A stretch of 64,000 nt of DNA from Nitrospinales bacterium. GTDB lineage: Bacteria > Nitrospinota > Nitrospinia > Nitrospinales > VA-1. Of this stretch, positions 1 to 64,000 are shown piece after piece. The DNA lies in NCBI GenBank assembly GCA_965262115.1, contig OZ253496.1, positions 544,001 through 608,000 of the forward strand, given 5' to 3'. The translations under genes and the position numbers were made by a program. Positions within the stretch are counted from its first letter, which is position 1; every line of letters begins with the position of its first letter. Under the pieces are notes generated by a model. It saw nothing but the letters and a program-made list of their open reading frames with translations. It searched no databases and was not told the origin of the DNA.

Positions 1-2
1 GC

Positions 3-782
3 AGTGTTATTTTAGCTGGAGCATTATCCAAGATGGGAGCCTACGGATTGTTGCGTGTCTGCCTACCTCTTTTCCCTGAAGCTTCCATTTATTTTGCACC
101 ATTCATTTTATGGCTGTCGATTGCAGCCATTATTTACGGTGGACTCATGGCTTTAGCACAGACTGATCTTAAAAAGCTCGTGGCCTATTCTTCAGTTTCC
201 CACATGGGTTTTGTCACTCTCGGAATTTTTGTGTTCAATAGCCAAGGTATCCAGGGGGCCGTCTTGCAAATGTTTAATCACGGGATTATTACGGCAGCCT
301 TATTTATTGCTGTTGGACAATTGTACGACCGCACTCACAGTCGAGCGATTTCTGACTACGGCGGCTTGCATAAACCCATGCCCAGATTTGTTGCATTGTT
401 CTTTTTGTTTTCAGTCGCCGCCTTTGGGCTACCAGGCACCAGTAATTTCATTGGCGAATTTTTAGTCTTAGTAGGAACTTCTTATGTCAGCTTTGCCATG
501 GTTATTATCTCTATGGGCGGTATTGTTTTAGCTGCCGCATATATGTTGTGGATGCTCCAAAGGGTGGTGTTGGGAGAGCCATCGACAGAAGCCGCCAAAG
601 TGCTCCCAGATTTAGCGAATCGGGAATTGGCTACGCTGATTCCATTGGCTATCCTCGTATTGTGTATTGGATTGTATCCCGGACCATTGATGGAGATGAT
701 GGATGCGAGTGTAACTCACCTCATCCACCAAACAACAGGGCTGCAAGTTGATGAAATATCTCAACTTCCGCTTAGGCCCTAA
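3..782 (+). CDS. nuoM: NADH-quinone oxidoreductase subunit M (5' part lies before the window)
   Basis: Frame is open from base 3 (SVILAGALSKMGAYG). Motifs DLKKLVAYSSVSHMG, QMFNHG and GLPGTSNFIGEF are typical of NuoM. Confidence 0.9.
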   Translation, partial: SVILAGALSKMGAYGLLRVCLPLFPEASIYFAPFILWLSIAAIIYGGLMALAQTDLKKLVAYSSVSHMGFVTLGIFVFNSQGIQGAVLQMFNHGIITAALFIAVGQLYDRTHSRAISDYGGLHKPMPRFVALFFLFSVAAFGLPGTSNFIGEFLVLVGTSYVSFAMVIISMGGIVLAAAYMLWMLQRVVLGEPSTEAAKVLPDLANRELATLIPLAILVLCIGLYPGPLMEMMDASVTHLIHQTTGLQVDEISQLPLRP

Positions 783-824
783 ATAAATCTTTGTCCTTCC
801 CGTTTTAACTGGACATGAATATCA

Positions 825-853
825 TTGACAAACCCCTTATTTAATAATAGTGT
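825..853 (+). promoter_or_regulatory. Putative sigma70 promoter for the 1006 ORF
   Basis: TTGACA (825-830), 17-nt spacer, TAGTGT (848-853). SD GGAGG precedes the ATG at 1006. Confidence 0.5.
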
Positions 854-1005
854 GCCCGTTTCTTAATGGGGTTTGCCCAGTCCAAAAAAAAGCGATTGCC
901 CGTTATAAATCAGGCTCTCGACTTTTATCGATTAAATTATTCCGTAACCCCTGTTTAGGGAAACCCAGTTTCAATTTGCAAAATATTCATTGGAGGTTTG
1001 TTTAG

Positions 1006-1725
1006 ATGCCCAAATTAGAGATAGGTCCTATCGGTTTACTCCCCCCTTCTGCCGCAGCAATGGGTATTTTCTCGCCTGACAAAGATTCAGGATTGGACTT
1101 GGTTGAAGGAGAGCAGGTTCCAACTGACGAAGCTATCAAAAAAGCCGCGCGCGAAATATTGACTCGTCGCAACCCGACCCTTTTTCCCGGGCCAATGATT
1201 GTTTGGGGGTGGACTAAGGAAACCGTACATAAGGCAGAGTTGGCAATGGAGCTGGTCAATGAGGTCCCCGGTATGAACATAATTACCATGCCCGACTACC
1301 GGCCCATTTATCCTAAAATTGATCCCGAATGGGTGATCAACCCCTGCCATCCAAACCTGACCATTCAGCATAATAAAATTGAGACTTGCATCCTTATCGG
1401 AGTGCATTGTCATTTCGCAAATATAACTCTGAAAATGATCCGCGCAAATACCAATTGCTACACCATGGCATTTTGTCAGTACGATGGTCATGAAGATGCG
1501 CTTATCTCTTTAAGAGATGTGGCTGATGTTAAACTGCAAAAGGTGACGGAAGCAATTCGCCAGGCTAAAAAGGATGGTGTAGAACCTTGGGGCCTGACTA
1601 AGGCAGGGAAAGATGAACTGGAAGATATCGCCGCTCGAAAAGCGGCTGCAAAGGCTCCCGCAAAAGCAGACACCACTCTGTTTATGGGAGAATTGGAGCA
1701 GGGACTGGACGAAAACGCAGAGTGA
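1006..1725 (+). CDS. Delta-subunit-like protein of five-subunit 2-oxoacid:ferredoxin oxidoreductase (PorD/ForD; CO_dh beta family)
   Basis: Motif PDYRPIYPKIDPE..INPCHPNLTIQHNKIE.C..IGVHCHFAN is recognised from the Aquificota/Nitrospira/Nitrospina rTCA enzymes. Good SD. Confidence 0.7.
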   Translation: MPKLEIGPIGLLPPSAAAMGIFSPDKDSGLDLVEGEQVPTDEAIKKAAREILTRRNPTLFPGPMIVWGWTKETVHKAELAMELVNEVPGMNIITMPDYRPIYPKIDPEWVINPCHPNLTIQHNKIETCILIGVHCHFANITLKMIRANTNCYTMAFCQYDGHEDALISLRDVADVKLQKVTEAIRQAKKDGVEPWGLTKAGKDELEDIAARKAAAKAPAKADTTLFMGELEQGLDENAE

Positions 1726-1779
1726 GCACAGCTTTAAACTAAATAGTTTTACAACCTCAAAAAGTCCGCCTAAATCAAG

Positions 1780-1890
1780 TGGCGCAGTTGAGAAAAGCGT
1801 TTACAGGGTACGACTTTTGAAAGTAAAAGAGTCTGTGTAGAATATCTTGTGTCGGGAGACCAACTGTACATGCAAATGTCAACTGCCGCA
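1780..1890 (+). mobile_element. 111-bp MITE with IS481-family-like ends
   Basis: Left end TGGCGCAGTTGAGAAAAGCGTTTACA and right end GTGTAGAATATCTTGTGTCGGGAGACCAACTGTACATGCAAATGTCAACTGCCGCA align with the two ends of the IS481 remnant at 62248-62976. Confidence 0.75.
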
Positions 1891-2184
1891 TTGCTTTTGT
1901 CGTAGAAAGCAATTTTACAACAAACGGTGCGCCGCCATCTCAATCACCCTGTACACCAGAAATAACTATAACTCCTCACTCTTATTTTTCTCCGTCATAT
2001 CAAAAAACCTGATAATTACTGTCAAATTTGATTATAGCCCATTTAGAAAGAAAAATGAGGTAAATATGTTTATACAAGGCCTTTGAGCCAGAAATAGGCG
2101 AGTTCATTTAATTTGAATAACTTAAAACCACCCCCTCCGCTCAAAACTCTACCTACAATCAAACAAAAAAATCCTCCCTCCAGC

Positions 2185-2221
2185 TTGACATGACTGCTAG
2201 GGGGTCTTATTTAACTAGCAG
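2185..2221 (+). promoter_or_regulatory. Putative dnaK promoter with overlapping inverted repeat
   Basis: TTGACA at 2185-2190, weak -10, and a CTGCTAG...CTAGCAG inverted repeat. This is not a canonical CIRCE. Confidence 0.35.
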
Positions 2222-2296
2222 ATTTGCAAAGAGATATCACCCATTTACTCAACCCGGTAAATGGTATTTATAAAAACAAGGAAAGGATCAAAGCTC

Positions 2297-4210
2297 ATGG
2301 GAAAAATCGTAGGCATAGATTTGGGCACCACCAACTCCGTGGTCGCCGTTATGGAAGGAAGCGAACCTAAAGTTATCCTCAATGAGGAAGGAAGCCGGAC
2401 CACTCCTTCTGTAGTCGCATTCACGAAAGAAGGCGAGATACTGGTGGGGCAAGTGGCAAAAAGGCAGGCCATCGCTAACCCGGAAAACACGATTTTCTCC
2501 ATCAAACGATTCATGGGACGGGCTTTGAATGAAGTGTCGGAAGAAATGAAAATGGTTCCTTACGAAGTCATTCAAGGATCCAACAAGGAAGTTCGGATAA
2601 AAGCCGGCGACAAGTCTTACACCCCCCCCGAAATATCGGCCATGATTCTGCAAAAATTGAAGAAATCCGCAGAAGCCTATCTTGGCCAACCGGTCACCGA
2701 AGCTGTTATCACTGTACCGGCATACTTTAATGATGCCCAACGCCAGGCAACCAAAGATGCCGGAAAAATTGCGGGACTGGAAGTTAAACGGATTATCAAC
2801 GAGCCCACCGCCTCCGCGCTGGCTTATGGACTGGACAAGAAAAAAGACCACACCATTGCAGTTTATGACTTCGGTGGCGGTACTTTTGATATTTCAATCC
2901 TTGAAGTGGGCGACAATGTCGTCGAAGTTAAAGCCACAAACGGAGACACTCATTTGGGTGGCGACAATCTCGATCAGCGTGTCATCAACTGGCTGGTAGA
3001 CGAGTTTAAAAGGGAACAGGGCATTGATCTTTCCAAAGACAATATGGCTCTGCAAAGGCTTAAAGAAGCGGCTGAAAAAGCCAAAATGGAACTTTCAACC
3101 ACCAATGAAACCGACATCAACCTTCCCTTCATCACTGCGGACGCGGGAGGCCCCAAGCATCTCAACATCAAACTTTCCAGATCAAAATTTGAAAGCATGA
3201 TTGATGACCTAGTGGAAAAATCAAAGACTCCCTGTATCCAGGCATTAAAGGATGCCGGAGTGAAAGCAGATCAAGTTCATGAAGCGATTCTGGTCGGCGG
3301 ATCCACCCGGATCCCCAAAACACAGGAACTGGTTAAAACCCTTTTTGGCAAGGAACCTCATCGCGGTGTTAATCCGGACGAAGTCGTCGCACTGGGTGCG
3401 GCAGTTCAGGCAGGTGTCCTTTCCGGAGACGTGAAAGATATCCTTCTTCTTGATGTCACTCCACTTTCTCTTGGAATTGAAACGCTGGGCGGGGTTACCA
3501 CCAAACTTATTGAACGTAACACCACCATCCCCACTCGCAAGGCGGAGACCTTTTCGACGGCCGCAGACAACCAGCCTGCGGTAGAAATCAATGTCATCCA
3601 GGGTGAGCGCGAAATGGCAAATGATAACCGGTCTATCGGAAAATTCCATCTGGACGGAATTCCACCCGCACCCCGGGGCATGCCGCAAATTGAAGTGACC
3701 TTTGACATTGATGCCAATGGCATTTTACATGTAGGCGCTAAAGATAAGGGTACCGGCAAAGAACAAAAAATCACCATCACCGACTCAACCGGGTTGAAAG
3801 AAGACGAGATCGAGCAAATGGTCAAAGATGCTGAAGCCAATGCAGAAGTGGATAAGGAAAGACGAGAGAAAATTGATGTAAAAAACCAGCTTGATTCCGT
3901 CATTTACAGCACAGAAAAAACCATTAAGGAAAATAAAGAGAAGCTCAAAGAGGAAGATATCAAAGAAGCTGAGGAAGCTATAGAAGAAGCCAAGAAACAC
4001 CTTGAAGGCGAAGTACCGGCTATGAAAGAGCAGCTGGAAAAAGTTAATGAGGTGGCCCACAAACTGGCTCAATCCATGTATTCCCAATCCCAGGAACAGC
4101 AAGACAGCGACACACCCCCCGAGGGTGACGCGGATGCAGGCTCTGACAGCGAAAGCAAGTCGGACGATGACGTTGTCGATGCCGAGTTTGAGGATGTCGG
4201 GAAAAAATAA
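2297..4210 (+). CDS. dnaK: Chaperone DnaK (Hsp70)
   Basis: [25 protein letters not shown] motifs. ATG at 2297 follows an AAGGA SD. Confidence 0.98.
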
Positions 4211-4224
4211 TAGTACCCAATCAT

Positions 4225-4249
4225 GTGCCTCCGAGTTCTTCGGGGGCAC
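4225..4249 (+). repeat. GC-rich intergenic hairpin between dnaK and grpE
   Basis: GTGCCTCCGA-GTTCT-TCGGGGGCAC; no clear U-tract. Confidence 0.55.
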
Positions 4250-4281
4250 GACTCTATTTCCTAACAAACACGAACAACTCC

Positions 4282-4887
4282 ATGGCCAAAAAAAAATCAG
4301 ATGCTGAACCCAAAGACGAACCCGTCATTAATATTGTTGACCGAAGATCTTCCCTTCTTGACGAAGAAACAGGTGACGAAGCGAGCGCGAACATTGACGA
4401 ACGCCTGCCCACCTATGTAGAACAACTCAAGCAGGAGGCAGAAGAAAAAGATAAACGCCTGCGCGAATACATTGCTGCCTACAAAGAAAAATCCGGGGAA
4501 AATGATGACTTTCGCAAGCGCCTGGAAAAAGATAACGACATTCGCCTGGATCAGTTCAAGGCCAATCTATTCGCACGCTTGATCCCGATTCTTGACAATT
4601 TGAACCGGGCCATTCAAACCACCGGTTCCAACAAGGAGGCCCTTCAGCAAGGCGTTGAATTGGTTGCCAAACAATACGCCCGAGAAATGAAGAACAACGG
4701 AGTGGAAAAAATCGACACTCAGAACAGAAAATTTAATCCTAACACTGACGAGGTCGTCATGGCGGAAGACACCACAGACCCGGAAAAGGATAATATGATT
4801 ATTGAAGAGCTGGAACCGGGCTATGTTTTTAAGGAAAAGTTGATCAAGGCCGCCAAAGTCAAAGTGGCCCATTTAAAAACCCCTTAG
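4282..4887 (+). CDS. grpE: Nucleotide exchange factor GrpE
   Basis: Coiled-coil N-terminus, LIPILDNLNRA and PGY..KEKLIKAAKVKV; lies between dnaK and dnaJ. Confidence 0.9.
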   Translation: MAKKKSDAEPKDEPVINIVDRRSSLLDEETGDEASANIDERLPTYVEQLKQEAEEKDKRLREYIAAYKEKSGENDDFRKRLEKDNDIRLDQFKANLFARLIPILDNLNRAIQTTGSNKEALQQGVELVAKQYAREMKNNGVEKIDTQNRKFNPNTDEVVMAEDTTDPEKDNMIIEELEPGYVFKEKLIKAAKVKVAHLKTP

Positions 4888-4902
4888 AAGGGGAGGCAAC
4901 TG

Positions 4903-4976
4903 GGCAAGGACTCATCAAGCCGAGCTATCACTTTGCTAGCAAATAAAGCGATTGCTAGCTGGCTCCACGCCTAGTG
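4903..4976 (+). repeat. Degenerate ~75-85 bp intergenic repeat, copy 1
   Basis: Aligns without gaps to 15571-15644 (49/74 identical by hand count). Confidence 0.6.
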
Positions 4977-5000
4977 ATTCTTTCTGGAAAATAACGACTC

Positions 5001-6089
5001 ATGAGCCAACGTGATTATTATGAAGTACTCGGCGTTTCTACAAGCGCCAATGAAAGCGAACTAAAAAAAGCCTACCGGCAACAAGCCCTCAAATACCATC
5101 CCGACAAAAACCCGGGCGATAAACAGGCAGAAGATAAGTTTAAGGAAGCTTCCGAGGCTTACGATATCCTGAAAGACCCGGAAAAAAGGCAAGTCTATGA
5201 CCAGTTCGGCCACGAAGGCCTTAAGGGTCGAGGCTTTGGCGGATTCAGCGGATTCGATGACATCTTCTCCCAGTTCGGAGATATTTTTGGTGATTTTTTT
5301 GGCGGAGGTGGCGGACAGGGAACCGGCTCGGACCTGCGCCTCGATATCTCCATCACCTTTCAGGAAGCAGTTTTTGGTACCGAAAAAGAAGTTGAAGTTA
5401 GCAAGCATAACCCTTGCGGAACCTGCAGAGGTTCTGGAGCAAAACCCGGTCACAGTCCCCAACCCTGCCGGACCTGTAGAGGGACCGGCCAGGTCATCCG
5501 TGCGCAAGGATTTTTTAGCGTCCAGTCTACCTGTCCCGATTGCCGGGGTGCAGGACAAACCATTACCCATCCCTGCACCGAATGCCATGGAGATGGGCGG
5601 GTACTTAAAAATAAAAAACTTTCCATCAATATTCCAGCAGGTGTCGACGATGGCTCCCGTCTTCGATTAAGAGAGGAGGGAGAACCGGGACCCCAAGGCC
5701 TTCCGTCCGGAGACCTTTATGTCATCATGCATGTCGCCGCACATGAGTCTTTTCATCGAGAAGGCCACGATATCCATTGCAGGTTGAAGCTGACATTTTC
5801 TCAGGCCGCTCTGGGATCTGATATCGAGGTTCCCCTTCTCGATGAAGGGAAGTCCCAGATTATATCTGTTCCTGCCGGTGTGCAAACGAATGAAAGCTAT
5901 CGAATTCCTGGTGCCGGGGTTCCACAATTACGCGGACACGGCAGAGGTGACCTGATGATTCATTTCATTGTAGAAACACCCAAAGGCCTGAACAAGAGAC
6001 AGAAGGAGCTGTTCAGGGAACTGTCCGAAATAGACGGCAGCCCCGTCAAAGAAACGTTAAAAGGATTTTTCCAAAAACTAAGAATGTAG
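5001..6089 (+). CDS. dnaJ: Chaperone DnaJ
   Basis: J domain with HPD, G/F-rich region, four CxxCxGxG repeats. Confidence 0.97.
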
Positions 6090-6220
6090 TCTTTTCATCC
6101 CGATTTGTTTCCAAATTTCATCGGCACTTAAAATACTCTGCACCCGGTAGAGTTCACCACCCTCTTCTAAATGAGGCCTTTGCATAAGTCAAAAAAGCAG
6201 AAAAGCGAGATGCTTCGACA

Positions 6221-6259
6221 TACCCCTCCGGGGCAAGAAAGCAATGGTTAAATATCACT
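6221..6259 (-). mobile_element. 39-bp mini-element, copy A
   Basis: AGTGATATTTAACCATTGCTTTCTTGCCCCGGAGGGGTA. Removal restores ATGCTTCGACA-AGCTCAGCATGACA. Confidence 0.75.
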
Positions 6260-6316
6260 AGCTCAGCATGACAAGAAAAAGTACTTTTGTCATTCTGAGG
6301 AGCAACATGAGGAAGA

Positions 6317-6355
6317 CGTGATATTTTTCCTTAGCCTTCGTGCCCCAACGGGGTA
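6317..6355 (+). mobile_element. 39-bp mini-element, copy B
   Basis: CGTGATATTTTTCCTTAGCCTTCGTGCCCCAACGGGGTA. Removal restores TGTCATTCTGAGGAGC...GAAGA-ATCC. Confidence 0.75.
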
Positions 6356-6529
6356 ATCCAAGGTTATGCAAAGCTCTCCTTTTAAATTAAACAAATCTCA
6401 TTAAGTATTTTTAATTTCGAATTAATGGGCCTTTAACTTTCAGGTTTTATTATTATCCCAACAGCATTAATTATCAAAACCCGTGTTGTCACGGTTTCAA
6501 AAATTCAATCGAGTTGGAGGATTTCCATC

Positions 6530-7672
6530 ATGACTCAAAAATTAAAGTTCCCAATCGCCATTGTCCTGTTCACTCTGATGGTCCTTCCCCTTTCTTATGG
6601 AATGGGGACTCCGGTTTTTTCCACTGCCGATTCCGCATTTGGCCTTAGCACCAAAGCCAATCCTGTAGGCACTAACTTGATTGTGGAAATCGCAAAAAAG
6701 AAGAATCCTGCTGTCGTATTCGTCACATCCAAAACTAAAATTCAACCGGCAAAAGGAAATGGACCCTTCGGACAGTTCTCTCCGCCATCCAGAGGCAGAC
6801 CTTTTACACCTCCACCCGCACCGGGGAACGGCACCGGAACGGGATTTATCATTGACCATGAAGGGCATATTCTGACCAATAACCATGTTGTGGAAGGTGC
6901 CGACATCATAAAAGTGACCCTGCAAAACGAAAAGGAATATGAAGCCCGGCTTGTCGGATCAGACCCCAAGACCGACATTGCACTGATAAAAATCATCCAG
7001 AAAAAGGGAGAACATACATCATTTCCATTTTTGACCATGGGCGATTCAAAACAATTGGAAGTGGGAGAATGGGTGGTCGCTATTGGCAACCCGTTCGGCC
7101 TGTCCCATACCGTGACCACAGGCGTGGTCAGCGCTAAGGGTAGAAACATTGGTGCCGGTCCCTATGATGAGTTCATCCAGACGGATGCTTCGATCAATCC
7201 CGGCAACAGCGGTGGGCCGTTACTGAACATGAACGGAGATGTCATAGGCATCAACACTGCGATTTTTTCCGGCAGTGGCGGAAACGTGGGCATTGGTTTT
7301 GCCCTGCCTATCAATATGGCCAAAGGCATTCTTGACGATTTGAAACAGAAAGGCAAAGTCACGCGCGGCTGGTTGGGTGTCATGATTCAGAGAATCACGC
7401 CTGAGTTGCAAGAATCTTTCAAGCTCAAAAATCCAATGGGCACTCTGGTCAATGATATCGTTCCCAACGGCCCTGCCGATCGCGGTGGCATGAAGCGCGG
7501 CGATGTCATCACCCGGTTTGACGGCGTTGAAATCGCCTCGATGGAAACACTGCCGAAGCAGGTCGCATCAATCACACCGGGAAAATCCGTGAAGGTCGAA
7601 GTGATCCGCGAAGGCCAGGCAAAGACGCTTGAAATAAAGATTGAACCAATGAAGGAAGAAAAGCCAGCTTGA
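6530..7672 (+). CDS. Do/DegP-HtrA family periplasmic serine protease with one PDZ domain
   Basis: Signal peptide, ILTNNHVV, DIALIK, IQTDASINPGNSGGPL, C-terminal PDZ. Confidence 0.93.
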   Translation: MTQKLKFPIAIVLFTLMVLPLSYGMGTPVFSTADSAFGLSTKANPVGTNLIVEIAKKKNPAVVFVTSKTKIQPAKGNGPFGQFSPPSRGRPFTPPPAPGNGTGTGFIIDHEGHILTNNHVVEGADIIKVTLQNEKEYEARLVGSDPKTDIALIKIIQKKGEHTSFPFLTMGDSKQLEVGEWVVAIGNPFGLSHTVTTGVVSAKGRNIGAGPYDEFIQTDASINPGNSGGPLLNMNGDVIGINTAIFSGSGGNVGIGFALPINMAKGILDDLKQKGKVTRGWLGVMIQRITPELQESFKLKNPMGTLVNDIVPNGPADRGGMKRGDVITRFDGVEIASMETLPKQVASITPGKSVKVEVIREGQAKTLEIKIEPMKEEKPA

Positions 7673-7700
7673 TCCCCTGGCCTGCAAGGGCCAACCTCCG

Positions 7701-7747
7701 GAAGGGGGACTGTTTTGTCAAGGGCAGTCCCCTTTCTAACTTTTTTC
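7701..7747 (+). terminator. Intrinsic terminator after the protease gene
   Basis: GAAGGGGGACTG...CAGTCCCCTTTC stem followed by a T-rich tract. Confidence 0.7.
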
Positions 7748-7942
7748 AAAATAAATTATTTCAGGAACTCGCTGTGGGGAAGCTGAGTTTTGTCTTTCAA
7801 AGATTAAATTAAAAATTCAAACCGATGGGGTGGTGTCCGTCACCTTTCTTTCCCTTTAGGTTCTATGCCTTTGACAACTGGAGGCAATGAAGCCTTAAGG
7901 GTGGCAAGCCTATCTTGCCAATTTTAGAGATGGAGGTGTGCT

Positions 7943-8047
7943 ATGGGCTGTAAACAAGTCAAACGCACCGTTCGGACTACAAGGAAACCTGGACCAAAAA
8001 CTGTTCCGGTTAAACCGCATACTCGGTCAAAACCAAAGCAGTGCTAG
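7943..8047 (+). CDS. Unannotated 34-aa highly basic small protein
   Basis: GGAGGTG SD just upstream of the ATG. Reads MGCKQVKRTVRTTRKPGPKTVPVKPHTRSKPKQC-TAG. Confidence 0.6.
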   Translation: MGCKQVKRTVRTTRKPGPKTVPVKPHTRSKPKQC

Positions 8048-8110
8048 GCTAAAAAAGTAGAACCTGAACACCGACGGTCATCATCCCTTTATATTATTTA
8101 GAGAAAGATT

Positions 8111-9598
8111 TTACTTTAGAAATTCACTGTGAGGAAGTTGTGTCTCCCCCATAAGGTGAAGGTCTACTGATCTCGCGGCTTCACGGCCTTCAGCAATGGC
8201 CCAGACCACCAGCGACTGCCCCCGGGTCATATCCCCTGCGACAAAAACTCCATCCACGCTGGTCATTTTATTATCATCACAGGCTACGTTTCCACGCCCG
8301 TCCAGATCCATCCCCAGTTCTACCAGCATGCCTTCATGAATGGGATGAACAAAGCCCATGGCCAGCAGAACCAGCTCGACTTCCAATTCAAACTCAGATC
8401 CAGGTACTTCCCGCATTTGCGGACGGCCCGTTTTAGGATCGGGATCGCCAAATTCTATCTTTACACCATGAATTTTGGAAACCTTGCCGTCCTCGCCGGA
8501 AAACTTTTTAGTCGATACACAAAATTCCGTAATCTTTTTTTTTCCTTCACGCTCATTCGCTTCTGCATGGGAAGAAGAAACCCGAAATATTTTTGGCCAT
8601 TGTGGCCAAGGGTTGTTATCCGTTCTTTCCTGAGGAGGCTCGGGTAAAAGTTCAAACTGATAGACGTTTTTTGCGCCTTGCCTGAGTGAGGTTCCCAGGC
8701 AATCCGAACCGGTATCCCCACCACCGATGATCAAAATATTTTTATCTTTGGCCGTAATAGAAATTTCTTCAGGGATGGTATCTCCCTCATTACGTTTATT
8801 CTGTTGCGGGAGAAAGTCCATGGCAAAATGAATACCATCAAGATCGCGTCCTTCCACAGGAATATCGCGAGGTTTCTGCGAACCGCCGCAAAGAACCACC
8901 GCGTCAAACTCATTTTTTAATTCGTTGGCCGATTTATTGACCCCTACATTGATACCGGTCTTAAAAATTACACCGGATTCTTCCATCACCTTTATGCGGC
9001 GTTTAACAATTTTCTTATCCAGTTTAAAGTTAGGGATGCCATACATCAGCAGTCCGCCGACACGATCATCTTTTTCAAAAACGGTGACCTCATGGCCCAC
9101 CCCATTAAGCTGATCGGCACAAGCCAGCCCTGCGGGCCCCGACCCCACTACCGCTATTTTTTTTCCTGTCCGGGACTCGGGTTTGCGGGGCTTGATAAAC
9201 CCCATCTCAAACCCCTTTTCCGCAATCATCTCCTCGATTTTACAAATCGTAACCGCCGGTTCAGTGATACCCAGCACACAGGCCCCCTCGCAGGGAGCCG
9301 GACAAACACGCCCGGTGAATTCGGGGAAGTTATTGGTCTTCTGCATCAGTTCCACCGCCTCCCGGTACCGGCCTCGATATACCATATCGTTCCAGTCGGG
9401 AATCAAGTTTCCCAGCGGACACCCGGCTTCACTCTGGCAGAACGGAACTCCACAGTCCATACAGCGAGCTCCCTGCTCTTTATATTTTTCTTCCGGAAAA
9501 GGAGCGTAACACTCCTGCTGATCCTTGAGCCTTTCCTCAACCGGCCGGCCTGACGGTGTCTCCCGCTCATATTCCATGAATCCTTTTATCGCACCCAT
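8111..9598 (-). CDS. gltD: Glutamate synthase small subunit
   Basis: RCMDCGVPFC, NNFPEFTGRVCPAPCE, GSGPAGL, GQSLVVWAI. Confidence 0.97.
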   Translation of the reverse strand: MGAIKGFMEYERETPSGRPVEERLKDQQECYAPFPEEKYKEQGARCMDCGVPFCQSEAGCPLGNLIPDWNDMVYRGRYREAVELMQKTNNFPEFTGRVCPAPCEGACVLGITEPAVTICKIEEMIAEKGFEMGFIKPRKPESRTGKKIAVVGSGPAGLACADQLNGVGHEVTVFEKDDRVGGLLMYGIPNFKLDKKIVKRRIKVMEESGVIFKTGINVGVNKSANELKNEFDAVVLCGGSQKPRDIPVEGRDLDGIHFAMDFLPQQNKRNEGDTIPEEISITAKDKNILIIGGGDTGSDCLGTSLRQGAKNVYQFELLPEPPQERTDNNPWPQWPKIFRVSSSHAEANEREGKKKITEFCVSTKKFSGEDGKVSKIHGVKIEFGDPDPKTGRPQMREVPGSEFELEVELVLLAMGFVHPIHEGMLVELGMDLDGRGNVACDDNKMTSVDGVFVAGDMTRGQSLVVWAIAEGREAARSVDLHLMGETQLPHSEFLK

Positions 9599-9626
9599 TT
9601 ACGCGTTCTATATCCTTTCATTGCCT

Positions 9627-12600
9627 TCAGGCAACCAGCACTTCATCTTTTCTTTTACGTTCTTCCAAAACCCGACGGTAATCGGTTGGATAAACTTTGA
9701 CAAATTTTGGCAGGGTCTCCTCCCACTCATCAAGCACCCTTTTGGCAACACTGCTTTGTGTGCTATGAAAGTGTTCCTCAATCAATGCCTTTAGTTGTTG
9801 AACATCTTCGGGTTCTTCAACGGGAAGCAGATCAACAATGCTTTGATTGCAATGGATGGGGAACGAATTATCCCGATCCAGAACATACGCCAGCCCCCCA
9901 CTCATTCCCGCGGCAAAGTTTCTACCTGTGGAACCTAGAACCACAACGACTCCTCCTGTCATGTACTCGCAGCCATGGTCCCCTACCCCTTCTATCACTG
10001 CCTGGGCTCCACTGTTGCGCACCGCAAACCGCTCTCCCCCAACTCCTCGGAAAAATGCTTTGCCGGAAACGGCACCGTAGAGAACTGTGTTTCCTATTAA
10101 AATATTTTCTTCCGGAACAAGGGTGGAGTCCTTTGGCGGATAAATAATTAATCTGCCGCCAGACAAACCTTTCCCGACATAGTCATTGGCATCGCCGGCA
10201 AGACCAAAGGTCACTCCCGGCGCAAGAAAAGCCCCGAAGCTCTGACCCGCAGAGCCCGTAAAACCGAATTGGATCGTATCGGCTGGCAGCCCTTCTTCCC
10301 CGTGCAATTTAGAAATACGATAACTGAGCATCGCCCCGGTAGCCCGGTCCGTGTTAAGAATTGGGAGATCGCCATAAATCTGGGTTTTCTTTTCAAGGGC
10401 TAGCTGGCTCATTTCTATCAGCTTATGGTCCAGTGCATTGTCCAGATCTCCACTCAAATCCTGTGTGCAGATATTTCTCAACGCCACCTTTTCATCAACC
10501 TCGGGCTTAAATAAAATTTTACTCACATCCAGTCCACTTGCTTTCCAGTGGCCGACCGCTTCTTCTCCTTCGAGCAGCTCTACTTTGCCAATCAGATCAT
10601 TGAATTTTCTAATACCTAATTGCGCCATGATTTCCCTGACTTCTTCCGCAATGAAGCGAAAGAAATTGACGACATATTCTGCCTTGGCGTCAAACTTTTT
10701 CCTGAGGTCCGGGTTTTGTGTGGCAATCCCCACCGAACAGGTATTGAGATGACATTTTCTCATCAAAATGCAACCCATAGTAATAAGGGCTGTGGTGGAG
10801 AACCCAAATTCATCCGCGCCAAGGATTCCGCCGATCACAACATCACGTCCTGTTTTGAGTTGCCCGTCCACCTGAACGCGGATGCGCCCTCTGAGATCGT
10901 TGAGTATAAGAATCTGCTGTGTTTCAGAGAGCCCCAGTTCCCAGGGAAGCCCAGCGTGTTTGATAGAGGTCTGAGGCGAAGCTCCGGTTCCACCATCGTG
11001 TCCGGCGATCAGTACTCCCTCCGCACGCGCTTTGGAAACTCCCGCCGCAATAGTACCCACCCCCGCTTCCGCAACCAATTTCACACTCACCCTGGCATCA
11101 GGGTTGGCATTATGAAGATCAAAAATCAATTGTTGCAGATCTTCTATGGAGTAAATATCATGGTGGGGCGGAGGAGAAATCAAAGCTACACCCGGAGTAG
11201 AACTCCGGATTTTAGAGATGTACTCGCTAACCTTATGCCCTGGCAATTGCCCTCCTTCACCGGGTTTTGCGCCCTGGGCAATCTTGATTTGCATTTCATC
11301 GGCATTGGCCAGGTAATAACTGTTCACCCCGAATCGTCCTGAGGCAACTTGCTTGATTTTACTGCGACGGTCATCCCCGTTCACATCCAAGGTATAACGG
11401 GCCGAATCCTCGCCGCCTTCACCGGTATTACTTTTACCACCCAGCCTGTTCATAGCAATCGCCAGTGTCTCATGGGCTTCGCGGGAAATCGAACCAATAG
11501 ACATGGCACCGGTACAAAAACGTTTGGTGATCTCTTCTACAGGCTCCACCTCTTCAATGGGTATCGGCGTGGTCTCTTTAAAATTAAAAAGTCCCCTTAA
11601 AGTACACTGTCGAGTGCTTTCTTTATCGGCATGCTGGGAAAACTTTTTGAAGGTCGCATAATCATTGGAACGGGTGGCGTGTTGCAACAAGCCGATAGCA
11701 TGCGGGTTGAGCATATGTTTTTCTTCACCGCGGCGCCAATGGTAATCACCACCAAGATCCAGTTGCGAGAAAAGTTCATTACTGTAAGCCCTTTTATGCC
11801 TTGCCAGAGCCTCCTTAGCCAGGACATCAAGATTCGCTCCGCTCACTCTGGAAGGGGTACCGGTAAAAAAACGTTCGATCACATCTTCGTTTAATCCAAC
11901 GGCTTCAAAAATCTGGGCACCACGGTAGCTCTGGATCGTGGAGATTCCCATTTTTGCAATGATTTTGAACAGACCCTTTCTTGTTGCCTTGATAAAGTTA
12001 TCGACCGCTTTGTCCATGTCCAGTTCTTCGACATACACCGCCTCGCTTGCCATCTGCGCTACCGTTTCATAAGCAAGATATGGATAAATAGCACCCGCAC
12101 CATAGCCAATCAACAGGGCGAAGTGCATCATCTCCCGAGCTTCACCTGTTTCTACAGCCAGCCCTACACGAGTACGAGTCCTCTCACGCAAAAGGTGATG
12201 GTGCACCCCGGCGGTAGCCAGAAGACTGGGCAAAGCAGCTTGATCAGCATCGATTCCTTTATCAGATAGAACTAGAATGGTGGCACCTTCTTCGATAGCT
12301 TGCGAAGCTTTCTGACATAACGCATCCAAAGCCCGTTCCATACCCTTTTCTCCTTCAGAGACAGGAAACAAGGTTGAAAGTACAACGGTTTTGAAATATT
12401 CCTTATCGAGTTTGCGGATTTTCTCCATTTCTATCCCAGTAAGAATGGGATGCTCGACTTTTAACTTGCGGCAATGTTCAGGACTCTCATCCAGAAGGTT
12501 TCGTTCTTTTCCAAGTGTCACTTCCATAGACATAACAAGTTCTTCTCGAATAGAATCGATAGCCGGATTGGTCACTTGTGCAAAGAGTTGTTTAAAATAA

Positions 12601-14147
12601 TAGAACAACAGTTGTGGCCTTTGCGACAAAATCGCAAGCGGTGTGTCGTTACCCATCGATCCGGTAGCTTCCTGTGAGATTCCAATCATGGGAGCCATGA
12701 TAAACTTGATATCCTCGACGGTATATCCAAACGCGGTCTGACGGGTCAAAAGGGAATCATAATCCGGCTCGAACTTGTAATCTGTCTCAGGCAAATCCTT
12801 GAGGTCAACCTGATTTTCTGCCACCCATTTTTTATAGGGTTTTTGCGTTGTGATTTTTGCTTTCAATTCTTCATCAGAAATGATGCGACCTTCATTAATG
12901 TCGATGAGAAACATTTTTCCTGGCTGCAACCTTCCTTTGTAAACAATATTGGCTTCATCCACCGGAAGGACCCCCACTTCCGAAGCCATGATGACCAGCC
13001 CGTCTTTGGTCACATAATAACGGGACGGCCGCAAGCCATTTCGGTCTAGCACCGCACCACAGGTTTCCCCATCGGTGAAAGCAATGGAGGCAGGACCATC
13101 CCAGGGTTCCATCATGGAAGCGTGAAATTCATAAAATCCGCGCTTGTCTTCGTTCATCGTCTCGTGTCCGCTCCACGGCTCGGGAATCATCATCATCATG
13201 GAATGGGCTAAAGACCGGCCGGTCAGGAACAACATCTCCAATGCCTGGTCAAAATCCGCCGAATCACTGCCACCCGGAGCAATGACAGGAAGGATCATAT
13301 TGATGTCTTTAAATAAAGGCGATCCAAACATCGACTCACGGGCACGCATCCAGTTCTGGTTTCCCCGAACCGTATTGATTTCTCCATTGTGTGCGATGTA
13401 ACGGAAAGGTTGAGATCGTCCCCAGGAGGGAAAGGTATTGGTACTGTATCGGGAATGGGCTAACGCCAAAGCTGAAGTCATATTTGGGTCTTTAAGATCC
13501 AGATAATAGGTCTCCAATTGCGGAGCCATCAGTTGTCCTTTGTAAATGAGGGTCTTGCTGGAAAGACTGCATGCGTAAAAGTTTTCGTTATTGTCATTGA
13601 GTCCGGCCCGACGCACTCCCCACGCAGTACGTTTGCGAACACAATAAAGCCTTCTCTCAAAAACCAACTGGTCTGACACATCCGCTCCCGCACCGACAAA
13701 AATCTGCTTGATCACCGGCTCGACAGAACGCGCCGTTTTCCCAATCGTTGTGTTGTCGGCCGGAACATCCCGCCAACCGAGAAGCTCAAGGCCTTCCATC
13801 ACAACCGCACGCTCCATGATTTCCTGGCCCTGTTTGGTATCCTCGCCGGTAGGAAGAAAAATATTACCCACTGCATAACGCCCCGCCTCGGGCAGCTTGA
13901 TCGCTGCTTTTTCACATTGTTCCTGAAAAAACTTGTGGGGAATCTGGATGAGAATCCCAGCACCGTCTCCCGTAGCCGAATCAGAACCGCAGGCCCCGCG
14001 ATGTTCCAGTTTTTTGAGGATTCCCAGTCCCTGGGTAATGATTTCATGGGACTTCTCCCCCTTCATATTCATGACAAACCCCACCCCACAACTGTCTTTT
14101 TCTAAGGCGGGATCACAGAGACCCTGTTTTTTTGGAAAAGCGTACAT
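9627..14147 (-). CDS. gltB: Glutamate synthase large subunit
   Basis: DSCGVGF N-terminal Cys, HSRYSTNT, EPWDGPA, QGAKPGEGGQLPG, CILMRKCHLNTC. Confidence 0.98.
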   Translation of the reverse strand: MYAFPKKQGLCDPALEKDSCGVGFVMNMKGEKSHEIITQGLGILKKLEHRGACGSDSATGDGAGILIQIPHKFFQEQCEKAAIKLPEAGRYAVGNIFLPTGEDTKQGQEIMERAVVMEGLELLGWRDVPADNTTIGKTARSVEPVIKQIFVGAGADVSDQLVFERRLYCVRKRTAWGVRRAGLNDNNENFYACSLSSKTLIYKGQLMAPQLETYYLDLKDPNMTSALALAHSRYSTNTFPSWGRSQPFRYIAHNGEINTVRGNQNWMRARESMFGSPLFKDINMILPVIAPGGSDSADFDQALEMLFLTGRSLAHSMMMMIPEPWSGHETMNEDKRGFYEFHASMMEPWDGPASIAFTDGETCGAVLDRNGLRPSRYYVTKDGLVIMASEVGVLPVDEANIVYKGRLQPGKMFLIDINEGRIISDEELKAKITTQKPYKKWVAENQVDLKDLPETDYKFEPDYDSLLTRQTAFGYTVEDIKFIMAPMIGISQEATGSMGNDTPLAILSQRPQLLFYYFKQLFAQVTNPAIDSIREELVMSMEVTLGKERNLLDESPEHCRKLKVEHPILTGIEMEKIRKLDKEYFKTVVLSTLFPVSEGEKGMERALDALCQKASQAIEEGATILVLSDKGIDADQAALPSLLATAGVHHHLLRERTRTRVGLAVETGEAREMMHFALLIGYGAGAIYPYLAYETVAQMASEAVYVEELDMDKAVDNFIKATRKGLFKIIAKMGISTIQSYRGAQIFEAVGLNEDVIERFFTGTPSRVSGANLDVLAKEALARHKRAYSNELFSQLDLGGDYHWRRGEEKHMLNPHAIGLLQHATRSNDYATFKKFSQHADKESTRQCTLRGLFNFKETTPIPIEEVEPVEEITKRFCTGAMSIGSISREAHETLAIAMNRLGGKSNTGEGGEDSARYTLDVNGDDRRSKIKQVASGRFGVNSYYLANADEMQIKIAQGAKPGEGGQLPGHKVSEYISKIRSSTPGVALISPPPHHDIYSIEDLQQLIFDLHNANPDARVSVKLVAEAGVGTIAAGVSKARAEGVLIAGHDGGTGASPQTSIKHAGLPWELGLSETQQILILNDLRGRIRVQVDGQLKTGRDVVIGGILGADEFGFSTTALITMGCILMRKCHLNTCSVGIATQNPDLRKKFDAKAEYVVNFFRFIAEEVREIMAQLGIRKFNDLIGKVELLEGEEAVGHWKASGLDVSKILFKPEVDEKVALRNICTQDLSGDLDNALDHKLIEMSQLALEKKTQIYGDLPILNTDRATGAMLSYRISKLHGEEGLPADTIQFGFTGSAGQSFGAFLAPGVTFGLAGDANDYVGKGLSGGRLIIYPPKDSTLVPEENILIGNTVLYGAVSGKAFFRGVGGERFAVRNSGAQAVIEGVGDHGCEYMTGGVVVVLGSTGRNFAAGMSGGLAYVLDRDNSFPIHCNQSIVDLLPVEEPEDVQQLKALIEEHFHSTQSSVAKRVLDEWEETLPKFVKVYPTDYRRVLEERKRKDEVLVA

Positions 14148-14236
14148 ATTCTATTTAACTCATTGAATTTAAAAAATGTTTAATTCCCCCCAAACATCGA
14201 AAATTCAAAGATTTTCAATGAGGAATGGGTATAAAG

Positions 14237-14253
14237 AGCAAGAGTCGTGCCTG
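14237..14253 (-). promoter_or_regulatory. Sigma54 (-24/-12) promoter for gltBD
   Basis: Minus strand CAGGCACGACTCTTGCT matches TGGCACG-N4-TTGC with exact GG-N10-GC spacing, about 90 bp upstream of gltB. Confidence 0.75.
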
Positions 14254-14741
14254 AGGAAACCCCTTGATATTAAGAGGTTTAAAAGAAATATCCCAAAATT
14301 AGAGTAATTAATATACACAATTAAGCGTATATTTTATATAACTGTTGTAAAATTTTTTGTTTGTGGTGTAAAGTCTTAAGCTTTTACTACCCGGCACCCA
14401 AACCTCAGAGGATTTTTCACCGCCATTATAATTATAATTGAAAACTCCGATAAAGTGGCGGATTTCCTTCATACTGGCCGTAAAAGGAGGGTTCAGGCCT
14501 TTTTCGATCCGCAGAAATCGCAGTTTAATTAACTGTTTTCATTTCTCAAATTGGCGTTATAATGAGCAAGTTTCCTTTTTCCACCCGGATCACAAAGTAC
14601 CCTTTTTAAGCCGTGTTAAGGTAACCTTCCCCGGGTTGGAATTTTTGATTCCTTTAAATTTTAAGAACGGAAGCACCGTTTTCCTTCATATATATACTGG
14701 CAAATCGTTGTTTATTTTTTATCTATTGAATTGGGGCCGCA

Positions 14742-15381
14742 ATGATCGTTGATGAAATAATGACCCGCAAGGTCATCACCATTAAATCCAGGGACACCCT
14801 TTATTAAGGCGCAGGAATTGATGGTTAAGAATTCCATCCGCCATTTACCGGTCACCCAAAAAAAAGAACTTGAAGGGATCATCACGGAAAGCGATATTCG
14901 CGGAGCTTTCATTCAAAATAATATAGATTCATCAAGGGTAACAATTCTCGACCCGAAGGAAATGAAAGTTGAGGATTTCATGACCCGGAATCCTCAAACT
15001 GTAGGACCGGACACCAATGTAGAAGATGCGGCCCTCTTGATTTACAAAAATAAGATTGGGTCACTTCCGGTTTTAGATGGCGATAAGTTGGTGGGCATCA
15101 TCTCCATTCTCGATATGTTGGGATTGTTCATAGATTTAATGGGCATTATCCATTCAAGTTCCAGAGTGGATGTCATCATGGACAAGGGTCCCAAAAACTT
15201 TGAATCTGTTTCAAAAATCATCCACGACCAGGGTTTAAACATCATCAGTGTTGGTATGGCCCCCTATGCCAAAAATAAAAAGAAACAGGTCTATTTCTTT
15301 CGACTGGACCTATGCGAGACAGCCCCCCTGGTCAAAAAGATCGAAAAGACCGGGTTCAAGGTACTAAACGCCATCGACTGA
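14742..15381 (+). pseudogene. CBS-domain/ACT (AcuB-like) protein, frameshifted near 14804
   Basis: ATG at 14742 gives MIVDEIMTRKVITIKSRDTLY-TAA. Deleting one T joins it to KAQELMVKNSIRHLPV... Confidence 0.75.
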
Positions 15382-15446
15382 GGTGCTCGCCGCAGGGACA
15401 ACTAGCAAGAACTCCTCGAACTAAAACCAGCTCTTTGCTCCCCAGA

Positions 15447-15525
15447 CGCGATATTTTTCTCAAGCCTTTACCCTTGCAGGGCATGAAGGTAAATGAAGAA
15501 ATATCACACGTGCCCCGGAGGGGTA
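15447..15525 (+). mobile_element. Mini-element (copy E-out) containing a nested inverted copy (E-in, 15469-15508)
   Basis: CGCGATATTTTTCTCAAGCCTT[inner copy on minus strand: TGTGATATTTCTTCATTTACCTTCATGCCCTGCAAGGGTA]CGTGCCCCGGAGGGGTA. Confidence 0.8.
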
Positions 15526-15570
15526 AATAGTTTTTGCTCGCTAGCCCCACTAGTAATCTCCGCAGAAGCA

Positions 15571-15644
15571 GGCAAGAGCCACTTAAGCCGAGATAATATT
15601 TTTTAACCAGAGCAAGTTATTGCTCAATAGCCCCACGCTTAGTG
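15571..15644 (+). repeat. Degenerate ~75-85 bp intergenic repeat; a further decayed tandem copy spans about 15400-15555
   Basis: GGCAAG..AAGCCGAG..TTGCT..CCACGC.TAGTG shared with 4903-4976. Confidence 0.6.
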
Positions 15645-15666
15645 GGTGAAAGGAAATTTTTCAGCC

Positions 15667-17229
15667 ATGCAACCCGAAAAACTCATTATCTTCGACACCA
15701 CGTTGAGAGACGGAGAGCAATGCCCCGGCGCCAGCTTGAATATCAAGGAAAAACTTGAGATCGCGCGGCAACTGGCTCTGCTCAATGTGGATGTGATCGA
15801 AGCGGGTTTTCCGGTTGCTTCTCCAGGGGACTTCGAATCGGTCAAACAGATTGCGGAAGAAATCCGCGGCTCAATAATCGCCGGACTTTCACGCGCGTTG
15901 GAAAAGGACATCGAAGCAACGTCTCGTGCTTTGGAAAAAGCCGAATCACCGCGCATTCATATATTTTTGTCCACATCCAAGTTACATCGAGAACATATGG
16001 TCGAGAAAGCCAAGGAAGAAATAGTCGAAATGGGAGTGAAAGCTATTCAATTCGCACGCAAATATTGCGACGATGTGGAGTTCTCCCCCATGGACGCAAC
16101 CCGCACAGAAAAGGATTTTCTCGCCGAGGTCACCCAAGAGGTGATCGGCGCCGGGGCCACAACAGTCAATATTCCTGACACTGTGGGATACACCGTTCCA
16201 GAAGAGTTCGCCGAACTCATCCGGTACTTGAAGACGAATGTTTCCAATATTGACCAGGCGGTCATCAGCGTGCATTGCCATAACGACCTCGGGCTCGCGG
16301 TTTCCAATTCCCTTTCTGCGGTGCAAGCCGGAGCACGGCAGGTCGAGTGCACCATCAACGGCATTGGTGAACGAGCCGGAAACGCCGCCATGGAAGAAGT
16401 GGTCATGGCTATTAGAACCCGAAAGGATTTTTTTCACAACGTGTACACGGGAATCGAGACCAAACATATCCAGGCATGCAGCAAGCTGGTAAGCAGCTTG
16501 ACCGGGTTCTTCGTGCAACGCAATAAAGCCATCGTAGGAAAAAATGCTTTCGCACATGAGTCTGGCATCCATCAGCATGGGTTTCTCAAGCGCAAAGACA
16601 CTTTTGAGATTATGGACCCTAAGGATATCGGCGGTGACGAGTCAGAACTGGTGATGGGCAAACATTCTGGGCGAAGCGCACTCCTTCATAAGGTTCAGGA
16701 GTTGGGATACCACCTGGAACAGGATGAACTGGACAAGGTGTTCCAGGAGTTCAAAATTCTTGCGGATAAAAAAAAGGATATCTTCGAAGACGATATCCAC
16801 ACACTCTGCCAGAAACAGAAGTTTTCCGAGGACCAGCAGAACACCTACAAGTTAGGTTCTCTGCAATGCGGTTTTGAAACTGGGAAAATTCCCCATGCGA
16901 CTGTAGTCCTGGTTAGCCGTGATGGCAATGAACATTCTTCCAGCGCCAGCGGCGATGGCCCGGTGGACGCGATTTATAACGCCATCGATAAGATCACCGG
17001 CCTCAGATGCAAGCTTATCGATTACCAGGTGATGGCTAAAACCAAAGGACAGGATGCCCAGGGTGAAGTCACCGTTCGTGTTCAACATGAAAAGAGGGAA
17101 GTATTAGGGAAAGGCTCTGGAGTCAACACTATAGAAGCCAGCGGATTTGCGTATATCAACGCGATCAACAAACTTTTATTAAAGTCAAAGTCCGGCCCGG
17201 TTGAAGGCAGCGAACTACCAGGACCGTAA
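15667..17229 (+). CDS. leuA: 2-isopropylmalate synthase
   Basis: FDTTLRDGEQ, HCHNDLG, GIGERAGNA, AHESGIHQ, C-terminal regulatory domain (GDGPVDA). Confidence 0.93.
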   Translation: MQPEKLIIFDTTLRDGEQCPGASLNIKEKLEIARQLALLNVDVIEAGFPVASPGDFESVKQIAEEIRGSIIAGLSRALEKDIEATSRALEKAESPRIHIFLSTSKLHREHMVEKAKEEIVEMGVKAIQFARKYCDDVEFSPMDATRTEKDFLAEVTQEVIGAGATTVNIPDTVGYTVPEEFAELIRYLKTNVSNIDQAVISVHCHNDLGLAVSNSLSAVQAGARQVECTINGIGERAGNAAMEEVVMAIRTRKDFFHNVYTGIETKHIQACSKLVSSLTGFFVQRNKAIVGKNAFAHESGIHQHGFLKRKDTFEIMDPKDIGGDESELVMGKHSGRSALLHKVQELGYHLEQDELDKVFQEFKILADKKKDIFEDDIHTLCQKQKFSEDQQNTYKLGSLQCGFETGKIPHATVVLVSRDGNEHSSSASGDGPVDAIYNAIDKITGLRCKLIDYQVMAKTKGQDAQGEVTVRVQHEKREVLGKGSGVNTIEASGFAYINAINKLLLKSKSGPVEGSELPGP

Positions 17230-17237
17230 TCAGCCAT

Positions 17238-17272
17238 AGTCCCCTTCCAGTTTTCCGGAGGGGATTTTCTTT
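17238..17272 (+). terminator. Putative intrinsic terminator after leuA
   Basis: AGTCCCCTTCC...GGAGGGGATT stem followed by TTCTTT. Confidence 0.55.
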
Positions 17273-17297
17273 TAAAAATTTTTGACTAGAGGATGCC

Positions 17298-18023
17298 ATC
17301 TCCAAGCGGGACACATTATTCAATCGGGATACTGCCAGCGAGCCTTTCGAGTTTGATGAGTCAGTGGCAAATGTATTCGAAGATATGCTGGAACGAAGTG
17401 TGCCGATGTATCAGGAATGTCAGTCGTTGGCGGTGCACTGGTGTGCCCAATTTGCCAAGGCAAACACTTCCGTCTACGACCTGGGTTGTTCCACCGGCAC
17501 CCTGCTTCTTAAACTGGCCCAAGCGATAGACAAAAATAAGAGGATCTCTTTGTATGGCGTCGACAACTCTTCAGCCATGTTGGAAAAGTCCAGCAAAACT
17601 CTGAGAGAATCACCGATCCCCTGCGAACTCTTTAAGGCAGACTTAAATCAGGGACTTTCCATCCAAAATGCGTCTGTGGTGGTGATGAACTATACCCTGC
17701 AGTTTGTCGTACCGGAACGCAGAATTCCCTTGTTAAAAAATATCTTTGAGGGTCTGGTTCCCGGAGGGTCCCTCGTCCTCATTGAAAAAATTAAAAGCGG
17801 CATTCCGGAGTTGGACCGGGCATTCATCGATTTTCACCATCAGTTTAAGCGGGACCGCGGGTATTCCAACTTGGAGATTTCCAGAAAACGCGAAGCTCTG
17901 GAAAATGTGCTTATCCCTTGGACCGTAGAGGAAAACCGATATCTCATCAAAAAGGCCGGCTTCCCGACGGTGGATCTGTTTTTCAAATGGAACAACTTTG
18001 CTGGGTTTATTGCTTTGAATTAG
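17298..18023 (+). CDS. cmoA: Carboxy-S-adenosyl-L-methionine synthase (start codon anomalous)
   Basis: In-frame SKRDTLF..FEFDESVANVFEDMLERSVPMY, YDLGCSTG, NYTLQFV, EISRKREALENVL. No ATG is in frame before the conserved N-terminus. Confidence 0.85.
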   Translation: MSKRDTLFNRDTASEPFEFDESVANVFEDMLERSVPMYQECQSLAVHWCAQFAKANTSVYDLGCSTGTLLLKLAQAIDKNKRISLYGVDNSSAMLEKSSKTLRESPIPCELFKADLNQGLSIQNASVVVMNYTLQFVVPERRIPLLKNIFEGLVPGGSLVLIEKIKSGIPELDRAFIDFHHQFKRDRGYSNLEISRKREALENVLIPWTVEENRYLIKKAGFPTVDLFFKWNNFAGFIALN

Positions 18024-18100
18024 AAACTATTGTATTCTTAGTAGCTTCATGAGAAACACCCATGTTTTTATGAAGTTTAGATGAATTGGAGAACTCGGTC

Positions 18101-18295
18101 ATGCCCCATTACGATCATACCTGCGAAAAATGTAAAAAAGATTTCGTGATCGAAATGAAGATGTCAGAAGTGGATAAAAAAAAGGTGTCTTGCCCTGAAT
18201 GTGGGTCTAAAAAAGTTTCGCGCAACGTGACCAACAACACATTTTGGAGCGAAAGCATAGACCGGTATAATTATTTAAAAACCAATAACGATTAA
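18101..18295 (+). CDS. FmdB-family zinc-ribbon protein
   Basis: MPHYDHTCEKC...CPECGS; GGAGA SD. Confidence 0.8.
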   Translation: MPHYDHTCEKCKKDFVIEMKMSEVDKKKVSCPECGSKKVSRNVTNNTFWSESIDRYNYLKTNND

Positions 18296-18316
18296 TTCCT
18301 GCGATATAACTAAATC

Positions 18317-19447
18317 ATGCTGACTCAGGTTCAACCCGGTACCCAAAAATTTCCCGGCCGCTTTGGCGACCTGGTCCAGTTTCCCCTGCAACGTATTCAT
18401 ATTGAGTTGACCAACGTCTGCAACTTTGACTGCACCTTTTGCCCCAAGCAGGAAATGACCCGCCATTATGAATATATGGAATTTGAAAGGGTCTGCGGAA
18501 TCATTGACGAGATCGCCGAATACAATATGGCGGAAAAAATCACCTTCCATGTGATGGGCGAACCATTCATGCACCCCCGCTTTTTCGAAATTCTTGAGTA
18601 TGCGGCGCAGTTAGGCGTGAAGACCGGCATCACCACCAATGGGACTTATCTCGATGACGAGATGGCCATCAAGCTGGAAAAAGTTACCGCCTCTCAAGTG
18701 AACATCTCCCTGCAAACTCCTGACGAGGAATCCTTTAAAACCCGGAAGTCCAGGCGGATGAAATTCGATGAATATCACAACCGCATTTTGCAATTCATTG
18801 AAGGCTGCCTGAAACAAGAAAAGCCCCCTAAGATAAAAGTCCACTTTTTGAACACATCGATCAAAACCGAAGTACCCGGTGACGACTGGACAGTGGGAAC
18901 GATGAGTGTCATCAACAACACCAAAGAATTACGAAAAACTTTTCGATATTGGGCCCGAGAGGTTCATAATATCTGTCCGCCCCTCAGCGAAGAACAGAAA
19001 GCCGCAGTGGAAAAGAAGATAGACAAACTCTCCTCCTTTAAATGGAACGTGGTGGAAGTGGCGCCAAATATTTTTTTTGAGACCTACATTCTCAATACAT
19101 GGGGTAACGCGTTTACCGAAGGTAGCCAGGTGGTCCCCTCCAAAACTGGTTATTGCAGTGCGCTGAGCGACCACTTTGCCATTCTGGTTAGCGGCGATTT
19201 GACATACTGCTGCGTCGACTTTGACGGAAAGACAGCAGCCGGGAACGTGTTCGAAAATTCGATCACACAAATCATGAACACCCAGCCGGTCATTGACGCG
19301 GTGGAAGGATTTCAAAAAAATAAAGTAGTCCACCCTCACTGCCAAAAATGTTTGGGAGGGAGCACCTGGTTTAAGTCGGTGCTGAATCGAGCAGGTTCAA
19401 TCATTATTTGGAAATACCTCAAAAAATTCTTTTACAAAACAAGCTAA
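18317..19447 (+). CDS. Radical SAM protein with SPASM/Twitch-type C-terminus
   Basis: CNFDCTFC motif, GEP, and C-terminal C..CCVDF..GN....CQKC. Confidence 0.85.
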   Translation: MLTQVQPGTQKFPGRFGDLVQFPLQRIHIELTNVCNFDCTFCPKQEMTRHYEYMEFERVCGIIDEIAEYNMAEKITFHVMGEPFMHPRFFEILEYAAQLGVKTGITTNGTYLDDEMAIKLEKVTASQVNISLQTPDEESFKTRKSRRMKFDEYHNRILQFIEGCLKQEKPPKIKVHFLNTSIKTEVPGDDWTVGTMSVINNTKELRKTFRYWAREVHNICPPLSEEQKAAVEKKIDKLSSFKWNVVEVAPNIFFETYILNTWGNAFTEGSQVVPSKTGYCSALSDHFAILVSGDLTYCCVDFDGKTAAGNVFENSITQIMNTQPVIDAVEGFQKNKVVHPHCQKCLGGSTWFKSVLNRAGSIIIWKYLKKFFYKTS

Positions 19448-19453
19448 AACAGT

Positions 19454-19530
19454 CGGGATGTAGCGCAGCCTGGTAGCGCACCTGCTTCGGGAGTAGGGGG
19501 TCGGAAGTTCAAATCTTCTCATCCCGACCA
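19454..19530 (+). tRNA. tRNA-Pro (anticodon CGG)
   Basis: CGGGATG acceptor stem pairs with CATCCCG. Anticodon arm CCTGC-TTCGGGA-GTAGG, T-loop TTCAAAT, encoded CCA, 77 nt. Confidence 0.96.
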
Positions 19531-19608
19531 GTTTTCTTTTCCTTCCTGATCCACTCACTCTTAAATTAAGAATTATTTTTTCCAACTCATTTATAAATTT
19601 AATCCCTA

Positions 19609-21204
19609 ATGATCATAGCTAGCAGTCTTGAAAAATCTTTTGGTCCTCAAATTCTTTTTGAGGATGTGTCTTTTCTTATCAATAAAGGCGAACGCATCGG
19701 GTTGGTCGGTAAAAATGGTACCGGGAAGTCCACCCTGTTCAGGATGATCCTGGGACAGGAGAGGCAGGACTCGGGATCCCTTTCAACGCCCAAAGGATAC
19801 AGGATCGGTGCTCTGGACCAGCATATCCGTTTCACCCAACCCACCGTTCTCAAGGAATGTATTGAAGCCCTGCCCGTTGAAAAACAATGGGATCATTACA
19901 AAGCTGAAATCATCCTTGCCGGTCTGGGTTTTTCCGACCATGATTTTCAAAAAGACCCCACCACCTTCAGTGGTGGTTTCCAGGTACGAATCAATCTTTG
20001 TAAAGCATTGTTGGCCGACCCCAATATGCTTTTGCTTGATGAACCCACCAACTATCTCGACATCATTTCACTCCGTTGGCTCAAGGACTATCTGAACAAA
20101 TGGCCCGGAGAAATGATTCTCATCACGCATGACCGGGATTTCATGGATAAAGTCGCCACTCACACATTGGGTCTGCATCGCAAACAGGCCCGAAAAGTCC
20201 GGGGTGGCACCATTAAATTCTACGAGCAAATGATCCAGGAAGAAGAGACCTACGAACTAACCCGCAAAAACCTGGAGAACAAACGAAAAGAAATGCAGTC
20301 CCTTATAGACCGGTTTCGCGCCAAGGCTTCCAAGGCAACAATGGCCCAATCCCGGATCAAGATGATGAAAAAAATGGGCACGATGGAAAAGCTCGACACC
20401 GATAAGAATCTGGGATTCAGATTCAACCATCGCCCCTGCCCGGGAAAAATAGTCATGAATATAAAGGATATTTCTTTCTCCTGCGACGGCAATCCTGAAA
20501 ACAATATTTTTACGGAACTATCATTCTCCATTGGGCGGAAGGACCGCATAGGAATCATCGGAGCCAACGGAAAAGGAAAATCGACTCTGTTAAACTGTCT
20601 GGCAGAGGAATTGACGCCCACTTCCGGTTCTATCATCCAGCACCCCTCTGCCTGTTTCGGCCATTTTGGTCAGACCAATATTGACAGGCTCGAACCCAAA
20701 AACAAGGTGCTGGATGAGATACTTCGCTCCAATCCCAACCTGTCCCTGCAAGCCGCCCACAGCATATGCGGTGCCATGATGTTTGATGGAGACTTGAGTA
20801 AGAAAAAGGTGAGCGTGTTATCCGGAGGAGAAAGAAGCCGCGTTCTGTTGGGAAAAATAATTTCTCATCCCACCAACCTCCTGCTTTTGGACGAACCTTC
20901 TCATCATCTGGATGTAGAATCTATTGAAGCCTTGATAGAAGAATTGAACGACTATGCCGGAGCTCTGGTGATTGTGACTCACTCCGAACTCATCCTTAAA
21001 ACCCTTGCTAAAAACCTGATTATTTTCCATCAGGGCCGGGCGGAATATTTTCATGGGAGGTACGAGGACTTCCTGGAAAAAGTGGGTTGGGAGGGAGAAC
21101 CCATCACAGAGAAAAAGGTAAAAACCAAAATGAACAAAAAGGAAGCCCGAAAATTACGGGCCTTGGAGCGCCAGAAAGCCCAGACTATTCAGGATTACAA
21201 ATAA
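19609..21204 (+). CDS. ABC-F family ATP-binding protein
   Basis: Two NBDs (GKNGTGKST and GANGKGKST; SGG and LLLDEP motifs); no transmembrane segments. Confidence 0.92.
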   Translation: MIIASSLEKSFGPQILFEDVSFLINKGERIGLVGKNGTGKSTLFRMILGQERQDSGSLSTPKGYRIGALDQHIRFTQPTVLKECIEALPVEKQWDHYKAEIILAGLGFSDHDFQKDPTTFSGGFQVRINLCKALLADPNMLLLDEPTNYLDIISLRWLKDYLNKWPGEMILITHDRDFMDKVATHTLGLHRKQARKVRGGTIKFYEQMIQEEETYELTRKNLENKRKEMQSLIDRFRAKASKATMAQSRIKMMKKMGTMEKLDTDKNLGFRFNHRPCPGKIVMNIKDISFSCDGNPENNIFTELSFSIGRKDRIGIIGANGKGKSTLLNCLAEELTPTSGSIIQHPSACFGHFGQTNIDRLEPKNKVLDEILRSNPNLSLQAAHSICGAMMFDGDLSKKKVSVLSGGERSRVLLGKIISHPTNLLLLDEPSHHLDVESIEALIEELNDYAGALVIVTHSELILKTLAKNLIIFHQGRAEYFHGRYEDFLEKVGWEGEPITEKKVKTKMNKKEARKLRALERQKAQTIQDYK

Positions 21205-21366
21205 ATCCTTTTTTCGAGCCCGATAATGCTAAACCAATTCTTCAAAGTGACTGGCAGGGGTTTGGATAATATGCTAAAAATGTATTATCGCAATTTAGCA
21301 CACGAATTGGGCACAACCCTGATCCCTAAACCCGATCTCCATTAGATTTTCAACACATTTCAACTC

Positions 21367-23832
21367 ATGATTGACAAAATTAAACACGAACCAGGACAAA
21401 TCACCCGGGAATCGCTTAAGCTTTGGTTCAAACATCACCTGAAATACACCTTGGTGGACGACCAGTATTCTGCAACAAAAATGGACCATTTCATCAGCCT
21501 GGCTTTATCGGTCCGCGACCACCTGGTTAACAGATGGCTGCACACCCAGCAATCTTATTACGAGCACAACGTAAAAAGGGTTTACTACCTTTCCATGGAG
21601 TTTCTAATTGGCAGATTGCTGACCAATAACCTGATCAACCTTGGAATTTATGATGAATACAAACAAGCGCTGGGAGAGCTCGACCATGACATTCATGAAC
21701 TGGAAGAGCACGAGGTCGAGGCAGGGTTGGGCAATGGCGGTCTTGGACGTCTTGCGGCCTGTTTTCTCGACTCTATTTCCAGTCTGGGGATTCCCGGATA
21801 TGGTTACGGAATTCGTTACGAATTTGGAATCTTTTACCAAAAAATAGTCCGGGGCTATCAGGTGGAAAAGGCTGACAACTGGTTGCGAGTGGGGAATCCC
21901 TGGGAAATCCCCAGACCACGCTCCCTGTTTCCGGTTAAGTTTTATGGCCATGTACAATCCATTCAAAACGCAAAGGGTGAAAAGGAACATACGTGGGTCG
22001 ACACCCAGGATGTCATGGCCATGGCTTACGACATCCCTATTCCCGGTTATAAAAATGATACGGTCAACAATCTTCGTCTATGGAGTGCCCGGTCCAGCCG
22101 GGAGTTGGAACTGGAATATTTTCAGTCCGGTGATTATTTCCAAGCCGTGCAAAACAAACATGAAAGCGAAATAATTTCCAAAGTACTGTATCCGGCAGAC
22201 CATAATCAATCTGGAAAAGAACTCCGATTCAAGCAGGAATACTTTTTCGTGGCTGCCTCCCTGAGCGATATCATCCGGCGATACAAAAAATGCCATACCA
22301 CCTTTGATGAGTTCAGTGACAAGGTTGCCATCCAATTGAATGACACCCACCCCGCATTGGCCATTGCTGAATTAATGCGCATTTTGATTGATATTGAAAA
22401 AGTGCATTGGGCCAAAGCCTGGAAAGTAACCGTTAACACATTTGCCTTCACTAACCACACCATTCTTCCCGAAGCGATGGAAAAATGGTCACTGGAATTA
22501 TTTAGCAGAGTTTTACCCCGGCATCTCGACATCATTTTCCAAATCAACCAGAATTTTATGGATCAGGTACAGGAACGTTACCCTGGTGACCTGGATAAAA
22601 TGAATAGAATGTCCCTTATTGAGGAAAACCATACAAAATATATTCGCATGGCAAACCTCTCCATTATAGGCAGTCATTCCACCAATGGGGTTGCAAAACT
22701 ACATTCCAGCATACTCAAGGAAAAGGTATTTTCCGATTTTTATGAAATGTTTCCCGACCGTTTCAACAACATAACTAACGGCATTACCCCGCGCCGCTGG
22801 CTGAAAGCCTGTAATCCTGAACTATCAAAACTAATCACAGATTATATTGGAGATTCATGGGTCCGGGATTTATCAGAGATAAAAAACCTTCAAGATCATA
22901 TCAACGATCCCCAACTGATCGACCGCTGGAAAAAAATAAAAAGCGCTAATAAAAAACGGCTGGCAAACTATATTCAAGAGACTTTAAGTCTGGAAATTGA
23001 TCCAAACTCCCTATTTGATATTCAGGTCAAACGAATTCATGAATACAAAAGGCAGATATTAGGCGTTCTGCACTCCATCGCGCTTTATAACCGCATGCGT
23101 AGAAATCCCAAAGACATTAAAACTCCCCGAACCATTATGTTTTCCGGCAAAGCTGCCCCGGGTTATGCCATGGCAAAACTGATCATCAAGTTCATAAACA
23201 GCGTCGCCGACACCATCAATGCTGACTCCAGTTTACAGGGAAAACTCAAAATCGTATTTTTACCGAATTATTCCGTGACTCTTGCGGAAAGAATTATTCC
23301 CGCCGCTGATCTTTCCGTACAAATTTCCACAGCCGGGATGGAAGCTTCAGGCACCGGCAATATGAAACTGTCTCTCAATGGTGCTTTAACCGTGGGGACA
23401 CTCGATGGCGCAAATATTGAAATCATGGAGGAGGTTGGAAGTGAAAATATCTTCATATTCGGTTTGAATGCCGATGAAGTTATAGAGAAGAAACAAGCCG
23501 GTTATCAACCCAGGGAGATTTACAAGCAAAATCTAGAATTACGAGAAGTTCTGGACATGATTCAGAAAGGCTTTTTTTTCGGCCCACAACCCAATCTTTT
23601 TCAACCCATCCTGGAAAATCTGTTGGATCATGGTGACCCTTATATGATCCTGGCAGACTTTCAATCTTTCTGTGACACCCAGGAAAAGATCGGCAATGCC
23701 TATTTGGATATTGATGCCTGGACTAGAAAAGCCATCATTAATGTATCGCGGATGGGAAAGTTTTCCAGCGACCGCTCTATCAAAGAATATGCGAAAGAGA
23801 TTTGGAATGTCCCCGTTAACCCAAAACGCTAA
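21367..23832 (+). CDS. glgP: Glycogen/alpha-glucan phosphorylase
   Basis: GLGNGGLGRLAACFLDS, QLNDTHP, KRIHEYKRQ, EASGTGNMK. Confidence 0.97.
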   Translation: MIDKIKHEPGQITRESLKLWFKHHLKYTLVDDQYSATKMDHFISLALSVRDHLVNRWLHTQQSYYEHNVKRVYYLSMEFLIGRLLTNNLINLGIYDEYKQALGELDHDIHELEEHEVEAGLGNGGLGRLAACFLDSISSLGIPGYGYGIRYEFGIFYQKIVRGYQVEKADNWLRVGNPWEIPRPRSLFPVKFYGHVQSIQNAKGEKEHTWVDTQDVMAMAYDIPIPGYKNDTVNNLRLWSARSSRELELEYFQSGDYFQAVQNKHESEIISKVLYPADHNQSGKELRFKQEYFFVAASLSDIIRRYKKCHTTFDEFSDKVAIQLNDTHPALAIAELMRILIDIEKVHWAKAWKVTVNTFAFTNHTILPEAMEKWSLELFSRVLPRHLDIIFQINQNFMDQVQERYPGDLDKMNRMSLIEENHTKYIRMANLSIIGSHSTNGVAKLHSSILKEKVFSDFYEMFPDRFNNITNGITPRRWLKACNPELSKLITDYIGDSWVRDLSEIKNLQDHINDPQLIDRWKKIKSANKKRLANYIQETLSLEIDPNSLFDIQVKRIHEYKRQILGVLHSIALYNRMRRNPKDIKTPRTIMFSGKAAPGYAMAKLIIKFINSVADTINADSSLQGKLKIVFLPNYSVTLAERIIPAADLSVQISTAGMEASGTGNMKLSLNGALTVGTLDGANIEIMEEVGSENIFIFGLNADEVIEKKQAGYQPREIYKQNLELREVLDMIQKGFFFGPQPNLFQPILENLLDHGDPYMILADFQSFCDTQEKIGNAYLDIDAWTRKAIINVSRMGKFSSDRSIKEYAKEIWNVPVNPKR

Positions 23833-23836
23833 ATTC

Positions 23837-25327
23837 TTAACCCCTGCCATAGGTTTTAGTCAACTCAGCAAGTTTTGCCACATCATCGGTTGACCATTGA
23901 CGCAACCTCCACTCCCAATTATTTTCAGCAGTTCCGGGGCAATTCATACGAGCGTTAGAACCCAGCCCCAACACGTCCTGCATGGGCAGAATAACTGTGT
24001 CTGCAATCGATCTCATTGCAAGAACCACCATTTCTTCAGCAACCGTAGCTGAATTCACTTTGTTCCCTATAATACTTTCTAGTTTCACTTTCGACTCATC
24101 ACTCATTTCTTCCTCATACCAGCCCCTAGTAGTATTACAATCATGCGTCCCGGTATACAAAATACAGTTCTTCACATGGTTAGCTGGAGCATAAGGATTT
24201 TGTAAAATTTCTCCATCAAAAGCAAAGATCAAAAGTTTCATTCCCGGAAACCCAAACCGTGCCATAGCGTCCTTAACATCCTGAGTAATAATACCCAAGT
24301 CTTCCGCGACAACGGGAATGGATTTGAATTCCTTGAATAGCCGGGAAAAGAATTCGACACCTGGACCTTCCTGCCAGCGCCCGTTTACAGCGGTCGAATC
24401 GCTGGCAGGTATCTCCCAGGCCGCCAGAAACCCGCGAAAATGATCAATCCGAACCAGATCAAACAGTTTCAGGCTATGCCTCATTCTCTTCAACCACCAG
24501 AGGTAATCATTTTCTTGAAGAATATTCCAGTCAAAGACAGGGTTTCCCCATTTTTGCCCCGTTTCGCTGAAATAGTCAGGAGGGACTCCCGCAACAACAA
24601 CAGGTCTCATTTCCTGATCGAGTTTAAAAAATTCCGGGTGGGCCCATACATCAGCGCTGTCATGATTCACATAGAGTGCCACATCACCAAAAATACGGAT
24701 CCTTTTATCGTGACAATACTTTTGCAATTTCTCCCATTGGCAAAACAGAACAAACTGAAAATATTTTTCCTGGTCGACAAGTTCTCCAAGCCTCTCAATA
24801 TATTTTTCCACCGTATTTCTTTTTTTTATATCCTCCGGCCATGCATTCCAAGATCTCCCATTAAAGTGGTTTTTTAGAACCGAGAAAACACAAAAATCCT
24901 CCAGCCAATAGGAGTGGTCAACACAAAACCTTTCATACTCGATTTTATTCACCCGCATCCTGAAGCGGGCGTAGCTTTTCGAAAGGAGTCTGATCTTAAA
25001 TTCTAAAACGGGAACATATTGCACCCGATGCGGGGAGCATTCGAGAGTGGGCTCCAAATCACTCTCGTCTAACAAGCCGTCACGAATCAAGAGTTCCGGG
25101 CTGACGAATAACGGACTGATTGCAAATGCTGAAGTACAGCTATAAGGCGAATTGCCGAATGAGGGCGGATTAATCGGAAGAATTTGCCAAAGAGTCTGAC
25201 CGGCCTGCTTTAATAAATCAGCAAACTCAAACGCAGAAGGGCCAAAATCTCCTACGCCAAACTTTGATGGCAGTGAAGTGATATGAAGAAGAATTCCACT
25301 GCATCGAGATCCCTGGTTCTGAGACAT
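23837..25327 (-). CDS. malQ: 4-alpha-glucanotransferase (GH77)
   Basis: GILLHITSLP, GVPPDYFSETGQ.WGNP, RIDHFRG, AEDLG, YTGTHD. Confidence 0.95.
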   Translation of the reverse strand: MSQNQGSRCSGILLHITSLPSKFGVGDFGPSAFEFADLLKQAGQTLWQILPINPPSFGNSPYSCTSAFAISPLFVSPELLIRDGLLDESDLEPTLECSPHRVQYVPVLEFKIRLLSKSYARFRMRVNKIEYERFCVDHSYWLEDFCVFSVLKNHFNGRSWNAWPEDIKKRNTVEKYIERLGELVDQEKYFQFVLFCQWEKLQKYCHDKRIRIFGDVALYVNHDSADVWAHPEFFKLDQEMRPVVVAGVPPDYFSETGQKWGNPVFDWNILQENDYLWWLKRMRHSLKLFDLVRIDHFRGFLAAWEIPASDSTAVNGRWQEGPGVEFFSRLFKEFKSIPVVAEDLGIITQDVKDAMARFGFPGMKLLIFAFDGEILQNPYAPANHVKNCILYTGTHDCNTTRGWYEEEMSDESKVKLESIIGNKVNSATVAEEMVVLAMRSIADTVILPMQDVLGLGSNARMNCPGTAENNWEWRLRQWSTDDVAKLAELTKTYGRG

Positions 25328-25357
25328 GTATATATTTATGACCTCTACGTTTAATGT

Positions 25358-26845
25358 TTAAGCTGGCAAATCCATTATGGCTTTTTTAACCACGCTTTTA
25401 TAAATCAGGGCACCGTTGCCTTTCTCTGGAACATTACTCGCTGCCAACTCGAGTAATTGCAAAAAATAAGGTTCCAATGCATCGCCAGAAAGTTCTTCAG
25501 CAAGTTGAATGGCTCTTCCTGCGTATAATAAAACCTGTTCCGTTTCAATCCCCGAGACATCATTAAAAAACCACCCGCAGCTGGTATACATAAGCATAGA
25601 ATTGCGCTGCAATTCTAGAAGTTTAAGCACAACAACTTTTTCGGTTTCGTCCAACCCGCGTCGGGATTCCTCTTCCAGAAAAGTATCTCTACCACATTGA
25701 TTCATAAGAATATTGATATAACGATTTCTCGCCTGCCAGGGATCCTTAATTAAAGGCTTGCTGATTTCCGTAAAAATAGTATCCGCGATGCCCTGAAGAC
25801 AATCCAGGGCATGCCTGAGAGGAGCCCTCCAATTTTGCTTCCATTCCGGGTGGCCCCCTGTTTTGCATCCGCAATGGATGCTCCAGCGTGCAATTCCATG
25901 AGAGCAGCTCCACGAAGTTCTTTCATTAATTTTAATCTCTTCTTTTGGAGGAAATTTTTCCAAATACTCCGCAAAATTTGTCAATCGCGCGTCACTATGG
26001 TTATCTATGTACTGCAATGCAAAAGCCAGTGCCATATCGCCAAACTTATGATGATGCCCATAGGTTTCTCCGTCAGTCGCCACACTGAGCAATTGCGGTT
26101 CATCGTTGACATCCATCTGCATTAATTTTTCAGCAAAAGATTTTCCATCCCGCAAAAGATTTTCAAACGCCATGGATTGAGACAAGGAACCGTTATAAAA
26201 GAAAACATTAATACTTCTATTTGCCTGCAACTTTATTCGATAGGGCCGATAAATATCCAACTCACTCTCCTGCCAAGTCTTCCCTTCAGGAGTTAATAGT
26301 TTGCCTGCCTGATGAGGGGCTAAAATTGTAAACTGAATGCCTGAGTCAGCCATTATGTCGAGGGTTTCCAAATCCACCGCCGTTTCCGGCAGCCACATTC
26401 CCTCCGGCAAGCGTTTAAAACGAGATTCAAAATCCCGGATTCCCCAATAAACCTGGGTGTATTTATCACGGGAGTTGGCCAGAGGCATGATCATATGCGA
26501 ATAGCATTGCGCCATCGCCGAACCATGTCCGGAAAACTTTTTCCGGCTGATTTGATCTGCATCCAGGACCGCCTGATATGTATCCGGAGCCTTGCTTTCC
26601 ATCCAGCTTAGTAGTGTGGGACCGAAGTCAAAACTGATTCTGGAATAATTATTAACCGTTTCGGTGACAACACCCTTTTCATCAAGAATTCGGGCCTGGG
26701 CGTTGGGGGCATAACATTCGGTGTGAATACGCTCGTTCCAATCATGAAAGGGGTATGCGGATTCCTGACAGGGAATGGCATCCAGCCATGGATTTTCCCT
26801 GGGCGGCTGGTAAAAATGTCCGTGTATGCAAACAAACCTGGTCAT
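25358..26845 (-). CDS. Glycoside hydrolase family 57 (DUF3536-type), shorter than typical
   Basis: HGHFYQPPRENPW, GMWLPETAVD, ATDGETYGHH, MYTSCGWFF. Confidence 0.88.
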   Translation of the reverse strand: MTRFVCIHGHFYQPPRENPWLDAIPCQESAYPFHDWNERIHTECYAPNAQARILDEKGVVTETVNNYSRISFDFGPTLLSWMESKAPDTYQAVLDADQISRKKFSGHGSAMAQCYSHMIMPLANSRDKYTQVYWGIRDFESRFKRLPEGMWLPETAVDLETLDIMADSGIQFTILAPHQAGKLLTPEGKTWQESELDIYRPYRIKLQANRSINVFFYNGSLSQSMAFENLLRDGKSFAEKLMQMDVNDEPQLLSVATDGETYGHHHKFGDMALAFALQYIDNHSDARLTNFAEYLEKFPPKEEIKINERTSWSCSHGIARWSIHCGCKTGGHPEWKQNWRAPLRHALDCLQGIADTIFTEISKPLIKDPWQARNRYINILMNQCGRDTFLEEESRRGLDETEKVVVLKLLELQRNSMLMYTSCGWFFNDVSGIETEQVLLYAGRAIQLAEELSGDALEPYFLQLLELAASNVPEKGNGALIYKSVVKKAIMDLPA

Positions 26846-26892
26846 GAATTCAAAAATCTATTTTCTATTTTGCGCGGAAGAGCAAACAGTCA

Positions 26893-28830
26893 TCATCGGC
26901 ATTTCAAAAAGATCACAGCAAGGGGAGGCAAAACAAGATTAACCGAATAAGGTTGCCCGTGCCAGGTCATGGAAGAACTTTGAACAGGTTCTGGGTTGCC
27001 AATTCCTCCTCCGCCAAACTCTTCAGCATCACTGTTGAGAACTTCCTCCCAGGCTCCTTCACAAGGAACCCCAACACGGTAATCAAATCTTGGAACCGGA
27101 GTAAAGTTCAAGGCAACGATAATTTTATCATCAGGATCGCTCCCCTTCCGCATTAGAATGAGAGCGCATTGTTGCGAGTCACTGCAGTCGATCCATTCAA
27201 AGCCTTCATGAGAAAACTCATTCTCAAAAAGAGCCGACTCATTGACATAAAGATGATTGAGGCATTTAAGCCAAAGCTGCAGTCCTTTATGGTTGGGGTA
27301 TTCTAAAAGATGCCAGTCAAGACTCTTATCATGATTCCATTCTGCCCACTGGCCGAACTCTCCCCCCATGAAAAGAAGTTTTTTTCCGGGCTGGGCAAAC
27401 ATATGGCCGAATAGCAATCTCAAGTTGGCAAACTTTTGCCAATCATCGCCCGGCATACGGGCAATCAGGGAACCCTTTCCATGAACTACTTCATCATGAG
27501 ACAGAGGCAAAATAAAATTTTCATGGTAGGCATACAACATCCGAAAGGTTAGGTGGTCGTGATGAAATTTCCTGTGGATGGGATCTTTCTTCATATACTC
27601 CAGCGTGTCATGCATCCAGCCCATGTCCCACTTCATTCCGAATCCCAACCCACCCACATAGGTAGGTTTCGAGACCATGGGCCAATCCGTCGACTCCTCT
27701 GCCATGGTCTGGGCATGAGGATGTTTTTCGTACACCTGCTCATTAAATTTTCGCAAAAACCCAATAGCCTCCAGATTTTCCCGGCCACCATGAATATTGG
27801 GAATCCATTCTCCTTGTTTTCTTGAATAATCCAGGTAGAGCATGGATGCCACCGCATCGACCCGCAATCCATCAATGTGAAACACATCCAACCAATAAAG
27901 CGCATTGCTGATAAGAAAGCTGGATATTTCATTGCGGCCATAATTAAAAATATGCGATCCCCAGTCCGGATGAAATCCCTGCCGCTCATCGGCATGTTCA
28001 TAAATATGCGTCCCATCAAACAAACCCAAAGCAAATTTATCGGTAGCAAAATGGGAGGGCACCCAATCCAGTATCACACCAATATTGTTCTGATGGAGGT
28101 GCTCCACAAGATGCATGAATTCCTGTGGGGTTCCATAACGGCTCGTTGGAGCAAAATATCCCGTACACTGGTACCCCCATGACCCATAGAAAGGATGCTC
28201 CATAACAGGAAGGAACTCAACATGGGTGAACTCCATTTTCTTGAGGTATTCCGTTAAGAGTGGAGCCAACTCAAGATAGGTGAGTGGGGAATCATTAGGC
28301 TTACGCCTCCACGACCCAAGATGCATTTCATAAATGGAAACAGGACTATTATGAAAGTCATGTCTTTTGCGTCCCTGGTCCATCCAGTTTTGATCTCTCC
28401 ACGAATAATCCAGATCCCAGACAATGCTTCCAGTCCGGGGAGGCGTTTCGCAAAAGAATGCAAAGGGGTCGGCCTTCTCAACCTGGTATTTATTATGGTG
28501 AGATTGAATATAATATTTATAGATATCGCCTTTATTGACTCCTGGAAAGAATCCTTCCCAGATTCCAGACTCCTGTTTAGGGAGCAAGGGGTGCTGCCCT
28601 TTTTTCCATCCGTTGAAATCACCCACAACATGGACGCATTCCGCATTTGGAGCCCAAACTGAAAAGTAAGTCCCAGACACCCCATTTATCTCAACCCGAT
28701 GGGCCCCCATCTTTTCATAAAGACAAAAATGATTTCCTTCATTAAAAAGATGAAGGTCATCATTCGTCAAAAGGGGAAAGGATGCAGACTTCTCATCTTT
28801 TCTGGGAATTTTAGATACGCTTCGAGTCAT
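26893..28830 (-). CDS. glgB: 1,4-alpha-glucan branching enzyme
   Basis: FSVWAPNA, SWGYQ, DGLRVDAVASMLYLDYSR, LSHDEVVHGKGSL. Confidence 0.96.
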   Translation of the reverse strand: MTRSVSKIPRKDEKSASFPLLTNDDLHLFNEGNHFCLYEKMGAHRVEINGVSGTYFSVWAPNAECVHVVGDFNGWKKGQHPLLPKQESGIWEGFFPGVNKGDIYKYYIQSHHNKYQVEKADPFAFFCETPPRTGSIVWDLDYSWRDQNWMDQGRKRHDFHNSPVSIYEMHLGSWRRKPNDSPLTYLELAPLLTEYLKKMEFTHVEFLPVMEHPFYGSWGYQCTGYFAPTSRYGTPQEFMHLVEHLHQNNIGVILDWVPSHFATDKFALGLFDGTHIYEHADERQGFHPDWGSHIFNYGRNEISSFLISNALYWLDVFHIDGLRVDAVASMLYLDYSRKQGEWIPNIHGGRENLEAIGFLRKFNEQVYEKHPHAQTMAEESTDWPMVSKPTYVGGLGFGMKWDMGWMHDTLEYMKKDPIHRKFHHDHLTFRMLYAYHENFILPLSHDEVVHGKGSLIARMPGDDWQKFANLRLLFGHMFAQPGKKLLFMGGEFGQWAEWNHDKSLDWHLLEYPNHKGLQLWLKCLNHLYVNESALFENEFSHEGFEWIDCSDSQQCALILMRKGSDPDDKIIVALNFTPVPRFDYRVGVPCEGAWEEVLNSDAEEFGGGGIGNPEPVQSSSMTWHGQPYSVNLVLPPLAVIFLKCR

Positions 28831-28915
28831 ATATTCGGTACTATGGGTAATTAAACCTGTCTTTAAAAACGCAGGACTAGCTTGTAATCAATACATCATA
28901 GCATGGCGTCACACC

Positions 28916-29219
28916 ATGAACGATAAAGAAGACCAGCAAAAATTTCTGGATTTCGTCCGCCGTAAGTTGGAAGCAGGCACAAGTGATCTGGATGCCGACA
29001 CACGCGAAAAATTACTGCAAATGCGGCACCGGGCTCTAGAATCCTCTCTGGAAGAAGAAAGCAGTTTCCCCGACTGGGCTACCCTACCCATCATTGCATT
29101 CATTACCGCAAGATCTGGAAATTCTGTTATCTAATGATCCGATTGAATTTTATGAAAACCTGGAGTTGCTCCAAAAATGGAAAGACGAGAATATTACAAG
29201 TGAAAAAGAGAGCCATTAA
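28916..29219 (+). pseudogene. DUF3619-like anti-sigma protein with internal deletion/frameshift
   Basis: N-terminal LDADTREKLLQMRHRAL. After IIAFITA the conserved-looking tail QDLEILLSNDPIEFYENLELLQKW continues in another frame to TAA at 29217-29219. Confidence 0.6.
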
Positions 29220-29625
29220 CATAGTTCTTTTTCTGGCCGTGCTGGTATTTTCAGTGGTCCCAAGTAGGGGCCAGGAAAACAGCATCAAATGGGATGACCT
29301 GGGGTCTGGAGAAAAACAGATCCTGGCCCCCCTTCAGAATGAATGGGATGGACTTTCGCCAGCAAAACAAAGCCGGTTGAACAAAGGGGCGAATACGTGG
29401 AACACAATGAGCCCGGAACAACAAAAAACCTTTAAGCAAAAACTTAACACATGGAAACAAAAGACCCCGGACGAAAAACTTCATATCCGTAACCAGATCG
29501 GACGATTCCAAAGTCTGCCAGAGACGGAAAAGCAAGCACTGCGCGATGCCTATGAAGATTTTAAACACTTATCCCCGGAAGAACAGAAATCCCTTTTAAG
29601 CCAGCATCACGAAAAAGAGAGTTAA
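29200..29625 (+). CDS. DUF3106-like secreted protein with W..LSP repeats
   Basis: GTG start at 29200, signal peptide, repeats WDDLGS/WDGLSP/WNTMSP/FQSLP/FKHLSP. Confidence 0.7.
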   Translation: MKKRAINIVLFLAVLVFSVVPSRGQENSIKWDDLGSGEKQILAPLQNEWDGLSPAKQSRLNKGANTWNTMSPEQQKTFKQKLNTWKQKTPDEKLHIRNQIGRFQSLPETEKQALRDAYEDFKHLSPEEQKSLLSQHHEKES

Positions 29626-29694
29626 ACAAAAAGCCTCCGCCGGTAAATTGCAATAGCTTTAAATTGCTTTCAACCGATTACTCGGCCCAAAGAG

Positions 29695-30339
29695 TCATTG
29701 CTCGTTGCCCCCACGGCTAGTGGCACATCGGAATCCCACATAATGAAATTTATGAATGGGCAAGCTGTATATCCTGTGAGAAGATTTCAGACTTCCCACT
29801 CCATTACGCCATGAGCCTCCCCGAACCACCTTCCCGCTGAGTTCGTGATCACTTAGGGTCCACTCCCAGACATTTCCGGCCATATCATAGAGCCCCCATG
29901 AATTCGGTTCCTTTTGTCCCACAACATGGGTCTGCTTGTCAGCATTGCCCTTATGCCATGCGTAACGGTCCGGCTGGTTTCCTCCCCAATAATAAGGAGA
30001 GGTCGTGCCTGCCCGAAGGGCCCTTTCCCACTCCTGTTCCGTAGGCAAGCGCTTCCCGACCTTGTCACAAAAGGCAACGGCTTGGTTCCAGGTCACCTTT
30101 TCAGCAGGCCGATTCGTCCCTTGAAAATAAGAAGGATTGGTGAGCATGACCTTGGAATATTCCGCCTGTGTCACTTCATATTGATCCATATAAAATCCAT
30201 GCTCTTTTTCACCTGCGCCGTTTGCACAGGATTCATCAGGAGCAACATATACCATGCCAGAAGTATTGACTCCCGGATTTAGAACCAGCCATAAAACCAG
30301 GAAACCCGGCGTTATATGAAAGTTAAAGAATCTGTTCAC
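29695..30339 (-). CDS. Formylglycine-generating enzyme (SUMF1/FGE-sulfatase) family protein
   Basis: YEVTQ, RLPTEQEWE, NSWGLYDMAGNVWEW, RGGSW, GFRC. Confidence 0.9.
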   Translation of the reverse strand: MNRFFNFHITPGFLVLWLVLNPGVNTSGMVYVAPDESCANGAGEKEHGFYMDQYEVTQAEYSKVMLTNPSYFQGTNRPAEKVTWNQAVAFCDKVGKRLPTEQEWERALRAGTTSPYYWGGNQPDRYAWHKGNADKQTHVVGQKEPNSWGLYDMAGNVWEWTLSDHELSGKVVRGGSWRNGVGSLKSSHRIYSLPIHKFHYVGFRCATSRGGNEQ

Positions 30340-30345
30340 AATAAT

Positions 30346-31056
30346 TTAACGCGGTAAGTTTCTTCTCTCAATCGGGGCATGAACTTCTTTCCCGCAATGG
30401 GGGCATTGCAAGGGTCGCATTTTTTGCTTATGCAGTTCTTCGACAAACCCGTATGCGATGATTCCGACAGGCAGACCAAATGTTCCCAAACCCAGCATGG
30501 AAATGAAGCCCCCAAAAAAAATTTCCAAAGTGGTAATGGGATAAACATCCCCATAACCCACCGTCGTCATGGTGGAGACTGCCCACCACATCACCGCAGG
30601 AATACTCGAAAAAGCTTCTCTTTCAGAAATTCTTCCCCGGACCATCCCTCCTCCCAATTGGCCTTCCACGATTATTCCACCTTCTTTTTCCCCAGGATTG
30701 ATAACCACCCGGCCTGAATCACCGATGGGAATTTGGCCATTTATTCTCGCTTCCAGTTCATTCAATTGAGACCGCAGGCCTTGTTTCACCGTAATTCGTA
30801 AATTTTTGAGTTGGCCATCTATTTTTCCGAGAAGATTTTTAATCTCCCTCAATTTCCGGGGAGAAGCTCGCACAATGAGTTGCTGGCGCATTCCCGTGAC
30901 GGACTCATTTCGCCCCAACAACGGGCGAATGATGGGAATCACCTCCTCCATCATTCTATTTTTAAGGGGAAAGATCTTCAGCTTCTCCTGAGCCATCACC
31001 ACCGGAGCCGTGAGGAAAAAAATTAAAAAAGCGTATTTAAGGGATCTTGAAAACAT
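30346..31056 (-). CDS. Chimeric ORF: signal peptide + NolW/secretin-N-like domain fused to a K+ channel pore helix, filter and inner helix
   Basis: LKNR..EEVIPIIRPLL..QLIVRA..LGKID then FSSIPAVMWWAVSTMTTVGYGDVYP...CPHCG. Confidence 0.7.
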   Translation of the reverse strand: MFSRSLKYAFLIFFLTAPVVMAQEKLKIFPLKNRMMEEVIPIIRPLLGRNESVTGMRQQLIVRASPRKLREIKNLLGKIDGQLKNLRITVKQGLRSQLNELEARINGQIPIGDSGRVVINPGEKEGGIIVEGQLGGGMVRGRISEREAFSSIPAVMWWAVSTMTTVGYGDVYPITTLEIFFGGFISMLGLGTFGLPVGIIAYGFVEELHKQKMRPLQCPHCGKEVHAPIERRNLPR

Positions 31057-31139
31057 AATAGGAATTACTGCAATGAAAAAAGAGCTTCCCAGGAATGACA
31101 TCCGGAAACGCCAAAATTGTATCAGACAGGAAAACCCGA

Positions 31140-31680
31140 TTAAAATCCGCGGGTCTTGATCTTCGGGACAGATTTGATGAAACCCTGAAACCCATTCAGG
31201 CCCTCCGCAACATAAACCTCGAACTCAGTCTCTTCCATATTGCTTTTAGAAACTACTTTGGGCCTGGGCCTTAACTTTCTGCCATATTTCAGAAATTTGG
31301 CAAAGTTTTCACGGCATTCATCCACAAACCGGTTGAAATCATGATCGACGGTCATTCGGGCAGAGTAAAAATGCTTATGGGTTTTCTGCCGCTGACAAAC
31401 AAGCTCAGCACTCTTAAAACGAATTTGGATCGCTTCCTTGCGTTTCAGGTGCTGTTCATAGGAAAGGTGCATTTGCTCATCGCGTAGAAAGTTTATAGGC
31501 AGCGGTGGAAAGAACGAAATACTGCTTTTCTTTATCTGTCGAATCTGTCACATCCGGGTGATATTTCCGGGCCAATTGCCAATAACGTCTTTTAATCTGC
31601 TCTCCGCTGGCATAATTCTCCAGGCCCAGGAGGCAATAAAGGTTGTAGGCTTTTAAAACCGAAGGGTATTTCATGCTCAT
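31140..31680 (-). pseudogene. J-domain protein split by a +1 frameshift
   Basis: J domain with KYHPD. Removing one T in AAA CTT TCT ACG gives AYKLLRDEQMHLSYEQH, joining the two ORFs. Confidence 0.7.
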
Positions 31681-31776
31681 TATTATACAATGTCAAAAGA
31701 CAAGAGGGCCACTAAAACTGCCGAAACCATAATATTAGGTTATTAAAAGTGCCTATAAATATTATAAAATCGGCTT

Positions 31777-32464
31777 ATGATCGAATTGGCCTCAGTCCTA
31801 TTTATACTGCTTTTCTTCGTGTTCCCCCTGTCCGCTTTTGCTGCCAGTTTAGGATTGTTCACCACTTGCAGCCTTTACAAAAAATATGAGTCCTTTAGAA
31901 CCCAGTCCGCCGAAGGCAAGAAAAGCATGATTCCGGGCACGGTATTATTCCTGATAAATTTTATCTGCAGTATTTTTCTGGGAGCCGCCCGGGCGTTCGC
32001 AGTCTATTATTTTATTTTTGCTAATTTTTACCTTTTGACCTTCAATTTTTTATTCTGCTCAGCGATTTCACTGAGGTGGTTTGATTTCACACATAACCTC
32101 TATCGGCTGCTTATATTCAAGCTCAAACCCCAAGAGACCATCACCACATCCTATTTTGCTGTTTGTCAGGGTTTCCGGGAAAGTGACGGTTTCGGGCTGT
32201 CCCCGGTTTATACCGATGAGGGACATTGGCACTGGAAAATAACCGAGTGGTCTTTAAAGGGGTGTTTCGCGAGGAAACCTTCACCCATACCACCCGTGTA
32301 GAGAGGAAAAGTTCCGAAAAATAAAAAATTTTTCCAAACAGAACAGCCTTAAAAAAGCAAAAGTGTTGTTAATCACCCTGAAGAAAAAAATTTATCCATT
32401 CAAAAGCCGCCACGACCGCGACAAAATTTTCAAACAATTGGTGAGGCAATCCCAACCCTCCTGA
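31777..32464 (+). pseudogene. Hypothetical membrane protein, probably frameshifted in its 3' part
   Basis: Hydrophobic ORF 31777-32301. Protein-like sequence (TLALENNRVVFKGVFREE..; PFKSRHDRDKIFKQL) continues in other frames to TGA at about 32464. Confidence 0.45.
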
Positions 32465-32543
32465 AATCGTTAATTCCCTCTATTGAATGATTCCATAATA
32501 GAAGATAGAATAAAGAAACCTCCAAAAGCAGAGATTCCCTTTC

Positions 32544-33455
32544 ATGGCCCAACCTACAACCCGAAATTATTACAAGATTCTCGGCATCACCCAGAAAACT
32601 TCCAAAGCAGATATCAAAAAACGATATCGGGAGCTGGCAAAAAAATACCACCCCGACACCAATGCGGGAAGCAAAAAAGCCGAAGACAAATTTAAGCTCA
32701 TCTCCGAGGCCTATGAAACACTCAGTAACGCTAAAAAAAGGAAAGAGTACGATCGCCAGAGGGCCTATCAGAAAAAAACTCCGCGTCGGCCCCAGGGCCA
32801 ACCCAATTGGAATGCTCCTCCCGGCGGATTCGGAAGGGAACCGGGTGGCAGCCAGCAGGGGTTTGAAGAACCTTTCGCCCAGGAACCGGAGCCGATTGAT
32901 CCGGATATGCCGACCAGTGGGTTTGACCTGCAGTTCATGGTCGATGTCCCTCTCCCTGTCGCAGCATTGGGAGGAACTATTCATTACTCTTATGAGAAAT
33001 ATGTGCAATGCGAAGAATGTGAAGGAACCGGAACCCAGGGAAGTGATGAATGCGCGGAATGCCAGGGCAAACAACTGGTCGTCCGCTCTGTTACCTTGGA
33101 CGTAAAAATTCCTCCAGGCGTGGCCGACCAATACACTCTTGCCATCATCAAGGAAGGCGGGGCAGGCAGAAATGGAGGCCCTCCCGGAGACCTGTTTTTA
33201 AAAGTCTGCATACAGCCCCACCCAAAATTCAAACGGATCAAGAACGATATCATCCATGAAGTGACCATCCATTCCAAGTTGGCGGAAGAAGGCGGATCAC
33301 TTGAGGTTGAAACACTGAATGCCACCACAACCATTCAAGTAGAAGAAGAAACCCTGGTTGGAGAAGAATTACGCGTACCCGGAGAAGGCGCAGCCATAAA
33401 CTGGGGAAAAAAGCGGGGCGACCTCATTATCAAATTTAATATTGAGGAAAATTGA
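32544..33455 (+). CDS. DnaJ-class co-chaperone with reduced zinc finger
   Basis: J domain HPD, only two CxxCxG repeats, DnaJ_C motifs (IPPGV, PPGDL, RGDL). Confidence 0.85.
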   Translation: MAQPTTRNYYKILGITQKTSKADIKKRYRELAKKYHPDTNAGSKKAEDKFKLISEAYETLSNAKKRKEYDRQRAYQKKTPRRPQGQPNWNAPPGGFGREPGGSQQGFEEPFAQEPEPIDPDMPTSGFDLQFMVDVPLPVAALGGTIHYSYEKYVQCEECEGTGTQGSDECAECQGKQLVVRSVTLDVKIPPGVADQYTLAIIKEGGAGRNGGPPGDLFLKVCIQPHPKFKRIKNDIIHEVTIHSKLAEEGGSLEVETLNATTTIQVEEETLVGEELRVPGEGAAINWGKKRGDLIIKFNIEEN

Positions 33456-33457
33456 GC

Positions 33458-33724
33458 ATGAAGTTTATTTTATTCATGACCGGTTTCGCTTTGGCTCTCA
33501 TAGTAATCCTCTGGCTGATTTTTCGATCCGGAAAATCTCGCCCTTCCAAAAAACTCAAATCGCGGACGAAAAAAATTGCGCAACGGAAAAAAGGCAATAG
33601 AACTTTAAAGCCTGAACCGATCTCGCCAACAGGCGAACAACTGCGTGATAACGCTACGAAATTACTGAAAAAGAATCCGGAAGTGGTCAGCCAGGTGATA
33701 CGACAATGGCTACGCGATAAATAA
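33458..33724 (+). CDS. Small single-TM hypothetical protein
   Basis: N-terminal hydrophobic helix, basic linker, C-terminal NPEVVSQVIRQWL. Confidence 0.65.
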   Translation: MKFILFMTGFALALIVILWLIFRSGKSRPSKKLKSRTKKIAQRKKGNRTLKPEPISPTGEQLRDNATKLLKKNPEVVSQVIRQWLRDK

Positions 33725-33727
33725 GGT

Positions 33728-34495
33728 TTAACCCTTGTGGGCCTTCACCTCTGCCGCATGAGCTTTATCCCTTTTAAGCATTGCGGCTCTTTCCTCTGAT
33801 GAAAATTCTCTTTTGGGAGTGGGTTTGGGGGTTCCTTCGGAAGCCTTGGGTGCAGCCGCAACGGGTGCCGCTGGCGCCGCATCGGCCGAAGCTTCTGCCG
33901 GTTTTTCACTGATTGCTTCTGCATTTGGGGCAGGTTCAGCCGCTCCTGCCTTAGCAGGCGGAGCCTCTCCCTCTTTACGGATCAACCGCATTGAAGACCA
34001 GACTTCTGCGGTGGGATAAGCCGTGTCGAGCCCTATCTTCAAATCCATGCGGATAATTTTTTCATCGGAACACTCGGTGATCCAGGTATTGGACGCGCCA
34101 CCGGGCGCAAATATTCCGTCAACAGGATAGTTTGTTCCGTTTTTATCGACCAGAGATTTGACACCGGTCTTATCGAAAAGTGTCAAGGCCTCGGCCTTAT
34201 TGGGAATCCGCCAATTATCGTAGCCACCAAACTTGTCTTTATTCGTGTTGACCCAGTCTACATATTCTCGATGATCTTGCCAGGTATAAAACTTTTTCAC
34301 ATCCAGCCAGGTATCGGTCTTCTTCCACATAAAACCGGTATTGGGATCGGTGATGGTTCCATCATCGTTATCGACAAGGGGTTCTCCTACCGGACCCGCC
34401 TTTTTTGCCGCCTCGGCTTTTTTGGCGGCGGCAAGTTTGGCCTTTTCAGTGGGCGATAAAGCTGCGGCTTCTGAAGAAGGGGGGGTCTCTGACAT
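33728..34495 (-). CDS. DUF1566 (Lcl C-terminal-like) domain protein with Ala/Pro-rich tail
   Basis: DNDDGTITDPNTGFMW...GYDNWRIPN. Confidence 0.8.
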   Translation of the reverse strand: MSETPPSSEAAALSPTEKAKLAAAKKAEAAKKAGPVGEPLVDNDDGTITDPNTGFMWKKTDTWLDVKKFYTWQDHREYVDWVNTNKDKFGGYDNWRIPNKAEALTLFDKTGVKSLVDKNGTNYPVDGIFAPGGASNTWITECSDEKIIRMDLKIGLDTAYPTAEVWSSMRLIRKEGEAPPAKAGAAEPAPNAEAISEKPAEASADAAPAAPVAAAPKASEGTPKPTPKREFSSEERAAMLKRDKAHAAEVKAHKG

Positions 34496-34497
34496 GC

Positions 34498-34779
34498 TTA
34501 ACCTTTGTGAACCGTAGAAGATTCAATCTCTTCTAAAATATCATTCAAATCTTTTCCCGTGTCGGTGATATCTTTCAATATCTCACCCAGCCTGGATGCA
34601 GAACAGGCATCTAACCGAGAGTGAAAATCCACTCTGTAGTCAGCGGCATTTTTACGGATCCAATCCACAGCGACCTGCTCCTGAGTCTCACAACTCATAT
34701 TAGCGCATTTTTTATCCAGCAGGTTCGTCTGGGATAACCGTATGATTTCACAAATCAAATCTTCTTTGATCCGGCTCAT
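34498..34779 (-). CDS. Hypothetical protein
   Basis: 93-aa ORF ending 2 bp before the DUF1566 gene start on the same strand. Confidence 0.65.
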   Translation of the reverse strand: MSRIKEDLICEIIRLSQTNLLDKKCANMSCETQEQVAVDWIRKNAADYRVDFHSRLDACSASRLGEILKDITDTGKDLNDILEEIESSTVHKG

Positions 34780-35026
34780 ACTAAAATTTTAACACAAAAT
34801 ATGACGGTAAATTAGCCCTTTGGCTGTAAAAAGGGGCCACTCTATAACGGTTTTTCAGGCTTGTCAACGTGATATTTCTGTAACCATATATATCTTTGAT
34901 ACTTATAGAGTTATCGCTATTTTTCCGGCATGGACTGGCAATATTTCCCGGACACGGTTTTATCGCCTCGTTCCACAAACATGATGCCCTTTTAACGGGG
35001 CAATGGGAGCCTACAACCTGCCCTGC

Positions 35027-35839
35027 TCAGCTCGAGGATCGAGGGTCAAAAACCTCGCGCAAGCTATCCCCTAAAAAATTGAACGAAAGGATGGTTAAGA
35101 AGATTGCCAAAGAGGGAAACAAAATAAGGTGCGGATAAAACTTGATCGCCGTCCAGCCATCGTTGGCCAAGGTCCCCCAACTGCTGAATGGAGGAGCTAT
35201 TCCCAACCCGATAAAACTCAATGTCGACTCGGCTAAAATCGCCATAGGTATGCGAAAACTCAAAGTCACCACCAGAATACCGAGGATGTTAGGAAGAATT
35301 TCCCGCACCAGTATCCTTGCAGGGCTTGCGCCCAGTGCACGGGCCGCCATCACGTAAGGAAACTCTTTGATCCTGAGGACCTCTCCGCGCACCAGCCTGG
35401 CAACCGTGACCCAACTCACCAACGTCAACGCAACAAAAACCCCCGCCACTCCCCGCCCCATCAAAACGGTGATGAGAATAATCATCAACAAGTCGGGCAA
35501 AGCGAAAACCACATCCACCAGCCGCATCATCAGGTTGTCGGTCCTGCCGCCGATATAAGCCGAAATGGCTCCATAGACCGTTCCGATCAGCAAGGCGAAC
35601 AAAGTGGTAAACACACCGATAAACAGTGACACCCGCGCTCCATAAATCATGCGCGAAAGAAGATCGCGACCCAGACGGTCGGTGCCCATCCAATGCTCCA
35701 GACTGGGAAAAGCCAGAGTCTGCAACGTGTCCTGCGTTTCATAGGAATACGGAGCCACCCATGGGGCCAACACCGCAATCGCGGAAACAGTCAGCAGGAA
35801 ACCAGCACTCAATTTAGAAGTCAGGGAATATTTATTCAT
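35027..35839 (-). CDS. oppC: Oligopeptide/dipeptide ABC permease (OppC/DppC type)
   Basis: HWMGTDRLGRD, ARLVRG, EAA-loop AARALGAS. Confidence 0.88.
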   Translation of the reverse strand: MNKYSLTSKLSAGFLLTVSAIAVLAPWVAPYSYETQDTLQTLAFPSLEHWMGTDRLGRDLLSRMIYGARVSLFIGVFTTLFALLIGTVYGAISAYIGGRTDNLMMRLVDVVFALPDLLMIILITVLMGRGVAGVFVALTLVSWVTVARLVRGEVLRIKEFPYVMAARALGASPARILVREILPNILGILVVTLSFRIPMAILAESTLSFIGLGIAPPFSSWGTLANDGWTAIKFYPHLILFPSLAIFLTILSFNFLGDSLREVFDPRSSS

Positions 35840-35843
35840 GCAT

Positions 35844-36761
35844 TTATTTCAAAGTTACTCTCGGGTCCAGCCAGCCGTAAATCATATCGACCACCAAATT
35901 GGCGACCACAATCAGCACCGCGTAAACCAGCGTCACTCCCATGATTAACGGATAATCCCGGTTGGTCACAGCGGTGATGAAGAACCGTCCCATCCCTGGA
36001 ATGGAAAAAATAAATTCAATCACAAATGACCCGGTGATCAGTCCGGCGGTCAAAGGACCCATCACCGAAACAATGGGATAGATGGAGTTGATCAAAACAT
36101 GTTTGAACATGATCACTGGCTCCGTCAGGCCCTTGGCCCGTGCAGTGCGGATATAGTCGGAAGATAAAACATCCAGCATCGTGGTGCGGGTCAGCCGGGC
36201 GACATAGCCGGCAAAACCGGCCCCCAAGGCAAATGCCGGTAAAATCATGTGGCGGGGTCCTTCCCACAAGGCAGGCGGGAGCCAGTGCCAGTGATGCGAA
36301 AAAACCCATACGGAGATTGCCCCCAGCACAAAACTGGGCACAGAAATTCCCATCGCCGCCAAAAGCAGGACAGACCGGTCCAGCGCAGAGTTTTGCCAGT
36401 ATGCCGAGATCATCCCGGCAGGCACCCCCAACCCCAAAACAACCAGAACCGCGCAGAGTCCTAAAGTAAAAGAAACCGGAAACGTGTCCCGGATGATATC
36501 CGAAACATCGCGCCCCAGATATTTATAAGACGGCCCCAGATCGCCCTGCAACAATTGCTTCATGTATAGAAGATATTGCAGTGGAACAGGCTTATCGAGA
36601 TGATACTTGGCTTCTATATTGGCGATGATTTCCGGAGGAAGAATTTTTTCCGAATCGAACGGTCCGCCTGGAACCACATGCATAATGAGAAAGGTGAGCG
36701 TCGCAACCGTGATCAGAACAGGTACTCCTAATAAAATCCGCCTGAGAACAAATCGCAACAT
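35844..36761 (-). CDS. oppB: Oligopeptide ABC permease (OppB type)
   Basis: PGGPFD, GDLGPSY, DYIRTARAKGL, NRDYPLIMG. Confidence 0.9.
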   Translation of the reverse strand: MLRFVLRRILLGVPVLITVATLTFLIMHVVPGGPFDSEKILPPEIIANIEAKYHLDKPVPLQYLLYMKQLLQGDLGPSYKYLGRDVSDIIRDTFPVSFTLGLCAVLVVLGLGVPAGMISAYWQNSALDRSVLLLAAMGISVPSFVLGAISVWVFSHHWHWLPPALWEGPRHMILPAFALGAGFAGYVARLTRTTMLDVLSSDYIRTARAKGLTEPVIMFKHVLINSIYPIVSVMGPLTAGLITGSFVIEFIFSIPGMGRFFITAVTNRDYPLIMGVTLVYAVLIVVANLVVDMIYGWLDPRVTLK

Positions 36762-36869
36762 AAGATTATTTTACCATACACCAAGGCGGAGCGAGAAAAG
36801 GACGGTAGCAAGAGGTTTCAACCGAGATAACCTGTTGTTTGTCAGATAGGTCAATGCAAGCTGGCAGCA

Positions 36870-36909
36870 TATTATGACCCATCATCAGTCTTCATGCTCC
36901 GAAGGGGTA
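36870..36909 (+). mobile_element. Mini-element, copy D (more diverged at its 5' end)
   Basis: TATTATGACCCATCATCAGTCTTCATGCTCCGAAGGGGTA aligns with copy C. Confidence 0.6.
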
Positions 36910-36994
36910 CGCCTGAGGGGGGGGGAATAATTTCCTTCCAAACCTGGCCGGTAGGATATAATACAAGGCCGTTTATTTTTTTACCGGAAGCTTC

Positions 36995-38815
36995 ATGAAC
37001 TACCATTCATTAAGAGAATTCATAGACCGGTTGGAGTTTGAGGGAGAACTCCTGCGGATCAAAGAACACGTTTCTCCCATTCTCGAAATCGCGGAAATCA
37101 CCGACCGGGTCTCCAAACAACCCAATGGTGGAAAAGCCCTGCTGTTCGAAAATGTTGAAGGCAGTTCCATGCCGGTGCTGATCAATGCCTTTGGCAGTGC
37201 GAAACGCATGAACATGGCGCTGGGTGTCCATAACATTGAGGACATCCCCAGAAGAATCGAACGCTATATAAAGATTCCGCCTCCCACAACTCTATTGGAA
37301 AAAGCAAAGCTTTTGCCCATGCTTTTGCAGGCGGCGCAGTTTCCGCCCAAACTCTTGCGCACGGCTCATCCTCCCTGCCAGCAAGTCGTCCATATGAATG
37401 ACGATATCGATCTGGGAATGATTCCGATTCTGCAGTGCTGGCCCCAAGACGCGGGGCGGTTCATCACCTTTCCCATTGTTATCAACCGCAGTGCCGACAA
37501 AAAAATCAGGAATGTCGGACTCTACCGCATGCAGGTGTATGACAAAAAAACCACCGCCATGCACTGGCATATCCATAAGGACGGTGCCCATTTTTTCCAT
37601 GAATATAAAAAACAGAATAAGATAATGGAAGTCGCGGTTGCCCTCGGCGCCGACCCGGCATCCTGCTATTCCGCTTCCGCTCCCCTGCCCTATGGCATTG
37701 ACGAGTTTCTCCTCGCCGGTTTTATCCGCAAGCAAAGCGTACCGTTGGTGAAATGCAAAACGGTTGATCTGGAAGTTCCGGCCAATGCAGAAATTGTTCT
37801 GGAAGGATTCATCGACCCCTCGGAAATGCGGCTGGAAGGTCCGTTCGGCGACCACACCGGCTATTACTCGCAGGATGGGGATTACCCGGTCCTGCATCTC
37901 ACTGCTATCACGCACCGCAAAGACCCTGTTTATCTGACCACCATCGTGGGCAAACCTCCTCAGGAGGATTTTTATCTGGGCCGGGCCACCGAGCGCATCT
38001 TTCTGCCTCTGCTAAAAACCCAGCTTCCTGAAATCGTGGATATGGATATGCCGGTGGAGGGAGTCTTTCACAATTGCGTCATTGTTTCTCTCGACAAGCG
38101 TTACCCCATGCAGTCCCGACGGCTGATGAGCGCTCTATGGGGACTAGGCCAAATGAGTTTTGTCAAAACCATTGTCACCGTTGATGCCGAGGTCAATGTT
38201 CATGACTATGAAGAGGTGGCAAACCTTTTACTCGGCAAGGTGGATTTTCAAACAGACCTGTTTTTCTCTGAAGGAATTCTCGATGTACTCAACCATGCTT
38301 CCGACCAGACGCTATACGGCTCGAAGCTGGGCATAGATATTACCACGAAAATTGAAGGCGAGCCGGGTTACGGCAAAGAGGCCCATGCCCTCCCCCAAAC
38401 CCACACGCTTCCAACACCTGAACAAGTGATGGAAGCATTTCAGGAGCTTAAAGCCTGCCGGATTTTAGAACTTCAAGCCCCCGTTCTGCTAGTGGCTCTC
38501 GATAAAACCGCTCCCAATCAGGGTGAGGAGTTCATCGATTCGTTTCTCGATCATCCTGACTTTTCTGCTATTGAAATTGTCATCGTGCTGGAAGGCCATG
38601 TCGATGTCGAAAACCTCTCTGCCGCAATGTGGAAGTTTTTCAACAACCTGGATCCAAAACGGGACTTTCATTTTCAGGAGGAACGGCTGGGCATTGATGT
38701 GACGCAAAAGTTCCCCGAAGAAGGTTATCAACAACACTGGCCGGACGAGATTGAAATGACTTCGGAGATTAAAACCATGGTCGATCAAAAATGGAACGAC
38801 CTGTTTAAGGAATAA
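36995..38815 (+). CDS. UbiD-family menaquinone (futalosine pathway) decarboxylase, long form
   Basis: [29 protein letters not shown], duplicated C-terminal GID.T.K segment. Confidence 0.88.
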
Positions 38816-38831
38816 TTGGTACTCCGACATA

Positions 38832-41657
38832 ATGGCACTGGAACACATCACCATAAAAGGCGCAAGGGAACACAACCTTAAAAACCTCAATCTCACTCTG
38901 CCACGGGAAAAACTTGTGGTAATAACGGGGCTAAGCGGTTCAGGAAAGTCGTCCCTCGCATTTGATACCATTTATGCCGAGGGCCAACGCCGATACGTCG
39001 AATCCCTTTCTGCCTACGCGCGGCAGTTTCTCCAATTGATGGAAAAACCCGATGTGGACTCCATTGACGGACTCTCCCCCGCCATCTCTATCGAGCAGAA
39101 AACGTCAAGCAAAAATCCCCGCTCCACCGTTGGCACGGTGACGGAAATTTACGACTATCTGCGCCTGCTCTACGCCAGAGTCGGCAAGGTTTCCTGTTAC
39201 GCTTGCGGACGGCAAATCACTTCACAAACCGTGCAACATATTGTTGACCAGGTTCAGGCTATCCATATCGGCAAGAAAGTGATGATTCTTTCCCCTGTAG
39301 CCCGGAACAAAAAGGGAGAATTTAAAAGAGAAATTCTGGATATGAAACGGAACGGATTCGTGCGCGCACGGATCAACGGGGAAGTTCGCTCTCTGGAAGA
39401 GGAAATTGTTCTCAACAAAAAATTCAAGCATACTCTGGAAACAGTGGTGGACAGGCTAGTCATTAAGGAAAAAATGGGCAAACGGCTGGCCGACTCGGTC
39501 GAAACCGCACTCAATCATGGAGAGGGCTCCCTGGTCGTTGCAATTCTTGAGGATGACAAGGAATCTCAGGAATTGTTGTTCAGCGAAAAATTCGCCTGCA
39601 GTTATTGTAACATCAGTTATCCGGAACTGGAACCGCGCCTGTTCTCCTTCAACAATCCGCAGGGAGCCTGCGCTCAATGTGATGGTCTGGGAATCAAAAT
39701 GGTGATCGACCATGAACTGGTCGTTCCGGATCCTAAGCTTTCTATCCGTGATGGAGCTTTGAAACCCTGGGAAAAACGCAGTTCCATCTATTTCCACCAA
39801 ATGCTGGATACGATTTCCAGTCACTTCAAGTTCAAACTCAGCACCGCATTTGAGAAACTTCCTAAAAAGATTCGCGATATTCTGTTATTCGGCTCCGGTG
39901 ATGAACCGATAAAATATTATTTTGAAAAAGACGACAAAAAAAAATTCTATACCGACACCTTCGATGGAGTGATTCCAGACCTGGCGAGGCGTTACCGGGA
40001 AACTGATTCCACCTCCAGCCGCGAAGAGATTGCGCGCTACATGCGTCCCCTTTCCTGCCAAGCCTGCGGCGGCGACCGGTTACGGAAAGAAGCCGTCTCG
40101 GTAAAGATCGCCAACCTGAATATCGTAGAACTCACGGCATTCTCCATCGGTCGGGCCTATCAATTTTTTCAGGCGTTGAAGTTAAGCCGGCAGGAACACA
40201 ATATCGCCCGCAGGATCGTCAAGGAAATTAAGGAGCGGTTGGGGTTCCTCACCAATGTCGGGTTGGAATATCTTTCTCTCGACCGTTCCTCAGCCACCCT
40301 GTCGGGAGGAGAAGGTCAGCGTATCCGTCTCGCCACCCAGATCGGCTCCAGTTTAATGGGAGTTCTATACGTCCTCGATGAGCCCAGCATTGGACTGCAC
40401 CAGAGAGACAATGACCGTCTGCTCAACACCCTTGTCCGCCTGCGTGATCTTGGTAACACCGTCATCGTCGTCGAGCATGATGAGGCTACCATCCGGGCCG
40501 CCGACTATGTTGTGGACCTCGGACCTGGCGCGGGGGTTCATGGCGGTGAAACTATTTTTGCTGGCACACCAAAAGCCCTGCTGAAATCGAAAGACTCCCT
40601 GACAGGACAATATCTATCGGGGAGGAAAAAGATTCCACTGCCCAAAAACCGGCGCAAGGGCAGTGGCAAAATACTTGAGATTCAAGGAGCCCAGGAAAAT
40701 AACCTGAAAGAAATATCGGTAAAAATTCCTCTCGGTTGTTTTGTCTGCGTCACCGGAGTGTCCGGTTCGGGCAAGAGCACGCTCACCATTGATATTTTAT
40801 ATAAGGCTCTGGCCCGACATTTTTGGAACTCGCTGGACAAGCCCGGAGAGTTTAAAAAAATCCAGGGCATTCAATGGCTCGACAAAGTCATCGATATTGA
40901 TCAATCGCCAATAGGCAGAACGCCCAGGTCCAATCCCGCCACCTATACCGGCGTGTTCACCCTTGTGCGCGAATTGTTCAGCCAGGTTCCCGAGTCCCGC
41001 GCCCGTGGCTACAAACCGGGCCGGTTCAGCTTTAATGTTAAAGGGGGACGATGCGAAGCCTGCCAGGGCGATGGGGTCATTAAAGTGGAGATGCATTTTC
41101 TCCCCGATGTGTTCGTCACCTGCGAGGTTTGCCAGGGCAAACGCTTCAACCGCGAAACCATGGAAATTTTTTATAAAGGAAAAAATGTTGCCGATGTGCT
41201 GAATATGACTTCGGAAGAAGCCAAGGAGTTTTTCACCAACATTCCTCCCATTAAAACCAAACTGCAAACCATCACCGATGTCGGGCTCGATTACATCCGC
41301 CTCGGCCAGCAGGCCACCACATTATCCGGCGGCGAGGCTCAGAGGGTAAAGTTGTCCAAGGAGTTGAGCAAGCGCAGTACCGGCAGAACCCTGTACATTC
41401 TGGATGAGCCGACAACAGGACTACATTTTGCAGACATTGAGCATTTGCTGAAGGTTCTCAACAAACTGGTCGATGCCGGCAATACGGTTATCATTATTGA
41501 GCACAATATGGATGTGATCAAAACCGCCGATCATATCATCGACCTCGGCCCTGAAGGTGGCGACGGAGGAGGCCAAGTGCTTGCCGAAGGCCCGCCGGAA
41601 AAAGTCGCAAAAGTTAAAGCTTCTTACACCGGGAAATATTTAAAGGAATACCTTTAA
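38832..41657 (+). CDS. uvrA: Excinuclease ABC subunit A
   Basis: [32 protein letters not shown], two ABC domains with zinc fingers. Confidence 0.98.
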
Positions 41658-41663
41658 TATTTT

Positions 41664-42131
41664 CTAGGGCTTGATATACAAATAACCCTGTTCCTGCAAA
41701 TCAGCGATACGTTTGACTGCCACAGGATGTTCCGTCGGAATAAAACCCGGCTCCAGAGAATCAAGCGGTTTCCCGAACAACTTCATCGAAACCTGACACA
41801 TTTCAGGTTGCACCCCTTTGGCAATGATCATGGCCAGTTTCTTTTTCAAAACCGGGTCGATGGTTTCTTTATCGAAAAGTTTCAGGGCCGGGCCGTGTAC
41901 CACCACTTTTATATCTATCTTGTCCGGTCCGCCTTCGGCTTCTATATGCTTGCTGATCAAGGCCATCGCATATTTTGCCACACCCACATCCGTACCATCG
42001 ATATGATACAAAACTTTGAGCCTGCCATTTTCATCACGATTATTCGCACCCTCTACCGTGGAACACAAAATAAATAAGCCCGCGAATATTGCGATAAACT
42101 GAAAAATCCAACCCCTTTGTATATTGGTCAT
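41664..42131 (-). CDS. Secreted DsrE-family protein
   Basis: Signal peptide, KVLYHID, VVVHGPAL, single Cys, LQEQGYLYIKP. Confidence 0.8.
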   Translation of the reverse strand: MTNIQRGWIFQFIAIFAGLFILCSTVEGANNRDENGRLKVLYHIDGTDVGVAKYAMALISKHIEAEGGPDKIDIKVVVHGPALKLFDKETIDPVLKKKLAMIIAKGVQPEMCQVSMKLFGKPLDSLEPGFIPTEHPVAVKRIADLQEQGYLYIKP

Positions 42132-42239
42132 GAAACCCTCCCACTGTGAATTATTGATAGTACCTAGTCTATCACTTCGAGAAATCCTCGGGGGGGTATA
42201 AAATGTAGGAATTGAGATTGGTAGGAGAGGGGTAAGCTA

Positions 42240-44059
<1,820 letters not shown>

Positions 44060-44096
44060 TCATTCGCCTCCACTAATTTCAGTATTTTTCACACCA

Positions 44097-44963
44097 TCAA
44101 CCCTTGAGGGCTTCGGCGCCATTTACAATTTCTATCAATTCTTTGGTAATGTATGCCTGCCGGGCTTGATTATAAGTCAACGTCAAGTCGCCGATCATTT
44201 CACCGGCATTGCGGGTGGCATTGTCCATCGCTGTCATACGGGCTCCGTGCTCACTGGCACTGGACTCCAGAAACGCGCGGTACACCTCAACCGTCATATA
44301 ACGCTTCAGCAGTTGATCCAGAATCGTTTCTTCATCCGGCTCATAGATGTAATCCACGACAAACGTATCGTCTTTTTTCTCCACCTTTTCGGGGATAACA
44401 GGGAGCAATTGTTCAACCACGACCTCCTGTTGCATCACCGACTTAAATTCGTTGTAAATCATGAAAACTCTATCGACTTTTTTTTCGGCAAACAAAGTGG
44501 CAAGGTTCTCACCAATTTCCTTGGCTTTCAGGTAGTCAAAGCCTTTCGTCCATCCAATGATATCCTGCCTGATCTCGACCGGGCGATTCCGAAAAATATC
44601 ATTGCCCTTTTTACCGGCAACGATCAGGGAGTTTTCATTCTGCGCATTATCTTTGAGGTATTGGGCCGTTTTGCGGATGATGCTACCGTTGAAACCGCCA
44701 CACAAACCTTTGTCCGAAGTGATGATGAGGAGCAAAGTTCGGTCCCCTTCCCGTACATCCAGCAAGGGATGAAAATCATGATTACATCGCGCCGCCAAAT
44801 GATTGAGAACATCCATCATCTTAATCGCGTAAGGCCGGGCCTCAAGAATGGCTAGCTGAGCCTTGCGCAATTTCGATGCCGCAACCAACTTCATGGCTTT
44901 GGTGATTTGCTGTGTATTTTTTACGCTTTGGATGCGTCTTTTAATATCTTTTAAATTAGGCAT
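44097..44963 (-). CDS. atpG: ATP synthase F1 gamma
   Basis: ITKAMKLVAA, DKGLCGGFN, ARMTAMDNAT. Confidence 0.97.
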   Translation of the reverse strand: MPNLKDIKRRIQSVKNTQQITKAMKLVAASKLRKAQLAILEARPYAIKMMDVLNHLAARCNHDFHPLLDVREGDRTLLLIITSDKGLCGGFNGSIIRKTAQYLKDNAQNENSLIVAGKKGNDIFRNRPVEIRQDIIGWTKGFDYLKAKEIGENLATLFAEKKVDRVFMIYNEFKSVMQQEVVVEQLLPVIPEKVEKKDDTFVVDYIYEPDEETILDQLLKRYMTVEVYRAFLESSASEHGARMTAMDNATRNAGEMIGDLTLTYNQARQAYITKELIEIVNGAEALKG

Positions 44964-44966
44964 GGA

Positions 44967-46475
44967 TCAGTTTTTGAATAGGCCTTTAAATTCTTCGATA
45001 GCGGCTTGCAACTGGCTTTCGCTGTCGTCATCGAGTTTCTTGGCTTCTGTAATTTTATCAATCAATGCCTGGTGTTTGTCTTCCATAAAATTGAGCAGGC
45101 CGCTTTCAAATTTCTGGATATCGGCGACAGGGATATCGTCCACCAGACCCCGCACACCCGCGAAGAGGGAAATGATCTGCTGAACCACGCTCAAAGGTTT
45201 ATACTGACCCTGCTTGAGCAATTCCACCAACCGTTCGCCACGATGGAGCTGGGCCTGGGTTGCAGCATCCAGGTCACTGCCGAACTGCGCGAAGGCCGCC
45301 ATTTCGCGGTATTGCGCAAGGTCCAAACGTAAACTCCCCGCAACTTGTTTCATTCCCTTAATTTGTGCCGCACCGCCAACCCGGGATACTGAAAGCCCAA
45401 CGTTGATCGCGGGGCGTACTCCGGAATAAAACAGGTCGGTTTCCAGAAAAATCTGTCCATCCGTAATGGATATCACGTTGGTTGGAATGTATGCGGAAAC
45501 ATCACCCGCCTGGGTTTCGATGATCGGCAGAGCCGTCATGGAACCTGCTCCCAACTCGTCACTGACTTTCGCCGATCGCTCCAGCAATCGAGAATGCAGA
45601 AAGAAAACGTCACCCGGATAAGCCTCGCGCCCCGGAGGTCGTCTTAACAAAAGAGACACCTGTCTGTAGGCCGCCGCCTGTTTACTCAGATCGTCATAAA
45701 CGATCAGGCAATGTTGTCCATTATCACGAAAATATTCACCCATGGCGCATCCGGCATAAGGCGCGGTAAACTGCATCGGTGCCGGGTCACTGGCCGAAGC
45801 CGAAACAACGATGGTGTACTCCATCGCACCATGTTGCTCGAGCGTTTTAACCACTCGCGCAACGGTGGACCGTTTTTGGCCTATCGCTACGTAAATGCAG
45901 AACATGTTCTGCCCTTTTTGATTGATGATCGCATCAATGGCAACGGCGGTTTTGCCCGTTTGCCGGTCACCGATGATCAGTTCCCTCTGCCCACGGCCAA
46001 TAGGAATCATGCCATCGATAGCCTTGATCCCCGTCTGCATGGGTTCATGTACTGATTTCCGGTCAATAACGCCGGGCGCAATTCTTTCAACCGGGCCGAA
46101 TTTTTCTGTTTTGATCGGCCCCTTACCGTCAATGGGATGACCTATGCCATCTACAACCCTGCCGACCAATTCAGGGCCAATGGGAACTTCCATGATGCGC
46201 CCGGTCCGCTTGACCTCATCGCCTTCTTTAATATTATCGTCCCGGCCAAGCAGAACCGCCCCGACATTATCTTCTTCAAGGTTCAAGACCATGCCTGCGA
46301 GACCGCCGGGGAATTCCAAAAGCTCGCCGGACATGGCGTTTCCCAGGCCGTAAATACGCGCGATTCCATCCCCTACCGAAATCACCCGTCCGGTTTCTTT
46401 GAGCTCGATCCCTTCTTCAAAGCCTTCAATCTGCTTTTGAATCAAGGAACTGATTTCATCGGCTCGTAAATTCAC
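44967..46475 (-). CDS. atpA: ATP synthase F1 alpha
   Basis: [22 protein letters not shown]. Confidence 0.98.
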
Positions 46476-47027
46476 TTAGGCTACCTCCTCATTTTCTATT
46501 GTTCGTTTCAACATTTCCAAGCGGTTGCGAATGGTGTCATCCGCCACCTGGTCCCCGATGCGCAACATGACGCCGCCAATCAGCGACTCATCCACCTCGG
46601 TGTCGATCAAAATGGTTTTTCCTAAAATCTTATTCAGTGCGGCTTTCAACCAGTCGATGTTCTCATTGGTCAACGGATAGGCAGAAACGATATGGACTCG
46701 TATTCGGTTCAATCGGCGGTCCACCGCTTTTTCAAAGTATTCGACAATTTTCGCCAAATACAGCATCTTACCGCGCTCATTGAGCAAAACCAGCATATTG
46801 GATACATCGTCTGCTACCTGAAGCCGACTGCATATATCCCGAACCACGGTTTTTTTCTTTTCCGTAGCTATGGAAGGGTGCTTAAAAAAACGCGGCAACT
46901 GTTTTTCAGTATTCATGGCGTCTTCAAAGGACTGCAAATTTCCTAGGGCCTTTTCCAGCGCACCCGTGTCCGAAATACCCCCGGACAGCGCCTCGGCATA
47001 TCTTTTTCCAATCTGATTTTCCAGCAT
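46476..47027 (-). CDS. atpH: ATP synthase F1 delta
   Basis: RYAEAL, VDESLIGG; operon position. Confidence 0.92.
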   Translation of the reverse strand: MLENQIGKRYAEALSGGISDTGALEKALGNLQSFEDAMNTEKQLPRFFKHPSIATEKKKTVVRDICSRLQVADDVSNMLVLLNERGKMLYLAKIVEYFEKAVDRRLNRIRVHIVSAYPLTNENIDWLKAALNKILGKTILIDTEVDESLIGGVMLRIGDQVADDTIRNRLEMLKRTIENEEVA

Positions 47028-47049
47028 CGTTCAGCCTTAAATATGGGCG

Positions 47050-47571
47050 TCAATTATTCTGACGTTTTTCCAGTTCCGCAATCACCTGCTCAATGGACTC
47101 ATCCACAAGCTTTTTCTTATCTTCCTCACCCAGAACCTTTTTCAAAAACTTCTCTGTCGAGGCAATCGTCAAAGCCGCTGTGTAACTGCGGATTTCCTGA
47201 AGAAGCTTGTTGCGCAAGCTTAGAATTTCCTGCTCTGCATCTTTTTGAACCTGCCGGACTTTTGCTTCGGTTTCCTGAAGACTTTTTTCCTGATTCTTCT
47301 TGGCCTCATCATGGGCCAACTGCACAATCGTCTCGGCCTTGTCATGCGCGGCATTCAACGTTTCTTCCAGCTCCTTTTTGATTTGCTGCGCATCGTTTTT
47401 CAGCTTCTCGGAGTCTTTAATATCATCGCGGATTTTTTTATCGCGCATTTCCAGGGCTTCGAGAATAGGAGGAAAGGCGAATTTCTTGAGGATAAAAAAC
47501 AAAAGCCAGAAGGAAACCAGCGACCAGAAAATCAGCGAACCAAAAACAGAAACCTGTTCAAATTGAGGCAT
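47050..47571 (-). CDS. atpF: ATP synthase Fo subunit b
   Basis: MPQF, one TM helix, KFAFPPI, long coiled coil. Confidence 0.92.
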   Translation of the reverse strand: MPQFEQVSVFGSLIFWSLVSFWLLFFILKKFAFPPILEALEMRDKKIRDDIKDSEKLKNDAQQIKKELEETLNAAHDKAETIVQLAHDEAKKNQEKSLQETEAKVRQVQKDAEQEILSLRNKLLQEIRSYTAALTIASTEKFLKKVLGEEDKKKLVDESIEQVIAELEKRQNN

Positions 47572-47629
47572 ATCCAATCCTTAAAAAAAGTTCATCCAAC
47601 AGGGAAGTGGCACCCAGCCACCACCCTTT

Positions 47630-47851
47630 TCACGGCATGATGATAAAGGCAATAACCAACGCATACAGCGCGATCGCCTCTACTAGCGCAAAACCGATCC
47701 AGCAATATTTGGCAACCCGCGCCTCACAATTAGGCTGGCGCCCAACCGTCTCGATGGTTTTCGCGAAAATATAGGCGATCCCCAAGGCGGCCCCAAAAAA
47801 ACCGGCGGCACACAATCCCATTCCAATTAATGCAGCAGCTTCTGAACCCAT
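47630..47851 (-). CDS. atpE: ATP synthase Fo subunit c
   Basis: Two TM helices, RQP loop, FALVEAIALY carboxylate without the Na+-type ES/ET signature. Confidence 0.93.
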   Translation of the reverse strand: MGSEAAALIGMGLCAAGFFGAALGIAYIFAKTIETVGRQPNCEARVAKYCWIGFALVEAIALYALVIAFIIMP

Positions 47852-47887
47852 TCTTCCCTCCTACGAAAAGTTTGTGACAAAAAAATA

Positions 47888-48619
47888 TTAATGCAACTTG
47901 ACCACATCGCCAATGTAAACACAAGTGAGCGTTGTGAAAATATAAGCTTGAATAAACGCAATGGCGATTTCCAATCCGTTAATAATAATCGTGAATCCAA
48001 AAGGCATCCAGCCCACCCACAGTGGCGACGTCATAGCAAGCCCGAACAACACTGCAAGAATAGTATGCCCTGCCGTCATATTGGCGAACAACCGAACCGC
48101 AAGCGAAATAGGACGCGCCAGCATACTGACAAGTTCAATGGGAACCATTAAAGGAATCATGATCTTGGGAACCCCCGGCGGCACAAGAATGCCAAAAAAA
48201 CCCAAGCCATGTTTGCTAAATCCGATCACCAGAGTCATGATAAAAATGCCGCAGGCAAACGCCCCGGTCACCACCACCTGGCTGGTGATTGTGTAAGAGC
48301 CCGGCACCAGCCCGATCAGGTTGCAGGCCAGAATAAATAGAAACAGGGTGGCAATAAACGGAACATATTTTTTGCCCTCTTCTTCGCCGATAAACTCAAA
48401 GACCAGGTTGCGTATGAATTCCAGGACAATTTCCAGAATGCTCTGCAGTTTTCCCGGTATGGGAGAAACCCCCCGCTTCACTACCAGCATGAAGCTTCCG
48501 GCAACGATGGCTAACCCCACCCACATCGCCACCACCGCGTTGTTGATGGAAAGATCCAGCCCCCCTATATGGATAGGAATAATATTGTGAACTTCAAAAT
48601 GATGTAACGGACTTTCCAT
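47888..48619 (-). CDS. atpB: ATP synthase Fo subunit a
   Basis: RPISLAVRLFANMTAGH, IQAYIF. Confidence 0.96.
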   Translation of the reverse strand: MESPLHHFEVHNIIPIHIGGLDLSINNAVVAMWVGLAIVAGSFMLVVKRGVSPIPGKLQSILEIVLEFIRNLVFEFIGEEEGKKYVPFIATLFLFILACNLIGLVPGSYTITSQVVVTGAFACGIFIMTLVIGFSKHGLGFFGILVPPGVPKIMIPLMVPIELVSMLARPISLAVRLFANMTAGHTILAVLFGLAMTSPLWVGWMPFGFTIIINGLEIAIAFIQAYIFTTLTCVYIGDVVKLH

Positions 48620-48637
48620 AGTTCAGTCTAATCCAAA

Positions 48638-48880
48638 TCAGGAATTGTTATTATTATCGTCATCGTCTTCCATATCCAACAACATCGCCGCCCGATAAAC
48701 GTTCAAACACCCTGCGGCCCCTCCCACTATAACCCCGACTGCCAAACCCCAAGGCCGTGTGCCGAAAAATCGATCCAAGCCATGACCTAGCAAAGCGCCT
48801 ATTAACGTGGCTACCGTCAGTTCAGTTCCCAATCTGAACGCTATCTGCATACCTTGACGGAGACCGTTGTTTTTACTCAT
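48638..48880 (-). CDS. AtpZ/AtpI-family protein
   Basis: G.GLDRFFGTRPWG; first gene of the atp operon. Confidence 0.85.
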   Translation of the reverse strand: MSKNNGLRQGMQIAFRLGTELTVATLIGALLGHGLDRFFGTRPWGLAVGVIVGGAAGCLNVYRAAMLLDMEDDDDNNNNS

Positions 48881-49124
48881 TAATTTAACGCTCGGGAGGA
48901 ACCGTGTGGCAGGAAATCGGGCCCATCGTACCTCAACGGTCCAAGGTTGTCCAAAAAAATATTTTCACGGCCAAACCCACCTAAACACTTGAAAATCCGC
49001 CCTGAATGCTAGCAAATCAGGCATCAAACCAGGAGCAGGACGCATTCTTTTCATCACCAGTGCGCCTTGAAGGCCCGGCTCCTGTTCACAACTGAATTTT
49101 AAAATGGGTTTTTTAACACTTAAT

Positions 49125-49451
49125 TTAATAAGGAAGGGTTCCGTATTCGGTTTCATATGCCTCAATGGGAATCATCTCAATCGCATCCCAGGGGCAACCT
49201 TCTAAGAAAGTATCCATTGGACCTTTACTGATACACTTTTTACAACCAATGCACAGCAAAGGATCTACATAGACAAGGTTAAAAGCCGGAGCATGTTCAT
49301 TTTCCACCTCATACATACAATTGTCGACCGGACACTCGGTGATGCAGATGGGTGACCCAGCGCAACCGGTACAGGCCTCGTTGATAACGGCCATTAGTTT
49401 AGGTTTTCGTTTTCTCTGTACGTTTCGCTTGGCTTTTTCTTTGGTGGCCAT
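49125..49451 (-). CDS. 4Fe-4S dicluster ferredoxin-like protein
   Basis: CTGCAGSPICITECP and CIGCKKC...CPWDAI. Confidence 0.85.
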   Translation of the reverse strand: MATKEKAKRNVQRKRKPKLMAVINEACTGCAGSPICITECPVDNCMYEVENEHAPAFNLVYVDPLLCIGCKKCISKGPMDTFLEGCPWDAIEMIPIEAYETEYGTLPY

Positions 49452-49828
49452 GAATCTATCCTATCAGTTCAATGGGGTATTCCAAACAATTGTAACAAAA
49501 CCGTCGGGGATTATAACCCCAATCTATCCATCATTTCAATATTTTCAGGGACCAAGAATGAGAAAAAATTAAAGGGGTCCTGTAGCCTTCCACCCGGTTA
49601 TGCGGTCGGATCAGGGATATCTGTAGCAAAACCTTAGACCCTTTTTGATTTACACCCAAGAGCCGCTGTATTAAGATAAAGGTGGATTCGCGATAAGTTC
49701 AACTCCTTAAAGGAGTTGTGGCTATTCCGCTTTTCTATACCGGGCTGTAAACCGGATTTTCAAACAAGAAACCCTTCCCTGTACTTCTTTCCGTTGTTGG
49801 AAGAATAGGTGAATCCAGTGTTTTTGCC

Positions 49829-50842
49829 ATGTCATTCAAATCGATTCTGGGCCAGTCACAGCCTAAAAAAATACTGACCAACGCACTCCAAAACAGCAGT
49901 GTCGCCCACGCCTACCTGTTTTATGGACCAGAGAGCGTCGGCAAAAAAAAGTTAGCCATTGCCTTGGCCAAAGCTCTCAACTGCAAAGGGGCAGACTCAT
50001 TGGATGCTTGCGATGAGTGCGAATCCTGCCGGAAAATTGAGCGCGGTATCCATCCTGATTTTTTCTATCTCGAACCGGTCAAAAGCACCCCAACCTCTCG
50101 CGAAGCAGTCATTAAAATAGAAGCGATTCGCGAACTGCAAAAAAAACTGGCCTACCTACCGTATGAGGGGAAAACAAAAGTTGTGGTGATCGATTCTGCT
50201 GAACTCATGAACCCGCAAGCCATGAACTCCTTTTTAAAGACGTTGGAAGAACCGCCCTCTTCCACCGTGCTGTTACTGATCTCTTCCAATCCCAACAGGA
50301 TGTTGCCGACTCTGCTTTCGAGGTGTCAGGGAATCCAGTTTCACCGCCTCGCTTCCTCAGATATCCGGACGATCATCCAATCCCAGCCTCAGGAGGAAGG
50401 AAAGCCGTGGACAGAATCAGAACTTGATTTTCGTGTTCAACGGTCACAGGGAAGCGTGGACCGGGCTCTGGCTGAAGACATCGACGAAATAGAAAATTTA
50501 AGAGAACAATTGCTGGAAGTTCTGGAAAAAGTGTCTTTCGACCGCATGGATATTGTGTTCGCCTTTGCCAAAGCCTGGGCAAGAAATACCGAACAGCCCG
50601 TGTTGAACGAATTATTGGGTTTGATTCGCGACCTGGCTCTTTATCGTTCAGGTTGCGCTCAATCTGATATCCAAAACGGAGATTTATCCGCTAAAATGAT
50701 ACCGATTGCTCAAACCCGCAGTCTCAAAGCCTGGCTCGATCGATTCACCGCCGTGCGTAATACCCAGATCGCTTTGTCTGGCAACGCCAATGCCCAGTTG
50801 TTTCTTGAAAACATGCTCATCGAATTTTGTGAGGCCGCATAA
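49829..50842 (+). CDS. holB: DNA polymerase III delta-prime
   Basis: HAYLFYG, zinc module, HPDF, NSFLKTLEEPP, PTLLSRC. Confidence 0.93.
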   Translation: MSFKSILGQSQPKKILTNALQNSSVAHAYLFYGPESVGKKKLAIALAKALNCKGADSLDACDECESCRKIERGIHPDFFYLEPVKSTPTSREAVIKIEAIRELQKKLAYLPYEGKTKVVVIDSAELMNPQAMNSFLKTLEEPPSSTVLLLISSNPNRMLPTLLSRCQGIQFHRLASSDIRTIIQSQPQEEGKPWTESELDFRVQRSQGSVDRALAEDIDEIENLREQLLEVLEKVSFDRMDIVFAFAKAWARNTEQPVLNELLGLIRDLALYRSGCAQSDIQNGDLSAKMIPIAQTRSLKAWLDRFTAVRNTQIALSGNANAQLFLENMLIEFCEAA

Positions 50843-50847
50843 AACTT

Positions 50848-51735
50848 ATGAATACCGTTGTTGAAGAAAAATCCCAAAATCCTTCTGCGAAGGAACCACC
50901 CAAGTTTGTGATCGGGGTACGAATCCTCGAGCAGATTAAATCGGGACAATATAATCCGGCTGACTTAAAGCTGAAGGTCGGGATGACGGTGATGGTCAAC
51001 ACTCACCAGGGTTTGAAAATGGGGGTGGTGGCCTCAAACAAAGTCCTTAATTTTAAAAAGAACAGTCAGGAGAGCCGGGTATTGCGCATCGCCAATGACA
51101 ACGATTTCCAGGCGGAAAATCGGCGGCATCAAGTCGAGGGAAAAGCCAAAACCCTGTGCGGCGACAAAATTATAGAACTGAAACTGCCGATGAACCTTAG
51201 CCGGGTGGTGCACCAGCCGCATATGAACAAAACAATTTTTTTCTTCACCGCCGAAGGTCGGGTGGACTTTCGCCAATTGATCCGCGACCTGGCTTCCAAC
51301 CTGCGCCACCGCATTGAGATGAAACAAGTGGGAGTGCGTGACGAGGCCAAGGTCATAGGAGGCTATGGGGTGTGTGGAGAAACACTTTGCTGTTCCACCT
51401 GGCTTCCTGACTTCACACCCGTGACCATAAAAATGGCCAAAAATCAGGGGATGGCGCTCAACCCCAGCAAAATTTCCGGCGTATGTGGACGGCTCATGTG
51501 TTGCCTGCAATATGAGCACGACAACTACAAAGCCCTCATCAAAAACCTGCCCCGGGTAAACAGCCATATCCAAACTCCGGACGGCCCTGGTCGAGTGCTT
51601 AAAAATGAAATTCTGGAACAGCGTGTCGTGGTTCTGCTGGAAGATGAAAGTATAATGACCTATCCTATCGGTGAACTACCAAAACCTCAAGATTCTCAGA
51701 AACCTCAAAGCTCTCAAATTCCTCAAAAACCCTGA
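50848..51735 (+). CDS. ricT: PSP1-domain RicT/YaaT-family protein
   Basis: FTAEGRVDFR, G.CG..LCCS, KISGVCGRLMCCLQYE. Confidence 0.88.
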   Translation: MNTVVEEKSQNPSAKEPPKFVIGVRILEQIKSGQYNPADLKLKVGMTVMVNTHQGLKMGVVASNKVLNFKKNSQESRVLRIANDNDFQAENRRHQVEGKAKTLCGDKIIELKLPMNLSRVVHQPHMNKTIFFFTAEGRVDFRQLIRDLASNLRHRIEMKQVGVRDEAKVIGGYGVCGETLCCSTWLPDFTPVTIKMAKNQGMALNPSKISGVCGRLMCCLQYEHDNYKALIKNLPRVNSHIQTPDGPGRVLKNEILEQRVVVLLEDESIMTYPIGELPKPQDSQKPQSSQIPQKP

Positions 51736-51752
51736 AGCTGAAAAACCATTCC

Positions 51753-53669
51753 ATGCCACAAGACAAGTTTTATATCACCACCCCAATTTATTATGTGAAC
51801 GATGTTCCGCATATCGGCCATGCCTACACAACCATCGCGGCGGATGTGGTGGCCCGTTACAAACGTCTGGAAGGTTATGAAGTCTTTTTCCTGACCGGCA
51901 CCGATGAGCATGGACAAAAAGTCCAGCAGGCCGCCAATGACCTGAGTGTGAGTCCAAAGGAGCATGTCGACAAAATGCATCAGCGGTTCAAAGAACTCTG
52001 GGTGCGGCTTAATATTTCCAACAGCGATTTCATCCGCACCACCGAAGAGCGGCACAAGAAATTAGTCCGCAACATTCTTCAGGAACTCCACTCCAAGGAT
52101 GAAATTTACCGGGACAGCTATGAAGGTTGGTATTGCACACCCTGCGAACGGTTCTGGACCGAGAAAGACCTCGCACAAGGCAACTGCCCGGAATGCCAAC
52201 GCAAGGTGGAAAAGATTAAAGAACATAATTATTTTTTTCGCATGGGAAAATATCAGGAATGGTTGATTGATCGAATTAAGAACGACCCGCATTTCATTCT
52301 TCCCGCTTCCCGAAGAAATGAAGTGCTCGGTTTTCTCGATAAACCGCTCGAAGATTTATGCATATCAAGGCCCAAATCCCGGCTGCCCTGGGGTATCCCC
52401 CTGCCCTTCGACGAGGAATACGTCACCTATGTCTGGTTCGATGCACTGATCAACTACATCTCCATCCATGGTTCACTGGACAATATCAAAGCATCCGGAT
52501 TCTGGCCCGCCGATCACAATATGGTGGGCAAAGATATTCTCACCACCCATGCAGTGTACTGGTCCACCATGCTGAAAGCCATCGGACTGGAGCCACCAAA
52601 AAATATTTTCGCGCATGGCTGGTGGACAGTGAACGGACAAAAAATGTCCAAGTCATTACAGAATGTTGTGGAGCCCAATCAGTTGATCGAGCAGTTCGGG
52701 GTCGATGTCATCCGCTATTTTCTTCTTCGCGAAGTTCCTTTCGGACTGGATGGCGACTTCTCGCACAAAGCCCTCATAGGCAGGCTCAACAGCGATCTGG
52801 CCAACAACCTCGGCAATTTACTGAATCGAACCGTCAATATGATGAAAAAATATTGTGGTGGAGTCGTCCCCACTCCGGCTACAGCCGGTCCGGAAGACGA
52901 ACCCTTAACCACCAAAGCCGGAGAAGTCATTGCTGAAGTGCGCAAACTTTATGGCGAACTGGCTTACAATAAAATCCTGCAAAAAATCTGGGAGCTGGTG
53001 GATACCACTAATCAATACATCGATAAAACCGGGCCCTGGAATTTAGCCAAAACTGATGAGGGCAAAGAACGGCTAAAAACAGTGATGTATAACTCGGCAG
53101 AATCGCTTCGAGTGCTGGGAGTTTTATTGAATCCCTTTATGCCAACGAGCACCGAGGCCTTGATGAAACAACTGGGTGCAGAGACTTCGATTGAAGATCA
53201 AGGCATGAGATCCATCAACGAATGGGGTGGACTGAAACCGGAAAGTCAAACACAAAAGGCCAAGCAATTATTCCCAAGAATTGAAGACAAACAGGCAGAA
53301 AAGATTCTTGCTGAACTTGCCGCACCAAAAAAAGATAATAAAGACAGCCAGATCACCATCGACGAGTTCATGAAAGTGGAACTGAAAACGGGTAAAATTC
53401 TCGAAGCAGAGAAAGTTAAAAAATCCAAAAAACTCATTCAACTTAAAGTCGATATCGGCACCGAGACCCGACAGGTACTCGTCGGCATTGCCGAAAGTTA
53501 TGAACCGGAAGACCTCGTTGGCCGAACAGTGATCATCGTTGCCAACTTGAAGCCGGCCAAACTCATGGGCATCGAGTCGCAGGGCATGGTGCTGGCAGCA
53601 AGCAATGACGGAAAAATCCTGCTGGCCGGATTCGACCAGGAACCAGGACAAGGAATCCAGGTAAGATGA
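51753..53669 (+). CDS. metG: Methionyl-tRNA synthetase with C-terminal tRNA-binding domain
   Basis: HIGH, GTDEHG, YVWFDAL, KMSKS, C-terminal OB fold. Confidence 0.97.
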   Translation: MPQDKFYITTPIYYVNDVPHIGHAYTTIAADVVARYKRLEGYEVFFLTGTDEHGQKVQQAANDLSVSPKEHVDKMHQRFKELWVRLNISNSDFIRTTEERHKKLVRNILQELHSKDEIYRDSYEGWYCTPCERFWTEKDLAQGNCPECQRKVEKIKEHNYFFRMGKYQEWLIDRIKNDPHFILPASRRNEVLGFLDKPLEDLCISRPKSRLPWGIPLPFDEEYVTYVWFDALINYISIHGSLDNIKASGFWPADHNMVGKDILTTHAVYWSTMLKAIGLEPPKNIFAHGWWTVNGQKMSKSLQNVVEPNQLIEQFGVDVIRYFLLREVPFGLDGDFSHKALIGRLNSDLANNLGNLLNRTVNMMKKYCGGVVPTPATAGPEDEPLTTKAGEVIAEVRKLYGELAYNKILQKIWELVDTTNQYIDKTGPWNLAKTDEGKERLKTVMYNSAESLRVLGVLLNPFMPTSTEALMKQLGAETSIEDQGMRSINEWGGLKPESQTQKAKQLFPRIEDKQAEKILAELAAPKKDNKDSQITIDEFMKVELKTGKILEAEKVKKSKKLIQLKVDIGTETRQVLVGIAESYEPEDLVGRTVIIVANLKPAKLMGIESQGMVLAASNDGKILLAGFDQEPGQGIQVR

Positions 53670-55057
53670 TTATTGACACCCACGCACATATTGATGTTGC
53701 CGATTTCGACGAAGATCGCGAAGCGGTGATCGAACGCGCCCGCGAAAACGGTGTTCAATACATGCTCAATATCGGTTGCGATGTCGAAAGCAGTTACCGC
53801 TCCATGGAACTGTCGGAGCAGTATGATTTCATTTACGCCACTGCTGGCGTCCACCCGCACGATGTTAAATCCATCGATGCAGACACCTACGCCCACTTGC
53901 GACAACTGTTGCTTCACCCTAAAGTCATCGCTTTAGGCGAGATCGGACTCGACTTCTTCAAAAACTATTCCCCGCAGGATCAACAGCGCACCCATTTCCG
54001 CAAACAGATCCAGCTTGCCCGAGAAATGAACAAGCCCATCATCATACACAGCCGGGACGCCAAAGAAGATATCATCGCTATCCTCTCGGAGTTTTACCCG
54101 AAGGACCCGACCGCGCTTTCGGGAATCTTTCACTGCTTTTCCGGAGATCAGGAACTGGCCGACAAAGCCTTGGAAATGGGATTTTATATCTCCTTTTCCG
54201 GTTCGGTAACTTTTAAAAAAGCCGAAGTCCTACGGGAGGTGGCAAAGACCGTTCCGGCAGACCGGCTGTTCGCCGAAACCGATTGCCCTTACCTGACTCC
54301 CGTTCCTCATCGAGGCAAACGCAACGAACCGGCCTACGTGAACTTCACCGCCGAAAAACTTGCGGAAATTCGCGGACTGAAAATTGAAGATGTACAACGC
54401 ACCATGGCTCTCAACTTCTTCGAACTGTTCGGAATTGGGGAAAACGCCAAAACCGGAACGGTGTCTTATAAAATCCGCAACTCGCTTTACTTGAACCTGA
54501 CGCAACGGTGCACAGCGGATTGCGTGTTCTGCACCCGTCTGACCAAGCCAGTCGTCCAAGGTCATAATCTGGCACTGGATCGGGAACCAACCGCGAAAGA
54601 AGTCTGGGATTCCATCGACGATGTTAAAAATTATGACGAGATCGTTTTCTGCGGGTTTGGAGAGCCAACATTGAGACTAGATGTTATCAAGGAGGTGGCG
54701 CAAAAAATAAAAGACGCCGGAGGGCGTGTACGGCTCAACACTAATGGTCACGGCAACGTCATCAACAAGCGCAATATTCTTCCTGAACTGTCAGGGCTGA
54801 TCGATGAAGTTTCCGTGAGCCTCAACACCGATACTTCTGAGGCCTACGACGAAATCTGCCAGCCTCTACCCATGTTCCGAAACGGCATCTACGACAAGAT
54901 TAAAGAATTCATCGCCGAAGCAAAAAAGCATATTCCCGAAGTGCAGGCCACCATCGTCACGCACCAGAAGAATGTGAACGAAGCCCAATGCGAAACCATC
55001 GTCAATGAGGAATTCGGAGTAAAATACCGACCTCGAAGATACAATATAGTAGGTTAA
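53666..55057 (+). CDS. tatD: TatD-family hydrolase fused to a TatD-associated radical SAM domain
   Basis: IDTHAH, GEIGLD, HCFSG, ETDCP, then LYLNLT.RCTADCVFC and FCGFGEP. Confidence 0.88.
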   Translation: MIIDTHAHIDVADFDEDREAVIERARENGVQYMLNIGCDVESSYRSMELSEQYDFIYATAGVHPHDVKSIDADTYAHLRQLLLHPKVIALGEIGLDFFKNYSPQDQQRTHFRKQIQLAREMNKPIIIHSRDAKEDIIAILSEFYPKDPTALSGIFHCFSGDQELADKALEMGFYISFSGSVTFKKAEVLREVAKTVPADRLFAETDCPYLTPVPHRGKRNEPAYVNFTAEKLAEIRGLKIEDVQRTMALNFFELFGIGENAKTGTVSYKIRNSLYLNLTQRCTADCVFCTRLTKPVVQGHNLALDREPTAKEVWDSIDDVKNYDEIVFCGFGEPTLRLDVIKEVAQKIKDAGGRVRLNTNGHGNVINKRNILPELSGLIDEVSVSLNTDTSEAYDEICQPLPMFRNGIYDKIKEFIAEAKKHIPEVQATIVTHQKNVNEAQCETIVNEEFGVKYRPRRYNIVG

Positions 55058-55120
55058 GCGGCGAACCGCCGCAGGTAAATAGCAATAACTTATCTTGTGT
55101 ACAAGGAAATATCTCGGCTG

Positions 55121-55561
55121 ATGGAGAACGCTGAAAGTCCTACAATCAATCAAAATACTCACCCCCCGCGAGGCGGGGTTGGTTGGGTTTAGCTGGGTGC
55201 GGGTTTGGCCGGGTTGAGCGTTATGCTCGGCGCATTTGGTGCGCATTCTTTAAAAGCCCAACTGACTGAAAAAAAACTCGCCACCTTTCACACTGCAACT
55301 GACTACCTCGGCTACCATGCTCTGGCATTGATCGCCATTGGCATCCTGATGCTGGTTCTTGATAACGAGATTCGCGCAAAACTGAAACGGTCGGCTCGCT
55401 GGATCAGCAGCGGCATTGTCTTATTCAGTGGCAGCCTTTATGGGCTCGCCTTTGAAGGCCCCCGTTTTTTGGGACCCCTCACTCCTCTGGGTGGACTCTG
55501 CTTCATGATCGGCTGGTTCACGTTGGCTTACAGTCTTTTTAAATATTCCCGTACTAAATAA
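55121..55561 (+). pseudogene. DUF423 membrane protein with in-frame TAG at 55190-55192
   Basis: ATG at 55121 reads ...GWV*LGAGLAGLSVMLGAFGAHSLK...FSGSLY...LTPLGG. Confidence 0.65.
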
Positions 55562-55591
55562 AAAAGGCTCGGGTTCACCCCGAGCCTTTTT
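55560..55591. terminator. Bidirectional intrinsic terminator between convergent genes
   Basis: AAAAAAGGCTCGGG-TTCAC-CCCGAGCCTTTTT. Confidence 0.85.
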
Positions 55592-55619
55592 AACAACTTT
55601 ACCTATATAAAAAGAAATG

Positions 55620-56087
55620 TTAATGGCAACTACCCATACCCCTTTTCCCTAGGTATTTTTGGTGGTAATCTTCCGCGATGTAATATTCCGGAGCCAGGGT
55701 GATTTCCGTAACGATGGCTGACCCGAAGCGCCCGGATTGATCGGCCTTCTCTTTGGATGCTTTGGCCGATGCTTCCTGTTCCGGTGAATGATAAAAAATA
55801 GCCGAACGGTATTGAGTGCCTCTGTCCGGTCCCTGCCTATTTAAAGTCGTCGGATCATGACACCCCCAAAACACATCGAGCAGTGCGTCAAAAGAAACAC
55901 TGGACGGGTCATACTCCACTTGCACCACTTCGGCGTGCATGGTCTGCCCGGTGCAAACATCTTCATAGGTGGGCTTCAAAGTTGTCCCACCGGTATAGCC
56001 CACCGAAGTAGCTTTAACGCCTTTGGTTTTTTGAAAAGCAAGTTCCACTCCCCAAAAACATCCGGCACCAAAAGTAGCAACTGCCAT
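55620..56087 (-). CDS. msrA: Peptide methionine (S)-sulfoxide reductase
   Basis: GCFWG, HAEVV, RQGPDRGTQYRS, AEDYHQKY. Confidence 0.96.
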   Translation of the reverse strand: MAVATFGAGCFWGVELAFQKTKGVKATSVGYTGGTTLKPTYEDVCTGQTMHAEVVQVEYDPSSVSFDALLDVFWGCHDPTTLNRQGPDRGTQYRSAIFYHSPEQEASAKASKEKADQSGRFGSAIVTEITLAPEYYIAEDYHQKYLGKRGMGSCH

Positions 56088-56096
56088 ATCGTCCTC

Positions 56097-56375
56097 CTAA
56101 ATGCGGCTGGTGATTTCGATCAGGTGATACCCGAACGAAGTTTGAACGGGACCATGCACGGCTCCCACTTCTTCATTGAACACAACCGTGTCAAATTCCG
56201 TAACCATCTGGCCGGGACCGAAGGAACCGAGGCTGCCGCCCTCTTTTCCGGAAGGACATTCGGAATGCTCCTTAGCCATTTCGCCAAAGTCTGCTCCTTC
56301 CTCAATTTTCTTTTTCAAATCCTTACAGACTTCCTCAGATTTGACCAATATATGTCGAGATGTTGCCTGGGTCAT
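56097..56375 (-). CDS. ppiC: Parvulin peptidyl-prolyl isomerase
   Basis: RHILV, HSECPSG..GGSLG, QMV.EFD, FGYHLI. Confidence 0.93.
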   Translation of the reverse strand: MTQATSRHILVKSEEVCKDLKKKIEEGADFGEMAKEHSECPSGKEGGSLGSFGPGQMVTEFDTVVFNEEVGAVHGPVQTSFGYHLIEITSRI

Positions 56376-56388
56376 AAAAACATCCTTT

Positions 56389-57204
56389 CTATTTTTGATT
56401 ATAAATTCTGTAATAATAGCCCAACAAAATCAGGACCATAAACGCTAAAGCTGTAAAATGCTGCATGTATTTCGCGGAATACCAAGTGGGAGAGAAACGC
56501 ACCGTGCCGTTAATCTCCCCGGAATAATGCTTCAACATTTCTCCGTATTCTATCATCAAGCGGACGGGAAAACGATCCTGTCCCTGATCTCCCCGCCGAA
56601 AAACACGGACTTCAAAATTCTTTTCTTCACCTCCGTACAGGGTAAAACCCATCGTTCCCGAAAAATCCTCGGTTTCTATGCCGGGAGGCAGTAAAAGCAT
56701 CATTCTTATATTTTTAAGCGATTGAGAACGGTTCTGAAGAAACACCTTCAAGATGGAGGAGTCCGAATCGGTCGCCGATTCCATACTTCCCTCCACTTTG
56801 GGCACCACAGGCTCCTTGAAAAAAAAGGAGTCTGTGGCCAGAACCGATTGTCGGGTCCCGCTATTCGGATGCGTCCAATATTCCACCATGGCAGTCAGGG
56901 GATACCGACCCACCCGCATGACAGGGGGATGTTTGTCATTTTCAAGTATGACGCTCTGCCCCGGATCCAGACGCATGATCTTCGACATCATTGACATCGA
57001 GTGGTGGAAATGGAACATCGGGTGGATATGATAAACCGGTTGGGAACCGGCATTCTTCAGAGTCAACGCCAGCTTTACGTTTCCGGCATCATCAACCTGA
57101 CTCTGAATGGAAACCTCCAGCGGCTGTGCATGGGCATATCTAATCGGCATCACCCCAGCTAAAACAGCAAGAAGGATTATCGAAAGCTTTAGATAATAGG
57201 CCAT
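56389..57204 (-). CDS. Hypothetical exported protein with C-terminal TM anchor
   Basis: Signal peptide (AHA-Q), beta-rich body, C-terminal hydrophobic helix. Confidence 0.7.
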   Translation of the reverse strand: MAYYLKLSIILLAVLAGVMPIRYAHAQPLEVSIQSQVDDAGNVKLALTLKNAGSQPVYHIHPMFHFHHSMSMMSKIMRLDPGQSVILENDKHPPVMRVGRYPLTAMVEYWTHPNSGTRQSVLATDSFFFKEPVVPKVEGSMESATDSDSSILKVFLQNRSQSLKNIRMMLLLPPGIETEDFSGTMGFTLYGGEEKNFEVRVFRRGDQGQDRFPVRLMIEYGEMLKHYSGEINGTVRFSPTWYSAKYMQHFTALAFMVLILLGYYYRIYNQK

Positions 57205-57306
57205 GGAATCTATTTTAGCATCGCAAGGACTCAATATAAACTCGGACTTAGCCTGCAAATATTGTTATCATCAGGATAACCGTCGAATAACATCAGGAGA
57301 ACTCTT

Positions 57307-58053
57307 ATGGATTTTCTATTGATCCCGTTAGTATTGCTCGCCCTGCTGGTTTTCAGCATGTTCAAGGTTTTGCGTGAATACGAAAGAGGAGTGATTTTTC
57401 TGTTCGGAAGATTCTGGAAAGTCAAAGGTCCGGGAATCATCATTGTCGTGCCTGGAGTCCAGAAAATGGTCAAGGTCAGCTTGCGCACCGTGGTCATGGA
57501 TGTTCCGCCTCAGGACATCATCACCAAGGACAATGTGACGGTAAAGGTCAACGCGGTGATTTATTTCCGTGTTGTCGATCCCCAAAAAGCCATTATCGAA
57601 GTAGAAGATTTTCTTTACGCAACTTCCCAACTCTCTCAAACGACTTTGCGAAGTATTTTGGGCCAGAGCTCGCTGGATGATCTGTTGTCCAATCGGGAAG
57701 AGATCAACGCCCATCTGCAACAAGTCATTGATGAGCAAACCGAGCCATGGGGAGTTAAAGTCGCCAATGTAGAAGTCAAAAATGTCGACCTGCCGCAAGA
57801 GATGCAACGTGCCCTGGCGAAACAGGCAGAAGCCGAGCGCGAGAGGCGGGCTAAAGTCATCAACGCCCAGGGTGAGTTTGAAGCGGCGCAGAAAACCTGT
57901 GATGCCGCAGACCTGATCGGCGCGCACCCCCCTGCCCTACAATTGCGCTTTTTTCAGACTTTGCTGGATCTTTCTTCAAATGAGGGGACGCATACTTATC
58001 TCCCCATTCCGCTTGAGCTGTTCGATTCCCTGCGCAATAAAGGGAAAGAGTGA
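57307..58053 (+). CDS. SPFH/band-7 (stomatin/slipin) protein
   Basis: [41 protein letters not shown]. Confidence 0.92.
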
Positions 58054-58628
58054 CAATAAAGCTTGAAGGAAACTGGGATAAAGGCTTTGCCTATGATGTC
58101 CACACGCTTGATAGCGTTTACTTAGGACCTGATCAATTTGGGCACGATCAATTTAAGAATACCCGAAGTGAAATGGGCAAATTGGTCTTTAGGCTTAAAT
58201 ATAAAAACGATAAATCCACCACCAATAAAATTGTTGATTTACTTGGCAAATACAAAGGTATTGAAAAATTTGATGCCATAATCCCCTCTACTTCCTCAAA
58301 GAAAGACAGGCCATACCAACCCGTTGATGAAATTGCCCTTGAGTTAGGAAAACGAATGGGTGTTAATGTCTTAATTGGGTTTCTTGAAAAAAGTGACGAA
58401 AGCAAAGAACTTAAGGATATTACAGGCGTGGATGAGCGCATTCAGGAGCTTAAAAAGGTCACCTTCATTTCTTCCGAAAAAGATATTTCTGGCCAAAAAG
58501 TGCTATTATTAGATGATTTGTTTAGATCGGGAGCCACCCTGTCGGTATCGACCGACCTACTATACAAACAAGCCAAAGTAAGTAACGTGAGTGTCCTTAC
58601 AATGACGAAAACCAAGAGCAACCGATGA
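58050..58628 (+). CDS. ComF-like phosphoribosyltransferase-fold protein
   Basis: [17 protein letters not shown]-loop [18 protein letters not shown] overlap with the SPFH stop. Confidence 0.8.
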
Positions 58629-59188
58629 CAACGGTATTTTTATCGGGTTCGCGGCAGTTGAACCGACTAAATGACACGATAAAAGCTCGGATCAATAATA
58701 TGGTCGAGCAAAGTTTCCTCGTTCTTTTGGGTGACGCAAACGGCGCGGACAAAGCAATGCAGCAATACCTCGCCGATACTCATTACTCGAATGTTAAGGT
58801 TTTTTGTTCAGGGGAAACTTGCCGGAACAATATTGGCGATTGGGCTGTCACGCAGGTCTCCGTAGGTAGCAAGCTGAAAGGGCGCGATTTCTATACTGCG
58901 AAAGACAAAAAAATGTCCTCAAAAGCAGATTACGGACTTGTTTTATGGGATGGCAAAAGTGCAGGCGCAATCAACAATGTATTTGAGCTTCTAAAACATG
59001 GCAAACAAGTTGTTGTATATTTCTCGCCTGAAAAAGAGTTTCACAATATTTCGCATCTGAATGATGCAAAAGCTTTGCTTAAAAAATGCGACCCTACCAC
59101 CCTTAACTTAATTAGCAAAAAAATCCGGTTGCCTAGCGCTATTGCGGACATCCAAAATGCCGCACAGGGAAACCTGACACTATCTTAA
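58625..59188 (+). CDS. SLOG-superfamily (DprA/YpsA-like) protein
   Basis: VFLSGSR, GDANGAD, KD..M...ADYGLVLWDGKSAG; ATGA overlap with the PRTase stop. Confidence 0.65.
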   Translation: MTTVFLSGSRQLNRLNDTIKARINNMVEQSFLVLLGDANGADKAMQQYLADTHYSNVKVFCSGETCRNNIGDWAVTQVSVGSKLKGRDFYTAKDKKMSSKADYGLVLWDGKSAGAINNVFELLKHGKQVVVYFSPEKEFHNISHLNDAKALLKKCDPTTLNLISKKIRLPSAIADIQNAAQGNLTLS

Positions 59189-59245
59189 TTTGGGTTAGTT
59201 GCGGTAGCAACCATTTACATGTGCAGTCGACCCCTCGGCTAAAGC

Positions 59246-59551
59246 CTATTTACCATTAAAACGGGTATTGATATATACTGCGACCCCCTCAATGGGAACC
59301 TCTACCGAGGAGTTACCGCTTCTAACATAGAACTTTTTCGATTTAACCCCGCCCTTATCCGCAACCTCCAAATACTGCGGCTCCAGTCCTTTTTTAATCT
59401 GTATGTGACAAATTTCATTTTCATCGACTTCGGGAAAACTAACAGTAATATTATTAGTAGCAAAGTTTACCCCAAAACTTGTCTTTATCAAATCCCTTAG
59501 GTGAAGTTCAAACTCGTCCTTGCTCCCATCCAAACTAGCATAGTCATAGTC
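59246..59551 (-). pseudogene. C-terminal fragment of an AlbA_2/Schlafen-like domain protein, truncated at the IS3 left end
   Basis: Open frame from the IS boundary: DYDYASLDGSKDEFELHL...FYVRSGNSS...YINTRF. Confidence 0.65.
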
Positions 59552-59616
59552 TGATCTTCCCCTGAATTGGTGGACACATAGAAAAGTGTGGATAATACAC
59601 TTTTGGAGGTGTTTTT

Positions 59617-60811
59617 ATGGGAACCAAACGCAGGAGTTTCAGTAAAGAATTCAAGTTAGAAGCGGTTCGATTGGTTATTGAAGTAGGCGATAGCATTGCC
59701 CGGGTGTCCCGGGATCTGGGAATCCGTTCTGCCCTTCTGGGTCGCTGGAAACAGGAGTATGAGGAGGATCAGGGGAATGCGTTTCCCGGCAAAGGACAGC
59801 TTAAGCCGGGAGATGAGTTGCAGCAGTTGCGGCGAGAAAACGCTCGCCTTCGTATGGAGCGGGACATATTAAAAAAGGCGGCAGTTATCTTTGTGATGTC
59901 CTCTTCATTTGTCTTCATGCCACGAAGGGGTACTCGAAGGGTTCCCAATGAGATATCGGTTTATACGGGATCATCGAGAAGCATTTCCGGTAAGCCCGAT
60001 GTGCCGGGTTCTGGAAGTGGGACGAAGTGGGTTCTATGCCTGGCTGAGCCGCCCCGAGAGCCTGAGGAGCCGTGAGAAGCAGCGATGGGTTGATGAGATC
60101 AAAACCGTTTATAAGAAGAGTCGCCAGACTTATGGCAGTCCCAGAATTCATGAGGACTTGAAAGACAAGGGATATGCCATTGGCAGGCATCGTATTGCCT
60201 GTCTTATGCGCGAGCATGGAATCGTTGCCAAGCACAAAAGAAAGTTCAGGGTGACAACCGATTCCAAACATAATCACCCGGTGGCAAAAAACAAACTGCA
60301 ACGGCGGTTTAATGTTGCTGAGCCCGGTCAATGCTGGGTTTCGGATATCACCTATATCCCGACTCAAGAGGGCTGGTTATACCTTGCGGTGACGCTGGAT
60401 TTATTCCACCGTAAAGTTATTGGTTGGGCCATGGATCGTTGGATAACCCGTTGGTTGGTAATGAGAGCTTTAAATATGGCAATGAAGAACGGCGGCATGA
60501 AACCGGGATTGATTCACCATTCTGACCGGGGGGTTCAATATGCCTGCAACGATTTTCAAGCCTTGCTCAATGTTCATGGGATAGAGTGCAGTATGAGCCG
60601 GAAGGGCGATTGCTGGGATAACGCCGTGGCGGAGAGTTTTTTCCATACTCTCAAAGTGGAACTCATTCATAACCGGAACTACAAAACCCGTCAGCAAGCA
60701 AAGAAGGATATTTTTGAATATATCGAAGTGTTTTATAATCGGCAACGCCGTCACTAATATCTCGGCTATCTCAGCCCTGCCGAATTCGAGAAACAGGCCT
60801 ATGCCTCTTAA
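59617..60811 (+). pseudogene. IS3 transposase orfA/orfB with a 41-bp insertion and premature TAA at 60755
   Basis: RRH*YLGYLSPAEFE where RRHS is expected; orfB displaced from the -1 frame by the insertion. Confidence 0.85.
59892..59932 (+). mobile_element. 41-bp mini-element, copy C, inserted in IS3 orfA
   Basis: TGTGATGTCCTCTTCATTTGTCTTCATGCCACGAAGGGGTA. Removal gives KKAAVIFSKGSQ-TGA overlapping the orfB ATG in the -1 frame. Confidence 0.8.
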
Positions 60812-60841
60812 CTAACTGTCCACTAAAACAGGGGAAGATCA

Positions 60842-61178
60842 CTCATATTTATATGAACTAAAAGAATTAGGGGAGTTAAACAATAATGGTATTCCTCGAA
60901 TGATTAAAGGATATTTCCTGGAGATGGCTTGTGTTATCTATGAAATGAATAGGATTTTGGAGCATGGGGGAAGATTTATCATGGTAAATGACAATGTAAG
61001 GTATGCGGGAATCCCTGTTTCTGTCGATTTAATTTTATCTAATTTTGCAGAGCAATGCGGTTTCGTTGTTGAGGAAATAATGGTGCTGCCAACTGGCAAA
61101 GGGAATAGTAGTCAACAAATGGGGTCCCATGGACGAACCCCTCTTCGTAAATGTGTTTATGTCTGGAGAAAAAATTAA
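60842..61178 (+). pseudogene. C-terminal fragment of a type II DNA methyltransferase (M.AvaI/M.BsoBI-like), truncated at the IS3 right end
   Basis: NNGIPRMIKGYF.EM...MVNDNVRYAG...KGNSSQQMG..GR.PLRK; lies directly before the endonuclease gene. Confidence 0.75.
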
Positions 61179-62127
61179 TTGTCTCAATCTTATTTGACTC
61201 ATATTACCGAATCTAGCCAATTGGTAACAACTTATGAAGAGACCCGAGCTGGCTTTGTACAAATGGCCCTCGAAAAAAATCGTAAAGCTATTCCGTATAT
61301 TGAGGAAGCTAGAGCATTGAAGGCAGATGTTTTAACTGCTCAAAAACCTATGGATTTAATAAATATTGAAAAAATAGCTCCAGCATTATTAACAGCCTCT
61401 GGGTTATCCGACAAAGCACTTAATCATTTACAAGAAGAAGATAAAAAAAGCGCAATTAAAGGTTTAATTGATGAATTCTTAGAACCAGCGGGAGATAATT
61501 TTGTAGATGAACTTATATATAGGTTTCTATTAATAAAAGGTGATAGCCTGGGCGGAAGAATGAGAAACTTGGCTGGAGCAATTGCCGAAACTAAACTAAA
61601 ACGAGCCATAATTGCTTCGTTTAATCTTTATAATATTAGTTTTAAAGCACTTCATGCGCCTTCAAAAAAATGGATCTCTGGGGAAAAAGCTTGCTGATGA
61701 TGTTGATAGCATATCTGGTTTTTCATGGAAAATTGACGATAAAGATAGGATTCTAGTTTTTAATAAGACCGTTCCGTTAGTTCGAAATAATATTGATGTT
61801 TGCATCTTAGAATCAACACCGAAGTCAATCAACAAAGACTTCAAAAATCCGAAAAAATATATCATGTTGGGAGAATTAAAAGGTGGTATTGATCCTGCTG
61901 GTGCAGATGAGCATTGGAAAACAGCAAGAACAGCTATCACAAGGATATCTGATTCGTTTAAAAAACAAGATTTTTCACCCAAAACTTTTTTTATTGGTGC
62001 TGCTATAGAAAATAGAATGGCAGAGGAAATATGGGGCCTTTTGGAAAATAAACAATTAACCAATGCGGGAAACCTAACTGATTCTAATCATGTTGCCTCT
62101 ATTTGCAATTGGATGGCTATGGTTTAG
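61179..62127 (+). pseudogene. AvaI/BsoBI-family type II restriction endonuclease, frameshifted near 61685
   Basis: ETRAGF..MALEKNR, GDSLGGRMRN, ELKGGIDPAGADEHWKTA; split at GGGGAAAAAG. Confidence 0.85.
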
Positions 62128-62247
62128 GATCTAATAAATTTAGGATCATGACCCTAAATTTAAAATCGTTTTTAAAATCTAATTTTTTAACTAATTGAAA
62201 TAAAAAAATGCGCTCTAATAAACCCAGAGGCTACAGTTTGAATGACT

Positions 62248-62976
62248 TGGACTGGTAACGAAAAGCGTTTACAAGTTTAGCTTTTTCAAAGAGGAAGAGC
62301 CATGGTTTCTCGGTTAAGACAAGTTTGCCAGGAACTTGTTTAACTTAAAGGAGAGACCAATGACTCAAGACCAATACGTTATCAGAAGAAAGCTGAATAT
62401 CCTGGAACTCGGTGAGACGCTGGGCAATATATCGGAAGCATGCCGGGTGTGTCCCGGCAACATCATTACGACATTAAGTCTGCTGTCGAGGAAGACGGTG
62501 TGGAGGGGCTCATCGAAAAGTCCCGGAAGGTTCCACGGATAGGTAATAGAGTGGCCCCGGAAATTGAGCAGAGGGTTTTAGATTACGCGCTGGAGTTTCC
62601 CACCCTGGCCAGGACACCTGTTATATCGGATACATTGACGAAAGTGCGGCACCCGCAAACTAACGGATCGGTCGAACGGCTGAACCAGATCGTTCAAAAC
62701 GAGTTCTATAAAGTCGCCTTCCGCAAAAAGATATACAAATCCATTGAGGAAATCCAGGCCGACCTTGATATTTTCATGGATGACTACAATAACGTGAGAA
62801 CCAATCAGGGGAAACATTGTCAAGGCAGAACGCCCAGGCATACCTTCCACGATGGAAGGACTCTTTATCAACAATACGTTTTTGAAAACTCGGAGGAGGA
62901 AAATCAAGCCGCTTAAAATCGTGTAGAATGTTCTTGGCCGGGAGACCGACTGTCAACGCAAATCGTTACTACCGCA
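62248..62976 (+). mobile_element. IS481-family remnant (internally deleted; transposase 62360-62916 frameshifted)
   Basis: Imperfect IRs TGGACTGGTAACGAAAAGCGTTTACA and TGCGGTAGTAACGATTTGCGTTGACA. LGNISEACR HTH and PQTNGSVER..EFY..YN..R..QG..C.GRTP; central DDE part missing. Confidence 0.82.
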
Positions 62977-62985
62977 GTTAATCCC

Positions 62986-63429
62986 TTAAAAGGTGTCTCG
63001 ACTAACCCCTCGGTCACGCCCTCTTCCACCTGGAGTGCGGCCCAAGGAGGTGGTGAAGACATCTCCCTGCTGAACCAGACCGTCATGCTTGGTCCGAATG
63101 GTTCCAATGCGGTTTTCTCTGATCTCTTTCGCCGCTTCTTCAATCAGGTCCTCTTCTTTTTTAGCGGCTTTCTTTACCTCTTTATTGGGCTCAGTGGCCC
63201 CTTTATCCTCGGTGCTTTCGCTTGTCCCTTCTGCAGCTACGGGTGCCTCAGCGGCTTCAGTAGCGGACTCTGTTTCCAGTTCTTCGGCTTCGGCCTCTTT
63301 CATGGAGCTTTTAAAGTTTTTGATACTTCTTCCAAATGCCGAACCAATCTCCGGGAGCTTTCCGGCTCCAAAAATGATCATGATAATGACCATGATTACC
63401 ATTAACTCTGGAAAACCTATTCCCATCAT
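62986..63429 (-). CDS. tatA: Twin-arginine translocase TatA/E subunit with long C-terminal tail
   Basis: [10 protein letters not shown]...[19 protein letters not shown]. Confidence 0.9.
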
Positions 63430-63567
63430 AAGCTTTTTCTCCTTTTGGCTGATCTAACTTGGAAACCAGTCTAGCAAAATAACCGCTGAATTGACAGGAA
63501 TTTAGTACCCCTGCACTAATCCTGCTTCTTATCTAAATACCCGTCTTTAAAAACTCACCCTAACCTT

Positions 63568-63603
63568 AAAAACAAAATGGGAACCCGGAAATACCGGGTT
63601 CCC
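63568..63603 (-). terminator. Intrinsic terminator after the 63634-63990 gene
   Basis: GGGAACCCGG-TATTT-CCGGGTTCCC then ATTTTGTTTTT on the minus strand. Confidence 0.75.
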
Positions 63604-63633
63604 GAATCGAAAGTACTTCAAGCTGCCTTACAG

Positions 63634-63990
63634 CTAGCGCAAATGCCCATTTAAAATGGGAGAATCGAGAATGGCTTTATTTCCCTTGGCGTGTTTTTTT
63701 GCTGCTTTAAAATGCATGGTCGCCGCACCATGATCACCCAGTTTATCCAAAGATACCGCTTCATTAAAATGTGTTTCCGCTAGAGAACCATCTTCCGCAC
63801 TGGCTTCCTGGAAATGTTTCAACGCTCCCTTAATATTGCCTTCATTCCAATTCTTAATTCCAGCTTTGTTGTGCATATCAGCACCTGGATTAGATCCGGC
63901 CGGAAGCGACATAGGCCCTTCAGCGGCAAAAGCTGTGAGAGGCGCAGAAATCAGAAACAAGGCAAATACAACTGAAAATATAGTTCGCAT
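63634..63990 (-). CDS. Secreted TPR-like protein
   Basis: Signal peptide (AFA-A); TPR-like helices HNKAGI..W..G and HFNEAVSL..LG. Confidence 0.7.
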   Translation of the reverse strand: MRTIFSVVFALFLISAPLTAFAAEGPMSLPAGSNPGADMHNKAGIKNWNEGNIKGALKHFQEASAEDGSLAETHFNEAVSLDKLGDHGAATMHFKAAKKHAKGNKAILDSPILNGHLR

Positions 63991-64000
63991 ATCAAAACTC

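Follow-up and report, generated by a model that had tools for sequence, protein, structure and literature searches.

A non-coding repeat of 39–41 nt with a small hairpin at one end occurs in ~400 copies in the source genome (G000, 2.68 Mb), where it makes up ~0.6% of the sequence. With its hundreds of copies, fixed ends and lack of target duplication, the repeat may move as a single-stranded DNA circle through a trans-acting enzyme, a reading to which we assign a probability of roughly 0.47. Relative to the original prediction made for this DNA, the pairing of the first base with an internal base, the target motif and the altered target bases at positions -5 to -3 are new.

Family size, distribution and hosts

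A search model was iterated from the six copies in the window (the whole 64,000-nt stretch of DNA that was analysed) and run on G000, a scan that had been proposed as a check. It returned 367 matches at E ≤ 0.01 and 415 at E ≤ 1, against none at E ≤ 1 in the reversed genome used as control, and the family therefore lies far above chance. All six predicted copies were found with the expected positions and sequences, including E-in, antisense within E-out (Table 1). Two sets of copies are used below: 236 strict copies from G000, of which 224 are 39, 40 or 41 nt long, and 179 de-duplicated copies from many genomes.

Most copies in G000 occupy gaps between genes, and the 28 of 367 inside called ORFs are mostly in IS3 orfA or in doubtful frames; extragenic position and high copy number are shared with REP/RAYT repeats. 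The host DNA comprises other repeats, the element's own copies, tandems (head to tail, in runs of up to five), an IS3 element and phages, with at least 185 of 414 distinct sites in multicopy hosts. Subtypes of the element go with host types, and near-identical elements are found in unrelated flanks. Carriers make up 34 of 69 genomes of the same family, in addition to two phage contigs; they fall in g1, g15, g16 and part of g20, with non-carriers in g2, g3, g12–g14, g17 and g18. G000 itself is likely a Nitrospina-type genome, that of a marine nitrite oxidiser. Among the first 80 loci from the genome collection, 12 were labelled as other than Nitrospinota; 10 of these were read and two held a full element. 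Five genomes outside Nitrospinota were checked and gave only 1–2 matches each, so binning error or chance is the likely source. No Rfam family matches the element, the one match in the window being a tRNA; the earlier statement that it belongs to no recognised named family agrees with this, but the class itself has a precedent in the cyanobacterial small dispersed repeats (SDRs).

Table 1. Copies of the element in the window and the repeats that host them
Feature	Position	Strand	Description
Copy A	6221..6259	-	39 nt, hosted by a CGTC-type REP-like hairpin; base 1 is A and its partner T
Copy B	6317..6355	+	39 nt, at site GAAGA^ATC of another CGTC-type REP-like hairpin; base 1 is C and its partner G
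Host composite repeat	6173..6379	.	inverted ends CTTTGCATAA ... TTATGCAAAG; carries A and B but does not belong to the element
Copy E-out, 5′ part	15447..15468	+	first part of the interrupted copy
Copy E-in	15469..15508	-	40 nt, antisense insert within E-out; a T:A pair closes the loop
Copy E-out, 3′ part, with hairpin	15509..15525	+	remainder of the interrupted copy
Copy D	36870..36909	+	40 nt, 5′ end degraded; hosted by a third family of repeats
Copy C	59892..59932	+	41 nt, inside IS3 orfA, directly behind the A6G frameshift site
IS3-family host of copy C	59552..60841	+	1290 bp including the insert

The repeat that hosts copy A occurs in G000 empty 21 times and filled 41 times, a related form of the copy B host is empty in 48 cases, and the composite repeat carrying both is multicopy once the elements are removed. 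The IS3 host of copy C contains the insert in all 15 copies with a readable junction, and its absence from G013 indicates recent activity.

Anatomy, empty sites and altered target bases

The element is laid out as N1-G-T-G-A-T, a pyrimidine-rich spacer of 14–16 nt, T-T-C-x and a hairpin TGCCCC-GNA-GGGGTA with a 6-bp stem, such that its ends are N-GTGAT and GGGTA. The GNA triloop, a stable hairpin of DNA type, is found in 169 of the 179 de-duplicated copies. Its closing pair covaries across this set and is Watson-Crick in 161 (C:G in 120, G:C in 29, T:A in 10 and A:T in 2), in line with the compensatory C:G to T:A change earlier noted in E-in. This is the one hairpin supported by covariation, and half of the element is unpaired spacer.

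The first base had been described as variable, which it is, but it is not free: N1 is complementary to x, the base directly 5′ of the hairpin, with which it covaries. The pair is Watson-Crick in 219 of the 236 strict copies and, with three pair types, in 154 of the 179 de-duplicated ones, being absent in the other 25. In a set of 26 sequences, 0 of 500 shuffles reached either the covariation score or the count of cells with changes on both sides; the scores of slid controls were far lower. Folding with DNA parameters forms N1:x, which lengthens the hairpin by just 2 bp, in 128 of 179 copies as circles and in 15 of 179 as linear molecules with flanks. A pair predicted to form on joined ends points to a single-stranded DNA circle.

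Comparison of filled and empty sites, another check that had been suggested, revealed single units inserted with fixed ends, no TIR and no TSD. The E-out site is empty in G008 and filled in G013; the C site is empty and in frame in related IS3 elements of G016 and G069; and G013 contains exact empty orthologues for G000 positions 1799168 and 2496717, the former providing the filled/empty contrast for the E-in kind of site. Judged from these sequences, insertion has occurred after the split of G000 and G013. The proposed boundary rule, which had restored the empty site with no duplication in four cases, was borne out in G008, G016, G069, G013 and the copy A host repeat, with a one-base junction discrepancy in two of eight empty orthologues that is maybe an alignment effect. 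The view of a very small, non-autonomous mobile element with fixed ends, neither TIR nor TSD, and a DNA-type GNA-triloop hairpin is thus supported. The accompanying claim that the sites share no target motif did not hold: a loose motif G-H-R-S-N^, with the insert 3′ of it, precedes 71 of 179 copies, compared with 1–11 at six shifted offsets, and position -2 is A in only 2 of 179. The motif holds across many unrelated sites, including the IS3 coding region and phage contigs. Hairpin propensity at empty sites was no higher than in control intergenic DNA.

Bases -5 to -3 deviate from those of empty homologues 2–6-fold above background, rare bases at -5, -4 and -3 amounting to 8.1, 13.5 and 7.6% of 185 filled sites versus 3.4, 2.4 and 2.1% among empty homologues. 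Where the element has inserted into its own hairpin, 18 filled sites read GAGCC, with CC>AG at -4/-3, and six read GCCCC, whereas GAGCC is present in 0 of 232 uninterrupted element hairpins; the same change is found in an unrelated repeat host, both hosts being compared with empty G013 orthologues. Copy D has the left flank GGCAGCA, an altered form of its host's GGCCCCA; this host occurs 78 times empty as GGCCCCACGCC and once as GGCAGCACGCC, and GGCAGCA followed by TGT is seen 13 times. The changes are asymmetric, affecting the left flank only, and are lacking at the IS3 site of copy C and in two orthologous pairs. The altered flanks are not independent, several being lineages spread with their hosts. 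Carry-over of donor flanks was unsupported when tested, one earlier comparison having been confounded by related hosts.

A candidate circular intermediate and the alternatives

Movement as a single-stranded DNA circle, cut and rejoined by an enzyme acting in trans, is the favoured reading. Joining of the last A to N1 would extend the hairpin to eight pairs and place the cut site within its 3′ arm, so that both ends would be set by a single hairpin. The junction phosphodiester of the element would then be exchanged, by a single-strand transesterase, for that lying behind the target motif, with the insert becoming fixed on replication. In the least secure step, a short heteroduplex or repair patch would rewrite -5 to -3 and spare -2 and -1 in part of the insertions. 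The enzyme may be undescribed or may be a host protein such as the type IA topoisomerase, which is found as one copy each in four carriers and one non-carrier and so does not separate the two groups; a Y1 or Y2 HUH protein of the kind that Pfam models detect is improbable. The full scheme is tentative and on balance doubtful: a 40-nt circle would be transposed by an enzyme, either the host's or an undescribed one, whose chemistry recognises a five-base target and alters two or three target bases upstream of the insert. At tandem junctions the upstream x is often mismatched with the downstream N1, and most tandems are therefore not rolling-circle multimers. No circle was observed in the assembled contigs, and the contigs of two further sequencing runs gave no skip specific to these loci.

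Mobilisation of the HUH type, as originally proposed, is unsupported by gene content. Y1 (PF01797) is absent from G000, G013 and G007, the three best-assembled high-copy genomes (G000 and G013 are single contigs, 94% and 98% complete), and Y2 is absent from these and from G019, the Y2 model matching 4 of 70 family genomes and 0 of 14 controls. A screen of G000 frames for HUH motifs gave nothing convincing among 130, and a weak shared Y1 match was an unrelated 159-aa protein. Lagging-strand transposition is expected to leave a replichore bias, but copies are distributed 68/76 and 114/109 on the two GC-skew arms. It is unlikely that the element moves by peel-and-paste through a Y1 transposase (IS200/IS605 TnpA or RAYT-like) whose mobile gene has since disappeared from the high-copy genomes or was only a passing visitor there. 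The hairpin end and lack of TSD would fit, the 4-nt TTCx 5′ of the hairpin foot recalls the guide/hairpin ends outlined in PMC6006769 and PMC8266576, and Y1 genes are scattered through the family, turning up in 16 of 70 genomes and in four of six in genus g15. The three high-copy genomes nevertheless have no Y1 despite insertion after the G000/G013 split, and Y1 is present in non-carriers such as G076–G078. Moreover, most of the family Y1 genes are bounded by inverted ends of their own, none of the 25 Y1/Y2 loci of the family directly flanks the element (two have a copy one gene away), and the element has a single hairpin, no guide-target covariation and no strand bias.

Other candidates were also rejected. 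No long element with these ends enclosing a transposase, as had been anticipated, was seen in G000; of its 69 lone 3′ halves, all of which were read, those with true ends can be put down to nesting, a degraded 5′ end or IS3 insertion, and the remainder look like chance matches. The third tyrosine recombinase is found in 45 of 70 family genomes, including non-carriers, is absent from G013, G007 and G006, and in G000 stops before the catalytic Tyr region. Neither Cas1 (9 of 70 genomes, none in g15) nor the REP-associated GIY-YIG protein (19 of 70 with the query used, none in g15) tracks the element, and no gene is repeatedly flanked by copies across genomes. A role for the spacer as a programmable guide was unsupported, the best target complementarity having z 3.6 among several hundred position pairs.

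Spread through an RNA intermediate, whether reverse-transcribed or used as a template for repair, has been discussed for cyanobacterial SDRs. Here a primed, one-sided integration would account for changes confined to the left flank, and the precise hairpin-defined 3′ end and the preference for gaps between genes agree with this route. We consider it distinctly unlikely, because G000 has no intact reverse transcriptase, only a broken RT-like stretch at ~50 kb, orientation shows no bias to transcription (95 sense and 96 antisense in co-directional gaps), the loop that is conserved is the GNA triloop, not a GNRA tetraloop, and donor flanks are not carried over. It is also quite improbable that the element is itself immobile and rides on mobile host repeats and gene conversion, its flank changes being single old mutations that were copied. 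The frequency of multicopy hosts, the REP-A and IS3 copies that have clearly multiplied with the insert, the conversion tracts beside IS110 copies and the association of subtypes with host types all favour such passage; against it stand the identical ends and common motif in many unrelated sites, the near-identical elements in unrelated flanks, and the origin of CC>AG in two unrelated hosts.

The resident IS110 elements, in all 26 of 26 copies in G000, sit in the hairpin of the repeat. Their core is CT, and their left-end guides match the target hairpin. IS621-type IS110 elements are described as targeting REPs (PMC11208160), as is ISPpu10, and this description fits the IS110 here, with the element's hairpin as target. 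That its bridge recombinase moves the element in trans is very improbable, even though IS110 circles leave no TSD and are reported to be single-stranded for IS621 (10.64898/2026.08.31.748434). The crossover lies in the loop, away from the element's ends; the predicted donor guide matches the junction of IS110 itself; and the two junctions of the element share no core dinucleotide. Distribution largely refutes this route, close relatives of the IS110 being confined to 4 of 70 family genomes, with none in G007, G019 or g15; a relative in the element-free G076 has other guides and sits in another repeat.

Relationship to known repeats and meaning

The closest known elements are the cyanobacterial SDRs, of which SDR1–8 of Nostoc and relatives were reportedly described by Elhai et al. 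in 2008. SDRs are 21–27 nt long, and we know of no enzyme for them. Like the present element, they are tiny non-coding modules inserted precisely into other repeats and into themselves. By comparison with SDRs as described, this element is longer (39–41 nt), asymmetric with one terminal hairpin, has the end-joining pair, the G-H-R-S-N motif and altered target bases, and is hosted by Nitrospinota. SDR5 is presented as a very small repeat with precise insertion in PMC4390886, and SDRs are mentioned in PMC3116915.

REP, BIME and REPIN sequences with RAYT, and CGTC REPs, are likewise 20–40-nt hairpin repeats, extragenic, present in hundreds per genome and targeted by IS110, the CGTC type also being without a dedicated transposase (PMC3733652, PMC6006769, PMC8266576, PMC3116915). 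REP/RAYT repeats, however, have GTAG/GTGG at the 5′ hairpin foot where the element has TTCx, flank a RAYT gene that the high-copy genomes lack, and move as an inverted doublet rather than a single unit. CGTC REPs have terminal CGTC/TGTC and an 8–9-bp stem in place of the element's ends and 6-bp stem, and CGTC-type repeats serve as its hosts. IS200/IS605 elements and PATEs resemble it in having no TIR, no TSD, a hairpin end and insertion 3′ of a short motif (PMC6006769, 10.1101/2023.03.14.532601); the single-stranded circle would be common to both, although for the element it is inferred. They differ in their two subterminal hairpins, conserved tetra- or pentanucleotide target with a guide 5′ of the hairpin, far larger size, cognate TnpA with the same ends and replication bias; the element has a loose 5-nt motif, and neither a cognate TnpA nor a replication bias was found for it. 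IS91/ISCR rolling-circle elements require a Y2 transposase in the genome, and a non-autonomous IS110 would need the core dinucleotide at each of its junctions, together with an IS110 in the same genome whose donor guides match, unlike what is seen here. In integron gene cassettes the attC hairpin is whole in the circle alone and circularly permuted once inserted, as is inferred for the hairpin of the element, whereas cassettes have attC core boxes and an intact IntI, and the element is too short, with no boxes in its alignment and no cargo.

The element makes the spread of very small repeats without a transposase, SDRs and CGTC REPs among them, open to testing: its ends are exact, the junction of the predicted 40-nt circle is defined, and it has a target motif; the -5 to -3 footprint must be reproduced by any candidate enzyme, and the presence of carriers and non-carriers within one family allows gene profiling. 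If true, a circle with editing would be a route of transposition without a transposase of any known family, possibly also behind SDRs, CGTC REPs and other enzyme-less micro-repeats. The element is abundant enough to serve as the target of a bridge-RNA IS110, and it reshapes the intergenic DNA of a likely marine nitrite oxidiser.

Copy number, distribution and anatomy

The positions of the six window copies were confirmed, and a genome-wide scan placed them in a larger family. G000, the genome holding the window, is a single contig of 2.68 Mb with 94% completeness. A profile iterated from the six found 367 copies there at an E-value cutoff of 0.01 and 415 at a cutoff of 1, where the reversed genome gave none. 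The sister genome G013 gave 418 matches within the 2.0 Mb searched of its 2.86 Mb. Counting G000, the exact pattern occurs in 36 of 120 phylum genomes; the family contributes 34 of 69 (by genus 20/22, 6/6, 1/1, 1/11 and 6/17) and a second family 1 of 21, and control genomes held no exact match. Among the first 80 genome-collection loci with the element, 68 are labelled Nitrospina, Nitrospinaceae, Nitrospinales or Nitrospinota, and two phage contigs hold six full copies. Rfam has no family for the element and matched nothing in the window other than a tRNA. A contig of run X5, from a related population, carries an element-like insert of ∼39 letters at a site that is empty in the window. One stretch of G000 lacks copies altogether; an AT-rich region around 55 kb, a broken reverse transcriptase (RT) at about 50 kb and simple tandem repeats in the assembly suggest that this part is foreign sequence attached to the contig.

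The element comprises N1-GTGAT, a pyrimidine-rich spacer of 14–16 nt, TTC-x and the hairpin TGCCCC-GNA-GGGGTA, where N1 is the first base and x lies directly 5′ of the hairpin. Across 179 de-duplicated copies drawn from many genomes, 169 have the GNA loop, and the loop-closing pair covaries. N1, originally described as variable, is in fact complementary to x in 219 of 236 strict G000 copies and in 154 of the 179 (T:A 95, C:G 53, A:T 6). In 26 aligned copies the N1:x covariation score was reached by 0 of 500 shuffles; kinship inflates this score, as the tool warns, and slid controls were nonetheless far lower. The spacer separates the two bases, which can stack on the hairpin only once the element's ends are joined, last base to first. 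With DNA parameters, the pair forms in 128/179 copies folded as circles and in only 15/179 folded linear with their flanks. The inserted form thus resembles a circularly permuted 8-pair hairpin whose 3′ arm has been opened, and this likeness is the principal reason to infer a single-stranded circle. In copies that are nested in the spacer or hairpin of another copy, anywhere in the genome, the loop-closing pair is mostly G:C rather than C:G, as though the inner stem had to be distinct from the outer one.

Insertion sites and altered target bases

Empty alleles in relatives confirm boundaries without target duplication. The E-out site is empty in G008, the copy C site is empty in related IS3 of G016 and G069, and there are two exact filled/empty pairs between G000 and G013; the junction was off by one base in two of eight empty orthologues. 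Over the first 0.8 Mb of G013, only 38 of 270 G000 copies had an alignable orthologue; 16 of these sites lack the element, in most cases together with the entire host repeat. Recent activity follows from these differences between G000 and G013, and from the location of copy C, whose IS3 host was not found in G013.

The sites were thought to share no target motif, but G-H-R-S-N^ (^, insertion point) is present at 71 of 179, versus 1–11 at six shifted offsets, with G in 64% at −5 and just 12% at −4, purine in 74% at −3 and C/G in 83% (A 1%) at −2. No spacer-flank position pairing rose above expectation for several hundred tests. Hosts are CGTC-type and other hairpin repeats and the element's own copies, and tandems run head to tail; self-nesting is sense in spacer and hairpin and antisense as in E, and the downstream copy begins with T in 58/58 tandem junctions, which are not independent. 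Neither replichore nor transcription bias was seen (95 sense, 96 antisense). A further family of small modules, among them GGCCCCACGCC with 78 empty copies and others that end in CTAG or CCAG, occupies gaps behind stop codons genome-wide and varies between relatives.

Flank changes were assessed at the 185 of 414 distinct filled sites for which four or more empty homologues exist. Filled sites carry a base that is rare among the empties at −5/−4/−3 in 8.1/13.5/7.6% of cases, versus 3.4/2.4/2.1% for empties; positions −2, −1 and +1 show background rates, and +5 has 7.0% versus 3.9%. Host hairpins interrupted by another copy read GAGCC in 18 cases and GCCCC in 6, with GAGCC in 0 of 232 uninterrupted hairpins. 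The same CC>AG change occurs in an unrelated repeat, as in window copy D, and both cases are visible against empty G013 orthologues. The majority of changes bring the flank closer to the target motif; altered sites are not independent, and conversion between composite copies is visible. Carry-over of the donor's flank was not supported, and a single old mutation does not readily account for an identical double change in two hosts. Target bases are probably edited at insertion.

Association with IS110 and IS3

G000 holds 26 copies of a ∼1.19-kb IS110; every one is inserted at the same site in the element's loop, and the G013 copy occupies that site too. Some stretches in the left end of the IS110 match the hairpin site in both halves and others match the IS110's own junction, as guides would under the bridge-RNA model of PMC11208160. 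The relative in G076, a genome without the element, has different predicted guides and targets another hairpin repeat, a natural retargeting as read from sequence.

The IS3 has 18 left ends, with the insert in 15/15 readable junctions, and seven 1290-bp copies are 99.7–100% alike; at least 15 near-identical IS3 copies have arisen with the insert in place. No intact helper was found, although the 41 nt would be expected to disrupt the usual OrfAB fusion. Speculatively, OrfAB could be restored by a +1 slip at CCC-CGA within the insert; the window copy reads CCA there.

Coordinates of features associated with the element
Feature	Location	Related loci
IS110 example (L011)	G000:C1:120376-121570	L342 (G013), L341 (G076)
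IS3 with 41-nt insert (copy C) behind frameshift site	window 59552-60841	
Small modules	window 15381-15646, 36840-36930	
CC>AG cases	G000 2442700, 2081145	
Site matching the X5 insert	window 4943	
Stretch without copies	G000:C1:1-105000	
Tyrosine-recombinase-like gene (L172)	G000:C1:2164564-2165397	
Three different cas1 genes	G000:C1: 768805, 2126375, 2643996	G013 and G007, three or more matches each

Candidate mobilisers and related systems

The element may be moved as a single-stranded circle by a putative enzyme in trans, with a probability of about 0.47. In this model strand-exchange chemistry would join circle to target, and a repair patch would be involved. At the thresholds used, no mobilising enzyme was found among Y1 and Y2 HUH transposases, RT, tyrosine recombinases, Cas1, GIY-YIG and IS110. 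A Y1 transposase lost from the genome, or only visiting it, is unlikely: Y1 occurs in 16 of 70 family genomes, among both carriers and non-carriers, and is absent from G000, G013 and G007; most of the genes are bounded by inverted ends of their own, and the element directly flanks 0 of 25 Y1/Y2 loci. Y2 models matched in 4 of 70 family genomes. An RNA route is less probable still, and the RT is broken. Passive spread, of the kind seen inside IS3, ranks slightly lower; other explanations take a still smaller share. IS110, for all its copies in the loop, is a very improbable mobiliser, as it does not track carriers. The same rejects a third tyrosine recombinase, Cas1 and a REP-associated GIY-YIG protein.

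Y1 genes of ∼325 aa (L018, L321, L363-L377), sporadic in the family, have inverted ends starting GGGGTCAAGTC and adjoin short tandem repeats. L172 is conserved in 45 of 70 family genomes; its G000 frame stops short of the catalytic Tyr region, and the predicted product is possibly a non-catalytic DNA-binding protein.

Comparison drew on PMC3733652, PMC6006769, PMC4390886, PMC11208160, PMC8266576, PMC3116915, 10.1101/2023.03.14.532601, 10.64898/2026.03.19.712850 and 10.64898/2026.08.31.748434. IS200/IS605 and REP systems likewise use a DNA hairpin and leave no duplication, but the element departs from them on the tests that define them. Its nearest match among known classes would be the small dispersed repeats of cyanobacteria, as described in PMC4390886 and mentioned in PMC3116915. 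No prior description was found in the literature searched, outside which lay ISfinder and most subscription papers. The element belongs to a known kind, and is real, recently mobile and confined to one lineage.
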